Assembly (NCBI RefSeq): GCF_938046015.1
Contig: NZ_CALIXW010000035.1
Coordinates: 18,989 to 82,988 of the forward strand
Length of the DNA: 64,000 nt
Source of the DNA: an uncultured Porphyromonas sp.
GTDB taxonomy: Bacteria > Bacteroidota > Bacteroidia > Bacteroidales > Porphyromonadaceae
Direction of reading: 5' to 3'
The notes under the pieces: model-generated
Told to the model about the DNA's origin: nothing
Seen by the model: the letters and a program-made list of their open reading frames with translations, nothing else
The model's database searches: none
Shown: in pieces, positions 1-64,000 of the stretch
Numbering within the stretch: the first letter of the stretch is position 1
Layout of the letters: each line of letters begins with the position of its first letter
Position numbers and translations under genes: made by a program

Positions 1-27
1 CTCAAGGAAGCCTCCACCTAAAGAAGC

Positions 28-65
28 GCCCCGCTGTAGCTTATTGGCTGCAGCGGGGTGCTTTT
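28..65. terminator. GC-rich hairpin followed by a T-run on both strands. Likely a bidirectional intrinsic terminator between a truncated upstream + gene (TAA at 19-21) and the - strand receptor gene.
   Basis: Arms gccccgctgtagc and gctgcagcggggtgc flank loop ttattg, then cttttac. The reverse strand is also followed by a T-rich stretch. Confidence 0.5.
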
Positions 66-122
66 ACTTAGATTAGGGGCGGAGGCTAATCGGTCCTTCC
101 CCTAGGATGAGGCGCAAGCGTG

Positions 123-2942
123 CTAGAAGGGGGGTGGACCTGGAGGGCCCTGACGGTTGGTCTTCATGTCGCTCTTGCTGCCGCCGCCCGCGAAGCTATC
201 GAAGCGGTAAATAAAGTGCAGCATGGCGTAGCGCCCGAGGGTATTGGTCTCCTCGGTGGAGATGCTGGAGGCGGTGATGTTGCGCCAGATGCTTCGGCGG
301 CTGTCTAGGAGGTCGTAGCCCTTGAGTCGGATCGTCGCCTTGCGCCCAGTGAGGAAGCTGTAGGAGATCCCCGCATTCAGCAGCGTCTGCTCCTGATCAT
401 AGCCACTGCTGTAGCCCGTGGTCTTGGTGTAGGTCGCGTCGCCCTCGATGGTGAAGCCCAGCGGCAGGGTGAAGGTGCTGGTCCAGCCGAGGCTGTAGTC
501 CTTGGTCGCAGGCGTCGAGACGTTGCCGAGACTATTGGAGGCATTGTAGTAGCCCCAGCCCCCGCGTAGGCTGAGGTCGACCCAGCTGTGGCGGTAGCTG
601 AGGGTCATATTCTCGTTGAGGCGCAGGGCGAGGCTGGTATTGGCCTCACCGTTGATGAAGGTCTTGCTACGGATGAGGTTGTTCATCGAGCCTAGGCGTA
701 GGGAGAACTTCTTTCCTGGGAGCGTCTGGGTGAAGAAGCCCCCGAGGCCCAGCATCCCATTACCGTTGACATTGGTGTAGTCTACGGTGCGCACCCCCGT
801 GTTGAGGTCGTAGACGGAGCGCGAGATGATGGCGTCCTGTACCAGCTGCGCGTGGCCGAAGAGCGCCAGCGAGGTCTGCGTGCTCGTCCAGAAGTTGTTG
901 TAGCGCATGAAGAGGTTGTGCTGGAAGCTCGGGCTCAGGTCCTGATTCCCGCGATAGACGACCAGCGGATTGGTGACGTCCTGCACGGGAGAGAGCTGCT
1001 CGGTCGTGGGCTGCGTGCTGCGGCCGTGGTAGTCGAGGTGCAGCTCGGTGGTGCGCTGCGGCTTGTAGCTCAGGCGGAGCTGCGGGGCGAAGTTGGTCAC
1101 CGCGCGGCTGATGGTCGGGGCGGCTGTGCCTGCGACCAGCGAGTAGCTGCTGCTCCTAGCATGCTCGACGGTGAGCCCAGCCGTCACGTCGTAGGTCTTA
1201 CCCTTCTTCTTGAGGGCGAGGCCGGCCTGCTGGGTGAAGTAGTCGGAGCGGAACTCATTGCTGTAGGCAGCGTTGGGCTGCGTGTACTGCCCCGTGGCGT
1301 CGGTGTCGAAGGCCTCACGCTGGCTCTCGGAGTGGCTACCGCGTAGCTGATAGGTCAGCTGGGTGAAGAAGCCCTTACCGAGGGGCTCGACCCAGCCCAG
1401 ACGTGCGCGGTAGCTCTGGCTGCGCTTGGTGGTGGCGATGCGCTGGTCGAGGGACTCGATCCGCGCCAGGCTATGCAGCAGAGAGCGGTACATACCCTCG
1501 CCGAGCGTCTGGTCGAAGGAGCCCTCGGCCGAGAGCGTCAGCGTACGCCCACTCTGGGAGAGGCGGCGGCTGGCGTCGAGGTGGAGCTCGCCGCTGGTCT
1601 GGCGCTGCTCGCTCTGCTGGCTCTGCGTGGTGCTAGAGATGGACTGCTGGGTGGCATCGTCGTTGCGCGTCTCATAGGCTGAGCTGTAGGTGCTCTCGCC
1701 GCGGCCGTAGCGCAGCTGGGGGGAGATGATGAACTGGGTGAGGCTGTCGGGCTTCCACTCGATGCGGAAGTTCCCCGCGTAGGAGTCATTCGTCGAGAGC
1801 TCCTTGGTGCCGCCTCGCTCGGTCGTGGAGCCCGTGCCGAGGATGTTCTGCACGGTGCTCTCGAGCTGCTTGTCCCGGGAGTTGCGGCCGATGAGGGCAT
1901 TCCCGCCGAAGGTCAGCTTCGGGCTGAAGGTATGGCTGATGTTGCCCCCGAGGACGCGTGAGGTGAGGATACCGTTGTTCTGGCCGAAGTTGCCTCCGCC
2001 GCCTGGGCCAGGGCGGCTGCCGCGTGCGGAGGTCGCCATGCTGAGCATCATATTGGCGGAGGCAAGCTCGGAGGAGACGTCGCTGAAGCCCGCGCTATTG
2101 GTGTTGTTGAGGCTGCCGAGGAGGGTCATCTGATTGTCCCCCGTGAAGCGGCTGAGCATGGCGCTACCCTCGTAGCGCTTGTCCGTACCGAGGCCAGCGA
2201 AGGCTGTGCCGAAGGTGCCACGCTTCTTCCCCGCCTTGATGGTGAGGTTGAGGATGGTCTCTTCGTTGCCGTCCGAGAAGCCTGAGAGACGTGCGGCCTC
2301 GCTGTCGCGGTCTACGACCTGGATCTTGTCGACGAGCTCGGCAGGGAGATTCTTGAGCGCCACCTTGGGGTCGCCCTCGAAGAAGCACTTGCCGTCGACC
2401 ATGATCTGCGAGACGGTCTTACCGTTGATGGTGACCTGTCCCTGCTCGTTGATCGTGGCGCCGGGGAGCTTCTTGACCAACTCCTCGACGGCGTCGCCCT
2501 GCTGCGTGGTGTAGCTGCCGGCGTTGAACTCGAGGGTGTCGCCCTTGACGACGACCTCGGCGGCCTTGCCGATGACCTTGACCTCGGAGAGGAGGGCACC
2601 GTCCTCGGCGAGCTGGATTTTGCCGAGCTGGAGGTTCTTGCCTGCGACCTTGAGGGCCTTGCTGTAGGCCTTGTAGCCGACGAAGGTGATGCGGAGGGTA
2701 TAGCTGCCACTGGCGACGGAGCGCAGGTGGAAGGAGCCGTCACGGCTGGTCGTTACGCCCGTCTTGAGCTTGCCGTCGGGCAGCAGGAGGCTGACGCTGG
2801 CCCCCGTCAGGGGCTTCTGCTCCTCATCGAGGACCTGCCCCTGCACGCTGTGCGTCGTCGCCGTGGTCTGCGCTGAGAGGGGCGCGAGGGCGAGGAGCCA
2901 GAGGAGGCATAGGCCGAGGAGATGATACACTGTCTTTGTCAT
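123..2942 (-). CDS. TonB-dependent receptor-like outer-membrane beta-barrel protein with an N-terminal carboxypeptidase-regulatory-like domain and no SusD partner
   Basis: 939-aa ORF with signal peptide (LALAPLSAQ). N-terminus resembles the CarbopepD_reg fold (GQVLDEEQKPLTGASVSL...DGSFHL), followed by a plug-like segment and a long beta-barrel with a C-terminal aromatic residue. Confidence 0.65.
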   Translation of the reverse strand: MTKTVYHLLGLCLLWLLALAPLSAQTTATTHSVQGQVLDEEQKPLTGASVSLLLPDGKLKTGVTTSRDGSFHLRSVASGSYTLRITFVGYKAYSKALKVAGKNLQLGKIQLAEDGALLSEVKVIGKAAEVVVKGDTLEFNAGSYTTQQGDAVEELVKKLPGATINEQGQVTINGKTVSQIMVDGKCFFEGDPKVALKNLPAELVDKIQVVDRDSEAARLSGFSDGNEETILNLTIKAGKKRGTFGTAFAGLGTDKRYEGSAMLSRFTGDNQMTLLGSLNNTNSAGFSDVSSELASANMMLSMATSARGSRPGPGGGGNFGQNNGILTSRVLGGNISHTFSPKLTFGGNALIGRNSRDKQLESTVQNILGTGSTTERGGTKELSTNDSYAGNFRIEWKPDSLTQFIISPQLRYGRGESTYSSAYETRNDDATQQSISSTTQSQQSEQRQTSGELHLDASRRLSQSGRTLTLSAEGSFDQTLGEGMYRSLLHSLARIESLDQRIATTKRSQSYRARLGWVEPLGKGFFTQLTYQLRGSHSESQREAFDTDATGQYTQPNAAYSNEFRSDYFTQQAGLALKKKGKTYDVTAGLTVEHARSSSYSLVAGTAAPTISRAVTNFAPQLRLSYKPQRTTELHLDYHGRSTQPTTEQLSPVQDVTNPLVVYRGNQDLSPSFQHNLFMRYNNFWTSTQTSLALFGHAQLVQDAIISRSVYDLNTGVRTVDYTNVNGNGMLGLGGFFTQTLPGKKFSLRLGSMNNLIRSKTFINGEANTSLALRLNENMTLSYRHSWVDLSLRGGWGYYNASNSLGNVSTPATKDYSLGWTSTFTLPLGFTIEGDATYTKTTGYSSGYDQEQTLLNAGISYSFLTGRKATIRLKGYDLLDSRRSIWRNITASSISTEETNTLGRYAMLHFIYRFDSFAGGGSKSDMKTNRQGPPGPPPF

Positions 2943-3134
2943 AGAGCTTATCCTTACGTTATACAGCTATGACTGCAGCAGCGGCCTAAGGTTTAATCTA
3001 GCTATGGACGCGCCGCGCCTTCGCTCCGCCGCGGCGGCCCTTCGTCCTGAGCAGAAGCAGCAGGGGCGACCCCAGGGAGTCTATCCCCGAGGCCGCCCCT
3101 GATGGCGTGTAGCTGTGGCGCTAGCTGACGTAGG

Positions 3135-3920
3135 CTAGAGGCGCTCGATGTCCTTGAAGTAGTTGTAGGTGCCGACCTTCAGCTCGATGCAGGCAGCCTC
3201 GTCGCAGACGATGATGCCCTTGGGGTGGAGCTGCAGCGCGGTGATGGTCCACATCTGGTTGACCGAGCCTTCGACAGCCTGCTGTAGGGCGCGTGCCTTG
3301 CCGTGGCCATTGACGAGGATGAGGACCTCACGGGCGGACATGACGGTGCCGACACCGACGGTGAGGGCCGTCTTGGGTACCTTGTTGACGTCACCCTCGA
3401 AGAAGCGGCTGTTGGCGATGATCGTGTCCGTCGTCAGCGTCTTCATGCGGGTACGCGAGCTGAGCGAGGATCCGGGTTCGTTGAAGGCAATATGCCCGTC
3501 AGGCCCGATACCGCCGAGGAAGAGGTCGATGCCGCCTGCGGCCTCGATCGCAGCCTCGTAGGCGGCGCACTCGGCCTCGAGGTCAGCGGCGTTGCCGTTG
3601 AGGATGTGGACGTTCTCCTTCTTGATGTCGATGTGGCGGAAGAAGTTGTCCCACATGAAGCTGTGGTAGCTCTGAGGATGGTTCTCAGGGATACCTACGT
3701 ACTCGTCCATGTTGAAGGTGACGACGTGCTGGAAGGACACGCGTCCGGCCTGATGAGCAGCTACCAGCGCCCGGTACATGCCCAGGGGCGAGGAGCCGGT
3801 GGGGAGGCCGAGGACGAAGGGCTTAGTCGCGCTGGGCTGAGCAGCATTGATCTTGGCGACGACATAGTCTGCCGCCCACTGAGAGATGCCTGCGTAGTCA
3901 GGCTGGATGATAAGACGCAT
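3135..3920 (-). CDS. nagB: glucosamine-6-phosphate deaminase
   Basis: 261 aa. Starts [25 protein letters not shown] with a [12 protein letters not shown] motif. Length and motifs are typical of NagB. Confidence 0.9.
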
Positions 3921-3987
3921 TACTTGATCTTTATTAGTAGAGTGAGTATTCTTGGCTGATGTGAAAGGGGGTGGGGGCTAGGGGTGG

Positions 3988-5199
3988 CTAGTCCTTGGGG
4001 GCAAGGAGGCGCGCGGCCATAGCCTGCCCGAGGGCCCAGCTGAGGTCGAGCACGGAGCTGAGGTCGGACATCTTGAGCTCGACGGCCTCACCGACGAACT
4101 CCCACTTCATCTCCTCGGCGAAGGGGATCAGCTTCTTGAGGGCAGCGGGCGCCCAGGTGTAGGAGCCGAAGGCCGTGTAGAGTCTGTCCTTGACGTCACG
4201 GATGCGGATGAGGTTCATCAGATGGGCTATGGGCGTGAAGAGCTCCCCGCAGTAGGTCGGGCTGCCGATGATGAGGCCGCGGTAGCGGAAGACGTCGGCG
4301 AGGATGGCTGAGGGGTCGGACTTGCTCACGTTGTGGCAGACGATGCGCTTGATGCCCGCTGCCGAGAGGCTCTGGGCGATGACGTCGGCCAGCTGCTCCG
4401 TATTGCCATACATCGAGCCGTAGAGGATGACCACGCCGTCCTCCGCCTCGAAGCGCGACAGACGGTCGTAGAGGCGGCGCGCCTCCCCGAAGCCCTCGGG
4501 CGTCCAGACCACACCGTGCGCGGGGCAGAGGTGGTCGATCGTGAGGCCCTGCTTGTCCATGTTGGCCAGCGCCTTCTGTACGAAGGGGCCGTACTTACCG
4601 ATGACGCAGGCGTAGTAGCGCTCCATCTCGCGGAGGTAGGCCGAGCGGTCGCCGAGCTCGCTGTCGCGCAGGATGCCGTCCAGCGCGCCGAAGGAGCCGA
4701 AGGCGTCGGCCGTGAAGAGCACCCTATTGCGCTGCTCGTAGGTGAACATCACCTCGGGCCAGTGCACCATGGGCGCCATGAGGAAGAAGAACTCGTGCCC
4801 GCCTATGCTCAGCGCGTCCCCATTCTTGACCTCGTGCAGCCCCTCGGTGATCCCGTGGAAGCCGCGCAGCATCTCGAAGGTCTTCTTATTGCCCACGATC
4901 TTGAGCTCGGGGTAGCGCTTGCGCAGCAGCCCGATGGAGCCGCCGTGGTCGGGCTCCATGTGGTTGATGATGAGGTAGTCGAGGGGACGGCCCTGGAGGA
5001 TAAGGTCGAGCTTGTGGAAGAAGATGTCGCTGTAGCAGACGTCCACCGTGTCGATGAGCGTGGTCTGCTCGTCGACGATCAGGTAGGCATTGTAGGCAAC
5101 GCCCTGCGGGAGGCTCCACATGTTCTCGAAGAGCGCCTTCATCCTGTCGTTGACCCCTACGTAGTAGATCGAGTCGGTGATCTGTGGTACTTGGTACAT
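3988..5199 (-). CDS. FprA-family flavodiiron protein (metallo-beta-lactamase domain plus flavodoxin domain)
   Basis: 403 aa. HMEPDHGG di-iron motif in the N-terminal lactamase-like fold; C-terminal flavodoxin-like region (ILYGSMYGNTEQLA). Confidence 0.8.
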   Translation of the reverse strand: MYQVPQITDSIYYVGVNDRMKALFENMWSLPQGVAYNAYLIVDEQTTLIDTVDVCYSDIFFHKLDLILQGRPLDYLIINHMEPDHGGSIGLLRKRYPELKIVGNKKTFEMLRGFHGITEGLHEVKNGDALSIGGHEFFFLMAPMVHWPEVMFTYEQRNRVLFTADAFGSFGALDGILRDSELGDRSAYLREMERYYACVIGKYGPFVQKALANMDKQGLTIDHLCPAHGVVWTPEGFGEARRLYDRLSRFEAEDGVVILYGSMYGNTEQLADVIAQSLSAAGIKRIVCHNVSKSDPSAILADVFRYRGLIIGSPTYCGELFTPIAHLMNLIRIRDVKDRLYTAFGSYTWAPAALKKLIPFAEEMKWEFVGEAVELKMSDLSSVLDLSWALGQAMAARLLAPKD

Positions 5200-5285
5200 A
5201 GTCGTGTGTAGTTAGTGTTCCTCCTTTGCTGGAGTGCGGCGCTAGCGGCTGGGAAGCGGGGCTCCCACAGCCGCTAGCGCCTATC

Positions 5286-6131
5286 CTATTTTGCTTGGTC
5301 TGCGATTGGGTGGCGGTAGGCGTAGACGATGAGGGCCAGCCCCGCCAGGATGAAGGGGATGCTGAGGAGCTGCCCCATATTGACGCCCCACTGGGCGATG
5401 AGGTCGTACTCCCAGCGCTCCTGCACGTTCTTGATCCCCTCGACGAGGAAGCGGAAGCCGAAGACGAGCACGAAGAACCAGCCCACGATGAGCCCCGAGT
5501 AGCGCCGTGCGGCATCGCGCTGCCAGTAGAGATACATACAGACGCCGAAGGTCACCAGGTAGGCCAGCGCCTCGTAGAGCTGTGTCGGGTGGCAGGCGGG
5601 GATAGCCTCGGGATCTAGTCCTCGGTACTCGATGGCGCGCAGGAAGCGGAAGCCCCAGGGTAGGTCCGTAGGGCGGCCGAAGATCTCGCTATTCATCAGA
5701 TTGCCCAGGCGAATGAGCGCTGCCGCCAGACCCGTAGGCACGGCCAGACGGTCGAGCGTCCAGAGGATGGAGCGCTTCGTCACGCGCCGCGAGTAGAGCC
5801 ATACCGCGAGGATGATCCCCAGCGTGCCGCCGTGGCTAGCGAGCCCACCCTCCCAGATGGCGAAGATCTTCGCGGGGTGCGCTAGGTAGTAGCCTGGGTC
5901 GTAGAAGAGGACGTGCCCTAGGCGCGCCCCGACGACGGTGCCCACCACTACATATATATATAGGGAGTTCATCCACTCGGGGTCGAGGCGCTCGCGGCGC
6001 CACATGCGCTCCTCGATCATAGGCCCGAGGATGAGCAGCCCGAGGGCGAAGAGTAGACCGTACCAGCGTATGTCGCGGCCGAGGATCTCGAAGATCACGG
6101 GATCGACGTCCCATGTAATGGCTCCTAGCAT
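5286..6131 (-). CDS. lgt: prolipoprotein diacylglyceryl transferase
   Basis: 281-aa polytopic membrane protein. Lgt signature region ([10 protein letters not shown]...[10 protein letters not shown]...[10 protein letters not shown]). Confidence 0.85.
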
Positions 6132-6198
6132 CGTGATCTATAGGGTGTCTATGCGTATGCGTTCGTATCGGGCTGAGCCCGTGAGGAAGGGTCGGGGG

Positions 6199-7104
6199 CT
6201 AGCAGAGCTTGGCGATCCACTGCTCGCGCTCGCCGGGCAGCAGGTCGATGACGGGGAGCTCCTGCATGGTGTAGCAGCCGGGCTGCTGGCGGGAGGCGGC
6301 GCGGGCCGCAGCGACGAGGATCTGCGCCGTGAGGGCGGGGTTATTGATCTTCATGTTGAACTCCAGCAGCTGGTTCTGCGTCGTGCCCGAGACGCCCTTG
6401 CGCGTCATGTGCACGCCGTGCCCCATGTCGATCAGCTGATCCACGTCGTCGACGACGCTGACGTGCGTCTCGTCGTGGGCGAAGTAGTCATCTCGCTTGA
6501 TGGCGGCGATGACTTCGTCGGCCTTATAGCCCGGCTCGAGCTCGATATAGACCATGCGGCGGTGGATGCCCGTGCCCGTGGGGATGGTCATCGAGAGCGC
6601 CTTGTGTACGCCTGCGATGGCCTTGACGGCTACGGTGTGCCCCATGCTCATCCCAGGGCCGAAGTTGGTATAGGTAATCCCCTTGGGGACGATGGCCTCC
6701 ATCAGCGTACGTACGACAGAGTCGCTACCGGGGTCCCAGCCTGCAGCGATGACGCTGACGACGCCAGCGGCGCGAGCTGCAGCGCCCAGTGAGCGGCGTA
6801 GGGCGAGGATGTCGCCGTGGATGTCGAAGCTATCGACGGTATTGATCCCTAGGGGAAGCAGCTCTAGGGCGGTCTGCTCCACCAGACGCGTCGGCGTCGC
6901 GAGGATGGCTACATCGACCTGCCCCAGCTCCTGAATGGAGCCGACGATGCGGTAGGGCTCTAGCTCGTGGGGGATCTGTGTGGGGTCGCGGCGGACGACG
7001 CCCGCGATCTCGAAGTCGGGAGCAGCGCTGAGGGCTTCGATGGTGTAGCGGCCGATGTTGCCGTAGCCGACGACGGCTGCTCTGATCTTCTTTGTCTCTG
7101 ACAT
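6199..7104 (-). CDS. ddh: meso-diaminopimelate D-dehydrogenase
   Basis: 301 aa. N-terminal Rossmann motif VVGYGNIGR. Length and overall sequence match Ddh as found in Bacteroides and Porphyromonas. Confidence 0.75.
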   Translation of the reverse strand: MSETKKIRAAVVGYGNIGRYTIEALSAAPDFEIAGVVRRDPTQIPHELEPYRIVGSIQELGQVDVAILATPTRLVEQTALELLPLGINTVDSFDIHGDILALRRSLGAAARAAGVVSVIAAGWDPGSDSVVRTLMEAIVPKGITYTNFGPGMSMGHTVAVKAIAGVHKALSMTIPTGTGIHRRMVYIELEPGYKADEVIAAIKRDDYFAHDETHVSVVDDVDQLIDMGHGVHMTRKGVSGTTQNQLLEFNMKINNPALTAQILVAAARAASRQQPGCYTMQELPVIDLLPGEREQWIAKLC

Positions 7105-7152
7105 AGGGTTTCTTATTCTTCTTGTTGGCTTGTGTCTATGATCTTAACTAGA

Positions 7153-7160
7153 CAAAGATA
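7153..7160 (-). promoter_or_regulatory. candidate Bacteroidetes -7 box (TATCTTTG on the - strand) for ddh
   Basis: Reverse complement reads TATCTTTG, about 49 bp upstream of the ATG at 7104. Confidence 0.35.
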
Positions 7161-7356
7161 CTGAAAAGCCCGCAGAGCCTAGGGGGTGCAAGTGGCCTCC
7201 TGGTCTAGGGCGGGCGAAGCTGTCCTCTGGGACGGGGGACGGGGCGCAGCGGGCTGCCCCGCGGTGAGGGGCGGCTCGGACTGCGCCCGCCCTTAGCTCG
7301 CAGCGCGCTGCGAGCAAGGTGGAGCCGAGATTTCTTATATAACTTTTCGCCCTCCC

Positions 7357-7397
7357 CCTTATCCCTCAGCGTGCTGACTGGCGTCCCTCAGCGCTGG
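7357..7397. repeat. short array (2 units) of the 22-bp near-palindromic GAGGGAYRTCMGTCAG-family repeat
   Basis: ccttatccctcagcgtgctgactggcgtccctcagcgctgg. Same unit family as at the other intergenic loci listed below. Confidence 0.7.
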
Positions 7398-7758
7398 ATA
7401 TTATATTACTTTTCCCGGCTTGAGTTAGCGCGCAGCTCGCTCCGACTGGGGTCGCAGTGCGTCCCGTCTAGGCTGTCCGATCGCTTATCCTTGATGCTGA
7501 GCGTCTTGGCGCGCTGCTTGCCTCCTAGTCTCCTTGCCCTCGGCAGGCCTTGAGTGCCCAGTCTGTGCGGGGCTTGGAGGCCTGTGTGGGGCGCCTTGCT
7601 CGGAGTGGCCGCGCGCTCGGACGGCGGGGGAGGTGTCAGCCGTCATAGAGGAGGGCTTAGGCTGCAGGCTTGGGCTGAGGACTCGGGATGGCTCGGGGAA
7701 CTGGGGTCAGCCCCGTGCTCGGGCTGGGAGCTGGCTTGTGATTGTGCACCCTTTTCCG

Positions 7759-7766
7759 TATCTTTG
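7759..7766 (+). promoter_or_regulatory. candidate Bacteroidetes -7 box TATCTTTG for yceD-rpmF
   Basis: TAnnTTTG motif 35 bp upstream of the ATG at 7801. Confidence 0.45.
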
Positions 7767-7800
7767 TGGCGATTTTTATAAATAGCTGAAGGAGCCTCAC

Positions 7801-8340
7801 ATGCATACCGATCTATATAAAGTGAACCTCAGGAGCCTCTCCGAGGGGGATCACGAGCTACACTGGGTGCTAGGGGATGACTATTTCCAGCACCTGGGTG
7901 CCGAGGACTTCACCTCGGGAGAGGTGTATGTCGATGTGTACATTCATCACATCGGAGGGGTCTTCAGCCTGGAGCTAGAGTACGATGGCTACGTGGGGAC
8001 GACCTGCGATCGCTGCCTCGATCCGCTGGAGCTGGACGTGTACACCGAGCGCGAGCTGGTGGTGAAGTTCGGCGACGAGCATCGCGAGGAGAGTGAGAAG
8101 CTCCTGATCATCCCCGAGCAAGACGGCGTCCTCGACCTGACGTGGACGATGTACGAGGATATCGTGCTGAGCCTACCTATGCAGCGTATGCATGAGGAGG
8201 GTGAGTGCAATGAGGACATGATGCGCGCCTACAGCAAGGTGGCGGCAGACGAGCCTCAGCCCCAGCAGCAGGAGATCGTCCGCGATGAGGACGGCATCGA
8301 TGAGCGCTGGGCGGCACTGAAGCAACTGAAGCAAGAGTAG
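7801..8340 (+). CDS. yceD: YceD/DUF177 family protein (large ribosomal subunit accumulation protein), upstream of rpmF
   Basis: 179 aa with acidic C-terminus and a CDRCL...C motif. Sits immediately 5' of rpmF in the conserved position. Confidence 0.75.
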   Translation: MHTDLYKVNLRSLSEGDHELHWVLGDDYFQHLGAEDFTSGEVYVDVYIHHIGGVFSLELEYDGYVGTTCDRCLDPLELDVYTERELVVKFGDEHREESEKLLIIPEQDGVLDLTWTMYEDIVLSLPMQRMHEEGECNEDMMRAYSKVAADEPQPQQQEIVRDEDGIDERWAALKQLKQE

Positions 8341-8363
8341 TAATTCAAAACAAAAATAGACTT

Positions 8364-8540
8364 ATGGCACATCCTAAGAGAAGACAGTCCAAGACCCGTA
8401 CCGCCAAGCGTCGTACGCATGACAAGGCAGCAATGCCTACGCTAGCTAAGTGCGCTAACTGCGGTGAGTGGCACGTGTACCACACCGTATGTGGCGCCTG
8501 CGGCTACTACCGTGGCAAGCTCGCTATCGAGCAGGACTAG
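8364..8540 (+). CDS. rpmF: 50S ribosomal protein L32
   Basis: Translated by hand as MAHPKRRQSKTRTAKRRTHDKAAMPTLAKCANCGEWHVYHTVCGACGYYRGKLAIEQD (58 aa). Classic L32 N-terminus and zinc-ribbon cysteines. Absent from the ORF track because it is under 60 aa. Confidence 0.9.
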   Translation: MAHPKRRQSKTRTAKRRTHDKAAMPTLAKCANCGEWHVYHTVCGACGYYRGKLAIEQD

Positions 8541-8561
8541 GCTAAGACCCCACTTGCGAAA

Positions 8562-8594
8562 GAAGCCCCAAGGACTCCTTTGGGGCTTTTTTCG
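8562..8594 (+). terminator. intrinsic terminator after rpmF
   Basis: Hairpin ccccaagga/ctcc/tcctttgggg followed by TTTTTTC. Confidence 0.6.
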
Positions 8595-8654
8595 TATCTT
8601 CGTGCTACATTGCATCTGCTAGGATCATAACTCTAAGAACTATCATAACTGACT

Positions 8655-9656
8655 ATGAGCATAATCAACGCAGCCATCACAGCCGTCGGCGGCTACCTGC
8701 CAGAGGACAAGCTGACCAATGCCGACCTGGAGAAGCTGGTCGATACCAATGATGAATGGATCACTACGCGCGTGGGGATCAAGGAGCGTCGCGTCCTCAA
8801 GGACCCGACTAAGGGCGCCGCTTACCTCGGGGTGCAGGCCGTCCAGGACCTCCTCTCCCGAAGCGGCATCGATCCTAAGACCATCGATGGGCTCATCCTG
8901 ACGACTAATACAGGCGACCATACCTTCCCGACGACGGCCTCCATCGTGGCGCACGATACGGGCTGTGTCAATGCCTTTACCTTCGACCTCGTCTCCGCCT
9001 GCCCAGGCTTTATCTACGCGCTGGAGACGGGGGCTAACTACATCCGCTCGGGCCGCTACAAGCGTGTCCTCGTCGTCGCAGCGGAGAAGATGACGGCCTT
9101 CGTCGACTACACCGACCGCGCTACCTGCCCCCTCTTCGGCGACGGCGCGGGCTGCGTGCTCCTCGAGCCTACCGAGGAGGCCTGCGGGGTGATGGACGCT
9201 AGCTTCCACACCGATGGCATCGGGCGTAACAACCTCATCCTCCGTGCTGGGGGCTCGGTCAACCCTGCTTCGCACGAGACCGTCGAGGCACGTCAGCACT
9301 ACATCTATCAGGAGGGCGCTGCGGTCTTCAAGCACGCCGTCAAGGGCATGTCCTCCAGCTGCCGCGACATCATGCAGCGCAATGGCCTGAGCTACGAAGA
9401 CGTAGCCTGGGTCGTACCGCACCAGGCCAACCTCCGCATCATCGACGCCGTGGCGCGTGAGATGAAGGTGCCTATGGAGCGCGTGATGGTCAATATCGAG
9501 TACCGTGGCAATACGAGCTCGGCGACGATCCCCCTATGCCTCTGGGAGTTCGAGAAGAAGCTCCACAAGGGCGACAACCTGATCCTGACCTCCTTCGGCG
9601 CAGGCTTCACCTGGGGTGCCGTCTACGTCAAGTGGGCCTACGAGCCTAAGCACTAA
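8655..9656 (+). CDS. fabH: 3-oxoacyl-ACP synthase III
   Basis: 333 aa. Active-site Cys context DLVSACPGF. Typical KAS III length and motifs. Confidence 0.9.
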   Translation: MSIINAAITAVGGYLPEDKLTNADLEKLVDTNDEWITTRVGIKERRVLKDPTKGAAYLGVQAVQDLLSRSGIDPKTIDGLILTTNTGDHTFPTTASIVAHDTGCVNAFTFDLVSACPGFIYALETGANYIRSGRYKRVLVVAAEKMTAFVDYTDRATCPLFGDGAGCVLLEPTEEACGVMDASFHTDGIGRNNLILRAGGSVNPASHETVEARQHYIYQEGAAVFKHAVKGMSSSCRDIMQRNGLSYEDVAWVVPHQANLRIIDAVAREMKVPMERVMVNIEYRGNTSSATIPLCLWEFEKKLHKGDNLILTSFGAGFTWGAVYVKWAYEPKH

Positions 9657-9757
9657 GGGCGTCAATCACCACTGAAGAACCTTACCAGCCTTCGTGCCGC
9701 CTCCCGCGGTGCGGAGCTTGGTAAGGCTCTTATCATTATAATAAGGCTACAAGACCG

Positions 9758-10663
9758 ATGAGCGAAGTAGTACAAGAGTCCATCCACCGCTCGGGCTTCG
9801 TCAATATCGTGGGTAACCCCAACGTAGGGAAGTCCACCCTGATGAACCTGCTGGTAGGGGAGCGCGTCTCCATCATCACCGCCAAGGCACAGACCACCCG
9901 CCACCGCATCATGGGCATCGTCAATACGCCCGAGCTGCAGATCGTCTACAGCGATACGCCCGGTGTGCTGCGGCCCAACTACAAGCTGCAGGAGAGCATG
10001 CTCGAGTTCAGCGAGTCCGCCTTGGGGGATGCCGACGTGCTGCTCTACGTGACGGACACGGTCGAGACGGCGGACAAGAACGAGTTCTTCCTCGAGCGTG
10101 TGCGCGGCCTCCAGTGCCCCGTGCTCCTCGTCATCAATAAGGTAGACCTCACCACACAGAGCGGGCTGGAGGAGCTGGTCGAGCGCTGGCACCGCGAGCT
10201 GCCCCAGGCGGAGATCATCCCCATATCGGCGCTGAATAACTTCAACGTCCAGCCGCTGCGCCGCCGTATCGAGAGCCTCATCCCGCCCTCACCCCCTTAC
10301 TTCGACAAGGATGCGCTGACGGACAAGCCCGCCCGCTTCTTCGTCACCGAGATCATCCGCGAGAAGGTGCTGCTCTACTACCAGAAGGAGATCCCCTACT
10401 CGGTAGAGGTCGTCGTAGAGTCCTTCAAGGAGGAGGACGAGCGCATCCACATCCAGGCACTGATCATCGTCGAGCGCGATAGCCAGAAGGGCATTATCAT
10501 TGGGCACAAGGGCGCAGCGCTCAAGAAGGTCGGCATGATGGCCCGCAAGGACATGGAGCGCTTCTTCGACAAGCGTATCTTCCTTGAGATCTTCGTCAAG
10601 GTAGAGAAGGACTGGCGCAGCCGCGACAATATGCTGCGCGCCTATGGCTACCGCCTCGACTAG
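9758..10663 (+). CDS. era: GTPase Era
   Basis: 301 aa. G1 motif GNPNVGKST, G-domain, and C-terminal KH domain region (IIVERDSQKGIIIGHKGAALK). Confidence 0.9.
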   Translation: MSEVVQESIHRSGFVNIVGNPNVGKSTLMNLLVGERVSIITAKAQTTRHRIMGIVNTPELQIVYSDTPGVLRPNYKLQESMLEFSESALGDADVLLYVTDTVETADKNEFFLERVRGLQCPVLLVINKVDLTTQSGLEELVERWHRELPQAEIIPISALNNFNVQPLRRRIESLIPPSPPYFDKDALTDKPARFFVTEIIREKVLLYYQKEIPYSVEVVVESFKEEDERIHIQALIIVERDSQKGIIIGHKGAALKKVGMMARKDMERFFDKRIFLEIFVKVEKDWRSRDNMLRAYGYRLD

Positions 10664-10702
10664 CTTCAGGCTAGCCCACATTAACAGCAAAGACAGGAAT
10701 CA

Positions 10703-12013
10703 ATGAGTCATCTAGTAGCAATAGTAGGGCGCCCCAACGTCGGGAAGTCCACCCTCTTCAACCGCCTGACGCAGTCGCGCGGCGCCATCGTCAGCGAGGA
10801 GGCCGGTACGACGCGCGACCGTCAGTACGGCAAGGTCACCTGGCTCGACCACGAGTTCTCCATCGTAGACACCGGTGGCTGGGTCGTCGGCAGCGAGGAC
10901 GTCTTCGAGGGCGAGATCAATAAGCAGGTGCAGGTAGCCATGGACGAGGCCGACGTCATCCTCTTCGTCGTCGACGTGGAGAACGGCATCACCGACCTCG
11001 ACGACGAGGTCGCGCACAAGCTCCGCCGCACCAAGAAGCCCGTGCTGCTGGTGGCGAACAAGGCGGACAACTTCGCCCAGCACTACGCCGCCGCCGAGTT
11101 CTACGCCTTCGGCCTCGGGGATCCCATGCCCATCTCCGCCATCAGCGGCAGCGGTACGGGGGATCTGCTGGACGCCATCGTCAAGGAGCTGCCCGAGGGC
11201 ACGACAGAGGATGAGGTGCTGGATGCCCCACGTATCGCCATCGTCGGCCGTCCCAACGCAGGGAAGTCCTCCCTCATCAACGCCTTCATCGGTGAGGAGC
11301 GCAACATCGTCACCAACGTGGCGGGCACGACGCGCGACTCCATCTACACGCACTACACGAAGTTCGGCATGAACTTCTACCTCGTAGATACGGCCGGCAT
11401 CCGCAAGCGCGGTAAGGTCAACGAAGACCTAGAGTACTACTCGGTCATCCGCTCCATCCGCGCGATCGAGAACTCGGACGTCTGCGTGCTGATGCTGGAC
11501 GCCACGCGCGGCATCGAGGCACAGGACCTCAACATCTTCTCGCTCATACAGAAGAACAGTAAGGGCCTCATCGTCTGCGTCAACAAGTGGGACCTCGTCG
11601 AGGACAAGAGCCAGGTCGTGATCAAGACCTTCGAGAACGCTATCCGTCAGCGCCTAGCGCCCTTCACCGACTTCCCCATCATCTTCATCTCGGCGCTGAC
11701 GAAGCAGCGTATCTTCAAGGTGCTGGAGGAGGTGCAGGCCGTCTACGAGCGTCGCAGCAAGCGTATCCCGACCTCCAAGCTCAATGAGGTGATGCTGCCT
11801 ATCATCGAGGCCACGCCGCCTCCCGCCACCAAGGGTAAGTATATCAAGATCAAGTACGTGATGCAGCTGCCCACGGCTGTGCCGAGCTTCGCCTTCTTCG
11901 CTAACCTCCCGCAGTGGGTCAAGGAGCCCTACCGCCGCTTCCTCGAGAATCAGATCCGCGCCCACTGGGACTTCTCCGGTACGCCCATCAATATCTTCAT
12001 CCGCGAGAAGTAG
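10703..12013 (+). CDS. der: ribosome-biogenesis GTPase Der (EngA), with two tandem G domains
   Basis: 436 aa. Two P-loops (GRPNVGKST and GRPNAGKSS) plus a KH-like C-terminus. Confidence 0.9.
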
Positions 12014-12093
12014 CGCCGCCCCCAGCTACGGCCGCGAGCTAGCTCTCTCCGCGGCAAATCCTTAGCTTCCGCCCTAACGACGGGGCAATAAGT

Positions 12094-12137
12094 AAAGCCC
12101 CCTAGCGTCACTCGGACGCTAGGGGGCTTTCTGTTTT
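12094..12137. terminator. bidirectional intrinsic terminator between convergent der and pgk
   Basis: aagccccctagcgtc/actcg/gacgctagggggctt followed by tctgtttt. The reverse strand is also T-rich after the stem. Confidence 0.65.
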
Positions 12138-12156
12138 GCTTAGCTCAGCGAGGGGC

Positions 12157-13419
12157 TTATTCCTCGATAGCAGCGATACCGGGGAGCTTCTTGCCCTCGA
12201 TGGCCTCGAGGAGGGCACCGCCACCGGTGGAGACGTAGGATACCTTGTCGGCGTAGCCGAACTTGTTGACGCAGGCTACGCTGTCGCCACCACCCACGAG
12301 GGAGAAGGCACCCTTAGCCGTAGCCTCAGCGATGGCAGCAGCCACAGCACGCGAGCCGTCGGCGAAGTTGTCCATCTCGAAGACACCCGTAGGACCGTTC
12401 CAGAGGATGGTCTTGGACTCGAGGATGACCTTACGGTAGGCCTCGATGCTGTCGGGGCCGATGTCCATACCGATCCAGCCTGCGGGGATGTTGTCGTTCT
12501 GCGCGAAGGCGGTCTTAGCGTCGTTGCTGAAGGCGTCGGCGATCTTGGAGTCCGTGGAGAGGACGAGGTTCACGCCGTTGGCCTTGGCCTTAGCGACGAT
12601 CTCGCGTGCCAGGTCGAGCTTATCCTCTTCGCAGAGCGAGGCACCGATGTTGCCGCCGTTGGCCTTGAAGAAGGTGTAGGTCATAGCACCGGTGAGGATG
12701 AGGTTGTCGACCTTACCCAGCAGGTTCTCGATGATGTCGATCTTGGACGATACCTTGGATCCACCCATGATGGCGGTGAAGGGGCGCTTGATGTCCTGCA
12801 GCACCTTGTTGACGGCGTCGACCTCCTTACCCATGAGGTAGCCGAAGAGCTTGTGGTCGGCGTCGAAGTAAGCAGCGATGAGGGCCGTGGAGGCGTGTGC
12901 GCGGTGTGCCGTACCGAAGGCGTCGTTGACATAGACGTCAGCCAGAGCAGCGAGCTTCTTGGTGAACTCCTTCTGGCTCTCCTTAATGGCCTTCTTGGCA
13001 GCGGCCTTCTCTTCGTCCGTAGCGTCCTCAGCCAGGCCGCGGGGCTTGCCTTCCTCCTCAGCGTAGAAGCGGAGGTTCTCCAGCAGGAGGGCCTCACCGG
13101 GCTTGAGGTTGGCTGCGAGTTCGCGCGCCTCCTCGCCTACGCAGTCGGGGGCGAACTTGACGTCTACACCAAGGCACTTGGAGACGTGGGCGAGGATGTG
13201 GCGGAGAGAGAACTTATCCTCGACCTTCTTGGGACGGCCGAGGTGCGAACCGATGATGACGGAGCCACCGTCGGCAAGGATCTTCTTGAGCGTAGGCATG
13301 GCAGCACGGATACGCGTATCGTCCGTGATGTTGAAGTCTGCGTCCAGGGGCACGTTGAAGTCCACGCGGACGAAAGCCTTCTTGCCTGCGAAATTGAACT
13401 GGTCAATGTTCATGTGCAA
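12157..13419 (-). CDS. pgk: phosphoglycerate kinase
   Basis: 420 aa. N-terminus [19 protein letters not shown] and the hinge/ATP motifs of Pgk. An alternative start is 6 nt downstream (MNIDQ). Confidence 0.9.
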
Positions 13420-13456
13420 TCTTGTTTAACGTTAATTGTAAAAGCTTTTACCAGCG

Positions 13457-13464
13457 CAAAAATA
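13457..13464 (-). promoter_or_regulatory. candidate -7 box (TATTTTTG on the - strand) for pgk
   Basis: TAnnTTTG motif about 37 bp upstream of the pgk ATG. Confidence 0.45.
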
Positions 13465-13611
13465 CGGAATTGCGGTGACTTAGCCCGCGTGTCGCGCCTA
13501 GGCTCGAAACCGATGGATATCAGGCCGAAGGATCGACTGGGTGCGCTCTGATATTTACCACAGAATATGGCTGAGTGGAATTGCTAGGCCTTGCCTATAT
13601 CTTGCTGGGTC

Positions 13612-14823
13612 TAGGGTATGCGTCGCGGGCTGATCGGTGTGGGGCGTGGCGAAGGACTAAGGCGGGGGTAGTGCTGGGGTGGGTAGGATAAGCCCCAGCG
13701 GGGCGACCCGATCAAAGCCCAGGGTGAGCAGCCCTGGAAGGGCGACCAAACCCTGGGTAGCCCGAGGTAAAAAGGATAGAGCCCTACAGGGGCGATCCAT
13801 AAAGCAGTTATAGCGCTGTCGCTAGTTTCACTCCGCTTTTGCTTTCGTTTGTTTTGAGGGTCGCCCCTGTAGGGCTCTTTAAGTATGGAGCTGCTTGCCC
13901 CAGGGTTCCGTCACACCTGCAGCGTTCCCTCACCCTGGGCTTTGGAAGGGAGCACCCCGCAGGGGCTTGCGCGGCCGCTCGTACTTAGCTTGGTTTAGGG
14001 TATGCGTCGCGGGCTGATTGGTGTGGTGCGTGGCGAAGGACTAAGGCGGGGCAGTGCTGGGGTGGGTAGGATAAGCCCCAGCGTGGCCACCCGATCAAAG
14101 CCCAGGGTGAGCAGCCCTGGAAGGGCGACCAAACCCTGGGTAGCCCGAGGTAAAAAGGATAGAGCCCTACAGGGGCGATCCATAAAGCAGTTATAGCGCT
14201 GTCGCTAGTTTCACTCCGCTTTTGCTTTCGTTTGTTTTGAGGGTCGCCCCTGTAGGGCTCTTTAAGTATGGAGCTGCTTGCCCCAGGGTTCCGTCACACC
14301 TGCAGCGTTCCCTCACCCTGGGCTTTGGAAGGGAGCACCCCGCAGGGGCTTGCGCGGCCGCTCGTACTTAGCTTGGTGTAGGGTATGCGTCGCGGACTGC
14401 TTGATGTGGTGCGTGGTGAAGGGCTAAAGCGGGGGCGGTGCTGGGGCGGGTAGGATAAGCCCCAGCGGGGCGACCCGATCAAAGCCCAGGGTGCGCAGCC
14501 CTGCAAGGGCGACCAAACCCTGGGTAGCCCGAGGCAAGAAGGATAGAGCCCTACAGGGGCGATCCTTAAAGTAGCTGTAGTGCTGTAGGTAGTTTCACTC
14601 CGACTTTGCTTTTGTTCGCTTGACGGGTCGCCCCTGTAGGGCTCGTTAAGTATGGGCGGTTTGACCCAGGGTTCCGTCACGCCTGCAGCGTTCCCTCACC
14701 CTGGGCTTTGGAAGGGGTCGCCCCGCAGGGGCTTGCGCGGCCGTTCGTACTTAGCTTGGTTTAGGGTATGCGTCGCGGGCTGCTTGATGTGGTGCGTGGT
14801 GAAGGGCTAAGGCGGGCTCGGCC
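13612..14823. repeat. tandem array of about 3.2 copies of a ~384-bp non-coding unit built from nested hairpins
   Basis: The string tagggtatgcgtcgcgg recurs at 13612, 13996, 14379 and 14762 (period 383-384). Copies 1 and 2 are nearly identical; copy 3 is more diverged. Each unit holds a 20-bp perfect inverted repeat (agagccctacaggggcgacc ... ggtcgcccctgtagggctct) around a ~58-nt loop, plus two cccagggt...accctggg hairpins. Confidence 0.9.
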
Positions 14824-14995
14824 GAGGGATAGTAGTCTGGACGCTGAGGGATAGCAGCCAGCAGGCTGAGAGACCGAAGAGGGGCGGTTAAGGGGTATTG
14901 GTCAGGACGCTGAGGGATAGCAGTTAGGGTGCTGAGGGACGTCAGTGGCGCGCGTGAGGGCTATCGGTTACGGTGCTGAGGGCTATCAGTCAAGG
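14824..14995. repeat. array of about 8 tandem 22-bp GAGGGA-YR-TC-family units
   Basis: gagggatagtagtctggacgct / gagggatagcagccagcaggct / ... / gagggctatcagtcaaggtgg, directly abutting the 384-bp array. Confidence 0.8.
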
Positions 14996-15189
14996 TGGTT
15001 GGGGGCAGGTGGGGAGGTCGCCCTGGCTCCTTCGAGGCGTCCCTGCGTCCCTTGGGACAGAGGGCGGACGAGGTACACTTACTCCGCACCCAAGCAAATG
15101 AAGAGCAGCGCCCCCTACCGACCGAGCCTAGGCTGGGGCGATAGGGGGCGCTGCTGTGGCGAGGGGATGAAGCCTGCGCTATCCTAGGG

Positions 15190-15810
15190 CTAGAGCTCGT
15201 CCTTGATATCCTCGAGCTCCACGAGCTTGTTCATGATGGCGTAGATCGTCAGGCCGCTGGGGCTGTGGATCTGTAGCTTCTTGGAGATGTTGCGCCTATG
15301 GGTGATGACGGTGTGGGTGGAGAGGTAGAGCTGTCCCGCGATCTCCTTATTGGTCATCCCCTTGACGACGCAGATGATGATCTCACGCTCGCGGGGCGTC
15401 AGCATCTGTGCCTCGAGATTGGCCGAGGCAGCAGCCTGCTCGTTCTGCAGCAGGATGTCGATGGCCTCGGAGATCTGGGCTGGGCTGTCGATGAGGCGGA
15501 TCACACCGTCGTACTCACGGAGGATCAGGGGGTCGCAGCTGCCGTAGTCGATGGCCATGAGCTTGGTCTCGAAGGCTAGATCGGGGAGCTGTGCGCGCGG
15601 GTTGGCCCCGGTGAGCATGGGGTTGATGAGGTAGATGTCTGCCGAGATGACGGCGGCCACGTCCTGCCACTCACGGCGCTGCTCGTCCATGAGGTAGATG
15701 ATCTGCGCCTTGTAGTGCTGCAGCTTGCGTAGCTGCGCCTCGAGTCCCGCGCGTACGATAGCGGAGGGCTCGGCGATGGCTATTTTGACCGAGGTGAGCA
15801 TAGGAGGCAA
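15190..15810 (-). CDS. LuxR-family transcriptional regulator (atypical receiver-like N-terminus, C-terminal HTH)
   Basis: 206 aa. C-terminal LTPREREIIICVVKGMTNKEIAGQLYLSTHTVITHRRNISKKL is a LuxR/GerE helix-turn-helix. Confidence 0.7.
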   Translation of the reverse strand: MPPMLTSVKIAIAEPSAIVRAGLEAQLRKLQHYKAQIIYLMDEQRREWQDVAAVISADIYLINPMLTGANPRAQLPDLAFETKLMAIDYGSCDPLILREYDGVIRLIDSPAQISEAIDILLQNEQAAASANLEAQMLTPREREIIICVVKGMTNKEIAGQLYLSTHTVITHRRNISKKLQIHSPSGLTIYAIMNKLVELEDIKDEL

Positions 15811-15837
15811 GGATAAGGAGCTATGCGAAGTGTGGGG

Positions 15838-16560
15838 CTAGTCGGCGAACTGCTGCTCCAGATAGCTGATGTGTGGGGTGAAGATCTCGTCCTCGATATA
15901 GTTGTGCGAGGCTAGCTCCATCTCGATACTGAAGATATCGTATAGGACGGTCGTCAGCTCGTAGCCGCTCTGGATGGGGTAGTACTTGATGAGCAGGTTC
16001 TTCAGCTCGGTGATCTTGAGCTCGATCTGGTCATGGCGGCGGCTGAAGATGGCGATACTGTAGTGGCTGTCGCGCTCCCCAGCGGCGAGCTTGCGGGCAT
16101 AGGGGAAGACGACGCGATCCTCGTAACCCATGTGCTTGCGTACCTCCTCGGCATACTCGTCGAAGAAGCGACGGATCACGTAGGCCAGCTCCTGTGGACA
16201 GTCCGAGATCGCCGAGAGAAGGCGCTGACGGATCGAGGGCAGGCGGTAGTCGAGGAAGTAGGAGTGGGACTTCGACAGGTAGCTGATTAGGCTGTCGAGG
16301 TGCACGCTGCGGATCTGCTCCTGGGAGGGACGATAGTTCTCCACGACCGCGCTATTGAGCAGCAGCAGTAGCGTCTTGAGGTCTACGCCGTGCTCCTGGC
16401 AGAGCTGCTTGATGGTCTTCTCCCCGAAGCCCAGCGGTATGCCCATACGTGTGATGATCAGGAGGGCTACGGCGCTGCTGGTGATGAGGTCGCTCATCTT
16501 GGTCAGGGCACCGATGGGGCTGGTCAGGGTCTGTCCCTGGAGTTGCTTGTATGAGTTCAT
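15838..16560 (-). CDS. hemerythrin-like (HHE cation-binding) domain protein
   Basis: 240 aa. Repeated H...HxxxE(D)xx(V/I)FP motifs (KHMGYEDRVVFPY and HNYIEDEIFTPH). Sits 27 bp upstream of the LuxR gene on the same strand. Confidence 0.5.
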   Translation of the reverse strand: MNSYKQLQGQTLTSPIGALTKMSDLITSSAVALLIITRMGIPLGFGEKTIKQLCQEHGVDLKTLLLLLNSAVVENYRPSQEQIRSVHLDSLISYLSKSHSYFLDYRLPSIRQRLLSAISDCPQELAYVIRRFFDEYAEEVRKHMGYEDRVVFPYARKLAAGERDSHYSIAIFSRRHDQIELKITELKNLLIKYYPIQSGYELTTVLYDIFSIEMELASHNYIEDEIFTPHISYLEQQFAD

Positions 16561-16930
16561 GTCGTCGCGTGGTGAATGTCTGCGCGTGAGGGCTGAGGCC
16601 TCACGAAGATGCTAGGACAAAGGTAGGTCTAAGGCGGCGTGCGTGCAATCCTCTCTTATAGGTAGCACTTAGTCCCCGAATCATCACATATAGGTATTGT
16701 GCTATCTCGGCCGAGGCTCTACCTTTGTGCTGTGAGAGTGATAAGGCTTCTGACCGCGTAACTCTTGTAAATAGTAAACCGTTTAAGTGATAAATCGAAG
16801 GACAGGATCAGCTCGGGAGAGTTGGTCCTGTTCGCTTTATATGCCCTCACTCGGGGCAGGATGTGGCGCTGGGCTCTCGCAGCCTGGAGACGGTCTGCTC
16901 TAGGCTGGAGCCCGTGGCGGTAGCCCTAGC

Positions 16931-17791
16931 TTAGCGCAGCTCCTCGGGGAGCTGGGGCATCGCCCCGCGGCAGGTGCAGACGTAGGCCGCTAGGTGCGAG
17001 GCGTTGTGCACCGCCTCGGCGCGGCCACGGCCCATGAGGGTGGCGCAGAGGTAGGCTGCGGCAAAGGAGTCGCCCGCACCGACCGTATCGACGACCTCGA
17101 TGGGTAGGGCAGGGTGGTAGCAGCTACCCGTGACGTAGTAGACATTGACCCCTAGGGCGCCGCGCGTCAGCAGCAGGCTGTCCAGCGCATAGCGCTCCAG
17201 CAGCGTGTGGCATATCTCCTGCTCGGTGCCGTGGATATTCAGGAGCTGAGCCACGACGGGCAGCTCCTCATCATTGAGCTTGAGGATGGTAGCGTGTGCC
17301 AGGGACTGCTCGACGATCTCACGGCTGTAGTAGTGCAGGCGTAGGTTGATGTCGAAGACCTTAATACTACCTGCGGGCATCTCCTGGATGAAGCGCTGGA
17401 TGGTGGCGGCACTGATGGGCGAGCGCTGCGCCAGCGAGCCGAAGCATACCGCATCGCAGCGGCGGGCAAGCTCCGCCAGCTCCTCCGTATAGGCGATATG
17501 ATCCCAGGCGACGTCCTCCTTGATCTCATAGCTGGGGAGCCCCTCGCGGAGCTGCACGAGTACCCGACCTGTGGGGTAGTCTACGCGCTGTACGTAGCGG
17601 CCGAGGCCACGGGCGTCGAGCTCAGCGGCCAGTTCGTCCCCGAGGGCATCGCGCCCTAGGGCTGTGACGGCGTAGGCCTCTTGGCCGAGGCTACGGCAGT
17701 GGTAGGCGAAGTTGGCGGGCGCGCCGCCGATGGCCTTGCGGTCAGGGAAGATATCCCAGAGGCTTTCTCCTATTCCGACGATGGTGTGCAT
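16931..17791 (-). CDS. PfkB-family carbohydrate kinase (fructokinase-like)
   Basis: 286 aa. N-terminal GESLWDIF...GGAPANFA and C-terminal DTVGAGDSFAAAY, the PfkB signature. Confidence 0.8.
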   Translation of the reverse strand: MHTIVGIGESLWDIFPDRKAIGGAPANFAYHCRSLGQEAYAVTALGRDALGDELAAELDARGLGRYVQRVDYPTGRVLVQLREGLPSYEIKEDVAWDHIAYTEELAELARRCDAVCFGSLAQRSPISAATIQRFIQEMPAGSIKVFDINLRLHYYSREIVEQSLAHATILKLNDEELPVVAQLLNIHGTEQEICHTLLERYALDSLLLTRGALGVNVYYVTGSCYHPALPIEVVDTVGAGDSFAAAYLCATLMGRGRAEAVHNASHLAAYVCTCRGAMPQLPEELR

Positions 17792-17848
17792 AGTGGCTGG
17801 TGCGTAGGTAAGGTGCTGTGTCTAGACGGAGGGCTAAGAGGGGGAGGG

Positions 17849-18700
17849 CTAGCGACGCTTGCGGCGGGTGAAGAGGCGGTGCAGGCCGTGCTGCAGCTGC
17901 CCTATGGCGATACTCATCAGCGTCGGACGTACGAAGTCCCAGGCGATGAGTGCATAGGGGGCATACTTGACCAGGCCCGCGGCATGCGTCTCGAGGACCT
18001 TGGTAAGGCGGGAGCTGGGCTTACTGGCGGCTGGGCGACTGGGGCGGCTGGGGCGCGTGAGGCTCCCCTTGTAGCCGAAGAAGCGCAGGACGGAGCTCAC
18101 ACCTGGCAGCTGTGTGGCGTAGTTGATGGCCTCACGCTGTGCGGTCTGCGCTAGGATTCCCTTGTAGTTCTCCTTGATGTAGCGTACGTCGCGTGCCATC
18201 TCCTCGGTAGAGCGGCTTCGCTCGACGAGGCTACGCCCGAGGCCGCGCTGCAAGGCCGTGTAGGGGACTTCGCCCTCGGGTCGGTCGAGGCTCGACTGAT
18301 AGCTGATCTCGGGCGTCATACGATCCAGCTGGTCGTTGATCTTGCGGGCACGCGCCAGCACACGCCGCGCTACGGCCTGCCGTACGCAGTGTTGCAGCCA
18401 GGAGCGTAGGAGGAGCGTCAGGAGGATAAGCCCCACGTAGCCCAGAGCGAGGTAGAGGAAGCCCCAGGCGGGGGACTCATCGAAGGAGGAGGCTAGGGCG
18501 AAGCCTGCTGCGATATTGAGCGCGAGGAAGAGGAAGAAGGCGAAGAAGCCGATGATCACCCAGAAGAGGAGCCTCCCGGCACTGCGCGCCATCTGGGTGC
18601 CGATGCTGAGCACCGACACGTCGAGCTGTCGCCGACCTAGGCGATAGAGCTTGATGAGGAAGCTGTCTAACTGTAGGGTAGCCATAGGGGTGGGTAGCAT
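17849..18700 (-). CDS. hypothetical membrane protein (two TM helices plus a basic cytoplasmic domain)
   Basis: 283 aa. Hydrophobic segments LLFWVIIGFFAFFLFLALNIAAGFALA and FLYLALGYVGLILLTLLL. Adjacent to a YtxH-like gene. Confidence 0.4.
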   Translation of the reverse strand: MLPTPMATLQLDSFLIKLYRLGRRQLDVSVLSIGTQMARSAGRLLFWVIIGFFAFFLFLALNIAAGFALASSFDESPAWGFLYLALGYVGLILLTLLLRSWLQHCVRQAVARRVLARARKINDQLDRMTPEISYQSSLDRPEGEVPYTALQRGLGRSLVERSRSTEEMARDVRYIKENYKGILAQTAQREAINYATQLPGVSSVLRFFGYKGSLTRPSRPSRPAASKPSSRLTKVLETHAAGLVKYAPYALIAWDFVRPTLMSIAIGQLQHGLHRLFTRRKRR

Positions 18701-18799
18701 AGATAGCGCTACCAGGGTGCTCAGCGTACTCGAGGTACCCTGAGTACTCTGGTAGCGCTACTCGTGGTTAATACTGCTGGGTGTGCTTTGGGGCGAGGG

Positions 18800-19051
18800 C
18801 TATTCCTCGTCCTTCAGCTCATCGATGAGCTCCTGCGTCTCATCGGTCAGGCGATTGCGATAGCGCTGATAGCGTTCCTTGGCTTCGTAGTAGCCCTCGA
18901 CGATGCTGTCACGGGCGCGCTCTACAGAGCTGGATACATTATCTGCGAAGAGCTCGCGCTTACGACGGTCAGAGAAGTAAGCGGCGGCTGCACCTGCTGC
19001 GGCTCCAATGAGCACACCGAGGAAGAAATTCCCCTTCGAACAATTAGCCAT
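18800..19051 (-). CDS. YtxH-like small stress protein (DUF948-like)
   Basis: 83 aa. N-terminal TM helix GNFFLGVLIGAAAGAAAAYF followed by a charged coiled tail; YtxH family architecture. Confidence 0.55.
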   Translation of the reverse strand: MANCSKGNFFLGVLIGAAAGAAAAYFSDRRKRELFADNVSSSVERARDSIVEGYYEAKERYQRYRNRLTDETQELIDELKDEE

Positions 19052-19251
19052 ATCCGTAATCCTTAGTAAATGGGTGAATGTGTCTAGCGTCTTTCGCTGC
19101 TGTAAAGATAGCGTAATTCTCTCAATTCCTCCTAGTGCCCCTGATCCGCCTCGCGGCTGGCTGCTCCTCTAGGCTGCCAGTGCCCGCCGCGCCTTGCTCC
19201 TGGCTGGAGGGCGCAGGGCGCGCCGTGGGGCCCGCTCCTAGGGAGGGCGCT

Positions 19252-19355
19252 CTGATGGGTATCCGTCAGAGCCTTGAGGGACGTCCCTCAGAGGAGTGAG
19301 GGGTATCCCTCGGACGGCTGAGGACTATCGGTCAGTGAGCCGAGGGCTATTGCTT
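19252..19355. repeat. array of about 5 units of the 22-bp near-palindromic repeat
   Basis: gggtatccgtcagagcctt / gagggacgtccctcagaggagt / gaggggtatccctcggacggct / gaggactatcggtcagtgagcc. Confidence 0.8.
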
Positions 19356-19603
19356 CGCCGCGCGAGCTCTATCCATGAGCCTTGCTTGTCCTCCCAGTCG
19401 ATTGCGTACGTCCAACCAATCAGCCCAGCGCAGTCTATCAACCAGCCAGTGCAGCCTGCTAACTAACCCAGTGAGCTCCATCCCTCGGGCAGCCCAGCAG
19501 CCGTCTCCTGCCGCGTGCCCCTCGGGCGCTGCCTTCCTTTACCCGCTGCGAGCGAGGAGGGGAGCGCGAAGCTATAGAGTAAGCCTCCTTTGATCCCTGC
19601 TAT

Positions 19604-19965
19604 TCGCTAAGGTCAAGCGGCTGAGTAAGCCCTAGTGGGACGATCTGTGTCACTCGCTAAGGTCAAGCGGCTTGCTAAGCCCCAGCGGGGCGATCCGTGC
19701 AAAGCCCAGGGTGAGGGAACGCTGTAGGTGTGACGGAACCCTGGGTTAAGTTCCCCAAACATAAAGAGCCCTACAGGGGCGACCCTTAGACGGAGCAGCT
19801 GTGAAGTCGGAGCAGCATTCCTCGGCGCTGCGAGCGTTTTAAGGGTCGCCCCTGTAGGGCTTCATAGCTATTTATCTAGCCTACCCAGGGTTTGGTCGCC
19901 CTGGCAGGGCTACGCACCCTGGGCTTTGTATGGGTCGCCCCGTTGGGGCTTGTCCTCCCCGTTTG
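19604..19965. repeat. rearranged, inverted copy of the 384-bp element, with a 45-bp tandem duplication of its aagccccagcggggcga module
   Basis: Contains the reverse complement of the ccccagggttccgtcacacctgcagcgttccctcaccctgggcttt module. Keeps the same 20-bp perfect stem agagccctacaggggcgacc/gggtcgcccctgtagggct, but with a different ~58-nt loop. Also carries the reverse complement of the caaagcccagggtgagcagccctgg...ccctggg module. Confidence 0.8.
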
Positions 19966-20103
19966 AGCAAGCTAGAGGGGAGAATACTTATTCCTCGAGG
20001 GGCTACGTCTAGGTAAAGCTCGAAGTGCTCTTCCTCTATACCCAGTTCGACGTATACATTAGCTCTGAGAGGAGGCGTGCGTAGGCGGGGCTTAGGCTAG
20101 GGA

Positions 20104-20153
20104 CAAAAAAAGCGCGTCCCGAGACCAGACGCCTGGGGCGTGGTCTCGGGACG
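20104..20153 (-). terminator. intrinsic terminator downstream of gapA
   Basis: Hairpin gcgtcccgagaccagacgcctggggcgtggtctcgggacgc with an A8 run on the + strand (T8 on the - strand) immediately 3'. Confidence 0.7.
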
Positions 20154-20178
20154 CTCGTGATAGCGGGGTGTCGGGCGA

Positions 20179-21195
<1,017 letters not shown>

Positions 21196-21272
21196 TTATA
21201 CGTGAATACTATTTATACTGCTTTGGTGCGCTGGTCGAGGCAGCCCGTAGGGCATACCCGCCTTTTGCTCCG

Positions 21273-21280
21273 CAAATTTA
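21273..21280 (-). promoter_or_regulatory. possible -7 box (TAAATTTG on the - strand) for gapA
   Basis: TAnnTTTG motif about 90 bp upstream of the gap ATG, implying a long leader. Confidence 0.3.
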
Positions 21281-21413
21281 CGGAAATTTATCCACATCAC
21301 CTAAGCGCTGCTAGGTCTCGGTGCATAATCTCCTCCCGCCTCGCTCAGCTGGGGGCGAGACTCGCGGTCGAAGGCGCGTCAGAGGGGCTCTAAGCCAAGG
21401 GGAAAAGGGCTCC

Positions 21414-21500
21414 TGAGGGATATCCGTCAGACGCCCGACGGACGGCAGTCAGCGCCGTGAGGGACGGCAGTCAGCGGGCTGAGGGCTATCCCTCGCGGCG
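21414..21500. repeat. array of about 4 units of the 22-bp near-palindromic repeat
   Basis: gagggatatccgtcagacgccc / gacggacggcagtcagcgccgt / gagggacggcagtcagcgggct / gagggctatccctcgcgg. Confidence 0.8.
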
Positions 21501-21630
21501 TGAGCAGCGGACTCTTGCCGCGCTGAGCTGCCTAAGCGGCCTTGCTTGAGGCCGCTTGGACAGCTGTCGTGGTGCTTATGGGGAGGGGAAATCGCCCTTG
21601 GTCGGGGAGGAGGGGGCGCTTACGCAGCGC

Positions 21631-22569
21631 TTAGGCCAAGGGGGCTGTGGGGGCCTCGAGGAGGGCCAGGGCGGACTCGAGGAGGTCGGGGGCGCTGGCG
21701 TCGAGCCAATGGATGGAGGGGTCGCGCTGCCACCAGCTGAGCTGCTTGCGGGCATAGTGGCGGCTGTTGCGCTGGATGAGGCGGATGGCCTCGGCGCGGT
21801 CGATGGTGCCATCGAAGTAGGCGAAGAGCTCCTTGTAGCCTACGGTGTTCAGCGCGTTGAGCTCGCGGTAGGGGTAGACGGCGCGCGCCTCGGCCTCCAG
21901 CCCCACCTCGAGCATCAGCTCCACACGCCGATCTATGCGGGCGTAGAGCTCGGGGCGTGGGCGCTGGAGCCCGACCCTCAGGATGCGGAAGGGGCGCTGC
22001 TTGGGCTCCCCTCGGTGGTAGCTGGTGAAGGGGCGGCCCGTGGCGAGGTAGACCTCCCAGGCATGGAGGAGGCGCTTGTAGTTGGCTGGGTCGACCTGGC
22101 TCAGATAGTCGGGGTCGACCCGCTCCAGCTCCTGGCGTATGCCCTCTAGCCCCTCGGCCTCGTAGCGCTGCCAGACGGCACGGCGCAGCTCCTCGGGCAC
22201 GCTGGGCACGGCGTCGAGCCCGCGGCAGAGCGCATCGACGTACATCATCGAGCCGCCCGAGACGAGGACGACGGGATGCTCCGCGAAGAGTCCCGCGAGC
22301 GTCTCCAGCGCCTCCTGCTCGTAGTCGGAGGCGCTGTAGTAGTCGTGGATGCTGTGTGTGCCTACGAAGTAATGAGGTACAGCCGCTCGCTCCTCTAGGG
22401 AGGGGGCAGCTGTGCCTATAGGGAGCTCGCGGTAGATCTGCCGCGAGTCAGCCGAGAGGATGCTCGTGGAGAGGCGCTGCGCCAGGCGGATACTTAGCTC
22501 CGTCTTGCCTACCCCCGTGGCCCCCACGAGGACTAGGAGCAGCGGGCTGCTAGTAGAGGCTCTCGGCAT
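21631..22569 (-). CDS. miaA: tRNA dimethylallyltransferase
   Basis: P-loop GATGVGKTELS...LSADSRQIYRELPIGTAAP. Start placed at an internal Met (MPRAST) because the 51 codons upstream are low-complexity and overlap the upstream gene. The ORF extends to 22620. Confidence 0.85.
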   Translation of the reverse strand: MPRASTSSPLLLVLVGATGVGKTELSIRLAQRLSTSILSADSRQIYRELPIGTAAPSLEERAAVPHYFVGTHSIHDYYSASDYEQEALETLAGLFAEHPVVLVSGGSMMYVDALCRGLDAVPSVPEELRRAVWQRYEAEGLEGIRQELERVDPDYLSQVDPANYKRLLHAWEVYLATGRPFTSYHRGEPKQRPFRILRVGLQRPRPELYARIDRRVELMLEVGLEAEARAVYPYRELNALNTVGYKELFAYFDGTIDRAEAIRLIQRNSRHYARKQLSWWQRDPSIHWLDASAPDLLESALALLEAPTAPLA

Positions 22570-23095
22570 CCGCGATATCGAAGCCCTCGAGGTCAAGCTC
22601 ATCCTCGCTGAAGGACTCATCCCCGAAGTCCTCGCCCTCGAAGGGCGTCCCAGAGATGGCCGCAGCGCGTGTCAGCGACTCCTCGAAGGAGGCGATCTGC
22701 TTCGGCGCCTTGCCCTCACTGAGGATCATCTGGGGGGTCTCGAGGCTCTTGCCTGGCTGCAGCTCCTCGACCTCGATGAAGAGGCCGCGCTCACTGAGCA
22801 TGTCGAAGACGAAGAAGAGGTGGTCGCCACGGCGCTCGAGCTTGTCCTCCAGCAGCGTGTCGGCCATCAGCAGGCTGTCCTCGTCGGGGCGTGAGCCCAT
22901 GTCCATGCGGGTGATCTCCTCCTCCTTCTGCCAGTCCTCGTCGCAGACGTAGAAGCTCGTCAGCTCGTCGGGACGGTAGCCCAGGCTGTCGAGGATGAAG
23001 TCATTGAGCTGCAGGAAGCTCGCCTCGGAGTCGATGAGTAGCTCGCGGCGGAAGAAGTCGTTCTCGTCCGAGAGCAGGGATAGACGGTATACCAT
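22550..23095 (-). CDS. hypothetical acidic protein, possibly pRiA4b ORF-3-like family
   Basis: 181 aa with a highly acidic C-terminus (EGEDFGDESFSEDELDLEGFDIADAESLY). No confident family recognised by eye. Confidence 0.35.
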   Translation of the reverse strand: MVYRLSLLSDENDFFRRELLIDSEASFLQLNDFILDSLGYRPDELTSFYVCDEDWQKEEEITRMDMGSRPDEDSLLMADTLLEDKLERRGDHLFFVFDMLSERGLFIEVEELQPGKSLETPQMILSEGKAPKQIASFEESLTRAAAISGTPFEGEDFGDESFSEDELDLEGFDIADAESLY

Positions 23096-23173
23096 AATAT
23101 AGGTGGATCTAGGTGCGGGCGCGCCCCAGCAGCAGCGCCCCCGTGCTGGGTGCTAGGCGCTGCTACGGGTGCG

Positions 23174-24934
23174 CTACTTGGGCTGCGTGAGGGAGAGGCA
23201 GAGCTCGTCGAGCTGCTCCTGGTCGATGAGCGAGGGCGCATCGATCATCACGTCGCGGCCAGAGTTATTCTTGGGGAAGGCGATACAGTCACGGATGCTG
23301 TCCAGCCCAGCGAAGAGCGAGACGAAGCGATCCAGCCCGTAGGCCAGCCCGCCGTGGGGAGGAGCCCCGTACTTGAAGGCATTCATCAGGAAGCCGAACT
23401 GCTCCTGAGCCTTCTCTGGGGTGAAGCCGAGGAGGTCGAACATCTGTGCCTGCAGCCCGCTGTCGTGGATACGGATCGAGCCACCGCCGACCTCGACGCC
23501 GTTGATGACCATGTCGTAGGCATTGGCACGCACGGCTCCTGGGTCGGTCGCCAGTAGGGGGATGTCCTCGGGCTTGGGTGAGGTGAAGGGGTGGTGCATG
23601 GCGTAGAAGCGCTGCGTCTCCTCATCCCACTCGAAGAGCGGGAAGTCCACCACCCAGAGGCAGGAGAACTGGCGCTTGTCTCTGAGCCCGAGCTGCGAGC
23701 CCAGCTCAAGCCGGAGCTCGCAGAGCTGCTTGCGTACCTTCATCGGCTCGTCCCCCGAGAGGATGAGGATGAGGTCGCCGGGTACGGCCTGCATCTTGGA
23801 GGCCAGTGCCTGCAGCGTCTCCTGGCTGTAGAACTTGTCCACGCTGCTCTTGACCGTGCCGTCGGCCTCGACGCGTGCGTAGACCATCCCCTTAGCACCG
23901 ATCTGCGGGCGCTTGACGAAGTCCGTCAGGGCATCCAGCTGCTTACGCGTGTAGCTGGCGGTACCCTGGGCACAGATGCCCCCGATGTAGGCGGCATCGT
24001 CGAAGACCCCGAAGCCGAAGCCCGAGAGCGTATCCTTGAGCTCTACAAACTCCATGCCAAAGCGCGTGTCGGGCTTGTCCGACCCGTAGCGGCTCATCGC
24101 CTCCTGCCAGCTCATGCGGGGGAAGGGAGTGGTGACCTCCACGCCCAGCAGCTCCTGGAAGAGGTACTTCGTCATGCCCTCGAAGATGGTCAGCACGTCC
24201 TCCTGCTCCACGAAGCTCATCTCGCAGTCGATCTGCGTGAACTCGGGCTGGCGGTCGGCGCGCAGGTCTTCGTCGCGGAAGCACTTGACGATCTGGAAGT
24301 AGCGGTCGAAGCCGCTGACCATCAGCAGCTGCTTGAAGGTCTGCGGTGACTGCGGCAGGGCGTAGAACTGATTGGGGTTCATGCGCGAGGGCACGACGAA
24401 GTCGCGGGCGCCCTCAGGGGTAGACTTGATCAGTACGGGCGTCTCGACCTCGAGGAAGCCCTGGGCGTCGAGGTAGCGACGTACGGCTAGGGCGAAGCGG
24501 TGACGCAGCTCGAGGTTGGAGCGCACGCAGCTGCGGCGTAGGTCGAGGTAGCGGTACTTCATACGCAGGTCATCACCGCCGTCGGTCTCGTCCTCGATGG
24601 TGAAGGGGGGGACCTCCGAGGCGTTGAGCACGCTGAGGCGCTCGACGAGGATCTCGATGTCGCCCGTGTCGAGCTTGGGGTTCTTGTTCTCACGCTCGGC
24701 GACCTTGCCCGAGACCTGGATGACGTATTCGCGTCCCAGCTTCTCAGCCTGGGCGATGAGGTCGGGGCCGACGAGGCTCTCGTTGAAGACCAGCTGCGTG
24801 ATGCCGTAGCGGTCACGCAGATCGACGAAGATCATGCCGCCCATGCGACGTGCCTTCTGTACCCAGCCGGCGAGCGTGACCTGCTCCCCGACCTGGCTGA
24901 GGCGCAGCGCGCCGCAGGTAGTAGTGCGATACAT
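23174..24934 (-). CDS. aspS: aspartate--tRNA ligase
   Basis: 586 aa. Class II aaRS motifs [18 protein letters not shown] and GGGSIRIH, with an N-terminal OB fold. Confidence 0.92.
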
Positions 24935-24967
24935 AGCTATATCTATTGTATGGTGTTGTCTCTAGCG

Positions 24968-24975
24968 CAAAAGTA
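24968..24975 (-). promoter_or_regulatory. candidate -7 box (TACTTTTG on the - strand) for aspS
   Basis: TAnnTTTG motif about 34 bp upstream of the aspS ATG. Confidence 0.45.
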
Positions 24976-25199
24976 CGAAGAATTGACCGACCGCGCCCTG
25001 CCGTGCGCCTTCGGCCCTGAGCTGCTTAGGCTGTAGACTCAGCCCGCCTAGCGCTGAGGCGCCCTGAGCCCCTCGGGGCTGGATAGCGAGGAGGCCACCG
25101 AGCAGGGTCGCTCGGTGGCCTCTATAGGGCGCTTAGGCCTTGTCTGTCTCCCGCCGCTGCTTACTCTAGGAGGGAGGTAGCGGCGCGGGAGCTAGAGCT

Positions 25200-25799
25200 C
25201 TAGAGCCTAATCCCGTACTGCAGCTCCAGGAGGATGGGGGTCTCGCCTCTCTGGCTGCTCGAGGACCAAAACTTCGTGCCATCATACATGTGTATGCGGT
25301 TACGAACGTAGCCCAGCCCTAGGGCGGTGCGCAGGTAGCTCTTTTGGCTCAGCCCGAAGGTCCATCCGAAGCTCAGGGCTCGGCCAAGGCTATAGTCTGT
25401 CCACATATACTCGCTTGGCTTGGGGCCGAAGAGGGAGAGCTTGTTTCCTCCCTCGATTGCTAGGCGGAAGCTCAGATAGCCCCCCTTCTGATAGTAGGGG
25501 CTGGTGGAGGCCTTGGAGAAGTACCAGCGTGGGGCGAACTCTAGGTAAGGGGCTAGACCGCTGAAGTTCAGCTCTCCCTTCCCGCTAGCCCCTTTGCTAT
25601 AGCCTAGCCCGATAGCCAAGCCTGTCCGAGCGGTGAGGGAGAAGCGGCGAGAGAGTCGGAACTCGTAGCTGAGCCCATTATGGGAGCCGAGCTCGAAGCC
25701 GTACTGGTGGCGCTGCAGGGGAGCCTCAGCCTCCTGCGCTAGGAGTGTGCCTGTCCCAAGGGCTAGGGTGAGCCCTAGCTGTAGGATCGTTTTCTTCAT
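25200..25799 (-). CDS. small outer-membrane beta-barrel-like protein (DUF3575-like), with signal peptide
   Basis: Start placed at MKKTILQLGLTLALGTGTLLAQ. Alternating hydrophobic beta-strand pattern and a C-terminal aromatic-rich end. The ORF extends to 25853. Confidence 0.45.
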   Translation of the reverse strand: MKKTILQLGLTLALGTGTLLAQEAEAPLQRHQYGFELGSHNGLSYEFRLSRRFSLTARTGLAIGLGYSKGASGKGELNFSGLAPYLEFAPRWYFSKASTSPYYQKGGYLSFRLAIEGGNKLSLFGPKPSEYMWTDYSLGRALSFGWTFGLSQKSYLRTALGLGYVRNRIHMYDGTKFWSSSSQRGETPILLELQYGIRL

Positions 25800-26047
25800 A
25801 TTGATCTTAATATGTAGTGTAGCTGACAGCCTCCCTGCGGGTGCAGGGGGCACCCGTCGCTTCGCCTCCTAGGCGAGTGGCGGGGTGTAGCAGAGGCAAA
25901 GATATAGGAATTATCCGCACAGCGCAAGGCGCTGGTGTCACGAAGGGCGCAGGAGGCTAAGACGGATGCTCTTAGCCCCCTGCGCTTGGGGAGAGAGGAG
26001 GGTCGTGCTAGGCTTGGCGGCGGGCTTCGGGATGGGGGCGGCTCGGG

Positions 26048-27148
26048 CTAGTTCGCCTGGGGACGAAGGGTGATGACGGCGTATTCGCTCTGGGTGCCTA
26101 TGCGGTACTTGCCGCCCCAGATGCCTATGCCGCTCGAGACGTAGTACTGCGTGGCGCCGCGGCGGTGGTAGCCGTGTGCCCGCTCGTAGAGCTGGTCCAC
26201 GACGAGGTTGAGGGGGAAGACCTGCCCGCGGTGCGTATGCCCCGAGAGCTGGAGGTCTATGCCCGCCTGCTCGGCCTCCTCGAGGTGGTGGGGCTGGTGG
26301 TCGAGCAGGAGGATGGGCTTCGTGCGGTCGAGCCCTGCCGTCAGCTCCTGCAGCGAGCGGCGACGGCGATTGGTCGCATCATCGCGCCCGATGATGTAGA
26401 GCTTGTCCTCGAATGTGGCTACCGAGTCCTGCAGCAGCTGGATCTTCGTCTGACGGATGAAGCTCTTCTCTCGCGCCTCGCCGCCGATGTACTCATGATT
26501 GCCGAGACAGGCGTAGACGGGGGCCTCGAGCTGATTCACCAGTTCGGCCAGGCGATCCTCCAGCACGGGGCGCACGTCGCCATCCACGAGGTCGCCCGCG
26601 ATGAGGATGAGGTCGGGGCGCTCGGCATTGATGAGCTGTACCCAGCGGCTCAGCTCCTCGCGGCCTATGGTGTAGCCTAGGTGCAGGTCACTGATGCCGA
26701 CGATCTTGATCGGGCGCTCCAGCTGCTTGGCCACGGTGAGCTCCAGCGGTACGCGCTCTTTGTGCTGGTAGCGGTAGCTGCCCCAGGCGAAGATGCCGAC
26801 GATGAGGAGCCCCAGCGCGCCCGCCAGCGGCCAGCTCGGGGCGAGGAGCGGTCGTAGCTGTGGGATGAGGCGCAGCAGGTCGAGCGCGAGGAAGAGGAGG
26901 ACGAGGTAGAGCAGCCAGAAGATCCAGGACGTGCTGAAGGGGTAGGTATAGCGCGTCACGGCTACCGACAGACTGCCCCTGAGGAGCAGGCTGATGAGGC
27001 TGAGAGCGAAGGCCCCGAGCCACAGCCCTAGGACGATCCAGCGCAGGGCAGGCGTCATGGGGGCGATGGTCACGAGGCGCCAGCTAGAGTAGCCGAGGCC
27101 GAGGAGGAGGACGGAGATGGCCGTCACGATCATCGCTATAGGAGGCAT
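26048..27148 (-). CDS. membrane-anchored calcineurin-like metallophosphoesterase
   Basis: 366 aa. Several N-terminal TM helices, then the GISDLHLG...IAGDLVDGD...CLGNHEY phosphoesterase motifs. Confidence 0.75.
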   Translation of the reverse strand: MPPIAMIVTAISVLLLGLGYSSWRLVTIAPMTPALRWIVLGLWLGAFALSLISLLLRGSLSVAVTRYTYPFSTSWIFWLLYLVLLFLALDLLRLIPQLRPLLAPSWPLAGALGLLIVGIFAWGSYRYQHKERVPLELTVAKQLERPIKIVGISDLHLGYTIGREELSRWVQLINAERPDLILIAGDLVDGDVRPVLEDRLAELVNQLEAPVYACLGNHEYIGGEAREKSFIRQTKIQLLQDSVATFEDKLYIIGRDDATNRRRRSLQELTAGLDRTKPILLLDHQPHHLEEAEQAGIDLQLSGHTHRGQVFPLNLVVDQLYERAHGYHRRGATQYYVSSGIGIWGGKYRIGTQSEYAVITLRPQAN

Positions 27149-27162
27149 AGGGGAGCAAGCGC

Positions 27163-28464
27163 TTAGTGACGGAGGTCGCGCGGCTCGACGGGGATATTGC
27201 GCTTGAGGATCAGGCGCAGCGAGCGGTCGTAGGTGATGTAGTTCCAGACCCAGTTCAGCAGGACGATGATCTTATTGCGCACCGAGAGAATGGAGCGTAG
27301 GTGCACGACCAGCCAGAGCAGCCAGGCGGAGAAGCCGCCCCACTTCAGACGGCCGATCTCGGCCACGGCCTTATTACGCCCTATGGTGGCCATAGAGCCC
27401 AGGTCGCGGTAGGCGAAGGGACGCTGAGGACGGCCCTCGAGGCGTGCCTTGAGGTTAGAGGCCAGGAGCTTCGCCTGCTGTAGGGCTACCTGCGCCTGCT
27501 GTGGATGTCCCTGCGGGTAGTTGGGGTCCGTGGTCATGAGGCTCTGGTCGCCGAGGGCGAAGATGTCGGGGTAGCCGAGGACCTCGCTATGGGCGTCGAC
27601 GAGGATGCGGCGGCCACGGCCGAGGGTCTCTGCCGCGAGGCCCGCCACCTCGTTGGCGGTGATACCGCTCACCCAGATGACGGTGCGGGAGCGCATGACC
27701 TCGCCGTCGGCGAAGGAGAGCGTCAGCCCGTCGTAGTCGGTGACCATCTTGCCGAAGTGCAGCTCCACCCCTAGGCTCCTCAGCCCACGGGCTGCGGCCT
27801 CGGAGCTCTTCTCACTCATCGCCCCCAAGAGGCGTGGTGCGGCATCCACCAGATGGATCTCGAAGGCGTCGATATCCAGCCCCGGGTAGTCCTTGGGCAG
27901 GACGTAGCGCTTCATCTCCGCCAGCGCCCCAGCGATCTCGACCCCTGAGGGGCCGCCGCCGACGATGATGACGCGCAGCAGGGCGGCCTGCTCCTCGGGA
28001 TGGTCTGCCACCAGTGCCTGCTCGATATGCTGAAGTAGGATGTTACGTAGGTTTATCGACTCGTAGAGCGTCTTCATCGGTAGGGCGTGGCGCGCCACCT
28101 GCTCCTTGCCGAAGAAGTTCGTCGTCCCGCCGCAGGCCAGCACGAGGTAGTCGTAGCTGACGGGCCCCACGGAGGTGAGGAGCTGCTTCTGCTCGGCGTC
28201 GACCGCCTCCACCGAGGCTAGGCGGAAGAGGAAGTTATCCTTGCGGCGGAAGGCCGAGCGGAAGGGGAAGGCGATGCTGCTGGGCTCGAGGCCCGAGGAG
28301 GCCACCTGGTAGATCAGCGGGGGGAACTGGTGGTAGTTGTTCTGATCGATCAGGACGATCTGGAAGCGACTACTATCGAGCTCCTGGGCGAGCTTGAGCC
28401 CGCCGAAGCCTCCGCCTGCGATGACCACGCGGGGCAGCGAGGAGCTGGGGATATTGATGCTCAT
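27163..28464 (-). CDS. ndh: type II NADH:quinone oxidoreductase (NDH-2)
   Basis: 433 aa. Two dinucleotide-binding motifs (VVIAGGGFGGLK and IIVGGGPSGVEIAGAL). Confidence 0.85.
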   Translation of the reverse strand: MSINIPSSSLPRVVIAGGGFGGLKLAQELDSSRFQIVLIDQNNYHQFPPLIYQVASSGLEPSSIAFPFRSAFRRKDNFLFRLASVEAVDAEQKQLLTSVGPVSYDYLVLACGGTTNFFGKEQVARHALPMKTLYESINLRNILLQHIEQALVADHPEEQAALLRVIIVGGGPSGVEIAGALAEMKRYVLPKDYPGLDIDAFEIHLVDAAPRLLGAMSEKSSEAAARGLRSLGVELHFGKMVTDYDGLTLSFADGEVMRSRTVIWVSGITANEVAGLAAETLGRGRRILVDAHSEVLGYPDIFALGDQSLMTTDPNYPQGHPQQAQVALQQAKLLASNLKARLEGRPQRPFAYRDLGSMATIGRNKAVAEIGRLKWGGFSAWLLWLVVHLRSILSVRNKIIVLLNWVWNYITYDRSLRLILKRNIPVEPRDLRH

Positions 28465-28610
28465 AGATTGGAATAGCTAAATACGTCTTTATTCGTCTGC
28501 AGGGATAGAACCGCCCTTGTGGGCAAAAGGTTACGAGCCCTGTGCCCTACCTGTCGCACGGCTGCTTCCCCTAGGCTTACCGCCCGAGCGCGGCTGTGGG
28601 GGAGGCTTCT

Positions 28611-28696
28611 TGAGGGATATCAGTCAGCGCCGTGAGGGACGTCTGTCAGGTGCGTCAGGGACGTCCGTCAGCGCCGTGAGAGATATCCCTCAGCGC
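28611..28696. repeat. array of 4 units of the 22-bp near-palindromic repeat, including a perfect palindromic end unit
   Basis: tgagggatatcagtcagcgccg / tgagggacgtctgtcaggtgcg / tcagggacgtccgtcagcgccg / tgagagatatccctcagcgc. Confidence 0.85.
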
Positions 28697-28910
28697 AGCC
28701 CCCTGGAAGCTGGGCGCTCGCTACCCCCTTGCCGCTGGCGGCAGTCGTAGACCACCCGTGGGGGCTCCCCGTAGCGCGGCTGTGGGGCTTCGTTCGCTTG
28801 GTGGCGAGCTAGCTCTAGGCTGAGCCGAGCTGATGGGGCTCCCCCCTTAGGCAGGGGCTGTCGCTCCCTTAGCGGGGGGGCGCCGCGGCTAGCTCGCCGA
28901 ATGGGAATAG

Positions 28911-29186
28911 ATGTGTACATTTGCTCCTAGTACAATGACTACAAATAAGCTGACAAGTATGAAGCCCAAGCAACTGCTATCCCCCACCGTCGTACGCACG
29001 ATACTCCTCGTCGTCTACTGCCTCATCGGCTGGTGGCTCTTCTACTATCACGAGGGGATGAGCCTCCGGGAGGCCTATCGGAGCCTCCTGCCGCTGCTCC
29101 TCTTCGTGCTCTGCCTGCCTGCGGCAGCTGCACGGACGCAGCGCTTCCTCGCCCGACTGCGTCGCGAGTCCCAGCAGCAGGCCTAG
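28911..29186 (+). CDS. possible small membrane protein (weak call)
   Basis: 91-aa ORF with two hydrophobic stretches. No homology recognised. Lies in an otherwise empty 445-bp gap. Confidence 0.2.
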   Translation: MCTFAPSTMTTNKLTSMKPKQLLSPTVVRTILLVVYCLIGWWLFYYHEGMSLREAYRSLLPLLLFVLCLPAAAARTQRFLARLRRESQQQA

Positions 29187-29284
29187 CCCTCCGATAGACA
29201 CTCCTACATCTAAGTACGACAGCGCCCGCCTCCCCAGCTAGGGAAGGCGGGCGCTGTCTGTAGTAGGTGTGCTGAGCAGCGGCG

Positions 29285-32200
29285 CTAGTCGGCGATGATG
29301 CTCATCTCGGCACCGCTGGCGTAGTCGCCACCGTTCTGCGCCGAGAGGGCCGTGAAGCGGAGGTAGCGGGCGCGCTGAGGCTGGCTGAGGTCGACGCGCT
29401 TGAGCTTCTTGTCCTTGACGAAGCTCCCCTTCTGCACCTCCGTCCAGGTCTTGCCGTCCTGACTGATGGAGATGGCGTAGTCCTTGACGTCGCCCGTCCA
29501 GCTCTCATCCTGACGTGGCAGGTAGGTGAAGGCTCGGATGAGCTTGGGCTGAAGGATGTCAAAGTCGACCCAGTGGGGGTACTTGGCTACCGTCACGGAG
29601 TACATGCTGTGCCAGATCGAGGCGGGGTCGAAGTCGAGGAGGTTCGCTGCCTCGTCGCCGTAGGGCACCTCCTCGCTGCTGGCAGAGAGGATGGTCGCCT
29701 GCACCGTCTCTACGCGGGTGAAGTGCTCGACGCTCACCAGCTCGGGGTGACGCCTATCCCAGGCCTTGACCTCGACGGGCTCGCGCATCAGCACGGGGCC
29801 CGTGTAGCGCTGCGCCTTAGTCTTGCCGATCTGGATCATCAGCTCGGCGCCAGGGCGTGCCTTCAGGCTGAGCATGCCATCCAGCCCGCGGGCGATGATG
29901 GGAGCAGCGGCTGCCTGGGGGACGGTCGTGCTGTGCGTCTGCTGAGGCTTGATACCACGCAGCGGGCGGATTGTCAGGCCGAAGTAGTGGGGCTCGGCCT
30001 TCGTCTGGTACTGCTCGGTGGGAGGGCCCTGACCGCAGCTGAAGCCGCCGAGACCCGTGGAGCTGATCCCCAGCACGAGGTGCGTATCCCCAGCAGGGGG
30101 CAGCTCCGTGGGGTGTGGGGCGAACAGCAGATCCAGGGCCGAGTAGGGCAGGGCGGAGCTCGTCATCACGCTGTCGGAGATGAAGAGGAGGCCATTGCCT
30201 GCGGCGTTCGTCAGGCTCGTCCAGCGTACGTCCTCGCGGTTGGCCATCGTCTGGGGCTTGGGGAAGGAGATGAACTGGCCTGCGACGGTGCTCTGGTGGA
30301 GCTGGACGAACTGGCCGCTCTTGCGGTCGCCGTAGTTATTGATCGGGCCACGGCCGTAGTAGCGGTACTGGTCGTAGCTCTTGGGCAGGACGAACTCATA
30401 GCCGAGACGCGCCAGGACGAGGTTCGGCTTATTGGAGCTGATGCCCGAGTTCAGCTGGATCGTCCCGTCGGGGCGTACCGTCCAGACGACCTGTGAGGTG
30501 AAGTGGAAGTCCTCGGGACCGAAGCGCTGCGTCGTGTCCTCGATGATCTCGTAGCGGCCCGAGGCGCGCTCCATCTTGAGGACGGCAGCGTTCGGCGCCT
30601 GTGAGCGCACGGTGAAGAAGAGCTGTAGCGAGCCGTCGGCGAGGTGCTGCACCTTGTACTGCTGTACCTGATGGCGGAGGTTGTGCAGGCCGTTGGCTAC
30701 CCAGCGTCTGCGTGCCCAGATATCATTGTCGGCAGGGGCGCGGAAGGCGTCGAGGCGGGGACCCTGACCAGGGCGCAGCAGCGTATCGCCTGCGTAGACG
30801 AGGCTGGAGAGCGTACCCTCCTTGAGGTCGAAGGCAGCGGAGAAGTCCCTACCCGTGACGCTGTAGCTATCCCCCTCCTTAGTGACCTTCGCCAGGCGCA
30901 GTCCGCCCGTAGGCTGGGCGACCTCAGGGCGCTTGCTCTGGTAGGGGAGCTGCTCGTCGGCCTGCACGTAGCCAGCCTTAGCCCAGGGCTTGTCTACCTT
31001 GAGGGCGAGCCCGAGGGTGAGGAAGTACTCCTTCTCGGGCGAGGCCACCCCCAGCTGGCTGGGATCTAGGCTCAGCTCGGCCGACTGGCGAGGCCCGATG
31101 GCGGGGAGCTGCTGCGTGCCGCTCTTGGTGACCACGCCGTCCTCGATGAGGCGCCAGCGTAGCTCGTAGTCGGAGAGGTCGGTGAAGTAGTTCTTATTGC
31201 TGATGCGCAGGCGGTGCGCTGCACGGTCAGCCCAGGCGAAGCCTACATTCTGATACACCTTCTTGACCTCGTAGTACTGAGGCTTGGGCTCGAGGTCAGC
31301 GAAGACCAGGCCGTTCATGACGAACATCCCGCTATTGGGCTTGTCGCCGAAGTCACCGCCGTAGGCTAGGTAGCGCGTGCCGTCGGGCTTATAGTTGTAG
31401 AGCGCCTGGTCGACCCAGTCCCAGATGGCACCGCCGCAGATGAAGTTGGTGCTCTCGATGGCCTGCCACATGTCGCTGAGGCCGCCACAGGCATTGCCCA
31501 TGGAGTGGGCGTACTCCGAGATGTGGAAGGGATACTTGATCTTGTAGCCACCCTTCGCCGCACCCTGCACCCAGGAGACGGAGGGGTACTGGTTGGAGCC
31601 CATGTCGACGATCTCGTTGTTGCGCTCGTACTGGATGGGGCGCGAGGTGTCGAGCTTCTTGGTAGCCTGGTAGCTCTTGACGAAGTTCACGCCTGGGCCC
31701 GCCTCGTTACCCAGCGACCAGATGACGATGGAGGGGTGGTTATAGTTGGCATGCACCATCTCCAGCATGCGCGCCACGTGCTGCGTCTCCCACTCGGGGA
31801 CGTGCGAGAGCGAGGCCTCGCCGTAGTAGTACTCGTGCGACTCGATGTTGGCCTCGTCCTCGAGGTAGATACCGTACTTGTCGCAGAGGTAGTACCAGTA
31901 GGGGCTGGGGGGGTAGTGCGAGTTGCGCACGTGGTTGATATTGGCGCGCTTCATCATCATGACCTCGCGCTCCATCTGCTCCTTGGTGATGGCGTGGCCT
32001 AGGGCGGGGTTGGTCTCGTGGCGGTTCGTGCCCTTGAGCTTGACGGGCTTGCCATTGACATAGTAGTAGCGCCCAGCGATGCCGAACTCATCCTCCGAGG
32101 CAGGCGTGTCCTTGATCTCCACCGTGCGGAAGCCCGTGTAGGTCGAGGCCTTATCTAGGAGCGTCTTGCCCGCAGCGTCGTAGAGCTCGGCCACGAGGAC

Positions 32201-33316
32201 ATAGCGCCAAGGTGCTTCGGCAGACCACATTCGGGGCTGCGAGAGCGTCAGCTGCGCCTCCGTCGTGCCGAAGGCGCTTACCTTCGCTGTGGCCGTAGCT
32301 ACGGGACGTGCTTCGGCTTCGTCCGAGTAGAGGGGCAGGCCGTAGAGGCTGTAGCGGAGCTGCTGCCCAGGCTTAGCCTTTTTGCTCAGGGAGCTCACCT
32401 CGGCGGTGATGCTCAGCGTGCCCGTCTGGTAGTCCTTCGTGAGGCCGGGCAGTACACGCAGGTCACGCAGCTGCGTCTGGGGCTTGGCCGTCAGGTAGAC
32501 GGAGCGGAAGATCCCCGGCAGGCGGAACATGTCCTGCGACTCGAGGAAGGAGCCATCGCTGCTACGGTAGACCTCGACGGCCACGGTATGCTCCTTGAGC
32601 TTGGGGTCGAGGTAGGGGGAGATGTCGAAGGAGGCGAGGTTGCGCGAGTTCTTCGAGAAGCCCACGTAGCGCCCGTCGATCCAGAGATAGAAGAAGGAGT
32701 CTACGCCGTCGAAGTTGAGGTAGACGGCCTTGCCCGCCCACTCACTGGGGACACTGAACTGGCGCAGGTAGGAGCCCACCTCGTTTCGATCGCGGTAGGT
32801 CGTCCAGTCCTTGGGGGGCGTACGCATGACGCCCTTCTTCCAGTCGCCGACCTTGACCTCGTGGTAGAAGATCACGGGCTGATTGACGTAGATAGGTGTG
32901 CCGTAGCGCTGCGTGCCGTCCTTCTGCAGGCCGTAGACGTTCCAGCTCATCGGGACATTGACCTCATCCCAGCGGGAGGCGTCGTAGCCCAGGCGGTAGA
33001 AGTCCTGGGGACGCTCCTCAGGGGTGCGTACCCAGTGGAAGCGCCAGCGGCCGTCGAGGCTGCGGTAGAGGCTACTGTGCTCGGGCAGCACACGCTCGGC
33101 ACGGTCGCCCGCGGCGAAGGAGAAGAAATAGCTGTGGGGGAGCTGCTTGTTGCGTGCGTAGTCCTCGGGGCTCTGCCACTCCTGCCCTGTGGGGGCGGCC
33201 TCCGTACGGAAGGAGTAGCCAGGCAGCAGGGCCTGAGCGCCGAGGTCTACTCCACGGCCTAGGAGCAGCGCGGCTGCGGCGAGCAGCACGAGGCGCTTCT
33301 TGGTGTAGCGATTCAT
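29285..33316 (-). CDS. glycoside hydrolase family 2 beta-galactosidase, large multidomain enzyme with C-terminal F5/8 type C (discoidin) domain
   Basis: 1343 aa with signal peptide. GH2 catalytic motifs WSLGNEAG and EYAHSMGNACGG. C-terminal discoidin-like region (YLRFTALSAQNGGDYASGAEMSI). Confidence 0.85.
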   Translation of the reverse strand: MNRYTKKRLVLLAAAALLLGRGVDLGAQALLPGYSFRTEAAPTGQEWQSPEDYARNKQLPHSYFFSFAAGDRAERVLPEHSSLYRSLDGRWRFHWVRTPEERPQDFYRLGYDASRWDEVNVPMSWNVYGLQKDGTQRYGTPIYVNQPVIFYHEVKVGDWKKGVMRTPPKDWTTYRDRNEVGSYLRQFSVPSEWAGKAVYLNFDGVDSFFYLWIDGRYVGFSKNSRNLASFDISPYLDPKLKEHTVAVEVYRSSDGSFLESQDMFRLPGIFRSVYLTAKPQTQLRDLRVLPGLTKDYQTGTLSITAEVSSLSKKAKPGQQLRYSLYGLPLYSDEAEARPVATATAKVSAFGTTEAQLTLSQPRMWSAEAPWRYVLVAELYDAAGKTLLDKASTYTGFRTVEIKDTPASEDEFGIAGRYYYVNGKPVKLKGTNRHETNPALGHAITKEQMEREVMMMKRANINHVRNSHYPPSPYWYYLCDKYGIYLEDEANIESHEYYYGEASLSHVPEWETQHVARMLEMVHANYNHPSIVIWSLGNEAGPGVNFVKSYQATKKLDTSRPIQYERNNEIVDMGSNQYPSVSWVQGAAKGGYKIKYPFHISEYAHSMGNACGGLSDMWQAIESTNFICGGAIWDWVDQALYNYKPDGTRYLAYGGDFGDKPNSGMFVMNGLVFADLEPKPQYYEVKKVYQNVGFAWADRAAHRLRISNKNYFTDLSDYELRWRLIEDGVVTKSGTQQLPAIGPRQSAELSLDPSQLGVASPEKEYFLTLGLALKVDKPWAKAGYVQADEQLPYQSKRPEVAQPTGGLRLAKVTKEGDSYSVTGRDFSAAFDLKEGTLSSLVYAGDTLLRPGQGPRLDAFRAPADNDIWARRRWVANGLHNLRHQVQQYKVQHLADGSLQLFFTVRSQAPNAAVLKMERASGRYEIIEDTTQRFGPEDFHFTSQVVWTVRPDGTIQLNSGISSNKPNLVLARLGYEFVLPKSYDQYRYYGRGPINNYGDRKSGQFVQLHQSTVAGQFISFPKPQTMANREDVRWTSLTNAAGNGLLFISDSVMTSSALPYSALDLLFAPHPTELPPAGDTHLVLGISSTGLGGFSCGQGPPTEQYQTKAEPHYFGLTIRPLRGIKPQQTHSTTVPQAAAAPIIARGLDGMLSLKARPGAELMIQIGKTKAQRYTGPVLMREPVEVKAWDRRHPELVSVEHFTRVETVQATILSASSEEVPYGDEAANLLDFDPASIWHSMYSVTVAKYPHWVDFDILQPKLIRAFTYLPRQDESWTGDVKDYAISISQDGKTWTEVQKGSFVKDKKLKRVDLSQPQRARYLRFTALSAQNGGDYASGAEMSIIAD

Positions 33317-33373
33317 GTCGGTGTAGTAGACGTTTTGGATGGTATATCTATTGTGTACTCTTGCGGTGGGGGA

Positions 33374-34393
33374 CTAGAGGAGTCCTTGGGCTCGGGCTAC
33401 CTCTAAGGTATCTCTGAGGCCTTCCTCGAGGTCGTAGCGCGGCCGCCAGCCGAGGGCGATGAGCGGGGAGGGATCGCAGCGCCAGTTGCGCTGGGCGAGG
33501 ATCGGGTACTTATCTCTATTGAGTGGCGTGACCTTCCCGCTGAGCCGCGCCCAGAGCGAGCCGAGCTGACAGACGCCCCACAGCAGCGGTAGCGGGACGC
33601 GTAGGTGCAGCACGCGGCGGCGCCCCAGCAGGCGCTGGACGAGCCGCCCGTACTCTATATCCGTATAGGTAGCGCCGTCGGAGACGATGTAGCGCTCGCC
33701 CTCAGCCTCGGGCCGAGAGAGGACGTGCAGCGCGGCACGAGCCACATCGGCGCCGTGGACGAAGGTCAGGTACTGCGTCTGACAGCCCGCCATAGCGTTG
33801 ATGCCGCCAGCGATCCCGCGCAGCGACATTAGGTAGTCCTTATCCCCTGGGCCGTAGACGCCCGTAGGCAGGAGGATGGTGAAGGGGAGGCCCGACTGCT
33901 CGGTGTAGTGCTCCGCCAGGCACTTGCTGCGGCCGTAGCGCGTCGTCGGGCGCTGCGGATCGTCGGCGCGCAGTGGGGTATCGTCGCGGTGGATGTCGCC
34001 GTAGCTGCTGAGGCTACTCATCAGGACGAAGCGCTCAGGCGGCTGCGGCAGGTCGATGAGGGCCGACAGCAGGCGTAGCGTGTGCTCGGCATTGACCTCC
34101 TGGAACTCCTCGAGTCGCGCCGTCTTAGTGATGCCCGCGTTGTGGATGACGTAGTGCCATAGGGGCTCGCCGGGATACTGGGCGCTGAGGACATGGAAGG
34201 CCGAGCGCATCTGCTCGGCATCGTAGTAGTTGACTTCCACGTAGCGTATGCCCTCACGCTCGAGGCGCTCCAGCTGGGCGCCAGCGCGTACGGCTACCCA
34301 GAGCTCGTAGCCAGCTGCCCGAGCCTCGCGCAGCATGTGGCTGCCGATGAAGCCCGAGGAGCCCGTGATCAGTAGGCGGGGTGTGGTGCTCAT
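33374..34393 (-). CDS. NAD-dependent epimerase/dehydratase (extended SDR) family protein
   Basis: 339 aa. N-terminal ITGSSGFIGSH Rossmann motif and a YxxxK region. Confidence 0.75.
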   Translation of the reverse strand: MSTTPRLLITGSSGFIGSHMLREARAAGYELWVAVRAGAQLERLEREGIRYVEVNYYDAEQMRSAFHVLSAQYPGEPLWHYVIHNAGITKTARLEEFQEVNAEHTLRLLSALIDLPQPPERFVLMSSLSSYGDIHRDDTPLRADDPQRPTTRYGRSKCLAEHYTEQSGLPFTILLPTGVYGPGDKDYLMSLRGIAGGINAMAGCQTQYLTFVHGADVARAALHVLSRPEAEGERYIVSDGATYTDIEYGRLVQRLLGRRRVLHLRVPLPLLWGVCQLGSLWARLSGKVTPLNRDKYPILAQRNWRCDPSPLIALGWRPRYDLEEGLRDTLEVARAQGLL

Positions 34394-34431
34394 GGTCTAG
34401 CTGGATCGCGTGGGTAGCGTCTAGGCGCGGG

Positions 34432-35310
34432 CTAGAAGACGGAGAAGTGCACGTAGCGCTTGGGATTCTCCTTGAGGTCGCGCATCAGGCGGTCGGCATT
34501 GTTCACCAGGCTATCCAGACGGTTGTAGAGGCTGGGGTCACTGAGCAGGAGCCCTGCCGTGTTGTCCTTGCTGCGGAGCTGTGCCGTGACCTGCTGCAGC
34601 TGGCGCGTCGTCTCGTTGAGATGCTGCATCATGGAGTCGAGCTTGAGCTGGGTGAGCTGTGCGCTGAAGGCGTTGAGGTTGCCCGTCATGCCATGCACGT
34701 TATCCATCACGGGCTTGAGGCTCTGGCTGGATTGGTTGAGGGCAGCCATCATCGCATGCAGCTGCATAGAGGATCCCTTGAGGGCCAGCAGCACGCTGTC
34801 GATACTCTTGTCGTGTAGCAGGGTGTCCAGGCGAACGAGGGTCTGCGTGATGGTGGGCATCATGTTGTTGACCGCGGGGAGGATCTGCTCGGTCGCGACT
34901 GAGAGCAGGTCGCCAGCGGGGGAGACGCTGGGGATGGTGTCGCCGTCGGAGAGGGCACGTGCGTCCTGGCCGTTGATGGTAAGGATGAGCTCCGAGCCGC
35001 TCAGCGGGTTCATCTTGATCTTGACGATACTCGTGGGGCTGACGCGTATGTGGGGATCGAGCGCTAGCTCGACGGTCGCGCCGTAGCCTCGGTTGTAGTC
35101 GAAGCGCACGTCACGCACCGAGCCGACCTTGAAGCCACTGACGATAACGGGTGTGGCGACGGTGACGCTGTTGAGGTTGTCGAAGTGCGCGTAGTAGGTC
35201 GTGGTCTTCTTGAAGATCTCGATCCCCTTGAGGTAGTTGATCCCGATGTAGCCGAGGACGAGGGCTAGGACGGTGAGGAGACCTATCTGTACTTCTTTCT
35301 TGAACTTCAT
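34432..35310 (-). CDS. MlaD/MCE-family protein
   Basis: 292 aa. N-terminal TM helix, then the MCE domain (VATPVIVSGFKVGSVRDV). Confidence 0.75.
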   Translation of the reverse strand: MKFKKEVQIGLLTVLALVLGYIGINYLKGIEIFKKTTTYYAHFDNLNSVTVATPVIVSGFKVGSVRDVRFDYNRGYGATVELALDPHIRVSPTSIVKIKMNPLSGSELILTINGQDARALSDGDTIPSVSPAGDLLSVATEQILPAVNNMMPTITQTLVRLDTLLHDKSIDSVLLALKGSSMQLHAMMAALNQSSQSLKPVMDNVHGMTGNLNAFSAQLTQLKLDSMMQHLNETTRQLQQVTAQLRSKDNTAGLLLSDPSLYNRLDSLVNNADRLMRDLKENPKRYVHFSVF

Positions 35311-35361
35311 ATAGAGCGGGCTGAGCAGTAGTGATGAATCGGATGAATGGGAGTGAGGGGG

Positions 35362-36579
35362 CTAGCGCAGGCGCTGTGAGCCCTTGTAGGGGACGATGTA
35401 GGCATCCTGGTAGGCCTTAGGTAGCGCTTTGATCTGAGCTTGGGCTTCGGCCTTGGTCTTGCAGGCGGGTAGTAGGTAGATATAAGCCTTACCCGCCTGC
35501 TGTCGTTCGATGGGCTGGGGGAGGCGGCGGAAGCGCGCGTCCTTGGTGTCGATCTTCTCGGGGGAGGAGAGGAACTGCACGCGGTAGTGTAGCCCTTCGG
35601 TGAGCTTGGTCTCGGGTTGCTGCTTGAAGGCCTCCTTGACCTTCGTGGCGACGCTGGAGTTGGCTGAGGAGCTGGAGCTGCTGCGCTCGCTACGTGTGGG
35701 GCTCGAGCTGCTGGACTTGGCGGGGCTAGCCGTGATGCTGTCGGCCGTGTTCTCGACCTGAGCACTGGGCTCGGCCTCGGGCTCGGGGGCGGTCGTCGCG
35801 CTGTCGCGTCGGGTACTGCGGGGGCTGGCCTTGCCGCGCCAGGCGGCGTAGTAGCTGGAGAAGGCTCCCGCTATGGAGCTGGCGAGTTCCTCCTGACCCT
35901 GGGTGGAGAGCATGTAGGCGGCCTCGCTGGCGTTGGAGAGGAAGCCGATCTCGGTAAGCACGCTGGGCATAGCGGACTGACTGAGTACCCAGAGGATGTC
36001 CTGACGTACGCCGCGGCTGTAGCGGCCTGAGCGGTGGTAGTGACGCTGTATGTGGTTCGCCAGGTCAATACTCTTGTTGAAGTAGGCGTCCTGCATGAGG
36101 TCAAACATGATGTAGCTCTCCGTCGAGGTCGGGTCGAAGCCTCGGTAGGTCGTCTTATAGTCGCTCTCCAGGAGCATGGCCTTGTTCTCGCGCATCGCTA
36201 CGCTGAGGTTGTTGGCCAGCTTGGCAACGCCGAGGACGTAGGTCTCGGTGCCGTAGACGCTCTTGGACGGGGCGCTATTGACGTGGATGCTGAGCATCAT
36301 CGAGGCCTTGTTGCGGTTGGCGAAGTCCGCACGCTCCTGCAGCCCGACGAAGACGTCGGTACGGCGCGTGTAGAGGACGCGTACCTCGGGGTGCGAGGCC
36401 TGGATCTTCGCCCCGACGAGCTTGGCCACGGCGAGCGTGATGTCCTTCTCCTTACCTCCATTGCCTACGGTACCCGAGTCCTTACCCCCGTGTCCTGCAT
36501 CCAGGACGACGGTGAATAGGCGCTGCGCCTCCACCCACTGGGGGCAGAGCAGACCGAGGAGGAGGATGAAGAGCCCCAT
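35362..36579 (-). CDS. N-acetylmuramoyl-L-alanine amidase (Amidase_3) with Ser-rich linker and C-terminal SPOR domain
   Basis: VVLDAGHGGKDSGTVG...SIHVN amidase_3 motifs. C-terminal SPOR-like YRVQFLSS...AYIVPYKG. Start placed at MGLFILLLGLL; the ORF extends to 36618. Confidence 0.85.
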   Translation of the reverse strand: MGLFILLLGLLCPQWVEAQRLFTVVLDAGHGGKDSGTVGNGGKEKDITLAVAKLVGAKIQASHPEVRVLYTRRTDVFVGLQERADFANRNKASMMLSIHVNSAPSKSVYGTETYVLGVAKLANNLSVAMRENKAMLLESDYKTTYRGFDPTSTESYIMFDLMQDAYFNKSIDLANHIQRHYHRSGRYSRGVRQDILWVLSQSAMPSVLTEIGFLSNASEAAYMLSTQGQEELASSIAGAFSSYYAAWRGKASPRSTRRDSATTAPEPEAEPSAQVENTADSITASPAKSSSSSPTRSERSSSSSSANSSVATKVKEAFKQQPETKLTEGLHYRVQFLSSPEKIDTKDARFRRLPQPIERQQAGKAYIYLLPACKTKAEAQAQIKALPKAYQDAYIVPYKGSQRLR

Positions 36580-36890
36580 ACGGAGCGTGTGCGATGCTGA
36601 CCTAGAGCGAGGACACATAGCTGAGCTATACCTGGTGATGACGATGGGTGCTATCGTAGACGCGTCCAGAGGGCTCGCGCGCAGGATAGCTTATATATAT
36701 ATTACAATGCAACAAAGATACGGCTTTTCCCAAAGGGAAGACGTGCCCAGAGCTCAGGTGACAGCCCGTACTGGAGGAATTTAGTTCAAGGGGTGAGCTC
36801 CTACCCTGCCTTCGGTGGCTCCCCCACGGCCTCTTAGGGGTGGGCGAAGCTCCTCATAAGGCACGCCGCTCGTCCCCCTAGGCTCGGGCG

Positions 36891-36953
36891 GTCGGCACTG
36901 CCGTCCCTGAGCCGCGCGACTGATAGCAGTCGGCGCCGTGACGGATAGCTCGG
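36891..36953. repeat. diverged copy of the 22-bp unit array
   Basis: gtcggcactgccgtccctgagccgcg / cgactgatagcagtcggcgccgtgacggatagctcgg. Confidence 0.5.
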
Positions 36954-37072
36954 AAGGTGTGCTTGCTTACCTTACTCAGCTCGCTGAGCGCCTGCTATAA
37001 AGGACTTCGCCCCTGCCTCCCTCGACGAAGGGAGACAGGGGCGAAGCTATTTAGGGGGCTTGAGGCAGCGGG

Positions 37073-38266
37073 CTAGCGCTCTTCAGCAGCGAGGAGCTCG
37101 CTACACAGCTGGTAGCCCTTGATCATCATGCGGGGGATGTGGAAGGGCCCCTTGAAGAGGTTGCCCTTGGCGGGCTGCGCCACCGAGCCATCGCGGTGCA
37201 GGTAGCCGTACCACTCGCCGTACTCGTGGTCGGGCAGGTGGGCGTACATCCAGTCGCTGATCTGTCGGTGCATCTTCAGGTAGCGCTCCTCGCCCGTCAT
37301 CTGATAGGCGTAGAGCGTGGCGATGACGGCCTCGGTCTGTGGCCACCAGAACTTCATGTCCTGCGCATAGTCCTGACAGGGCAGGCCCTTGCAGTCACGG
37401 AAGTTGATGATCCCACCGTAGAGCTCGTCCCAGCCCCAGTCCCAGGACCAGTCTAGGATCTTGCAGCCGAGCTCGATGAGGTGCTTGTCACCACCGCGGT
37501 ACTTAGCCTCCTCGAGGATGAACCAAGCCGTCTCGATGCAGTGCCCTGGGTTGATGAGGCGACCGCTGAGGCTGTCGATGAACTCCCCATTGGGGCCGAC
37601 CATCTCCAGCAGCGCCTTGTACTCGGGGTGGAGGAAGTAGCGCTCCAGCTTGTCCAGCGACTCGGCGATCTGCGCGTCCAGCACAGGGTCGGGTAGAGCC
37701 TCACGGATACGGCTAGCCGTGTTGATCAGGATCATCACGATGGAGTGACCCTGCGCCTGCAGCTCCTCGGTGTACTTAGGCTCGAGGATGCCGGGCGTGG
37801 TGAGGAAGCGCTGGATGTCCTTGAAGAGCTGGACGGCCTTCTCTGCATAGCGCTTGTCTCCCGAGGCTATGGCGTACTCGCTGAAGGCGATGGCAGCGAA
37901 GCTCTCACTGAAGACATAGCGGCGTCTGCGCAGGCCGCGGCCGTCCTCCGTCACCTCGAAGAACATACGCCCATCCGTGTCGAAGCAGTGGCGCTCGATG
38001 AACTCGATGGTCGTGCGTGCGGCCTCGAGCCACTCGGGGCGCTGCTCGATCTGATTGTAGGCGAAGGAGGCGACGAAGGCGAAGCGACCTTGGAACCATA
38101 CGCTCTTGGTCGTGTCCATGAGCGTACCGTCACGATCTACGCAGGTGTAGATGCCGCCGTGCTTGCGGTCGAGACCGTGCTGGAGCCAGAAGGGGAGGAT
38201 ATTCTCCACCAGGTCCTCACGGTAGCGGTCACGCGTGGCCCGGAGGTAGTTGCTGATCTGTCCCAC
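37073..38266 (-). CDS. N-acylglucosamine 2-epimerase (AGE family; nanE-type of the Bacteroides nanLET system)
   Basis: 397 aa (alpha/alpha)6-barrel AGE family. N-terminal ILPFWLQHGLDRKHGGIYTCVDRDG. Confidence 0.85.
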   Translation of the reverse strand: MGQISNYLRATRDRYREDLVENILPFWLQHGLDRKHGGIYTCVDRDGTLMDTTKSVWFQGRFAFVASFAYNQIEQRPEWLEAARTTIEFIERHCFDTDGRMFFEVTEDGRGLRRRRYVFSESFAAIAFSEYAIASGDKRYAEKAVQLFKDIQRFLTTPGILEPKYTEELQAQGHSIVMILINTASRIREALPDPVLDAQIAESLDKLERYFLHPEYKALLEMVGPNGEFIDSLSGRLINPGHCIETAWFILEEAKYRGGDKHLIELGCKILDWSWDWGWDELYGGIINFRDCKGLPCQDYAQDMKFWWPQTEAVIATLYAYQMTGEERYLKMHRQISDWMYAHLPDHEYGEWYGYLHRDGSVAQPAKGNLFKGPFHIPRMMIKGYQLCSELLAAEER

Positions 38267-38272
38267 GTGACG

Positions 38273-39190
38273 CTAGAGCTTGTTGCCCTTGTTGAAGAAG
38301 TCGATCGCCTCGAGCTCTGCCTTGATCTGTGCCTCCTCCTCGTCGGTGATGTTGCGGAAGGGCGTGCGGTTGCCCCCGAGGTCGAGGCCCATGAGCTTCA
38401 TGATGCGCTTGCCGGCGACGATATTGCCGCGGTAGCGCGCGATGACGTTGATGACGTCCTGATTGTAGTTCTGCAGCTCACGTGCCTGCTTGAGGTCACC
38501 TGCGCGGAAGGCCTCGATGACGCCTACCAGCACATTACCGCAGTAGTTGGCCGTACCGCTGATACCGCCCTGTACGTCGCAGGCAGCGAGCCCTGCCAGC
38601 AGCGTCTCGTCGAGGCCGTGGAGCAGGTCGTACTTCCCGTCCTTGTAGAGCTTGCACTGGTTGAACTCATAGAGGTTCTCATTGGTGAACTTGATCCCTG
38701 CGAAGTTGGGGATACGGCCGTCGACCGCCTGCAGGAAGTCTGTCATCGGTAGGTAGGCACCGTTGAAGACAGGGATATGGTAGTAGTAGAAGGGGAGGTC
38801 AGGAGCACCCGAAGCGATCTCTTCGCAGTACTTGACGAGCTCCTCGATGCGGCCGACCTTGGGGAAGGGCGAGGCCATGGAGCCGATCCCCCAGGCACCG
38901 ATCTTCTGGGCGTGCTGTGCCAGACGATGTGCCGAGCGGACGCTGGTGCTGCCCACGTGGACGATGACCTTGAAGTCCTTGGGTGCTACCTCGACCCACT
39001 TCTCCGCTAGGAGCATACGCTCCTCATCGCTGAGCATGTAGCCCTCACCCGATGAGCCGTTGATGAAGACGCCCTTGAGGCCATTGCGGTGCAGCATCTC
39101 TGCGTAGCGAGCGATAGGCTCGAGATTGACGTCGCCGTTCTTGTCGAAGGGCGTGAAGGGGGCTACGAGCAGCCCTTGGATATGTGCCAT
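38273..39190 (-). CDS. nanA: N-acetylneuraminate lyase (DapA/NAL family)
   Basis: 305 aa. GLLVAPFTPFDKNGDVN...GVFINGSSGEG and a Schiff-base Lys region. Sits 6 bp upstream of the epimerase on the same strand. Confidence 0.85.
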   Translation of the reverse strand: MAHIQGLLVAPFTPFDKNGDVNLEPIARYAEMLHRNGLKGVFINGSSGEGYMLSDEERMLLAEKWVEVAPKDFKVIVHVGSTSVRSAHRLAQHAQKIGAWGIGSMASPFPKVGRIEELVKYCEEIASGAPDLPFYYYHIPVFNGAYLPMTDFLQAVDGRIPNFAGIKFTNENLYEFNQCKLYKDGKYDLLHGLDETLLAGLAACDVQGGISGTANYCGNVLVGVIEAFRAGDLKQARELQNYNQDVINVIARYRGNIVAGKRIMKLMGLDLGGNRTPFRNITDEEEAQIKAELEAIDFFNKGNKL

Positions 39191-39273
39191 TGCTGTATAT
39201 AATAATGTAGTTACGGTCTGTCGGTAGTAGGGTGGGGAGTCCCCCGCCTGTCTGCGCTACCCACAGCCAGGGG

Positions 39274-39281
39274 CAAAGGTA
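39274..39281 (-). promoter_or_regulatory. possible -7 box (TACCTTTG on the - strand) for nanA-epimerase
   Basis: TAnnTTTG motif 84 bp upstream of the nanA ATG. Confidence 0.3.
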
Positions 39282-39301
39282 AGAATATTCTCGAATGCGA
39301 A

Positions 39302-39335
39302 GACGCCCGACGAACCCATCGGTTCGTCGGGCGTC
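39302..39335 (-). terminator. hairpin downstream of efp
   Basis: gacgcccgacgaacc/catcg/gttcgtcgggcgtc, followed on the - strand by a modestly T-rich tract. Confidence 0.45.
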
Positions 39336-39359
39336 CTGGTTAGCTGTGGAGCCTTGTCC

Positions 39360-39929
39360 TTAGGCCTCCTTGACGCGCCCTACGTAGGATCCGTCACGCG
39401 TGTCGATGGTGATCAGCTCGCCCTCAGTGATGAAGAGGGGCACGCGTACCTCAGCACCCGTCTCGACGGTAGCAGGCTTGAGCGTGTTGGTCGCCGTATC
39501 GCCCTTGAGGCCGGGCTCGGTGTAGGTGACGCGCAGCGTGACGTGGGCGGGCAGCTCGCAGGTCAGTACGGTCTCCGTAGCAGCATGTACCATAGCCTCT
39601 ACCATGTCGCCGTCCTTGAGGAACTGTACGCCGTCGATGACTGCCTCGGGGATGGTGATCTGCTCGAAGGTCTCAGGGTGCATGAAGTTCAGTCCCATCT
39701 CGTCCTTGTAGAGGTACTGGTAAGGGCGGCGCTCGATGCGAACCTCCTCGACCTTGACCCCGCTATTCCAGGTCTTGTCGATGACGCGACCCGTAGCGAT
39801 GTTCTTGAGCTTGGAGCGAACGAAGGCAGGACCCTTCCCAGGCTTGACGTGGAGGAACTCGACGATGAAGTAGTACTGCCCGTCGATGTCGAGGCACATA
39901 CCGTTGCGGAAATCTGCTGTAGTAGCCAT
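39360..39929 (-). CDS. efp: elongation factor P
   Basis: 189 aa. [43 protein letters not shown]. Confidence 0.92.
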
Positions 39930-39964
39930 AGATATATATTAAGTTGTTGTTTACTTCTGCGCTA

Positions 39965-39972
39965 CAAAAATA
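39965..39972 (-). promoter_or_regulatory. candidate -7 box (TATTTTTG on the - strand) for efp
   Basis: TAnnTTTG motif about 36 bp upstream of the efp ATG. Confidence 0.45.
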
Positions 39973-40117
39973 GGCAAAATCGTCCAGCCAGCCCCGAGCC
40001 GCGCCCTCGGCTCGGACGCAGCGCCTCCTCGCCTCCTCTAGGAGCCCTGCCCTGCCTGGGGCTGGAGTCCAGGGGCAAAGCTACTCCGCTGAAGCCGAGG
40101 CTCAAGGGGGAGGGAGC

Positions 40118-40205
40118 GTGAGGGATATCCGTCAGCTCCGTGAGGGATGTCAGTCAGGCGCGCGAGGGACGTCAGTCAGCCTCTCGAGGGATATCCCTCA
40201 GAGCG
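40118..40205. repeat. array of 4 units of the 22-bp near-palindromic repeat
   Basis: gtgagggatatccgtcagctcc / gtgagggatgtcagtcaggcgcgc / gagggacgtcagtcagcctctc / gagggatatccctcagagcg. Confidence 0.85.
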
Positions 40206-40350
40206 CTGGCAGAGGGCCGTCGGCGCGCTTAGCCTCTGCCTTAGCTGCGCTTATGAGGGGCTAAGGGCTTCGCCTTGAGGGCCTCGCCGAGCAGTATAGC
40301 GGAGGACTTTACTCAGCTGTGAGCTAAGTCGCTAGGCGCTCCCCGCCCTT

Positions 40351-41892
40351 CTAGGGACGGATCTTGAGCTTGTGGGGCTTGCTTTCCTGCCAGAAGCGGT
40401 TGAGCGCCGTGACGAGGAACTGATGCTCTCCGTCCAGCAGCTCGTCGATCGTCAGGCGATAGCGATTGCTACGCGAGATCTGACGGATGTAGCGGGGATC
40501 CTTGGTGCTGACCTTCGTCCCGCGGGGGAAGGCGTAGACGACATAGAGGTAGGGGCTCTCGGGATCGTCCTTCTGATGGCTATCCTCCCAGCAGAGGCTG
40601 AAGCCCTCTCGATCGTCCTCCAGCCAGATGCGGCTGGGGGCAGCGGGCGCCTTCGTCTTGCCCAGCACGCCACGCTGTACGGGCAGGAGCGCTGGGTAGC
40701 GCTGGTAGCTGGTGGCGAGGCTGTCGCCGATGCCGCCCACATTGCGCAGGAGGTCATCGGCAGGCCACCATACATTGCCCTGGGCGTAGTGGCGGCTCAG
40801 CTGGAGCTTCTCCCTGAGCTGGCGCCCCTCCATGGTGCGCCCTACGTGCTGCCCGATGTAGAGCTGGGTCGTACGGGGCAGCTGCTCGGCCCACCAGGGG
40901 ACGAGGACGTCGTAGTCGGCGACCTTGTGCCCGCGATTCCAGTAGACCTGCGGCACGACGTAGTCCACCCAGCCCTCGTGCGCCCAGTAGAGGACGTCGG
41001 CCGAGAGGTCGTCGTAGGACTGTAGGCCCGCCGTCTGGCTACCCTCGGGGGCGGTACTGGCATTGCGGTAGATGCCGAAGGGGCTTACCCCGAAGCGCAT
41101 CCAAGGGCGGAGCTCGAGGAGCGTCTCGCGGGTGGCGCGGATCAGCTCGTTGACCTTATCTCTGCGCCAGCGGGCCTTCTCGCCGCGGGCGTAGCCCTTG
41201 CCGAGGCCGTAGGCACGGAAGGTCTCCTCGTCCTGCAGCTCCTCTCCCGCCTTGGGATAGGGGTAGAAGTAGTCGTCGAAGTGCAGGCCATCGAGGTCGT
41301 AGCGCGTCACTAGGTCCTTGACGACGCTCGTGATGTAGGGGATGCTCTGCGGGTGTCCGGGGTTCATCAGGAGCTGCCCGCCGTAGCGTATGAAGAGCTC
41401 GGGATAGCGGCGTGCGGGGTGGGTCGGCGCTAGTTCGGCCGAGGCATTGGAGGCTCCGCGATAGGGATTGATCCAGGCGTGGAGCTCCATGCCGCGCTCG
41501 TGGCAAGCCTCGAGGACGAGCTCCAGCGGGTCCCAGGGCTCCTCGGGAGCTTGTCCTTGGCGCCCCGTCAGGTACTTGCTCCAGGGCTCTAGGGCGCTGG
41601 GGTACCAGGCATCGCCCTCGGCGCGCACCTGGAAGAAGATGGCGTTGCAGCCGAGCTGGTGCAGGGTCTCGACGCGCTGCAGTAGGAGGTCAGCCGCGTC
41701 GTAGGGACTGAGCTGGGCGTATTCGCTTCTGTAGATCGTCGGGAGCCAAGCAGCACGCAGCTCACGCTTGAGCGGCTGGCGCGGATCGGGCAGCTCCGTG
41801 CCACGCCCGCGGCTAAGGCTGCAGGAGGACAGGAGGACAAGCGTCAGGAAGAGGGCGGGCAGGAGGTGCCGCGCCTCGGCGTAGCGTCGGTG
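40351..41892 (-). CDS. GHL10 (DUF187) glycoside-hydrolase-like family lipoprotein
   Basis: Lipoprotein signal (LVLLSSC). TIM-barrel-like WLPTIYRS...GCNAIFFQVRAEGDAWYPS, typical of 'family 10 glycosylhydrolase'-annotated proteins. The ORF extends to 41934. Confidence 0.55.
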   Translation of the reverse strand, partial: HRRYAEARHLLPALFLTLVLLSSCSLSRGRGTELPDPRQPLKRELRAAWLPTIYRSEYAQLSPYDAADLLLQRVETLHQLGCNAIFFQVRAEGDAWYPSALEPWSKYLTGRQGQAPEEPWDPLELVLEACHERGMELHAWINPYRGASNASAELAPTHPARRYPELFIRYGGQLLMNPGHPQSIPYITSVVKDLVTRYDLDGLHFDDYFYPYPKAGEELQDEETFRAYGLGKGYARGEKARWRRDKVNELIRATRETLLELRPWMRFGVSPFGIYRNASTAPEGSQTAGLQSYDDLSADVLYWAHEGWVDYVVPQVYWNRGHKVADYDVLVPWWAEQLPRTTQLYIGQHVGRTMEGRQLREKLQLSRHYAQGNVWWPADDLLRNVGGIGDSLATSYQRYPALLPVQRGVLGKTKAPAAPSRIWLEDDREGFSLCWEDSHQKDDPESPYLYVVYAFPRGTKVSTKDPRYIRQISRSNRYRLTIDELLDGEHQFLVTALNRFWQESKPHKLKIRP

Positions 41893-41894
41893 CA

Positions 41895-42722
41895 TTAGCT
41901 GAGGTGTAGGTGCTGATAGACGTAGATGATCCACTCGACGAAGGCCAGGAAGGGCAGGACGAAGAGCAGACTATCGATGCGGTCGAGGATACCGCCGTGC
42001 CCAGGGATCACCTTGCCCGAGTCCTTGACGCCCGCCTTACGCTTGAGCATCGACTCGAAGAGGTCGCCCCAGGTGGCTGCCACCGAGATTACAGCGCCGT
42101 AGACGAGGCCGAGGAGGCTCCCCTCCATGAGGAAGTAGGAGACGAGGACGGTGGCGATGAAGCCGCCGACGAAGCCCTCCCAGCTCTTGTTCGGCGAGAG
42201 GCTGGGGAAGAGCTTGTGCCGTCCCAGCTGCGATCCCGCCAGGTAGGCGCCCGAGTCATTGACCCAGATGGCGATGAAGGCAAGGAAGAGCAGGCTGTAG
42301 CCGCTGCTCATCTGCGTGCCGTGCAGCAGGTGGGCGATGCTGAGGAAGCCGCCCGTGTAGATCTGCCCGAAGACGACCTTCGCCAGGTCGCCTGGCATGA
42401 GCTCGCGCTCGCTGTAGAGGCTGCGCACCAGCGTGTAGAGGAGGTACGCAGCGTAGGGCAGCAGGTAGATCGTCGCCCCGAGGCCCTCGGTGGCGATGCA
42501 CTGCGTCGCCCAGAAGAGGTAGACCGCAGCTACGGCGTCGGTGATGCGGCGCAGGGGGTAGATACGGTGTGTCGAGACGAGGTTGGAGAACTCCCAGTTC
42601 GCCAGGAAGACGAGGACGCCGAAGACGGCCAGGTAGAGCGAGGTGCTCCCCAGGAGGAGGGCAGCCAGGATAAGGGCTGCGTAGAGGGCGCCGAAGATGG
42701 CGCGCGTGGCTAGGTTGCTCAT
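41895..42722 (-). CDS. cdsA: phosphatidate cytidylyltransferase
   Basis: 275-aa polytopic membrane protein. C-terminal CTP-transferase signature (SMLKRKAGVKDSGKVIPGHGGILDRIDSLLF). Confidence 0.85.
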   Translation of the reverse strand: MSNLATRAIFGALYAALILAALLLGSTSLYLAVFGVLVFLANWEFSNLVSTHRIYPLRRITDAVAAVYLFWATQCIATEGLGATIYLLPYAAYLLYTLVRSLYSERELMPGDLAKVVFGQIYTGGFLSIAHLLHGTQMSSGYSLLFLAFIAIWVNDSGAYLAGSQLGRHKLFPSLSPNKSWEGFVGGFIATVLVSYFLMEGSLLGLVYGAVISVAATWGDLFESMLKRKAGVKDSGKVIPGHGGILDRIDSLLFVLPFLAFVEWIIYVYQHLHLS

Positions 42723-42745
42723 AGGTCTATATAGAGGCTGAGGGC

Positions 42746-44821
42746 TTATACATCGCTAGGGGCGGGAGGGTTGGTCTCCGTTGGGGCCCCTGGCTGAGCT
42801 ACCGTGGCGTCTGGGGCGGGGCTGGCAGCAGGAGCCTCGGGGGCTGCTGCAGACTCGGCTCCGTCCTTGGACTGCTCGGCCGCGCTCTCGGCATTGAGGC
42901 GCATCAGCTCATCGGCACGGCTCTCCCAGGCGCGCTTACCGAAGATGTGCTCGACGTCCTCGGTGTAGATGACCTCACGCTCCAGCAGCAGCTGCGCGAG
43001 AGCCTCGAGGCCAGCGCGATGGGCGAGGATGGTGGCCTTAGCTCGGTCGTACTCCTCCTGGACGATGCGGCTGGCCTCCTGGTCGATGAGCTCGGCCGTC
43101 TTGTCGCTGTAGGGCTTGGTGAGGCCATAGCCGTCGCTCTGCATGTCGTAGTAGTTGAGGTTCGGCAGGCGCTCACTCATGCCGTAGTAGGCTACCATAG
43201 CATAGGCGATCTTGGTCGTATGCTCGAGGTCGTTGGCCGCGCCCGTAGAGATGCGCCCGAGGAGCAGCTCCTCGGCGGCGCGCCCTGCCAGAGTGGCGCA
43301 TATCTGATCCCGTAGGGCCTGGGTCGTGGTGATCTGTCGCTCCTCGGGGAGGTACCAGGCGGCGCCGAGGGCCTTACCTCGGGGGACGATGGTGACCTTG
43401 ACCAGTGGGTTGGCATAGCGCAGGTGCCAGCTGACGGTGGCGTGCCCTGCCTCGTGCAGGGCGATGCTGCGGCGCTCCTCCTCGGTGGTAATCTTGTTCT
43501 TCTTCTCCAGCCCGCCGACGACGCGGTCGATGGCATTCATGAAGTCCTCACGGGAGACGAAGTCCTTACCCGCACGGGCAGCGATGAGGGCGGCCTCATT
43601 ACAGATATTGGCGATGTCCGCCCCCGAGAAGCCGGGGGTGCGACGAGCCAGCAGCTCGATGTCCACGGTCTCATCGATCTTCAGCGGACGTAGGTGGACG
43701 AGGAAGATCTCCTTGCGGTCGTTGACGTCCGGTAGGTCTACGTAGATCTGTCGGTCGAAGCGTCCCGCACGCAGCAGCGCGGGGTCGAGGATCTCGGCGC
43801 GGTTGGTGGCCGCCAGGATGATGATACCGCTATTGGTGCCGAAGCCGTCCATCTCGGTCAGCAGCTGGTTGAGCGTGTTCTCCCGCTCATCGTTGCCGCC
43901 GAGGCTGTTCTTCTGGCCGCGGGCGCGTCCGATGGCGTCGATCTCGTCGATGAAGATGATGCAGGGGGCCTTCTGCTTGGCCGTCTCGAAGAGGTCACGC
44001 ACACGGCTGGCCCCGACGCCGACGAACATCTCGACGAAGTCCGAGCCTGCGAGGGAGAAGAAGGGCACGTGTGCCTCGCCCGCCACAGCCTTAGCTAGCA
44101 GCGTCTTCCCCGTCCCTGGAGGGCCGACTAGCAGGGCTCCCTTGGGGATCTTACCCCCGAGCTGGGTGTACTTGGCAGGGTTCTTGAGGAAGTGGACGAT
44201 CTCCTCGACCTCCTCCTTGGCCTCGTGCAGGCCGGCGACGTCCTTGAAGGTCACCGAGGCGGTATCCTTGTCGAAGAGGCGTGCCTTGCTCTTGCCGATG
44301 CTCAGCGCACCGCCCATGCCGCCGCCCATAGCACTGGACTGGCGGCGCAGCATGATGATCCAGAAGCCAATGATGATGACCAGCGGGAGGAAGTTCAGCA
44401 CGAGGCTCAGCAGTCCCGAGCGGCTTTCCTTATACTGCACGCGTGCGCGTATGGCCTGCTCCTCGTAGAACTTGTCGAAGCGGTCGACGCTCGGAATCTC
44501 GGTCTCTATGCTGCGCGTGCGCTCGGGCTGGACACGACCGAAGATGGGGCTCTTGCCTACGCTGTAGAGGCTGTCGGACTGGCTGGGGCGCAGCATCCCC
44601 ACAGCGGTGTGCTCGCCTCGATCGACGATGATCTTGCTGAAGGACTCCTGCTTGGCTAGGCGCTGGAACTCGTCCCAGCTCACGCTCTTGGTCTCGCCCG
44701 AGCCGCCGTCCCATAGGAAGAGCGCGCCGAGGACCCCGAGGATGATGGCGTAGATCCAAAGCTCCTTACCGAAGAGGCTAAAGCCTCGGCGTGGCTTGTT
44801 TGGCTTACTTGATTCTATCAT
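42746..44821 (-). CDS. ftsH: ATP-dependent zinc metalloprotease FtsH
   Basis: 691 aa. AAA+ Walker [12 protein letters not shown] region, and HEAGH zinc motif. Confidence 0.93.
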
Positions 44822-45063
44822 GTTTATTCGTTGTTTGCTATCTGCACGGCTATCCTGGCGCGGACAGCACTAGATGTAAAGGTAACAAAAAACATGCCAT
44901 CCCGGTTGCCCCTGTCAGCTCTGAGGCTGCTGGGTGAGCCTTCGGGGGCTCACATCCTGCGTCCTCGGCGGGCACCCTGTGCCGCCCTTAGCTGCCTCTG
45001 CGAGCGCTGTGGGGCGGGGCCCTCGACGAGCAGCGCGTGCGCGGAGCCCTTGCTGGGGCTAGG

Positions 45064-45170
45064 CTGACCGATATCCCTGGGGCAGCTGACTGATACCCAT
45101 CGCGCGGCTGAGGGATACCCCTCGGCTAGGCTAAGGGATATCCGTCAGCGCTCTGAGGGATATCCGTGAT
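45064..45170. repeat. array of about 5 units of the 22-bp near-palindromic repeat
   Basis: ctgaccgatatccctggggcag / ctgactgatacccatcgcgcgg / ctgagggatacccctcggctaggct / aagggatatccgtcagcgctct / gagggatatccgtgatg. Confidence 0.8.
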
Positions 45171-45271
45171 GAAGGTGAGGGGGAAGGGGGGACGGAGCCA
45201 CCGCGCGCTCGCCGCGAGGAAGCCCCCTAGGACGAGCGGGCTGGCCCGTCCCGTGTACGCGGATATTGTCG

Positions 45272-45279
45272 TACTTTTG
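45272..45279 (+). promoter_or_regulatory. candidate -7 box TACTTTTG for tsaD
   Basis: TAnnTTTG motif 38 bp upstream of the ATG at 45317. Confidence 0.45.
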
Positions 45280-45316
45280 TGTAGACCCAGCTTAGGGCTG
45301 GGCGATCAAGACAGTA

Positions 45317-46342
45317 ATGAAAGAAGAACCCATTATATTAGGTATAGAGAGCTCCTGCGACGACACCTCGGCGGCCGTGCTTCGCGGTCGTCAGCTGCTG
45401 AGCAATGTCATCGCCTCACAGGCCGTACATGCGGCCTACGGCGGCGTCGTACCCGAGCTCGCCTCCCGTGCCCACGAGCAGAACATCGTCCCCGTCGTCA
45501 GCGAGGCGATACGTCGCGCGGGCATTCGCCCCGATGAGCTCGATGCCATCGCCTTCACCCGCGGCCCCGGACTGCTGGGCTCGCTGCTGGTGGGGACCAA
45601 CTTTGCCAAGGGGCTCAGCCTCTCCCTCGGTATCCCCATGGTCGAGGTTAACCACCTGCATGCCCACGTGCTGGCGCACTTCATCGAGGAGGAGGGCGAG
45701 GAGCATCGTAGCCCCAGCTTCCCCTTCCTCTGCCTCCTGGTCTCGGGGGGCAACTCGCAGATCATCCTCGTGCGCTCGGCCTCCGATATGGAGATCATCG
45801 GGCAGACTATAGACGATGCGGCGGGTGAGGCCTTCGACAAGTGTGCCAAGGTCATGGGCCTAGGCTACCCCGGAGGCCCCGTCGTCAATCGCCTGGCGAA
45901 TGAGGGCGACCCCAAGGCCTTTGCCTTCAGCAAGCCTAACATCCCGGGCTATGACTATAGCTTCAGCGGGCTCAAGACCTCCTTCCTCTACACGCTGAGG
46001 GATGCGCTCGCGGAGAACCCCAACTTCATCGAGGAGCGTAAGGCCGACCTCTGCGCCTCGCTCCAGGCCACCGTCATCGATATCTTGATGAAGAAACTAC
46101 GTGCCGCAGCCAAGGACCTCGGCATACGCCAGGTCGCCGTCGCCGGGGGCGTCTCGGCCAATACGGGGCTGCGTGCTGCCTTCGAGGATCATGCCCGCCG
46201 CTACGGCTGGGAGATCTTCATCCCGAAGTTCGCCTACACCACAGACAATGCTGCGATGGTGGCGATGAACGGGTACTTCAGCTACCTAGAGGGCAAGCGT
46301 ACGGAGCTCGATGCCGTGCCCTTCGCCCGCGTGACCATGTAG
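45317..46342 (+). CDS. tsaD: tRNA N6-adenosine threonylcarbamoyltransferase
   Basis: 341 aa. LGIESSCDDTSAAV and an HxxxH metal-binding region. Confidence 0.9.
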   Translation: MKEEPIILGIESSCDDTSAAVLRGRQLLSNVIASQAVHAAYGGVVPELASRAHEQNIVPVVSEAIRRAGIRPDELDAIAFTRGPGLLGSLLVGTNFAKGLSLSLGIPMVEVNHLHAHVLAHFIEEEGEEHRSPSFPFLCLLVSGGNSQIILVRSASDMEIIGQTIDDAAGEAFDKCAKVMGLGYPGGPVVNRLANEGDPKAFAFSKPNIPGYDYSFSGLKTSFLYTLRDALAENPNFIEERKADLCASLQATVIDILMKKLRAAAKDLGIRQVAVAGGVSANTGLRAAFEDHARRYGWEIFIPKFAYTTDNAAMVAMNGYFSYLEGKRTELDAVPFARVTM

Positions 46343-46385
46343 CCGCTCCAGGGGTGGCTACCTTACAGCTAAAGAGACTACAACT

Positions 46386-46907
46386 ATGGGACAGGAATCC
46401 GTGCTCCAGAGACTCCGTGAGGAGCTGGAGCGTCAGCAGCTGACCGTCGCCACGGGTGAGAGCTGCACGCTAGGTCGCGTAGCCGCTAGCCTCGGCGCCC
46501 CCGCAGGGGCCTCGGGTTGGCTACGTGGAGGCATCCTCGCCTATCATCCCGAGCTCAAGGTCAGCCTCCTTGGGGTGCCCGAGCGCCTGATCGCTGAGCG
46601 CCATGTCGTCAGTGAGGAGGTCGCCCGCGCTATGGCCCGCGGCGCTGCCGAGCGCCTCGGCGCCGACCTCGGGCTCGGTACTACGGGGCTGGCAGGCCCC
46701 ACAGGTGCCGACGAGACCCACCCCGTAGGGATGATCTGCCTCGGTGCCTGGCTACGGCGCCCCAAGGGCTCCCCGCGTGAGGTCTCGCTCTGCCTCCACC
46801 TAGACGGCGATCGCACCGCCAATATCGAGGCCGCCGTAGAGGCGATGCACCAGCTCGCCTACAGCCTCATCACCTCCGACACGTCCGACGCGACGATCTA
46901 CTACTAA
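46386..46907 (+). CDS. CinA C-terminal domain protein (PncC-like nicotinamide-nucleotide amidohydrolase)
   Basis: 173 aa. LTVATGESCTLGRVA...GGILAYHPELK. Confidence 0.75.
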   Translation: MGQESVLQRLREELERQQLTVATGESCTLGRVAASLGAPAGASGWLRGGILAYHPELKVSLLGVPERLIAERHVVSEEVARAMARGAAERLGADLGLGTTGLAGPTGADETHPVGMICLGAWLRRPKGSPREVSLCLHLDGDRTANIEAAVEAMHQLAYSLITSDTSDATIYY

Positions 46908-46913
46908 TATGGT

Positions 46914-48314
46914 ATGAAGAAGTATCGTATCCTATCCTCGCTCTTCCTTAGCCTCACCTCAGCCCTCATCACCCTCGGCAGCCCCTCAGCTCTCAGCGCC
47001 CAGCAGCCCGAGCTCGTCTATCGTCTTGGCCTCGAGCAGCGCCCCACCAGCCCCACGAGCTGGGGGCAGGGCGCCGCGCACATCACGGCCCTCCAGCCCG
47101 AGAGCCCCGCGGCACGCGCTGGCCTTCGGGTCGGTGACCTCCTACTTAGCATCGATGGGGTAATGACTGCGGGGCTTAGTGCCCGCGAGGTAGACGAACT
47201 GCTGCAGCGCCCCACGGGGATGCACCTCGTGACGCTGCGCCGCCTCGGGCAGCCTAAGCCTGAGACCCTGCTCCTCATCCCTGAGGCGAAGAGTCGTGCA
47301 GCACGTACCGAGCGTGAGCTGGCACGTGCCTATGCCGCCTACAGCCCCGAGGACCAGGCGGAGTGGCCGCTGAGCTATCAGCTGAGCTACCAGGTGCAGC
47401 CGGGCTTTGACTTCGCTACGGTGCGTCGCTATGCCTTCGCGCCCTCCAGCGAGCAGAATAGAGAGCTGGACGATGCCCTCTACAGCATGATCGCCCGCCA
47501 GCTGCAGGCCCTTGGACTGCAGGAGGACAAGGCTGCGCCCGACCTCATCATCGAGTGCTACTACGAGCTGCAGCCTACGGCGAGCCCGCGCCTGGATGCC
47601 GCCAAGCCCGCCCAGAGCCTACGCTACCATCCCGAGGAGGAGCGCGTGCAGCTCTTGCCCATCATCCCCGAGGCAGGGCCCGACGAGGGCAGCTATCAGG
47701 TCAAGCTCAGCGTGCAGATGACGCGCCCCACCGAGCCGCAGCGCCCCGTATGGCTGGCCGAGACGCGCGAGGGGCTGAGCGAGCCGATGACGCTCAAGGA
47801 CTTTGCCCGCTACACGCTGCCCGTGATGCTGCGCCCCTTCCCCTTCGCCCCCAGTGGCAGCCGTCAGCACTTCACGGCCCGCTGCTCCCGCTACCTCTAT
47901 ACGGGGCTGCACTACGCGCTCGAGGATCTAGGGCGTGTCGTGGAGGTGGAGGAGGCTTCGCCTGCCTTCGCAGCAGGCCTGCAGCCAGGGGATCGCATCC
48001 TCGCGATCAACGGCCGCACGCTAGGCGACATCGACCTCACGCGCCTCTCTGAGGAGTATCGCCGCTTCGTGCGGGAGACCGGGAGCTACCGTGAGGCAGG
48101 GCCCTTCGGCTACTGGAGCCCCAAGGCCTACGGCGCGCTGCGTAAGGCCTTCGCCAGCCAGCCCTACAGCTACCTCTTTGCCTTCCGCCCCTATGTGAGC
48201 GAGGATCGGGGAGGCCTGCTGACCCTAGAGATCGAGCGCTCGGGCGAGCGCTACACGCTCCAGCTGCAGCCTGAGCTGCGGCAGGAGTCTACCCTCATTC
48301 CCTTAGACCAATAG
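46914..48314 (+). CDS. secreted hypothetical protein with two PDZ domains
   Basis: 466 aa with signal peptide (ALITLGSPSALSAQ). PDZ-like GLRVGDLLLSIDG and GLQPGDRILAINGRTLGD. Confidence 0.55.
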   Translation: MKKYRILSSLFLSLTSALITLGSPSALSAQQPELVYRLGLEQRPTSPTSWGQGAAHITALQPESPAARAGLRVGDLLLSIDGVMTAGLSAREVDELLQRPTGMHLVTLRRLGQPKPETLLLIPEAKSRAARTERELARAYAAYSPEDQAEWPLSYQLSYQVQPGFDFATVRRYAFAPSSEQNRELDDALYSMIARQLQALGLQEDKAAPDLIIECYYELQPTASPRLDAAKPAQSLRYHPEEERVQLLPIIPEAGPDEGSYQVKLSVQMTRPTEPQRPVWLAETREGLSEPMTLKDFARYTLPVMLRPFPFAPSGSRQHFTARCSRYLYTGLHYALEDLGRVVEVEEASPAFAAGLQPGDRILAINGRTLGDIDLTRLSEEYRRFVRETGSYREAGPFGYWSPKAYGALRKAFASQPYSYLFAFRPYVSEDRGGLLTLEIERSGERYTLQLQPELRQESTLIPLDQ

Positions 48315-48318
48315 CTAG

Positions 48319-49188
48319 ATGAATAGTGAGCCCCAAGCGCTGAAGACCTATCAGCTCGGGCGCATGCAGCGCCTACCCATCCTACGCCTCGTCTCCATAG
48401 GCGCCTACCTCGACGGCGGGATACAGGACATCCTCCTGCCGCTCAGGTATCTGCCCAAGGACGCAAAGGTGGGGGATGAGGTAGAGGTCTTCGTCTACCA
48501 CGACAATGAAGGGCGCCTCATCGCCACGACGATGCGCCCGCTAGCCCAGGTGGGCGAGGTGGCCTTCCTGCGCTGCGCTAGCGTCTCCGAGGCAGGCGCC
48601 TTCATGGAGTGGGGCATACACCGTGATCTCTTCGTCCCCTTCCGCGAGCAGAGCAGCAAGATGCTCCTCGGCTACAGCTACGCCGTCTATCTCTACGTCG
48701 ACCAGATGAGTGGGAAGATCGTCGGCTCGGCACGCCTCTCCAAGCACCTTGGGGGCAGCCCTGCGGACTATGCCCCCGGCTCGCTGGTGCACTGTATCGT
48801 CACCGAGCAGCACGAGGAGGGCTACCGCTGCGTCATCGAGGGGCGGCACTGGGGCTTCGTATATACAGATGCGGCCCCGCGCATGCTTCGCCGTGGCGAG
48901 CAGCTCGAGGCCTACGTGGTGCGGGTACGAGAGGATAATAAGGTCGACCTATCGCTTAGGCCGGTGGGCTATGCCAAGGTGGACGGCGCTCAGGAGCGGC
49001 TTCTCGAGCTGCTGGAGCAGGCGGGCGGACAGCTGCCCCTCGGGGATAAGAGCCCTGCCGAGGAGATCCTGCGGCAGACGGGCATGAGTAAGAAGACCTT
49101 CAAGATGGCCCTAGGGGCGCTCTACAAGGCACGCCGTATCGAGCTAAGCCCTACGTCGGTACGCCTCAGCAAGGAGGGTAAGCGATGA
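48319..49188 (+). CDS. CvfB/YitL-family S1-domain RNA-binding protein
   Basis: 289 aa. Repeated S1-like beta-barrel segments and a C-terminal winged-helix-like tail. Confidence 0.6.
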   Translation: MNSEPQALKTYQLGRMQRLPILRLVSIGAYLDGGIQDILLPLRYLPKDAKVGDEVEVFVYHDNEGRLIATTMRPLAQVGEVAFLRCASVSEAGAFMEWGIHRDLFVPFREQSSKMLLGYSYAVYLYVDQMSGKIVGSARLSKHLGGSPADYAPGSLVHCIVTEQHEEGYRCVIEGRHWGFVYTDAAPRMLRRGEQLEAYVVRVREDNKVDLSLRPVGYAKVDGAQERLLELLEQAGGQLPLGDKSPAEEILRQTGMSKKTFKMALGALYKARRIELSPTSVRLSKEGKR

Positions 49189-50183
49189 GCGCCCTCCTCG
49201 TGCCCTCGCCCCAGGCCGCCCAGGTGCTGGAGCAGATGAATGAGGCCTCGCTACGCGGTGAGGCCTTCTTCTTTGCCCTGGACTTCGAGCTGCGGGAGGC
49301 GCTCTTCGAGTTGCGTCCCCTCGAGCAGCGAGTGCCGCGCTACTTCTTCTCCCTCCCAGGCTACAGCACGCCGAGCCCTACCGTGGAGCGGCGTCCTCGG
49401 CTGGATCTCGTCCCGACGGTAGAGCCGCTGGAGCGCTACCGCGAGCGCTTCGATCGGGTGCACAGAGGGCTGATGCATGGGGATAGCTTCCTCGTGAACC
49501 TCGCCCTAAGGACGCCCGTCGAGCTCGAGGCCACGCTGGAGGAGGTCTACGTCTCGAGCCGTGCGGACTACCGCCTCCTCGTGCCTGGGCGCTTCGTCTC
49601 CTTCTCGCCCGAGTGCTTCGTGCGGCTCGAGGGCGAGCGTCTCAGCACCTATCCGATGAAGGGCACGATCGACGCCCGCCTGCCTGATGCGGCGGAGCGC
49701 CTACGCTCGGACTATAAGGAGAGCTGCGAGCACCATACCATCGTCGACCTGATGCGCAATGACCTGAGCCGTGTGGCAGAGCGGGTGCGCGTCGAGCGCT
49801 TCAAGTACCTCACCGAGCTCGCGACCTCGCGCGGACCGCTGCTGCAGATGAGCTCAGAGGTCGTCGGGCGCATCGACCGCAGTGCGCTGCGCCTCGGGGA
49901 TCTTCTCCTGGAGCTGCTGCCTGCGGGCTCGATTAGTGGCGCGCCTAAGGGGGCGACGCTGGAGCTCATCCGCAGCGCCGAGGGTACGCCTCGCGGCTTC
50001 TATACGGGGGTGTGGGGTTACTTCGATGGGGAGCGCCTGGATACGGCCGTACTCATTCGCTACCTCGAGTACGAGGCGGAGACGGGGCGCTACTACTATC
50101 GCTCGGGGGGCGGCATCACCATCAACAGCCAGGCGGAGGACGAGTGGCGCGAATGCCTGCAGAAGATCTACATCCCGCAGTAG
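49185..50183 (+). CDS. pabB: short-form aminodeoxychorismate synthase component I (chorismate-binding enzyme)
   Basis: 332 aa. SPECFVRLEG...YPMKGT and GSISGAPK...GFYTGVWGY chorismate-utilising motifs. Start overlaps the cvfB stop (ATGA). Confidence 0.75.
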   Translation: MSALLVPSPQAAQVLEQMNEASLRGEAFFFALDFELREALFELRPLEQRVPRYFFSLPGYSTPSPTVERRPRLDLVPTVEPLERYRERFDRVHRGLMHGDSFLVNLALRTPVELEATLEEVYVSSRADYRLLVPGRFVSFSPECFVRLEGERLSTYPMKGTIDARLPDAAERLRSDYKESCEHHTIVDLMRNDLSRVAERVRVERFKYLTELATSRGPLLQMSSEVVGRIDRSALRLGDLLLELLPAGSISGAPKGATLELIRSAEGTPRGFYTGVWGYFDGERLDTAVLIRYLEYEAETGRYYYRSGGGITINSQAEDEWRECLQKIYIPQ

Positions 50184-50310
50184 GCCTGTGTGCCCAAGGT
50201 CCCCCCTTTATTCCTCCCCTCTGCTCCTATATTCCTGCTCCCTTGCCCCACAAAGGTCGGAGCGCTCATCAGTTCTATGCGTCGAAGTCTCCCCTTAGCC
50301 TAGCCAAGCC

Positions 50311-50997
50311 TTGCCTACACAAGACCTACATCCCTCACTGCGCCCTTGCCGCTATCTCGAGACCCTAGGGCTGCGGGGCGGGCAGCCGCATGCTCTGGAG
50401 CTGCACCGCGATCGGGTGCGCCGTACGCTGCTCCATGCAGGAGGGACGCCCGAGGGGCATCCACTCCTGGAGGAGCTTGTCCCCGAGCGCCTGGTGGCGC
50501 GTCTCAAAGCAGAGCTAGGGGAGGGCTACTGCGCCGATCAGCTCTACCGCCTGAGCTATAGCTACGACCGCGAGGGGATGCAGGAGCTGCGCTGCCTCGC
50601 CTACGTGCCGCGCAGGCTGCAGCGGCTCATACTCTGGGAGCTGCCCGAGGGCTTCGACTACAGCTATAAGTATGCCGATCGTAGCTTCTTCGATGCCGTG
50701 CAGGCGGAGCTACAGCAGGGGGAGCTACCGCTTTTCGTGCGCCCTGATGGGAGCCTGAGCGATACGAGCTATACCAATATCGTGCTGTGGACGGCGGCGG
50801 GCTATAGGACGCCCGAGCGCCCGCTGCTGGAGGGGACGGAGCGCAGGAGGCTCCTCGAGGCGGGGCGAATCAGTGTCGCGCCGCTGAGCGTGGCAGGCCT
50901 CTCGGCCTGCCGTGGCGTCTATCTGATCAATGCGATGATGCCGCTGGAGTCGGCACCGCTCCTCCCGCCGCCCGAGCTCGTCATACGGCGCGTATAG
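50311..50997 (+). CDS. aminotransferase class IV / aminodeoxychorismate lyase-like protein
   Basis: 228 aa. YLETLGLRGGQPHALELHRDRV resembles the fold-type IV N-terminus. Sits downstream of pabB. Confidence 0.55.
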   Translation: MPTQDLHPSLRPCRYLETLGLRGGQPHALELHRDRVRRTLLHAGGTPEGHPLLEELVPERLVARLKAELGEGYCADQLYRLSYSYDREGMQELRCLAYVPRRLQRLILWELPEGFDYSYKYADRSFFDAVQAELQQGELPLFVRPDGSLSDTSYTNIVLWTAAGYRTPERPLLEGTERRRLLEAGRISVAPLSVAGLSACRGVYLINAMMPLESAPLLPPPELVIRRV

Positions 50998-51802
50998 CCA
51001 CCGCGGCGACGAAGACGTGTACCTCCGCCACGCCTGCCTCCTCCAGTAGATCACAGAGGGCATGCAGTGTCGAGCCCGTCGTCAGGAGGTCGTCCACGAG
51101 GAGGACACGCTGGCCCTGTAGCACCCCTTGCTGCAGGGCTGCTTTATTTAGGTAGAAGGCCTGCTGGGCGTTGAGCATGCGCTGCTGTCGGTGGAGCGTG
51201 GTCTGCGAATGGCTCCCGCGGTAGCGCCCTAGGTAGTCGGCGCGGGCGGGGCAGCCGTAGTAGGCGGCGAGCGCCTCGGCCAGTAGCATCGCTTGGTTGT
51301 AGCCGCGGTAGGCGAGACGCTGGGGCTCTATCGGTACGGGGAGGATGAGGTCGATGTCGCCTCGCTGGGGACGGAGGCGGCCCTCGCTGAGGGTGGTGCG
51401 GACGATGAAGGGGGCGAGCTCGCGGTAGCCCGAGTACTTGAGGGAGGTGATCAGGCGGTGGCTGTCCTCGTCATGGTGGTAGATGGTGAGGGCTGAGAGG
51501 CTGCGGATGAGGGGCGAGCCTAGGAGGCGCTCGCTGGCTGAGGTGTGCTCCTCATGGTAGCGGGGCAGACGGCTGGCGCACTCGAGGCAGAGGCAGCGCT
51601 CACTACGCCCTAGGCGCCGCCCGCAGATCGCGCAGGGACGTGGATAGAAGAGATCTAGGATGAGGCCAAGGCTGAGCCGTGCCCAGCGGCCTAGGACGGA
51701 GCGGCTCTGGGGCGCCTGCTCTGCTGGGGGCGCTTGCTCCCGCGGCCTTGACGGCTCTTGCCGCGGCTGCTGCCCGTGGGCTCCCTCCTTAGGCTGGCTC
51801 AT
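50981..51802 (-). CDS. ComF-family phosphoribosyltransferase-domain protein
   Basis: 273 aa. N-terminal zinc-finger-like CAICG...CLCLEC and C-terminal PRTase motif VLLVDDLLTTGSTL. Confidence 0.75.
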   Translation of the reverse strand: MSQPKEGAHGQQPRQEPSRPREQAPPAEQAPQSRSVLGRWARLSLGLILDLFYPRPCAICGRRLGRSERCLCLECASRLPRYHEEHTSASERLLGSPLIRSLSALTIYHHDEDSHRLITSLKYSGYRELAPFIVRTTLSEGRLRPQRGDIDLILPVPIEPQRLAYRGYNQAMLLAEALAAYYGCPARADYLGRYRGSHSQTTLHRQQRMLNAQQAFYLNKAALQQGVLQGQRVLLVDDLLTTGSTLHALCDLLEEAGVAEVHVFVAAVAIRAV

Positions 51803-51805
51803 CGC

Positions 51806-52318
51806 TTAGTCCTCCTCCCAGTCGGCCTCCTCCGTGTCGAGGAGCTGGGTGATGGCCTCCCGCACTTCGTCGTAGTCGTAGCCGCGGTAGAGGCCGAAGC
51901 GCATCAGTCGGTCGTAGGCCTTACGGCGCTCCAGCCCCGCGGGGAGGCTGCGCTGCTTGGCGCGCAGTAGCTGCAGGACGCGGGGCTCCTCGTCCTCGGC
52001 GCTTGTCTCCTCCTCCAGTTCCTCGAGGGCGGTCGCGATCACGGAGGGGGCGATGCCGTGGCGGCGCAGCTCGTGCTCCAGGCGTCGCGGGCCCCAGCCG
52101 TTGAAGCGGTGCTTGTCGTGGACGAAGGCGCGGGCGAAGCGCTCGCCGCTCACGAAGCCCTCAGCCTCAAGCCGTGTGAGGAGCTCGGCCTGTAGCTCCT
52201 CCTCCAGCTCGAGGCGCTGCATGCGGCGGCGTAGATCACTCGGCGAGCGCTCGGCCTGAGCGCAGTAGCTAGCTAGACGGGCGTAGGCCTCCTGTGGGGT
52301 AAGCTCGGTCTGCTTCAT
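51806..52318 (-). CDS. recX: regulatory protein RecX
   Basis: 170 aa. Three-helix-repeat RecX pattern (AYARLASYCAQAERSPSDLRRRMQRL...). Confidence 0.75.
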   Translation of the reverse strand: MKQTELTPQEAYARLASYCAQAERSPSDLRRRMQRLELEEELQAELLTRLEAEGFVSGERFARAFVHDKHRFNGWGPRRLEHELRRHGIAPSVIATALEELEEETSAEDEEPRVLQLLRAKQRSLPAGLERRKAYDRLMRFGLYRGYDYDEVREAITQLLDTEEADWEED

Positions 52319-53220
52319 AGCTGTGGGCTGTAGCGGAGGTGGACAAAGCGGAGCTTGCCGCTGAGGTCACGGAGCAGCTCGGCCGTGCAGGCCTCGGGCC
52401 CGATGATACGGCGCATCGCCTCCAGCGTCTCCTCGGCGTAGCGGGGATTGAGCTCTACCCAGAGGCTGCCGCCAGGGTGTAGGTAGCCCTGCTGCACGAG
52501 CCGGGCCAGTGCCAGGTAATAGGCTATGGGGCTCGTCTCGGGGGCGAAGAGCGCCAGGTGTGGCTCGTGCTCCAGTACCTGCGGGCTCATGGCGGCGGCC
52601 TCCTCGGGATGGATGTAGGGCGGATTGCTGACGATGAGGTCGAGGCCTCGGGGCAGGGGGCCCTCTGCGCTCTGGACGAGGCGGAAGAGGTCTTCCCTAT
52701 AGAGCTGTACGCTGCGCCCTGTGGCGGCTCGGAGACTGTCGAAGTTGCGCGCGGCGACCTGCAGCGCCTCCTCGGAGAGCTCGAGGGCATAGGCGGCCTG
52801 CAGCTCGGGCAGCCCCGCAGCTAGCGCATAGGCGATACAGCCGCTCCCCGTACCTATGTCTACGAAGCTGCGGTAGCCTGCTCTAGCGGCCTCCTCGAGG
52901 ACGAGCTCCACGAGCTCCTCCGTCTCGGGGCGTGGGATGAGCACCCCTGGGGCTACGTAGAGGCTGTGCTGGAGGAAGGGCGCGTAGCCGAGGACGTACT
53001 GCAGGGGGCGTCCCGAGCCCAGCGCCTGGAGCTGCTGGAGGAGGCGCTCCCGGCAGTGGGGCGGCAAAAGCGTATCTTTGTCGGCGACAAGCAGCTGCGA
53101 GCGGGAGTAGCCCAGGGCGTCCTCTAGGAGGCGCCGCGCGATCTCTCGGGCCTCACTGCGCTCGTAGAGCGGGCTGAGGACCTCGGCCGCTGCCGTGTAA
53201 TAGGCATGTATCGTATCCAT
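52315..53220 (-). CDS. prmC: release-factor glutamine methyltransferase
   Basis: Starts MDTIHAYY, with VDIGTGSGCIA and IVSNPPYI (NPPY) motifs. The 454-aa ORF in the track extends a further 153 codons upstream, antisense to ribD; this extension is judged spurious. Confidence 0.85.
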   Translation of the reverse strand: MDTIHAYYTAAAEVLSPLYERSEAREIARRLLEDALGYSRSQLLVADKDTLLPPHCRERLLQQLQALGSGRPLQYVLGYAPFLQHSLYVAPGVLIPRPETEELVELVLEEAARAGYRSFVDIGTGSGCIAYALAAGLPELQAAYALELSEEALQVAARNFDSLRAATGRSVQLYREDLFRLVQSAEGPLPRGLDLIVSNPPYIHPEEAAAMSPQVLEHEPHLALFAPETSPIAYYLALARLVQQGYLHPGGSLWVELNPRYAEETLEAMRRIIGPEACTAELLRDLSGKLRFVHLRYSPQL

Positions 53221-53244
53221 TAGGAGCAAAAGTAAGGATAAGTA

Positions 53245-54255
53245 ATGACAGAGGCGCAGCAGTATATGCGACGTGCGCTGGAGCTGGCAGCTCTGGGGCA
53301 AGGACAGACGGGGACCAATCCTATGGTGGGGGCGGTGCTCGTGCATGAGGGGCGTATCATCGGCGAGGGCTACCACCATAGCTACGGGCAGCCGCATGCC
53401 GAGGTGATGGCCGTGCGTAGCGTCACCCAGCCCGAGCTCCTCGGGGAGGCGACGCTCTACGTGACCCTCGAGCCCTGCGCGCACTATGGCAAGACGCCGC
53501 CCTGTGCCGAGCTCATCTGCACGGTGGGCATCCCGCGCGTGGTCGTGGCGACGCTCGACCCCTTCCCCGAGGTCTCGGGGCGCGGCATCGAGCGCCTGCG
53601 CCGCGCAGGTATCGAGGTGACGCTGGGCGTGCTGGAGGCTGAGGCGTGGGCGCTCAATGCCCCCTTCTTCACCGCGCACACCCTACATCGCCCCTTCGTC
53701 ACGCTCAAGTGGGCGCAGAGCCTCGACGCCTTCATGGACAGCCCGCGTCAGGATCGCAGCCTCGCGCCCGTCACCTTCAGCTCCCCGCTGCAGCAGCGCT
53801 CGGTGCACGCCGCGCGTATGGAGCATGAGGCCATCCTCGTAGGCTACCGCACGGCGCTGCTGGACGATCCCCAGCTCTCCAACCGCCTGTGGTATGGCCG
53901 CTCCCCCCTGCGCGTGGTGCTCGACCCCCAGCTGCAGCTCCCTCCAGAGCTGCGCCTCTTCTCGGACGCAGGTGCCCCGACGCTCATCGTCCACCTCGAG
54001 GCTGCACGCTCGCGCCGCCGTGAGGGGCTAGACGCGGCGCGCCTCAGCTACCTCGCCCTCGAGGGCGAGCGTATCGAGCCGCAGCAGCTCCTGCAGCGCC
54101 TCTACGCAGACTACGGCATCCAGTCGTTGCTGGTGGAGGGTGGGGGAGCGACCCTGCAGCGCTTCGTCGACAGTGGGCTCTACGACGCCCTCTGTATTGA
54201 GGTCTCGGCGCAGCACCTCGGGGAGGGCGTCCCAGCACCCCGTCTGCCTCGCTAG
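53245..54255 (+). CDS. ribD: bifunctional riboflavin biosynthesis deaminase/reductase
   Basis: 336 aa. CMP/dCMP deaminase zinc motif HAEVMA...TLEPCAHYGKTPPC and a C-terminal reductase domain. Confidence 0.9.
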   Translation: MTEAQQYMRRALELAALGQGQTGTNPMVGAVLVHEGRIIGEGYHHSYGQPHAEVMAVRSVTQPELLGEATLYVTLEPCAHYGKTPPCAELICTVGIPRVVVATLDPFPEVSGRGIERLRRAGIEVTLGVLEAEAWALNAPFFTAHTLHRPFVTLKWAQSLDAFMDSPRQDRSLAPVTFSSPLQQRSVHAARMEHEAILVGYRTALLDDPQLSNRLWYGRSPLRVVLDPQLQLPPELRLFSDAGAPTLIVHLEAARSRRREGLDAARLSYLALEGERIEPQQLLQRLYADYGIQSLLVEGGGATLQRFVDSGLYDALCIEVSAQHLGEGVPAPRLPR

Positions 54256-54294
54256 TATCCCTCCTACCCCAGCTCCCTATATACCTATATTATT

Positions 54295-55476
54295 ATGACC
54301 CTAAGTCAGGCTATCGCGCCCCTCGAGGAGCGCATCGCACGCAGCGGGATCGCTGAGCCCCGCATCGCCGCCCTCGTCTCGGGCGGCGTGGACAGCTCGG
54401 TCGTCGTGCATCTGCTGTGCGCGGCAGGCTACCGCCCTACGCTCTTCTACATCCAGATCGGGATGGAGGAGCGCGGCTTCGCGGACTGCAGCTGGGAGGA
54501 TGACCTGGAGATCGTCCAGCATCTGGCGCGCCGCTACGACTGCCCGCTGGAGGTCGTCTCGCTGCATGAGGAGTACTGGGCCAGCGTGGTGCAGTACACG
54601 ATCGACACGGTGAAGAAGGGGCTGACGCCTAATCCCGACATGATGTGCAATAAGCTCATCAAGTTCGGTTGCTTCGAGGAGAAGTGGGGGCATGACTTCG
54701 ACTTCATCGCCACGGGGCACTATGCCACGACCTGCTACGAGGGCGATCAGCTCTACCTGAGTACGGCGCCCGACCCAGTGAAGGACCAGACGGACTTCCT
54801 AGCGCAGATCAACTTTGCCCAGGTTAGTAAGCTCCTCTTCCCCACGGGGCACCTCCTCAAGAGCGAGGTACGGCAGCTGGCCGAGGAGGCGCATCTGTTG
54901 AGTGCCAAGCGTAAGGACAGCCAGGGGATCTGCTTCCTAGGGAAGGTCAACTATAACGAGTTCATCGAGCGCGCCCTCGGCACGCGCGAGGGGCTCATCA
55001 TCGAGCGCGAGACGGGCAAGGTGCTGGGCAAGCACCGCGGCTACTGGTTTCACACAATCGGCCAGCGCAAGGGGCTGGGGCTGAGCGGCGGGCCGTGGTT
55101 CGTCGTGAAGAAGAATATCCGTCGTAATATCATCCTCGTCAGCCAGGGCTACGACCCTGCCGACCAGTACGGTGAGCACGTGGTGATGGAGCAGTGCGAC
55201 TTCATCAGCCTCGACCCGTGGAGCCGCGCGGCGAGCCTCGAGGCAGGGACGGCGGTCGTGGTGCCGCCTGCCGAGCGCCAGCCCATAGCCGTGAGCTTCA
55301 AGATCCGCCACACGCCCGAGTTCACCCGCGGCGTCCTCAGCTACGATCCTGAGACGGGCTACCGCATCGACAGCGCCGAGCCCATTCAGGGCATTGCCCC
55401 AGGGCAGTATGCCGTCGTCTATTCGGAGGATCATCACCTCTGCTTCGGTAGCGGGATGATTACGAAGGGCTTCTAG
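54295..55476 (+). CDS. mnmA: tRNA-specific 2-thiouridylase
   Basis: 393 aa. PP-loop ALVSGGVDSSV and the MnmA middle/C-terminal domains. Confidence 0.85.
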   Translation: MTLSQAIAPLEERIARSGIAEPRIAALVSGGVDSSVVVHLLCAAGYRPTLFYIQIGMEERGFADCSWEDDLEIVQHLARRYDCPLEVVSLHEEYWASVVQYTIDTVKKGLTPNPDMMCNKLIKFGCFEEKWGHDFDFIATGHYATTCYEGDQLYLSTAPDPVKDQTDFLAQINFAQVSKLLFPTGHLLKSEVRQLAEEAHLLSAKRKDSQGICFLGKVNYNEFIERALGTREGLIIERETGKVLGKHRGYWFHTIGQRKGLGLSGGPWFVVKKNIRRNIILVSQGYDPADQYGEHVVMEQCDFISLDPWSRAASLEAGTAVVVPPAERQPIAVSFKIRHTPEFTRGVLSYDPETGYRIDSAEPIQGIAPGQYAVVYSEDHHLCFGSGMITKGF

Positions 55477-55522
55477 CAGCGCCCTTCCCACGAGGCGGCC
55501 TAGCGATCTAGGCCGCTATAGG

Positions 55523-55571
55523 GCGAGCGCCCGCAGTACCTCTACGGAGGTGCTGCGGGCGCTCGCCTTTT
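55523..55571 (+). terminator. intrinsic terminator after mnmA
   Basis: gcgagcgcccgcag ... ctgcgggcgctcgc followed by cttttgtg. Confidence 0.6.
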
Positions 55572-55660
55572 GTGTCTTCCCCTCCTGCTCCTCACCCCGC
55601 CTCGCGCCTAGAGAAGGGGACGAAGCGCCCCCGCAGAGTCTCGAGCTAAAGGGGAGGACC

Positions 55661-55746
55661 CGTGAGGGATATCAGTGGACGCCGTGAGGGTCGTCCGTCA
55701 GCACCGTGAGGGACGTCAGTCAGCAGGATGAGGGATATCCCTCACG
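55661..55746. repeat. array of 4 units of the 22-bp near-palindromic repeat
   Basis: gtgagggatatcagtggacgcc / gtgagggtcgtccgtcagcacc / gtgagggacgtcagtcagcaggat / gagggatatccctcacgg. Confidence 0.85.
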
Positions 55747-56004
55747 GAGCCAGCAGGGAGCACTTGGCGTCCGCCCTGCCCTTTGGGGGCGAGCGGAGCA
55801 GTCGCGAGGGGTGGGTTTGGAGCTACGTCTTGCCTTCGCTCGGCGTAGGGTGGGCGTGTGGCGCGCTGGGAGATGGGAATCTTTACACTTCGGGGGCTTG
55901 CTTTCAAAAACTTACCTGAGCACCTCAGCAGCCCGCTCGGACGAGCTGCCGAGCCCAAGGGTGCTAGAGGCTCAGTGGGGACTTTGTAGTTCGGCGAAAT
56001 AGCC

Positions 56005-56012
56005 TATCTTTG
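56005..56012 (+). promoter_or_regulatory. possible -7 box TATCTTTG for the susC/susD pair (long leader)
   Basis: TAnnTTTG motif 243 bp upstream of the susC ATG. Confidence 0.3.
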
Positions 56013-56254
56013 CCGAACGACAAATGGGGCGTTGGAGGCCTCCTTACTACACATAGTTATACAATACAGCGCTACCGCATGACGCGATATGCACAGGCCG
56101 CATTGCCTGCAAGATGCTCTCTCGGGCCGCTCTACTCGAGACCAGGAGCCCCCATAGCCCCACTACACTGCTAACGGATTACTCGTACGGACATGCTCGT
56201 CCTATCGTATAATACTTCACTAAACTCTCTATTATTCACTAAAACTCTACTCAC

Positions 56255-59200
56255 ATGAAACGAGCATTACTGTCGCTCGTCATCCTCTGCATGACGACGA
56301 TCGCTGCTTGGGCTCAGGGTAAGGTGATCACGGGGCGCGTCCTCGACAAGGCAGGCGAGGCCGTCATCGGCGCCAGCGTGCTGGAGGTCGGGACGACCAA
56401 CGGTAGCCTTACCGACATCGAGGGGCGCTTCAAGCTGACCCTACGGAACACGAAGTCCATCCTCACCATCTCCAGTGTCGGCTATCAGACGCAGAAGATC
56501 CAGCTCGTAGGGCTGGACCTCAGCAAGCCGATCACCGTACGCCTCGTCGACGAGGCACGCGTCACGGATGAGGTGGTCGTCACAGCCTATGGCGGTCGTC
56601 AGCTGCGTAGCAAGATGACCAACTCCGTAGCCACGGTACGCAACGAGAGTCTCAAGCAGGGGCTCTTCTCCAACCCCGCACAGGCCCTCTCGGGTGCTGT
56701 CTCTGGGCTCCGTGTCCAGCAGACCTCCGGTAGCCCAGGTGCGGCACCTACCCTCGTACTGCGTGGGGGGACCAACCTCGACGGCTCGGGCTCGCCTCTG
56801 GTCGTCATCGACGGTCAGGTGCGCAGCGGTCTGAATGACATCAACCCTGAGGACATCGAGTCCATGGAGGTCATGAAGGATGCTGGGGCTACGGCTATCT
56901 ACGGTGCTCGTGCCAATAACGGGGTGATCCTCATCACCACCAAGCGCGGTAAGGCTGGCTTCAGCGAGATCCGCTTCAAGGCTAAGGTCAGTGCCAACTA
57001 CTTCCACGACCTCTACGAGTTCCTCGGCTCGGAGGACTACATCCGCATGCAGCGCATGGCCATCAAGCGCTCCTCGGAGGTCTTCACCAACTCCCGCGGT
57101 CAGCTCGTCGGCTACACCAATCAGACCTCGCTGTCGGGTAACGTCGGCTACGGTACGGGACGCTCCTACTTCGATCAGGATGGCGTCACTCCGCTCGATG
57201 GGAACAAGAACGCTCTGGCGACCTATGGCCTCTATGAGTACAACGACAACCTCAAGTTCCTCCTCGATCAGGGCTGGAAGACCATGACCGACCCTGTGAC
57301 GGGCAAGAAGCTCATCTTCTCTGAGGAAGGTGGCCTGCGCCAGCACAACATCAAGGACGTCGCCATGAGCCAGGACTACAACCTGAGCTTCACGGGCGGT
57401 AATGATAGGGGGAACTACTACGCCAACATCGGCTACAACCACAGCAACGGTAATGCGCTGGTCGACTGGTACAAGCGTATCAACTTCGCCCTCAACGCCG
57501 ACTACAAGATCCGCCCTTGGCTGACCTCCAACTCCAGCTTTGCCTTCACGCGTGCTGACTGGGATAAGCTGGGTAATGATGATGCCAACTACTTTGGCCG
57601 TGCCCTGGGTCTGCCCCCGACGCTCCGCCTACGCAATGCCCAGGGTCAGCTGCTCATCGGCCTCGGTGGTGGGGATATCAACTACAAGGTCGTCAAGGAT
57701 AGCTACCTCCGCGACAATAAGACCAATAAGTTCAGCATGAGCCAGGCCTTCACCATCAACTTCCTCAAGGAGCTGACGCTGAAGCTGAGCGGTAACTGGT
57801 ACTTCTCTCAGGCGTGGAATGAGTCCTTCAACCGTGACCGCCTCACGGCTCCTGGACAGTGGTATCGCTCGCGCTATAGCTACGCTGGTGCCTCAGAGAC
57901 CCTCGACCAGACCTACAATGCGGTGCTGAACTACAACAAGACGCTCTTCGAGAAGCACAACCTCAGCCTCATGGCCGGTACCGAGTACTACGACAGCTAC
58001 TACAAGGGGCTCAGCGCCTCGGGCTCGGAGGCTAAGGTGGACGACTTTGCCGCCCTCGGCTATACCTCCGACGAGAAGGGCAAGCGCTCTACCGTCAGCT
58101 CCCACACGCATCTGCGTATCCTCTCCTACTTCGGCCGTGCCAACTATGACTACGATGGTCGCTACCTCCTCTCGCTGGTCGCTCGCTATGACGGCTACTC
58201 CAAGCTGGTGGATAACCGCTGGGGCTTCTTCCCTGGACTCTCTGCTGGCTGGGTGCTTTCGCGCGAGAACTTCTACAATCAGCTCAGCGGGCTGAAGGAC
58301 GTGCTTAACTTCGCCAAGCTCCGCGTCAGCTACGGGAGCAATGGTAACGTCTCCGGCATCGGCGCCTATGACCTCTACGGTCGCTATGGCCTGTCTAAGT
58401 ACGGCGGCAACGAAGCCATCTCCCTCACCAGCCTGCCTAACTACGGCCTCCGCTGGGAGAAGACCAATACCTTCGAGCTAGGGGCTGACCTCGGCTTCTT
58501 CAACAACCGCCTGATGGCGAACCTGACCTACTACAATCGTATCACGGTCGACAAGTTCGCCAGCATGCCCATCACCTCGCACTCAGGGATCTCGGGCTAC
58601 AGCACCAACAACGGCTCGCTGCGCAACCGAGGCTTTGAGTTCGACCTCACGGCACGCATCATCTCCACCAAGGACTGGACCTGGAATGCGAGCCTCAATG
58701 GTGGCTTCAACAAGAACACCATCCTCAAGCTGCCGAACAACGGCCTAGAGCGCAACCGTCAGGGTGCCTATGAGGTCTACACCGGCAACGGCAACGAGAA
58801 GAAGTGGGTAGGCGGCTATCAGGAAGGTCAGAGCCCTGGTGACATCTACGCCTTCAAGGCCGAGGGCCTCTACCGCACCGAGGCAGAGATCCCCGAGAAC
58901 CTCATCGACAAGGTCCCTGGCAAGAACCTCTACGGGCCTAAGGCCTGGGCTAACCTCGATGCCGCTACCAAGGACGCCATCAAGGCCCTGCCTATCCAGC
59001 CCGGTGATGTACGCTGGCGCGACGTCAACGGCGACGGCGTGATCGACCAGTACGACCGCGTCTACATCGGTCGCTCGACGCCTCTGGTGACGGGCGGATT
59101 CAACACGCAGCTCACCTGGCGCCAGCTCACCCTCTCGGCTCGCCTAGACTACGCGCTCGGCCACCACGTGATCGACGGCCGTACGCCTTGGATCCTGGGG

Positions 59201-59572
59201 AACATGCAGGGGACCTTCAACACGCTGACGATCGCTCGTGATAAGACCTTCAGCGCTGAGAACCCCAACGCCGAGTACTCGCCCTACGTCTGGGCCGACC
59301 AGCTCGGGAAGTCCAACTTCTACCGTAGCTCCTCGCAGTTCATCTACCGTGGCGACTACCTCGCCTTCCGTGAGATCGCCCTCAGCTACCGTGTGCCCGA
59401 GTTCCTCACCAAGAAGATGGCCATGAATAGCCTCGAGCTCTCGCTGACGGCGCAGAACCTCGGCTACCTCACCGCTGCTAAGCTCGTCTATTCGCCTGAG
59501 CCAGGTGCAGACACCATGGGTGGCTACAGCCTGCCTCGTACGCTGGTCTTCGGGCTCAATGTCGGATTCTAA
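56255..59572 (+). CDS. SusC/RagA-family TonB-linked outer-membrane transporter
   Basis: 1105 aa with signal peptide. CarboxypepD_reg N-terminus, plug domain (ITGRVLDKAGEAVIGASV), TonB box region and a long barrel. Immediately followed by a SusD-like gene. Confidence 0.9.
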   Translation: MKRALLSLVILCMTTIAAWAQGKVITGRVLDKAGEAVIGASVLEVGTTNGSLTDIEGRFKLTLRNTKSILTISSVGYQTQKIQLVGLDLSKPITVRLVDEARVTDEVVVTAYGGRQLRSKMTNSVATVRNESLKQGLFSNPAQALSGAVSGLRVQQTSGSPGAAPTLVLRGGTNLDGSGSPLVVIDGQVRSGLNDINPEDIESMEVMKDAGATAIYGARANNGVILITTKRGKAGFSEIRFKAKVSANYFHDLYEFLGSEDYIRMQRMAIKRSSEVFTNSRGQLVGYTNQTSLSGNVGYGTGRSYFDQDGVTPLDGNKNALATYGLYEYNDNLKFLLDQGWKTMTDPVTGKKLIFSEEGGLRQHNIKDVAMSQDYNLSFTGGNDRGNYYANIGYNHSNGNALVDWYKRINFALNADYKIRPWLTSNSSFAFTRADWDKLGNDDANYFGRALGLPPTLRLRNAQGQLLIGLGGGDINYKVVKDSYLRDNKTNKFSMSQAFTINFLKELTLKLSGNWYFSQAWNESFNRDRLTAPGQWYRSRYSYAGASETLDQTYNAVLNYNKTLFEKHNLSLMAGTEYYDSYYKGLSASGSEAKVDDFAALGYTSDEKGKRSTVSSHTHLRILSYFGRANYDYDGRYLLSLVARYDGYSKLVDNRWGFFPGLSAGWVLSRENFYNQLSGLKDVLNFAKLRVSYGSNGNVSGIGAYDLYGRYGLSKYGGNEAISLTSLPNYGLRWEKTNTFELGADLGFFNNRLMANLTYYNRITVDKFASMPITSHSGISGYSTNNGSLRNRGFEFDLTARIISTKDWTWNASLNGGFNKNTILKLPNNGLERNRQGAYEVYTGNGNEKKWVGGYQEGQSPGDIYAFKAEGLYRTEAEIPENLIDKVPGKNLYGPKAWANLDAATKDAIKALPIQPGDVRWRDVNGDGVIDQYDRVYIGRSTPLVTGGFNTQLTWRQLTLSARLDYALGHHVIDGRTPWILGNMQGTFNTLTIARDKTFSAENPNAEYSPYVWADQLGKSNFYRSSSQFIYRGDYLAFREIALSYRVPEFLTKKMAMNSLELSLTAQNLGYLTAAKLVYSPEPGADTMGGYSLPRTLVFGLNVGF

Positions 59573-59577
59573 TGTGA

Positions 59578-61179
59578 ATGCTCTCTATGAAAAAGTATAG
59601 ACTATGGGCCCTCGCAGCATGCGCCCTCTCGCTGACTGCACTGCCCTCATGTAAGAGTGATCTGCTGGACCTCAAGCCCATTGACCACTACGGCACCAAC
59701 AACTACTGGAACAACCTCGCTCAGGTAGAGGCGAACTACCAGGCCCTCAATGGTATCCTGCGCAACAACTACTCTGTCTTCCGCGTCTTTGGCGAGCTGC
59801 GCGCCGGTACGATGAAGTTCACCGTATCGGCCACAGGCGAGAGTCAGTCCTCCGTGGAGGTAAAGCAGAGCGTCCTGGATGCTGACCGTCCTGGGATCTC
59901 CAACTGGGGCGGCCTCTACGGTGACCTGCTGCACATCAACCTCTTCATCAAGAAGGTAGAGACGCAGTGCCCCTTCCTCACGGACGCCGAGCGCAAGACC
60001 TACCTAGGTAAGGCCTACGGTATCCGCGCCTACATCTACTTCGTGCTCTACAAGAGCTACGGGGGGGTAGTCCTCGAGACGGAGCCCCGTGTAGCCGAGG
60101 AGGCGATCACCGACCCCACGAGCTACCACAAGGCGCGCTCCTCGGCTGAGGAGACGCTGGACTTCATCAAGAAGGATGTAGAGAAGTCCTCCGAGCTGTT
60201 GGCCACGAGCCCCTGGAAGAGCATCAAGACCGAGTGGTCGCGTGCTGCTACCGAGCTCCTCAAGGCTGAGGTCTACCTCTGGTCGGCTAAGGTGACTACG
60301 GGCAACCATACCGCCACGGGTGAGGCTGACCTGCGCAAGGCGAAGACCGCCCTCGAGGGTATCGTCGGCAGCCAGGCCTTCGACCTGGAGGATAAGTTCG
60401 CTGCGAACTTCGACGCCAAGAAGAAGAACGGTAAGGAGATCATCCTCAACCTCTACTTCGACCGCCAGGAGGCCACCAATGACTACGGTCACTACATGTA
60501 CCAGAACCGTCTCTTCGTAGGCTCGGCCCGCGATAAGAACGGGGTGCTCTTCCCTGGGGATACGCTCAAGGCGATGAGCACGGGGATCCTCTACAACGAG
60601 TACAAGCCTAGCTTCGTGGCTAGCTTCGATGAGGATGACACGCGTCGTAGCGCTACCTTCTTCGAGTTCACGGTCGGTACGCCAGGCAACCTGCTCCCCG
60701 GCTCGGTATTCCTCAAGTATCAGGGACAGCTCTATTCGGACAATGCGCACATCTATGACAGCAATGTCATCCTCTACCGCTATGCCGATGTCCTGCTACT
60801 GCTGGCTGAGGTGAAGAATGCCCTGGGCGAAGATCCCTCGGCGGAGCTCAACCTGATCCGCAAGCGTGCCTTCGGGACGAAGTTCGCAGGGCATGAGTTC
60901 GTCAGCGGCGACTTCGCAGCCAACGAGCTGGCTATCCTCAAGGAGCGTGACCACGAGTTCGCAGGGGAGTACAAGCGCTGGTATGACCTGCTTCGTCTGC
61001 AGGATGCCAGCAAGCAACCCCTGGTCTTCTCCGCTGCTGCTGCTTACTCCGACGACCATCTGACGGGGACAGCTCCTACGCCTATCCTCAAGACGACGGA
61101 GCGTCAGAAGCTCCTCTGGCCTGTGGACCGCACGGTGCTCAATAACGACCCGCTGATCAAGCAGACCGAGGGCTACTAA
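59578..61179 (+). CDS. SusD/RagB-family nutrient-binding outer-membrane lipoprotein
   Basis: 533 aa. Lipoprotein signal (LTALPSCKSD) and TPR-like SusD fold. Starts 6 bp after susC. An alternative start is MKKYRLW at 59587. Confidence 0.85.
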   Translation: MLSMKKYRLWALAACALSLTALPSCKSDLLDLKPIDHYGTNNYWNNLAQVEANYQALNGILRNNYSVFRVFGELRAGTMKFTVSATGESQSSVEVKQSVLDADRPGISNWGGLYGDLLHINLFIKKVETQCPFLTDAERKTYLGKAYGIRAYIYFVLYKSYGGVVLETEPRVAEEAITDPTSYHKARSSAEETLDFIKKDVEKSSELLATSPWKSIKTEWSRAATELLKAEVYLWSAKVTTGNHTATGEADLRKAKTALEGIVGSQAFDLEDKFAANFDAKKKNGKEIILNLYFDRQEATNDYGHYMYQNRLFVGSARDKNGVLFPGDTLKAMSTGILYNEYKPSFVASFDEDDTRRSATFFEFTVGTPGNLLPGSVFLKYQGQLYSDNAHIYDSNVILYRYADVLLLLAEVKNALGEDPSAELNLIRKRAFGTKFAGHEFVSGDFAANELAILKERDHEFAGEYKRWYDLLRLQDASKQPLVFSAAAAYSDDHLTGTAPTPILKTTERQKLLWPVDRTVLNNDPLIKQTEGY

Positions 61180-61228
61180 GCCTATCATCTACGGGGGAGG
61201 CTCTTTGGAGCCCCGCCCCCCTTCCTAG

Positions 61229-61284
61229 CGCAGCGGCCGCAGCTGTCCCGTCGAGACGGGCACTGCGGCCGCTGCCCTTTTTTG
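61229..61284 (+). terminator. intrinsic terminator after the SusD-like gene
   Basis: gcagcggccgcag ... ctgcggccgctgc followed by ccttttttgtg. Confidence 0.65.
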
Positions 61285-61437
61285 TGCCTTGGAGGCTGGC
61301 GTGGCTGGGGGCGTGTCGGCCTCTGGTAGGGCGGATTTCGTCTGGGGCGTCCTCTCTGTAGGCTAGCTTCGCCTCGTCTTGCTCTTCGTCTCGTCCTCCT
61401 TGCCCTTTGCCTTTCTCCTACTATATCCTAGGCGCTT

Positions 61438-61523
61438 TGACTGATATCCCTCAGCGCTCTGACTGACGTCCCTCAGTCTCGTCCCCCTTATCCCTCAGCA
61501 GGCTGACTGATGTCCCTCAGCGC
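61438..61523. repeat. array of 4 units of the 22-bp near-palindromic repeat (opposite orientation)
   Basis: ctgactgatatccctcagcgctct / gactgacgtccctcagtctcgtcc / cccttatccctcagcaggct / gactgatgtccctcagcgcggtg. Confidence 0.85.
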
Positions 61524-61630
61524 GGTGCAGTTGGGCTCGCGCTGCTGGGAGGGGTCTAGTGGGGTGCGGCTGAGGGGCGAGGGGCTAAGGCATTCTTTGT
61601 ACATTTGTGCTATACGATCTAGGGAGTCTC

Positions 61631-64000
61631 ATGGGGCTCCTGCATTATCTCAAGCATTACGCGATGTCACTACGATCTTCGATTGCACTATGGGGGCTCG
61701 GCCTGGGACTACTCAGTCCGCTCGGCGCGCCACTTGCCCTAAGGGCCCAGACCCAAGTCCAACAGACCGCTCAGACCAAGACCCAGCCTAGCCTCGAGCA
61801 GCTGCGTAGCAGGCTCAAGGCCGCTCAGGAGCAGCGTCACCTCCGCGACGCGGTGACGGCCGCAGAGGAGCTCTTCGATGCTGCCTCGGGTCAGCACCGC
61901 CTCGATGTACTCCTCGAGGCCACTACGGCACTGGTAGAGGCGAAGAGCTCCCTCAAGGGGCCGAGTACGGCGGAGTCCCAGCTGGGGATTTCCCTAGCCT
62001 CCATCGAGCAAGCGCCTTGGCTCAGCCCCCGTGAGCGTATCCTCCTAGGGCTCTACAGCCTACGTATGATCTCGAACTATAGCACGCGTGTAGGCGCAGC
62101 CTTCGACACGCCGCTCCCCGTCAAGGTGCGTCCGCTCTCCGAGCTCCTGCACTGGCATGAGGCCGACCTGGATCGCTACTACCTCCAGCTGGTGGAGCAG
62201 CTCCGAGGGGCGGGCTCTGCCCTCATGCAGCCGATCCCTACCCCTTACCTTGAGCTGCTGGATCTAGCTGGGGGGACGAAGGCCTCGGGACAAACGGGGA
62301 TCTCGGTGCTCCTAGAGCTCCTCGACTACCTGCACGATATGCGCGGGGGAGGCAGTAGGTATCCTGCTGGCTTACTCCCCACCGAGCCGGGGCTCCTGAC
62401 CCTAGCTCGTAGTGCAGGGCCCAAGAGCTATAGCGCCCTCCTGGCCGACTACCTCGCTCTGGAGCGCGAGCTGAAGAGCCAGTCGGGGAGGCTGACGGCG
62501 CGTCAGGCTATGGAGCGTATCGAGCACTTCGCCCAGCGCTATCAGGGTCAGCGCTACTTTGGCTCCGTAGCGGCCAACCTCGTGGACCTCTACAGCAACG
62601 AGCCGCTGGAGGCCGCGCGCTTCGCGGATCGCCTCCTCAGCCAGGCGGGGCAGCTGCAGCCCGACGACCTGAAGCAGCTGCGGCAGGCGCGTGCTGAGCG
62701 CCTCGAGCCGAGTATGTCCCTCAAGCTGGAGCAGACCTGGGGGATGCCGGACAAGGTCTCCCTGCGTCTCGACACGGCCTACCTCGTGCGTGGGCTGCAG
62801 GTGAGTCTCTACGAGGCGCCACGCGTCTACCGCCCCACCGAGCGTCGGGAGGACTGGAGGCCCAGTGCTCAGGATAAGCCCGTGCTGGTCAAGCAGTGCG
62901 CGCTCCCCCTCGATAGCCTCGCCAAGGTGGGGAAGCAGGTTGTCCTAGAGCTCAAGCTACCCCAGCGCCGCGACTACTTCGTCCGTGTACGCGCCGAGCT
63001 CGATCCGCGTGCCTCGCAGCAGCAGCCCTTGGTGCATGAGGAGTCCTTCCTCAGCAGTGCCTTCATGGTACTAGATCTCTGGTCCTCCGCTAGCCCCAAT
63101 CATGTGCCTCGGCAGTGGCTCGACGCAGCTACGGGGCGTCCGCTCTCGGGGCTCGAGCTCGCTCGGTATAGGTATGATCAGCGCCATCAGAGTCTACCCA
63201 CACTAGCGGGTAGCCTACGCACCGATAGCCTTGGGCTCATCCTCCTCGACCGCCGTGAGTCGCAGAGGAGCGTCCTACAGGCACGCGACCTCAGGGATCC
63301 GCTTCGTGTCGAGGACTACGGCTATGACGAGGAGCCCCAGCCTGCCATCGACTTCGCAGCCCGCGGGCTCCGACTGTGGGTGACGACCGACCGCCCCGCC
63401 TACCGCCCAGGCCAAGTGATGCATATCTATGGCGAGGCCGTCGATGTGGGCTTCCTCGCACGGCAGGCACGCCCTGCTCGAGGGCAGCGCATACGCCTCG
63501 AGCTGAGCGATGTCCGTGGGGAGCTGCTGTGGTCCGAGGAGGTACGTAGCGATGAGCTGGGCCGCTATCATGCTAGTCATCAACTAGCTACAGAGACGCT
63601 CCTCGGGCAGCTTCGCCTTCGTGCACGCTTCGTCGAGCCCCAGGGCTATCAGTACCGACAGACCCAGGCGCAGGCCCTAGCACAGCTCCTCGAGTACAAG
63701 CGTCGCGCGCTGGAGCTGGAGCTCGAGGAGCCGCCGAGACCCTATCCCGCGGATGCTCTGCTGAGCGTCAAGGGGCAGCTGCACCGCCTCAGTGGTGAGC
63801 CCGTCGAGCGGGCGCGTCTGCGCTGTGTGGTGCGTGCCGAGCAGCTGTGGCGCCCGTGGCGCGCGATCTATGACTATGCCTCGCCCCGTGTGCTCCTGGA
63901 TAGCACGCTGCGCTCGGGGGCAGATGGCGCCTTCGCTCTGCCGCTGGATCTAGCTGCCCTACGCCGTCAGCTAGAGCAAGACGAACAGGACCTGGGTAGC
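61631..64000 (+). CDS. alpha-2-macroglobulin-like (MG-domain) secreted protein, 5' partial (runs off the window end)
   Basis: Hand translation in frame 2 from the ATG at 61631 has no stop to the window end (more than 789 codons). Signal-peptide-like LWGLGLGLLSPLGAPLALRAQ. MG-domain-like motif TDRPAYRPGQVMHIYGEAVD. Not in the ORF track because no stop codon falls within the window. Confidence 0.5.
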   Translation, partial: MGLLHYLKHYAMSLRSSIALWGLGLGLLSPLGAPLALRAQTQVQQTAQTKTQPSLEQLRSRLKAAQEQRHLRDAVTAAEELFDAASGQHRLDVLLEATTALVEAKSSLKGPSTAESQLGISLASIEQAPWLSPRERILLGLYSLRMISNYSTRVGAAFDTPLPVKVRPLSELLHWHEADLDRYYLQLVEQLRGAGSALMQPIPTPYLELLDLAGGTKASGQTGISVLLELLDYLHDMRGGGSRYPAGLLPTEPGLLTLARSAGPKSYSALLADYLALERELKSQSGRLTARQAMERIEHFAQRYQGQRYFGSVAANLVDLYSNEPLEAARFADRLLSQAGQLQPDDLKQLRQARAERLEPSMSLKLEQTWGMPDKVSLRLDTAYLVRGLQVSLYEAPRVYRPTERREDWRPSAQDKPVLVKQCALPLDSLAKVGKQVVLELKLPQRRDYFVRVRAELDPRASQQQPLVHEESFLSSAFMVLDLWSSASPNHVPRQWLDAATGRPLSGLELARYRYDQRHQSLPTLAGSLRTDSLGLILLDRRESQRSVLQARDLRDPLRVEDYGYDEEPQPAIDFAARGLRLWVTTDRPAYRPGQVMHIYGEAVDVGFLARQARPARGQRIRLELSDVRGELLWSEEVRSDELGRYHASHQLATETLLGQLRLRARFVEPQGYQYRQTQAQALAQLLEYKRRALELELEEPPRPYPADALLSVKGQLHRLSGEPVERARLRCVVRAEQLWRPWRAIYDYASPRVLLDSTLRSGADGAFALPLDLAALRRQLEQDEQDLGS

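Follow-up and report, generated by a model that had tools for sequence, protein, structure and literature searches.

A dispersed, four-unit palindromic element in the intergenic DNA of an uncultured Porphyromonas-related bacterium

Introduction

Short dispersed palindromic repeats have been well studied in Proteobacteria and scarcely in Bacteroidales, one of the dominant groups in the oral and gut microbiota of humans. The 64,000-nucleotide stretch of DNA analyzed here (the window) derives from an uncultured high-GC Porphyromonas-related organism, unrepresented in a collection of 185,579 species genomes, and a preliminary description of it had pointed to tandem, near-palindromic 22-bp units scattered between its genes. 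What kind of element do these units form, how did it come to lie in so many gaps, and what keeps it there?

Results

The 22-bp units form a dispersed intergenic family

A search of the window with GAGGGAYRTCMGTCAG, allowing up to 3 mismatches, returned 54 matches compared with 4.27 ± 2.08 in shuffled sequences, and none of 100 shuffles reached 54, which bears out the dispersed family of near-palindromic units first described. Tandem Repeats Finder placed period-22 arrays at 14820, 14909, 19253, 21412, 28611, 40120, 45062, 55660, and 61423; the copies at 7357 and 36891 were shorter or degenerate, still being recognizable (Table 1). The few matches inside ORFs (11635, 26450, 31317, 33566, 63505, and similar) all had 3 mismatches and were at chance level, so that the motif is not equally frequent in coding sequence. 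All 11 arrays occupied the 17% of the window that is intergenic, as had been claimed, and 153 of 157 arrays were intergenic lineage-wide. With 11 arrays in the 64-kb window, the density was approximately one every 6 kb. The preliminary description had placed the arrays usually in the larger gaps between convergent or divergent genes; the size of the gaps held up, with every gap of at least 420 bp being occupied and those below 400 bp lacking an array, but the gene orientation did not, with 8 of the 10 occupied gaps of the window separating co-directional genes and 2 separating divergent genes. Divergent promoter gaps also hosted arrays in 24 cases, and arrays were equally frequent at the 3' ends of genes. 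Copies were present on both strands, in agreement with the earlier account, and showed no orientation bias relative to GC skew or coding strand. The arrays seldom came within ∼90 nt of an ORF; their median distance to a stop codon was ∼160–190 nt, and their distance to start codons was 150–250 nt, which puts them past the promoter boxes. The flanking genes were functionally unrelated housekeeping genes (era, der, efp, ftsH, aspS, gapA, miaA, mnmA, and susC/D), and no rep or par gene was found near the arrays at the 11 window loci, where chromosomal housekeeping genes were present. Searches of 72,556 plasmids and of Rfam gave no match to the element. A 383-bp tandem repeat was observed directly 5' of the short array at 14820.

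Table 1. Copies of the element in the window
Feature	Coordinates	Strand	Description
Partial copy	7350..7391	-	Leader-type unit CTGAGGGATAAGGGGGAGGG (- strand) and unit GAGGGACGCCAGTCAG; divergent gap, DAP-dehydrogenase-like gene / yceD
Short array, 2-3 units	14820..14883	+	GAGGGATAGTAGTCTG, GAGGGATAGCAGCCAG, and one degenerate unit
Four-unit array	14909..14997	+	Cores somewhat degenerate
Four units	19237..19335	+	Preceded by leader variant CTAGGGAGGG at -17
Four units	21395..21496	+	Degenerate G-rich leader CCAAGGGGAAAAGGG; miaA / gapA gap
Canonical copy	28595..28695	+	Leader TGTGGGGGAGG; u1 GATATC, u2 and u3 GACGTC, u4 near-perfect palindrome; lacZ-type gene / ndh gap
Degenerate three-unit copy	36871..36952	-	G-box CTAGGGGGAC (- strand) on the side of the units opposite to canonical
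Canonical copy	40102..40203	+	Leader TCAAGGGGGAGGG, four units ending in the perfect palindrome GAGGGATATCCCTCAG; GHL10 gene / efp gap
Five-unit symmetric variant	45062..45192	.	Two units of reverse half-site order, central palindrome, two forward units, then G-rich box GAGGGGGAAGGGGGG; ftsH / tsaD divergent gap
Canonical copy	55646..55747	+	Leader CTAAAGGGGAGG, four units ending in a perfect palindrome; mnmA / susC gap
Four units	61423..61523	-	Leader-type unit GAGGGATAAGGGGGACG second; downstream of susD

The arrays are copies of one discrete element

Unit number was scored in ∼970 kb of DNA from the lineage containing 166 arrays, and unit spacing was scored in the window plus 115 metagenome loci. 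Rather than varying freely between the 2 and 8 units first reported, the modal array had exactly four (117 of 166). The 22-bp period was upheld, with 491 of 628 spacings being exactly 22 bp and most of the others being multiples of 22. Each module comprises 18 bp of imperfect palindrome (CTGAGGGAYRTCMGTCAG) and then a free spacer of 4 nt, the units are arranged head-to-tail and are commonly preceded by (G)CT (variable, nnnnCT), and the cores contain two types of half-site, CTGAGGGAT and CTGACKGAT. The consensus depends on the position in the array, with GATATC in unit 1 (u1), GACGTC in u2, GATAGC or a mixture in u3, and GATATCCCTCA[GC] in u4; the perfect palindrome that had been noticed at the end of many arrays is specifically this last unit. 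An 11-nt G-rich leader, YTARGGGGAGG, was present upstream at a fixed offset of -17 in about half of 95 unique copies and, within intergenic DNA, was almost confined to the neighborhoods of arrays, whereas sequence beyond -17 and +5 of the element was not conserved. The outer half-sites of u1 and u4 make up a 12-bp inverted repeat (CTGAGGGATATC / GATATCCCTCAG), with the conserved leader lying outside it. The architecture is not rigid, because three window copies (7350, 36871, and 45062) place the G-box differently. On the basis of the four-unit mode, its position-specific signatures, and the leader, we conclude that the arrays are not variable minisatellites but represent a single discrete, non-coding element of ∼100 bp, which would have spread as an intact block. 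The earlier argument that the period aligns successive cores on one face of the helix is weak: 22 bp amounts to 2.1 helical turns, which is not exactly in phase, analogous arrays in relatives repeat every 21, 22, or 23 bp, and a short REP-like unit simply measures 22 nt. A CRISPR array, which has 24–48-bp repeats and unique spacers of similar length, was considered and rejected given the 4-nt spacers and four units.

The copies are old and positionally stable

The arrays are not assembly artefacts, and the possibility that an independent assembly would lack them was dispelled by one (ERZ28659109) that matched the window at 99.96% identity over 21.7 kb, arrays included, and by six contigs from other samples, 94–96% identical to the window, that carried arrays at the same sites. 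Non-orthologous copies were 79% identical in their cores and 40% identical in their spacers, for which the expectation from composition is 34%, and the best such pair was 92% identical. No empty site was found in 169 orthologous comparisons between strains that are ∼95% identical, nor were the near-identical copies or presence/absence polymorphisms that mark recent mobility; length differences among orthologues came in 22-bp steps. When 95 copies were compared at all offsets for k = 3–8, no target-site duplication was detected beyond the level of shuffled pairings. The randomized spacers and the lack of empty sites indicate that the copies are old; they are also stable in position. No filled-versus-empty pair was seen, and past mobility is suggested only by the shared position-specific architecture. 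Cassettes were observed beside arrays in two contigs, an R-M (restriction-modification) gene pair in L112 and a second cassette in L192, and their junctions bounded a 150–225-bp duplication of local DNA with no fixed position in the array.

The cores are constrained in sequence

In nine independent orthologous pairs, differences were present at 41 of 630 core positions (0.065), 23 of 108 spacer positions (0.213), and 154 of 927 positions of the proximal flanks (0.166). The cores thus diverge ∼3 times more slowly than the spacers and flanks (core versus flank, p = 1e-9; core versus spacer, p = 7e-6), a conservation that could in part stem from gene conversion between copies rather than from selection for function. 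Compensatory covariation was absent from the stem positions and was found only in the adjacent central dinucleotide, for which TA (250) and CG (114) predominated and TG (10) and CA (4) were rare. These central bases are unable to pair with one another in a hairpin, and the change between TA and CG preserves the dyad symmetry of the duplex. The lack of stem covariation together with this retained symmetry favors recognition of sequence over structure. The TA/CG covariation represents few independent events, since it is largely inherited with unit identity.

Discussion

Our preferred reading, to which we assign a probability of roughly 0.45, is that the arrays represent a REP/BIME-like, lineage-specific dispersed element of an uncultured high-GC Porphyromonas-related bacterium, the cores of which are kept as putative protein recognition sites. 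The four-unit module would have been copied whole, long ago and by some enzyme, into the "dead zones" between transcription units, and since insertion it would have stayed put and changed only as single units were gained or lost. The cores would act on the level of DNA and be recognized by their sequence, most likely by a dimeric protein that binds the four adjacent dyads of two half-site types, and purifying constraint would keep them intact while spacers and flanks drift. Candidates for this protein are the mobilizing enzyme and a host architectural factor. We infer the copy-and-paste spread and the protein binding, next to an anatomy, copy number, restriction to intergenic DNA and to the lineage, age, positional stability, and core constraint that the analysis showed.

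If the units were REPs proper, they would be single-strand hairpins recognized and dispersed by a Bacteroidota-specific HUH Y1 transposase (RAYT/TnpA-REP), with the four-hairpin cluster as the mobile unit and the leader as a cleavage or guide site. The unit has the size of a short REP (4-nt foot/spacer, 7-bp stem, 4-nt loop, and 7-bp stem, giving 22 nt), imperfect stems would be no obstacle, known REPs tolerating them too, the missing target-site duplication is what HUH transposition predicts, the conserved motif that precedes the first hairpin by a fixed distance is reminiscent of IS200/IS605 left ends, and Bacteroidota own a RAYT subclass (2.6) with "atypical" REPs that lack GTAG (PMC6006769). 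We nevertheless judge this account unlikely: four genuine Bacteroidota RAYTs, used as tblastn queries, matched neither the window nor ∼0.9 Mb of contigs from the lineage (115+ loci from several strains, a RAYT usually being single-copy), the Bacteroidota RAYT-flanking REP GCTAG-CGCGAGCG-NNN-CGCTCGTG (L198, L199) is absent from the intergenic DNA of the window, the orientation is unbiased relative to GC skew and coding strand, the stems do not covary, and head-to-tail clusters are rare for known REPs (PMC3733652). An ordinary MITE would be a decayed, selfish, non-autonomous remnant of a DDE transposon, bounded by terminal inverted repeats of 12 bp, containing repeated sites for transposase binding, and by now neutral. 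It appears improbable: the cores change 3 times more slowly than the flanks and the spacers between them, and they remain 79% identical where the spacers are saturated, a pattern at odds with neutral decay. In its favor, u1 and u4 do supply an inverted repeat through their outer half-sites, the element is small, intergenic, and non-coding and exists in many copies, and BrickBuilt, which comes closest among the published elements of the genus, has been classed as a MITE that encloses a 23-nt minisatellite (PMC4596501). Against it, the leader belongs to the element yet lies outside the putative inverted repeats, target-site duplications are absent, and no transposase or IS with matching ends was seen in the sampled DNA; no transposase was found near the arrays, and the flanking genes are ordinary housekeeping genes.

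An action through RNA, as a multi-hairpin terminator, an mRNA 3'-end stabilizer, a Rho-loading site on the C-rich strand, or a small RNA, is somewhat harder still to credit. For both strands the predicted folds are better than those of shuffled sequences (z = -1.4 to -4.6), many genes have arrays downstream, the C-rich strand is in weak excess in the sense of flanking co-directional genes (45 versus 29), and A- and T-runs flank the arrays of Porphyromonas sp. oral taxon 278; against these stand the lack of a T-run after the hairpins in the logo of the 3' flank, the lack of an upstream Bacteroidetes -7 box in the conserved flank, the absence of stem covariation and of an Rfam match, and the placement of arrays mostly at least 90 nt from stops and also in the divergent promoter gaps. 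At the two loci inspected (19000-30000 and 36620-37075), the upstream gene has a hairpin-plus-T terminator of its own near the stop codon, examples being that at 20132-20105 after gapA and the strong hairpin at ∼37000-37060. The terminator put forward in the preliminary description is not supported, the arrays having neither T-run nor orientation bias and the scan having placed terminator-like sites elsewhere. Four constrained dyads spaced evenly, about two helical turns apart, are the classic layout of a cooperative operator, iteron, or centromere-like site, but that the arrays serve a regulator of the adjacent genes, or replication or partition, is very unlikely with about one array per 6 kb beside functionally unrelated housekeeping genes, 150–250 nt from start codons and beyond the promoter boxes, just as often at 3' ends, and with no rep or par gene nearby. 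The same density beside unrelated genes tells against the phased regulator-binding or iteron arrays entertained earlier. R-M-related sites, for example methylation-controlled or decoy sites, scarcely merit belief, even though the cores are centered on two classical 6-bp restriction palindromes (GATATC, EcoRV-type; GACGTC, AatII-type) and an R-M gene pair is inserted beside an array in the related contig L112. That pair is NgoBV-type, neither EcoRV nor AatII, the insertion junctions of L112 and L192 keep no fixed array position, and outside arrays GATATC (215 versus 221 expected, 0.97) and GACGTC (353 versus 332, 1.06) are not avoided, which leaves the earlier suggestion of R-M-related binding unsupported.

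The comparison with related genomes that had been recommended revealed analogous arrays in other Bacteroidales, with a 21–23-bp period and mostly 3–5 units, built on different palindromes and often with two half-site variants. We tentatively raise, as a possibility on the doubtful side, that the window element is one member of a Bacteroidales-wide class of 21–23-bp-period arrays with mostly 3–5 units and palindromic cores, the palindrome of each lineage, usually made of two half-site variants, co-evolving with a dedicated sequence-specific protein, and that these are selectively maintained nucleoprotein platforms marking the boundaries of transcription units. If so, their role would lie in insulation, in supercoil or nucleoid organization, or in a domesticated transposase system, and they would not be decaying junk. 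The recurrence of the same architecture on other palindromes at many Bacteroidales loci suggests a common protein family that reads the arrays, and matching the array to the sequence of DNA-binding proteins across genomes could identify the reader. The clean anatomy of the element (fixed four units, leader, and free spacers) lets selection on the cores be measured directly. The arrays also break short-read assemblies and serve as lineage-specific markers.

Comparison with known systems

Composite intergenic elements of high copy number with short dyad modules include pneumococcal BOX, Neisseria NIME/dRS3, and Correia elements, with reported effects on the transcription of neighbors or as integration hot spots. 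The modules of BOX are of three distinct kinds (A, B, and C), Correia elements carry inverted repeats of 26 bp and come with a TA duplication, and in NIMEs the 50–150-bp units are flanked by 20-bp dRS3 repeats; their sequences, module sizes, and hosts differ from those of the present element. Plasmid iterons and multi-site transposon ends (22-bp TnsB or MuA sites) also have three to seven direct repeats with a ∼22-bp period, which bind several protomers of one protein, but they occur once or twice per replicon or element beside rep or transposase genes, whereas the present copies would number in the hundreds on the chromosome and have no such gene beside them. The BIMEs of Escherichia coli are bound by IHF, gyrase, and Pol I.

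The element lies outside BrickBuilt and the canonical REP families. BrickBuilt of Porphyromonas gingivalis (Klein et al. 2015, PMC4596501) resembles it in belonging to a related genus, in its tandem direct 22–23-nt repeats, species restriction, "leader," and assembly gaps, and in being always intergenic, 49–591 nt from coding sequences. It differs in having ∼19 copies per genome, a unit (AGAYCATARTATCCTCTCRTRTG) without strong dyad symmetry, and promoter activity in its leader and tail, segments of up to ∼300 nt that end in IS5-type inverted repeats (PMC4596501), in contrast to the fixed four units, 11-nt leader, and density of ∼1 per 6 kb found here. Neither the 23-nt BrickBuilt unit (up to 3 mismatches) nor its IS5-type inverted repeats GAGACCTTTGCA (up to 1 mismatch) had a match in the window. 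The REPs of Bacteroidota RAYTs (Quentin et al. 2018, subclass 2.6; PMC6006769) come from the same phylum and often have a short 5' foot of GCTG or GCTAG, reminiscent of the (G)CT that precedes the units; these published hairpins are similar in size at ∼24–28 nt and lack GTAG (PMC6006769 Table S1), stand singly and inverted on either side of the RAYT gene (L198, L199), and carry a conserved GCTAGCGCGAGCG... that is absent here.

Of the candidates in the preliminary description, REP/BIME-like comes closest. The element is a short imperfect palindrome in many extragenic copies, in keeping with the definition of a REP (∼20–40 nt), and like the REPs and BIMEs of E. coli and Pseudomonas (GTAG and CGTC superfamilies; PMC3733652), which are ∼20–25-nt imperfect palindromes in hundreds of strictly extragenic, clustered copies, it has a species-specific sequence, a conserved stem with variable loops or spacers, and no target-site duplication. 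The likeness does not extend to the tag, since neither GTAG nor CGTC appears in the unit logo other than CGTC as the center of the u2 palindrome, nor to the arrangement: known REPs form inverted pairs (REPINs and alternating BIMEs), with head-to-tail dimers being absent or negligible (PMC3733652), whereas the present element consists of head-to-tail units at a fixed 22 bp, four in number, each with a position-specific identity and preceded by a leader.

Arrays of 22-bp units are genuine and intergenic

The tandem 22-bp, GATATC-centred units of the preliminary description form a real family: the consensus, with up to three mismatches allowed, matched the window 54 times compared to 4.3 ± 2.1 matches in dinucleotide-preserving shuffles. 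Tandem Repeats Finder recovered period-22 arrays at nine of the described places in the window, and the copies at 7357 and 36891 are short or degenerate, yet visible in the sequence. A rough gene map was prepared using longest-ORF and GC3 criteria with checks against Pfam and NCBIfam. On this map, the described intergenic placement held for 11 of 11 arrays though intergenic DNA makes up 17% of the window; the lone consensus matches inside ORFs each contained three mismatches, which is the chance level. Gaps of at least 420 bp held one array apiece, and gaps shorter than 400 bp held none. The genes of the window are ordinary chromosomal housekeeping genes (era, der, fabH, lgt, efp, ftsH, cdsA, tsaD, aspS, gapA, miaA, and mnmA), along with a lacZ-type gene and susC/susD. 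Assembly artefacts can be dismissed as the source of the arrays, because a contig from an independent assembly, 99.96% identical to the window across 21.7 kb, includes four of them and arrays recur at matching positions in six contigs of 94-96% identity from other samples.

Anatomy of the element

Across the window plus 115 metagenome loci, pooled to 0.97 Mb, 491 of 628 unit-to-unit spacings were exactly 22 bp, the remainder being mostly multiples of 22, and 117 of 166 arrays had exactly four units. A position-specific consensus was drawn from 95 unique four-unit copies (table). Each unit is an 18-bp dyad of two half-site types, A (CTGAGGGAT) and B (CTGACKGAT), arranged as A-B' in units 1-3 and as A-A' in unit 4. 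CT precedes each unit, and four poorly conserved G+C-rich bases lie between units. Conservation ends at about -17 and +5, and the leader motif is found in intergenic DNA almost exclusively beside arrays. The shared four-unit, position-specific design indicates that the element multiplied whole and did not grow locally from single units.

Parts of the element, variant copies, and features of the window and comparison loci (L-handles)
Feature	Location	Sequence or form	Remarks
Leader (G-box)	starts 17 nt 5' of unit 1	YTARGGGGAGG	that offset in about half of 95 copies
Unit 1		GAGGGATATCAGTCAG	consensus, 95 copies
Unit 2		GAGGGACGTCCGTCAG	consensus, 95 copies
Unit 3		GAGGGATAGCAGTCAG	consensus, 95 copies; more mixed
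Unit 4		GAGGGATATCCCTCA[G/C]	consensus, 95 copies; perfect palindrome
Variant copy	window 45062	symmetric five-unit form	G-box on opposite side
Variant copies	window 36871 and 7350		G-box follows units
Variant copy	window 61423		leader-type unit within array
Second repeat family	window 13604-14816	383-bp unit, 3.2 tandem copies	
Second repeat family	window 19680-19975	single copy, ~77% identity	
Two long overlapping ORFs	window 12136-13551	471 aa (+), 420 aa (-)	no Pfam match for 471-aa ORF
R-M insert	L112 3340-6180 (ERZ772949 NODE-4266)	2.6 kb, 43% GC	in intergenic region
Low-GC cassette	L192 930-2135	750 bp, 166-aa ORF	no Pfam match
Insertion relative to orthologous L158	L092 6690-9335	2.6 kb, 597-aa and 193-aa ORFs	adjoins array
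N run in scaffold of Porphyromonas sp. oral taxon 278	L003 9520-9580		abuts array
RAYT-flanking hairpin	L198 3925-3955 and 4570-4600; L199 555-590	inverted copies of GCTAG-CGCGAGCG-NNN-CGCTCGTG	
RAYT gene fragment	L198 5616-5729	38-residue duplicate	

Constraint on the cores

Divergence was measured in nine independent orthologous pairs, with orthology judged from the distal flanks only. Differences were found at 41 of 630 core positions (0.065) and 15 of 153 leader positions (0.098), compared to 154 of 927 positions in the proximal flanks (0.166; core versus flank, p = 1e-9) and 23 of 108 in the interleaved spacers (0.213; core versus spacer, p = 7e-6). The ranking was unchanged with a less strict, earlier grouping of pairs, and alignment error cannot explain the core/spacer contrast because the spacers sit in register inside the element. 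The cores are therefore kept by purifying constraint, with gene conversion among copies being a less likely alternative.

The stem positions within units exhibited no compensatory covariation, the observed Watson-Crick frequencies being those expected from independent columns, and the dominant A-B' units contain two fixed mismatches; both results speak against selection for hairpin formation itself. The sole covariation involved two adjacent central bases (TA 250, CG 114, TG 10, and CA 4). The TA/CG change keeps the dyad symmetry of the duplex, and the two bases could not pair together in a hairpin. This signal is suggestive at most because it is largely inherited with unit identity. The predicted folding of both strands was better than that of shuffles (z of -1.4 to -4.6), as expected of any palindrome array.

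Tests of function

Array orientation showed no relationship to GC skew, to the majority coding strand, or to the orientation of neighbouring arrays, and only a weak bias (45:29) relative to flanking co-directional genes. The arrays lie at least 90 nt from ORFs on both sides (medians about 160-250 nt), and the upstream gene at each of two inspected loci has its own hairpin-plus-T terminator beside the stop codon; the terminator role that had been proposed is not borne out by these results. A scan for sigma-70-type promoters yielded 0 sites, and the Bacteroidetes -7 box (TAnnTTTG), which is strongly enriched in intergenic DNA, is absent from the element consensus. Rfam provided no match at the gathering threshold and, at an E-value threshold, spurious MIR398 matches alone, on a different long-hairpin repeat. 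The suggested relation to restriction-modification (R-M) was rejected, as neither GATATC nor GACGTC is avoided elsewhere in the genome. The covariation, orientation, distance, terminator, -7 box, and palindrome-avoidance results disfavour terminator, promoter, small-RNA, local-operator, and R-M explanations. The combined results favour DNA-level recognition that would be specific to the core sequences.

History and mobility of the copies

Non-orthologous copies are 79% identical in their cores, 40% in their spacers (34% being expected from composition), and 30% in their flanks, and no paralogous pair is more than 92% identical. The element copies are old. Each array examined in ~95%-identical strains was at its same site, and 169 flank-anchored comparisons (BLAST with 300-bp and 1200-bp flanks) revealed no empty site; arrays at orthologous sites differed by the gain or loss of single 22-bp units, plus unrelated indels. 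A scan of the element detected no target-site duplication. Neither the window nor the stretches separating closely spaced arrays contained a transposase, the genes in those stretches being metK, sodB, a patatin-like gene, and similar. Synteny with Porphyromonas sp. oral taxon 278 and with MAG contigs of uncultured Porphyromonas/Porphyromonadaceae is lost outside aspS-miaA, and an orthologous empty site is therefore not definable in the nearest named genomes.

Other repeats and insertions beside arrays

Several features adjoin the arrays (table). The arrays coincide with assembly breaks, as illustrated by the N run in oral taxon 278 and by many metagenome contigs (among L084-L160) that end 30-300 bp from an array. 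The second repeat family occurs in the two largest intergenic gaps of the window, in both cases next to 22-bp arrays. Each of its 383-bp units contains a ~290-nt long hairpin with four nested inverted blocks (AAGCCCCAGCGGGGC, CAAAGCCCAGGGTG, AACCCTGGG, and AGAGCCCTACAGGGGCGA plus complements), which accounts for the weak MIR398 matches.

The L112 insert encodes an NgoBV-type R-M pair (a C5 methyltransferase and RE_NgoBV) and is bounded by a ~150-bp direct duplication of local DNA, whole array included; the orthologous loci (L184, L087, and L109) possess a single copy without the insert. The arrangement resembles the "insertion with long target duplication" described for Helicobacter pylori R-M units. 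The L192 cassette is flanked by a ~225-bp direct duplication of locus-specific DNA, array included, with junction positions relative to the array that differ from those of L112. Site-specific integration at the array was rejected for both cassettes, given that their junctions fall at differing positions outside the array and that each duplication consists of DNA particular to its locus. The 597-aa protein of L092 appears by eye to be of the AlbA_2/ATPase type. At window position 36955, two 95%-identical strains (L107 and L154) have 104 additional bp with many CTTAGCC and CCTAGCC motifs, directly beside the degenerate array; its absence from the window points to an indel of another short intergenic sequence. 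The k-mers GGTACATAAACGGGAA, GTTGTGATTGCTAC, and GTTGGATTGC occur ~30 times in non-coding versus 0-2 times in coding DNA of lineage loci L083 and later, and may represent a CRISPR repeat or other repeat family at one or a few loci.

Host lineage and wider distribution

SusC/SusD place the window in the Bacteroidota. Exact matches to its AspS protein are confined to ENA metagenome assemblies; the nearest named relatives ("Porphyromonadaceae bacterium" MAG and "uncultured Porphyromonas sp.") are 89-90% identical in AspS, and its GAPDH shares 97% identity with the GAPDH of Porphyromonas sp. oral taxon 278. The GC content is 63%, compared to 52-57% in these AspS- and GAPDH-nearest relatives. The lineage is common in metagenome assemblies and without match in a 185,579-species genome collection, which suggests a high-GC organism related to Porphyromonas, unbinned or uncultured, whose GC content has shifted markedly. 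An exact two-unit pattern had 0 matches in the 185,579 species-representative genomes (one per species), 0 in viral contigs, and none in plasmids. Because it matched only metagenome contigs (more than 115, ~62% GC), the element belongs to one uncultured high-GC Porphyromonas-related lineage, which includes at least one member (L139) with an AspS gene only 83% identical at the DNA level.

In the proposed comparison with related genomes, the window's motif was absent from oral taxon 278, where analogous arrays on other palindromes occur, three within 21 kb, with a 22-23-bp period and the palindromes ACCTACNGTRGGT (twice) and AACGTATACGTT. In the 52%-GC relatives, arrays are made of five to seven units, with the sequences ACCAATATTGGT, ACCTATATAGGT, and ACCACTATTGGT. 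Non-overlapping tandem repeats of at least 2.5 copies were surveyed at 80 GAPDH loci (1.29 Mb, mostly Bacteroidales genomes); they peaked at periods of 21-23 bp (17 arrays), with zero at 17, 19, 25, and 26. Palindromic arms of at least 6 bp were present in about eleven of the 17. Most arrays had three to five units, several mixed two half-site variants (e.g., L025 and L039), and where one locus held two arrays of a family (L003, L025, and L039), the two were dispersed. On the basis of these analogous arrays, the window's element appears to be the local version of an architecture that is general in Bacteroidales. The earlier argument from two helical turns is not compelling by itself, because periods of 21-23 bp occur and equal palindrome plus spacer.

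Interpretation and relationship to known repeat families

The most likely working model, to which we assign a probability of roughly 45%, is a four-dyad protein-recognition platform: the four adjacent dyads would be recognised by a protein, and the platform would be of mobile-element origin and parked between transcription units. RNA-level roles are compatible with the predicted folding and are less likely given the lack of stem covariation. Operator arrays would likewise present repeated dyads to a protein and are also less likely, considering the distances from ORFs. An R-M connection is essentially excluded.

The main rival, itself unlikely, is a genuine REP driven by a RAYT (REP-associated tyrosine transposase). 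A RAYT subclass specific to Bacteroidota has atypical REPs, 24-28 nt in length (PMC6006769), and two retrieved RAYT-family genes, from Cellulophaga lytica and Lentimicrobium sp. (L198 and L199), have inverted GCTAG-hairpin REPs on their flanks. That REP consensus is absent from the window, and tblastn with real Bacteroidota RAYTs found no RAYT in the available lineage DNA, so the RAYT link is still just a possibility. REPs of B. xylanisolvens are absent from the fetched loci. A neutral MITE, for which an IS with ends of the CTGAGGGATATC type would be expected, ranks below the RAYT-driven REP; neutral decay would not fit the constraint on the cores.

The closest published case in a related host, and the sole prior description found in the literature on 22-bp palindromic arrays in Bacteroidales, is BrickBuilt, a minisatellite-MITE of P. 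gingivalis (PMC4596501). BrickBuilt resembles the element in its intergenic 23-nt tandem repeats with a leader but differs in having a longer leader plus a tail, arrays of variable unit number, and few copies per genome (PMC4596501); its unit and IS5-type terminal repeats are absent from the window. The nearest known class is REP/BIME, and this candidate of the preliminary description stands in part. Unit size, copy number, extragenic location, species specificity, and the lack of target duplication agree, whereas the element has no GTAG/CGTC tag, is arranged head-to-tail, and has a fixed four units (PMC3733652). We conclude that the finding is real and well defined, a new lineage-specific REP/BIME-like interspersed repeat that is unusual in its fixed architecture of four tandem palindromes, its short leader rich in G, and its demonstrably constrained cores.

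Follow-up and report, generated by a model that had tools for sequence, protein, structure and literature searches.

A tandem hairpin array beside pgk as a probable local amplification of a REP/BIME-like mosaic repeat in high-GC oral Porphyromonas

The BIMEs of E. coli serve as binding sites for IHF and gyrase. In Streptococcus pneumoniae, an AT-rich host, BOX elements keep a fixed A-B(n)-C order. The Correia (NEMIS, Neisseria) and ERIC/IRU (Enterobacteria) elements each consist of one unit bounded by TIRs and accompanied by target duplications (TA for Correia), and they are often co-transcribed with neighboring genes. In REPIN-RAYT systems the repeats flank a single-copy gene for the cognate HUH-Y1 transposase (RAYT), and REP repeats lie preferentially downstream of genes, in convergent or co-directional gaps. 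REP hairpins carry a conserved unpaired tetranucleotide, GTAG (or CGTC), at one foot (PMC3733652). In BrickBuilt, a 23-nt minisatellite, AGAYCATARTATCCTCTCRTRTG, lies between a leader and a tail with IS-matching TIRs, GAGACCTTTGCA (PMC4596501). The array analyzed here is best read, in our opinion and with reasonable confidence, as a REP/BIME-like mosaic repeat of high-GC oral Porphyromonas, one member of which has been locally amplified in tandem.

The window, i.e., the whole 64,000-nt stretch of DNA under analysis, comes from a high-GC oral Porphyromonas of the HMT-275 group; exact-sequence look-ups returned Porphyromonas sp. oral taxon 275 or 'uncultured Porphyromonas sp.' When 27 of its ORFs were compared with Pfam, 24 were assigned to housekeeping families and three had no match, two of these being spurious. 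TRF detected the array as 3.2 copies of a 383-bp period with 93% matches, no indels and a score of 2081, in agreement with the approximately 3.2 copies at a period of 383–384 bp given in the preliminary description (coordinates are collected in Table 1). BLAST searches within the window showed that unit 2 was 97.9% identical to unit 1, 89.3% identical to unit 3, and 93.8% identical to the terminal 64-nt partial copy; near-identity of the first two copies and approximately 90% for the third had been anticipated. According to the unit identity matrix, units 1 and 2 represent type A and unit 3 represents type B. Each 383-bp unit consists of a spacer S of approximately 85 nt and a palindromic core of approximately 300 nt. 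The ORFs overlapping the units were short and non-equivalent, and the longest of them (128 aa) had no Pfam match, as expected from the earlier remark that no consistent ORF is kept across the copies. Going by one suggestive 12/19 match seen by eye, spacer S may be a decayed tract of 22-nt repeats.

The array takes up the greater part of the 1776 bp that separate two minus-strand genes, pgk (ATG at 13413) and a gene of the LuxR/GerE family (stop at 15190). The -7 box is located outside the array, upstream of pgk and approximately 45 nt from its start codon, and the palindrome that closely follows the LuxR-family gene is probably the terminator of that gene. The array thus sits between a terminator (15104–15155) and a promoter (-7 box at 13464).

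Table 1. Features mapped at the array and at the second dimer copy (positions in the window).
Feature	Position	Strand	Evidence
Tandem array, 3.2 x 383-bp unit	13604–14816	.	TRF, BLAST, unit identity matrix
Array units	13604–13986, 13987–14369, 14370–14752, partial 14753–14816
Core 1: M-HB-M / loop / M'-HA-(degenerate M')	13680–13975	+	alignment, module map
Core 2: same dimer; outer left M mutated (CCCCAGCGTGGCC), outer right M degenerate	14063–14358	+
Core 3, most complete dimer: M-9-HB-23-M-61-M'-22-HA-10-M'	14447–14741	+	alignment, module map
Spacer S between cores	14359–14446; other copies 13604–13679, 13976–14062, 14742–14816	.
Central long hairpin, core 1	13778–13878; equivalents 14161–14261, 14546–14644	+	inverted-repeat search
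HB hairpin (CCCAGGGTG...CCCTGGG) with inner M-type mini-hairpin GCCCTGGAAGGGCGACC	13718–13757; equivalents 14101–14140, 14485–14524	+
HA hairpin	13899–13939; equivalents 14282–14322, 14665–14705	+
Minisatellite of 22-nt units (such as GAGGGATAGCAGYCAG + 6 nt), on one flank of the array	14820–15004	+	TRF, repeat search
Second, single dimer copy, gapdh-ytxH intergenic region	19629–19949	-	76% identity to unit
Bacteroidota-type -7 box (TATTTTTG), the only one in the region	13457–13464	-	regex scan
Palindrome with 26-nt arms, closely following the LuxR-family gene	15104–15155	-	inverted-repeat search, terminator-like match

The core is assembled from two kinds of hairpin modules. M, a REP-like mini-hairpin of 17 nt (GCCCY-NNN-RGGGC-GAYC), has a stem of 5 bp. 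H is a 40-nt hairpin, CCCAGGGT...ACCCTGGG, which encloses an inner mini-hairpin and occurs in two variants, HB with the inner stem GCCCT/AGGGC and HA with ACGC/GCGT or, in one lineage, AGGC/GCCT. HA is the partner variant of the inverted HB and differs from it in the inner stem (ACRC/GCGT); the two inner stems are compensatory versions of one design. Alignment of 49 copies combined with module mapping defined the building block as a triple hairpin, M-9-H-24-M, and the core of approximately 300 nt as two such blocks placed head to head (M-HB-M / 61-nt loop / M'-HA-M'). The entire core, beyond its centre alone, is a single imperfect palindrome. Two CCCAGGGT...ACCCTGGG hairpins were present in each of the three units, and the six hairpins mapped in this way correspond to the two cccagggt...accctggg stem-loops per unit noticed before.

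Other details of the preliminary description had to be corrected. The central long hairpin, which is the inner M pair lengthened to 29-nt arms with 86% complementarity, had been reported as a 20-bp perfect inverted repeat with a left arm ending in gacc and a loop of approximately 58 nt. It is indeed present in all three units, but the stem consists of 18 perfect pairs, one T:G and two further pairs, approximately 59–61 nt separate the arms, and the left arm is agagccctacaggggcgaTcc, ending in ...GGCGATCC and not in ...GGCGACC. The CCCC-AGC-GGGG mini-hairpin, ascribed to every unit, was found intact in units 1 and 3 but is altered by mutation in unit 2 (CCCCAGCGTGGCC). The folding proposed as a check was carried out. 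The RNA fold of the full unit reached -192.7 kcal/mol on the plus strand (z = -5.4) and -167.3 kcal/mol on the minus strand (z = -6.0), and the DNA fold of the second core reached -73.6 kcal/mol (z = -5.7); no shuffle matched the plus-strand RNA value or that of the core DNA.

The modules are not confined to the array. The M motif GCCCYNNNRGGGCGAYC occurred 22 times in the window vs. 0.58 expected, and all 18 exact or module-linked copies fell in two intergenic clusters. The single dimer copy between gapdh and ytxH is oriented opposite to the array cores, was found in six of six strains (L001–L006), and has an additional M that arose from a 50-bp duplication at 19592–19691. Four isolated one-mismatch matches to M (22634, 30458, 33184, and 55778) are of uncertain status. 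The inner-M 19-mer matched 96 metagenome loci, and look-ups of proteins encoded there pointed to the same Porphyromonas group. In 808 kb of metagenome loci, 496 M, 208 HB, and 36 HA modules (244 H altogether) were counted, in addition to 359 units of another repeat, 22 nt long, and 47 full-length core copies were found at approximately 20 further locus groups. Such a dispersed, non-coding hairpin family agrees with the suggestion of a MITE-like element when this is taken in the broad sense of a genome repeat element. A scan of public genome contigs with the inner-M 19-mer gave only three chance matches, in unrelated phyla, and the motif was found neither in viral contigs (two scans) nor in plasmids (BLAST). 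No metagenome loci overlapping the genes of the window were found in the synteny comparison.

The arrangement of the modules follows strict rules. The spacings are fixed at 9–10 nt from M to H, 23–25 nt from H to M, and 55–60 nt from M to M'. Heterodimers HB/HA make up 28 of the 33 complete head-to-head dimers, and tail-to-tail pairs were also seen. Direct arrays of two to eight blocks, with periods of approximately 90, 111, or 160 nt, were present at 24 loci, and higher-order arrays of whole dimers, with a period of 445–512 bp, at five other loci, the higher-order array of locus L010 being recognized from motif spacing. Arrays of this kind, at first held to be uncommon, are not so in this lineage. 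A CRISPR-like reading of the direct arrays was rejected since their linkers are identical between the repeats and the arrays are 93–95% identical. In 42 of the 53 clusters an array of the 22-nt repeat lies within 300 nt, nearly always on one side only. Of the gaps that hold clusters, 18 were tandem, 13 divergent, and 8 convergent, near the random expectation, as counted with rough (GC3-based) gene calls and partly redundant loci.

The 49 aligned copies form approximately 20 groups, each being one orthologous locus or tandem set. Between the groups, the modules were 83% identical vs. 39.5% (approximately random) for the central loop and the linkers. Segregating sites within orthologous groups amounted to 5.0% in the modules vs. 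9.8% in the linkers (Fisher p = 1e-7). Hence, both the modules and their spacing are constrained in place, whether through selection or through conversion among copies. The covariation check was run across the copies, and it showed that the hairpins are conserved. Pairing was kept in 97.2% of the cells for the hairpins and in 97.3% for the pairs 123–139 with 200–216 of the central hairpin. Double-sided, compensatory changes were concentrated in the inner H stem, which in HA changed from AU to GC in 11 copies, from GC to CG in 11, and from CG to GC in 3. The slower evolution of the modules in place could mean a host-level function and not selfish DNA.

These data bear on the reading of the array as a host-selected nucleoprotein scaffold, listed among the options in the preliminary description, in which M, H, and the 22-nt repeats would be sequence-specific sites for a DNA-binding or architectural protein and the array a multi-site platform kept by selection. 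We consider it unlikely but worth weighing. At the same orthologous loci, the linkers evolve twice as fast as the modules, whose sequences are near-invariant even at unpaired positions and whose spacings are fixed across linkers of unrelated sequence. The one-sided linkage of most clusters to arrays with a 22-nt repeat, a length corresponding to two helical turns, also speaks for such a scaffold, as does the lack of avoidance of divergent, promoter-containing gaps (13 of 39). However, no candidate binding protein was identified, the free variation of copy number between strains argues against a tight dosage requirement, and short-tract gene conversion between modules, or selection for mobility, would give an equal conservation pattern. 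Moreover, in a relative with a PGK at least 90% identical, the pgk neighborhood is rearranged and the modules are absent from the 9.3-kb stretches around pgk. A wider version, distinctly unlikely in our assessment, would regard the M/H blocks and the 22-nt arrays as a system maintained by the host, with dozens to hundreds of intergenic sites of fixed geometry across the genome. The sites would either be recognized by a protein of their own (a nucleoid or regulatory factor, or else a domesticated HUH enzyme, with extruded hairpins or duplex DNA as the target) or constitute an expressed multi-hairpin RNA family, and the number of units would tune a local function.

A classical TIR-type MITE was also considered, i.e., a palindrome derived from an IS by deletion, mobilized through recognition of its inverted ends by a DDE transposase and later tandemly duplicated. 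The length of approximately 300 nt, the inverted ends of the core (AAGCCCC...GGGGCTT), and the dispersed, non-coding, intergenic copies would fit such an origin, and MITEs that contain internal minisatellites are known from P. gingivalis (BrickBuilt; PMC4596501). Still, we find it very unlikely. No target-site duplications were detected at either foot of the element. For 18 non-redundant copies, the longest strings shared by the flanks had a mean length of 2.8 nt vs. 3.6 nt for random pairs, in a comparison in which the fuzzy outer boundary of the element could hide a short duplication. Conservation extends over six internal modules instead of being confined to the termini, and half-elements alone form direct arrays. 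The BrickBuilt TIR GAGACCTTTGCA had no match in the window at one mismatch or fewer, nor did the 23-mer AGAYCATARTATCCTCTCRTRTG at three mismatches or fewer; homology with BrickBuilt was rejected on these grounds. No transposase was found in the window, and the ORFs between inverted modules at nine loci were all translated repeats. In the strict sense the MITE proposal was not confirmed, as neither target-site duplication nor matching IS end nor transposase was found; no IS occurs in the DNA analyzed.

No two non-orthologous copies share linker sequence, which means that there is no sign of recent transposition. An ORF with the HUH...Y motif was found neither in the window nor in 105 loci (approximately 930 kb in all), and tblastn searches of the same DNA with approximate E. 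coli RayT and IS200 TnpA queries gave no match. No RAYT/HUH or other transposase was found in these approximately 930 kb, which leaves the mobilization step of the repeat hypothetical. TnpA_REP proteins of subclass 2.6 occur in Bacteroidota and have 'atypical secondary structures' on their flanks (PMC6006769); given this Bacteroidota-centred RAYT subclass, a hairpin-recognizing HUH enzyme would be the most plausible mobilizer.

It is highly improbable that the array encodes structured non-coding RNAs, each unit giving rise to an approximately 300-nt multi-hairpin transcript with a cellular role, although the unit folds very stably as RNA, the hairpins are conserved with some covariation, and the T:G of the central stem would be a G:U wobble on the plus strand. 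Both strands fold comparably, as for a DNA palindrome. Departures from pairing were roughly balanced between G:U (approximately 52 cells) and A:C (approximately 38 cells), hence no strand is favored, and the two copies in the window are oppositely oriented relative to the flanking genes and their transcription. No Rfam 15 family was matched at the gathering threshold over the whole window. A permissive scan of positions 13400–15250 revealed only generic miRNA-hairpin models below threshold, the best being a plant miRNA hairpin model (37 bits vs. the threshold of 55). Neither a Bacteroidota -33/-7 promoter nor a sigma-70-like site was found in or beside the units, and the array contains only weak terminator-like sites, on the minus strand at the central hairpin. 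The initial suggestion of a structured RNA array is thus unsupported.

The array locus was also found in six independent human metagenome assemblies. The order of units was A-A-B in the window and in L001, A-B-B in L002, and A-A in L004–L006, copy numbers that come from short-read assemblies, with L003 having a gap of 100 N in the array. The probability that the array is an assembly artefact, one element wrongly expanded, is vanishingly small: the repeat does exceed the short-read length, and one scaffold (L003) has the N gap in the array and another (L002) two identical units, but the units differ by 2–10% and can be told apart, A-A-B recurs in an independent sample, all assemblies have at least two units, and five other loci have similar higher-order arrays.

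Strain comparison at a second orthologous locus, in five strains, revealed indels of exact block length with junctions inside M, namely one M-HA block of 92–93 nt and one or two M-HB blocks of 88–90 nt. Differences by whole units between strains have, as far as sequences can tell, the signature of unequal recombination or slippage between direct repeats. Together with the breakpoints inside M, they lend support to the earlier idea of a recombination hot-spot, at least in the sense of a recombination-prone site. An inverton was considered separately and is unsupported, as the orientation of the core relative to the flanks was constant in seven of seven strains. Spacer S had no match beyond the array and none at the 96 related loci (blastn-short). 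The uniqueness of the spacer to this locus indicates that the 383-bp repeat reflects local amplification and not repeated insertion.

For the locally amplified mosaic repeat, the following course of events may be proposed. The array would arise and change length when direct repeats on either side of the dimer undergo replication slippage or recombine homologously and unequally. The partial fourth spacer of 64 nt could be the mark of the original flanking repeat, in which case the first duplication would have been seeded by similar sequence that lay on each side of the dimer. The array would act at the DNA level, and the repeat would spread to new loci with the help of an enzyme supplied in trans, of the RAYT/HUH or another type, which recognizes hairpins on single-stranded DNA. 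At the pgk locus, the array probably fills the space between the terminator of the LuxR-family gene and the pgk promoter in a neutral or weakly architectural way.

Under the preferred reading, the array is a lineage-specific mosaic repeat, neither a defence locus nor a new RNA gene. The family has traits open to testing: the triple hairpin of fixed spacing, the preference for heterodimers, the slow modules, the one-sided minisatellite, and the unit-length polymorphism. The arrays are likely points of break and collapse in metagenome assemblies of oral Porphyromonas, and they could become markers for strain typing (VNTR).

Among known systems, Correia and ERIC/IRU resemble the Porphyromonas family in being dispersed intergenic imperfect palindromes of 100–300 bp that can form long DNA/RNA hairpins; unlike it, they have no repeated sub-modules and no tandem arrays. 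With BOX the family shares the modular intergenic design, one box in a variable tandem number, stable stem-loops, and the lack of an encoded transposase, whereas its unrelated sequence, inverted dimers, and higher-order arrays of whole elements set it apart. BrickBuilt (MITE-PgRS) of P. gingivalis belongs to the same genus, is likewise non-coding and intergenic, combines hairpin-forming sequence with an internal or adjacent 22–23-nt minisatellite, and differs in copy number between strains, but the M/H blocks have no counterpart in its description (PMC4596501).

The likeness to REP/BIME and REPIN-RAYT is manifold. It comprises short GC-rich imperfect palindromes present between genes in high copy number, mosaics built by alternating orientation and fixed short linkers, head-to-head dimers with a heterodimer preference as for Y/Z REPs, clusters or tandem arrays of variable length, and conserved stems with variable loops (PMC3733652, PMC3116915). 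There are differences as well. The foot of M is GAYC(C)/GGRTC, not GTAG or CGTC, and GTAG is found in the Porphyromonas modules only within the inner-M stem-loop (CCCCTGTAGGGC). The M stem has just 5 bp, and the block is a triple hairpin that contains a hairpin within a hairpin (H). The clusters show no 3'-end bias and are regularly linked to a 22-nt minisatellite. Unlike in REPIN-RAYT, no RAYT accompanies the repeats in the DNA searched, and the host is a member of Bacteroidota. With the REP tag absent, no 3' bias, and no cognate transposase found in the DNA searched, the array is not assigned to any named REP family. It apparently represents an undescribed family of the REP/BIME kind in Bacteroidota, where such families are poorly documented.

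Orthologous dimer copies (two blocks of hairpin modules placed head to head) were compared between metagenome loci. In the alignment of 49 copies (A1, columns 255-278), L011 and L042 carried the HA variant of the 40-nt hairpin H, whereas L019 and L092 had the inverted HB variant between identical linkers. The entire H module is exchanged in place, and this swap between orthologous copies suggests short-tract gene conversion among modules.

The outer right M (the 17-nt REP-like mini-hairpin) was followed in most dimer copies by a semi-conserved GCRCRGCCGYT tail (e.g., window 14735-14750), and the outer left M of most copies was preceded by purine-rich RGGAGGAY. In view of these flanks, the dimer element extends slightly beyond the M-to-M span and is also less symmetric. 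The border of the second dimer copy in the window also bears an extra degenerate M module, derived from a 50-bp tandem duplication (window 19592-19691, 78% identical).

In a related Porphyromonas (L106-L113), pgk, the gene beside the 383-bp array in the window, was located at 4001-5287 and encoded a PGK of the same 90%-identity cluster as that of the window. Its surroundings differed, with a 2-phosphosulfolactate phosphatase upstream, an amidohydrolase downstream and an upstream gap of just 235 bp. No M, H or 22-nt modules were found in the 9.3 kb around pgk in these loci. The 471-aa ORF antisense to pgk in the window (12136-13551, + strand) had no Pfam match and is a spurious long ORF; such ORFs are frequent in GC-rich DNA.

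Other tandem repeats were also noted.

Positions of tandem repeats other than the hairpin modules
Repeat	Sequence	Positions
22-nt minisatellite	window	7353-7394
22-nt minisatellite	window	14820-15004
22-nt minisatellite	window	19253-19346
22-nt minisatellite	window	21412-21494
22-nt minisatellite	window	28591-28704
22-nt minisatellite	window	40104-40225
22-nt minisatellite	window	45062-45181
22-nt minisatellite	window	55648-55769
22-nt minisatellite	window	61416-61523
CCTTGGGAGSA...	L015	3730-4080
CCTTGGGAGSA...	L016	11828-12175
CCTTGGGAGSA...	L091	5577-6008
54-nt repeat	L027	1498-1911
54-nt repeat	L098	5090-5512
54-nt repeat	L099	2663-3018

The 54-nt repeat was present in 6.5-7.8 copies with 86-89% identity, each unit corresponding to 18 codons. 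It has no relationship with the hairpin family and is probably protein-coding. A third repeat type, CCTTGGGAGSA..., had periods of 67, 90 and 157-160. In L015 and L016, the two loci where it was mapped, it occupied the gap separating tail-to-tail M-HB-M blocks.

The 22-nt minisatellite, separate from the M/H family, occurred at nine intergenic sites within the 64-kb window, and 359 units were counted in the related metagenome loci. Its unit consists of GAGGGAYRTCNGTCAG plus 6 nt, the palindromic variant GAGGGATATCCCTC being frequent. Although it has no sequence match to the 23-nt minisatellite of the P. gingivalis MITE BrickBuilt (PMC4596501), it is reminiscent of that repeat in its period (two helical turns) and its occurrence in the same genus.
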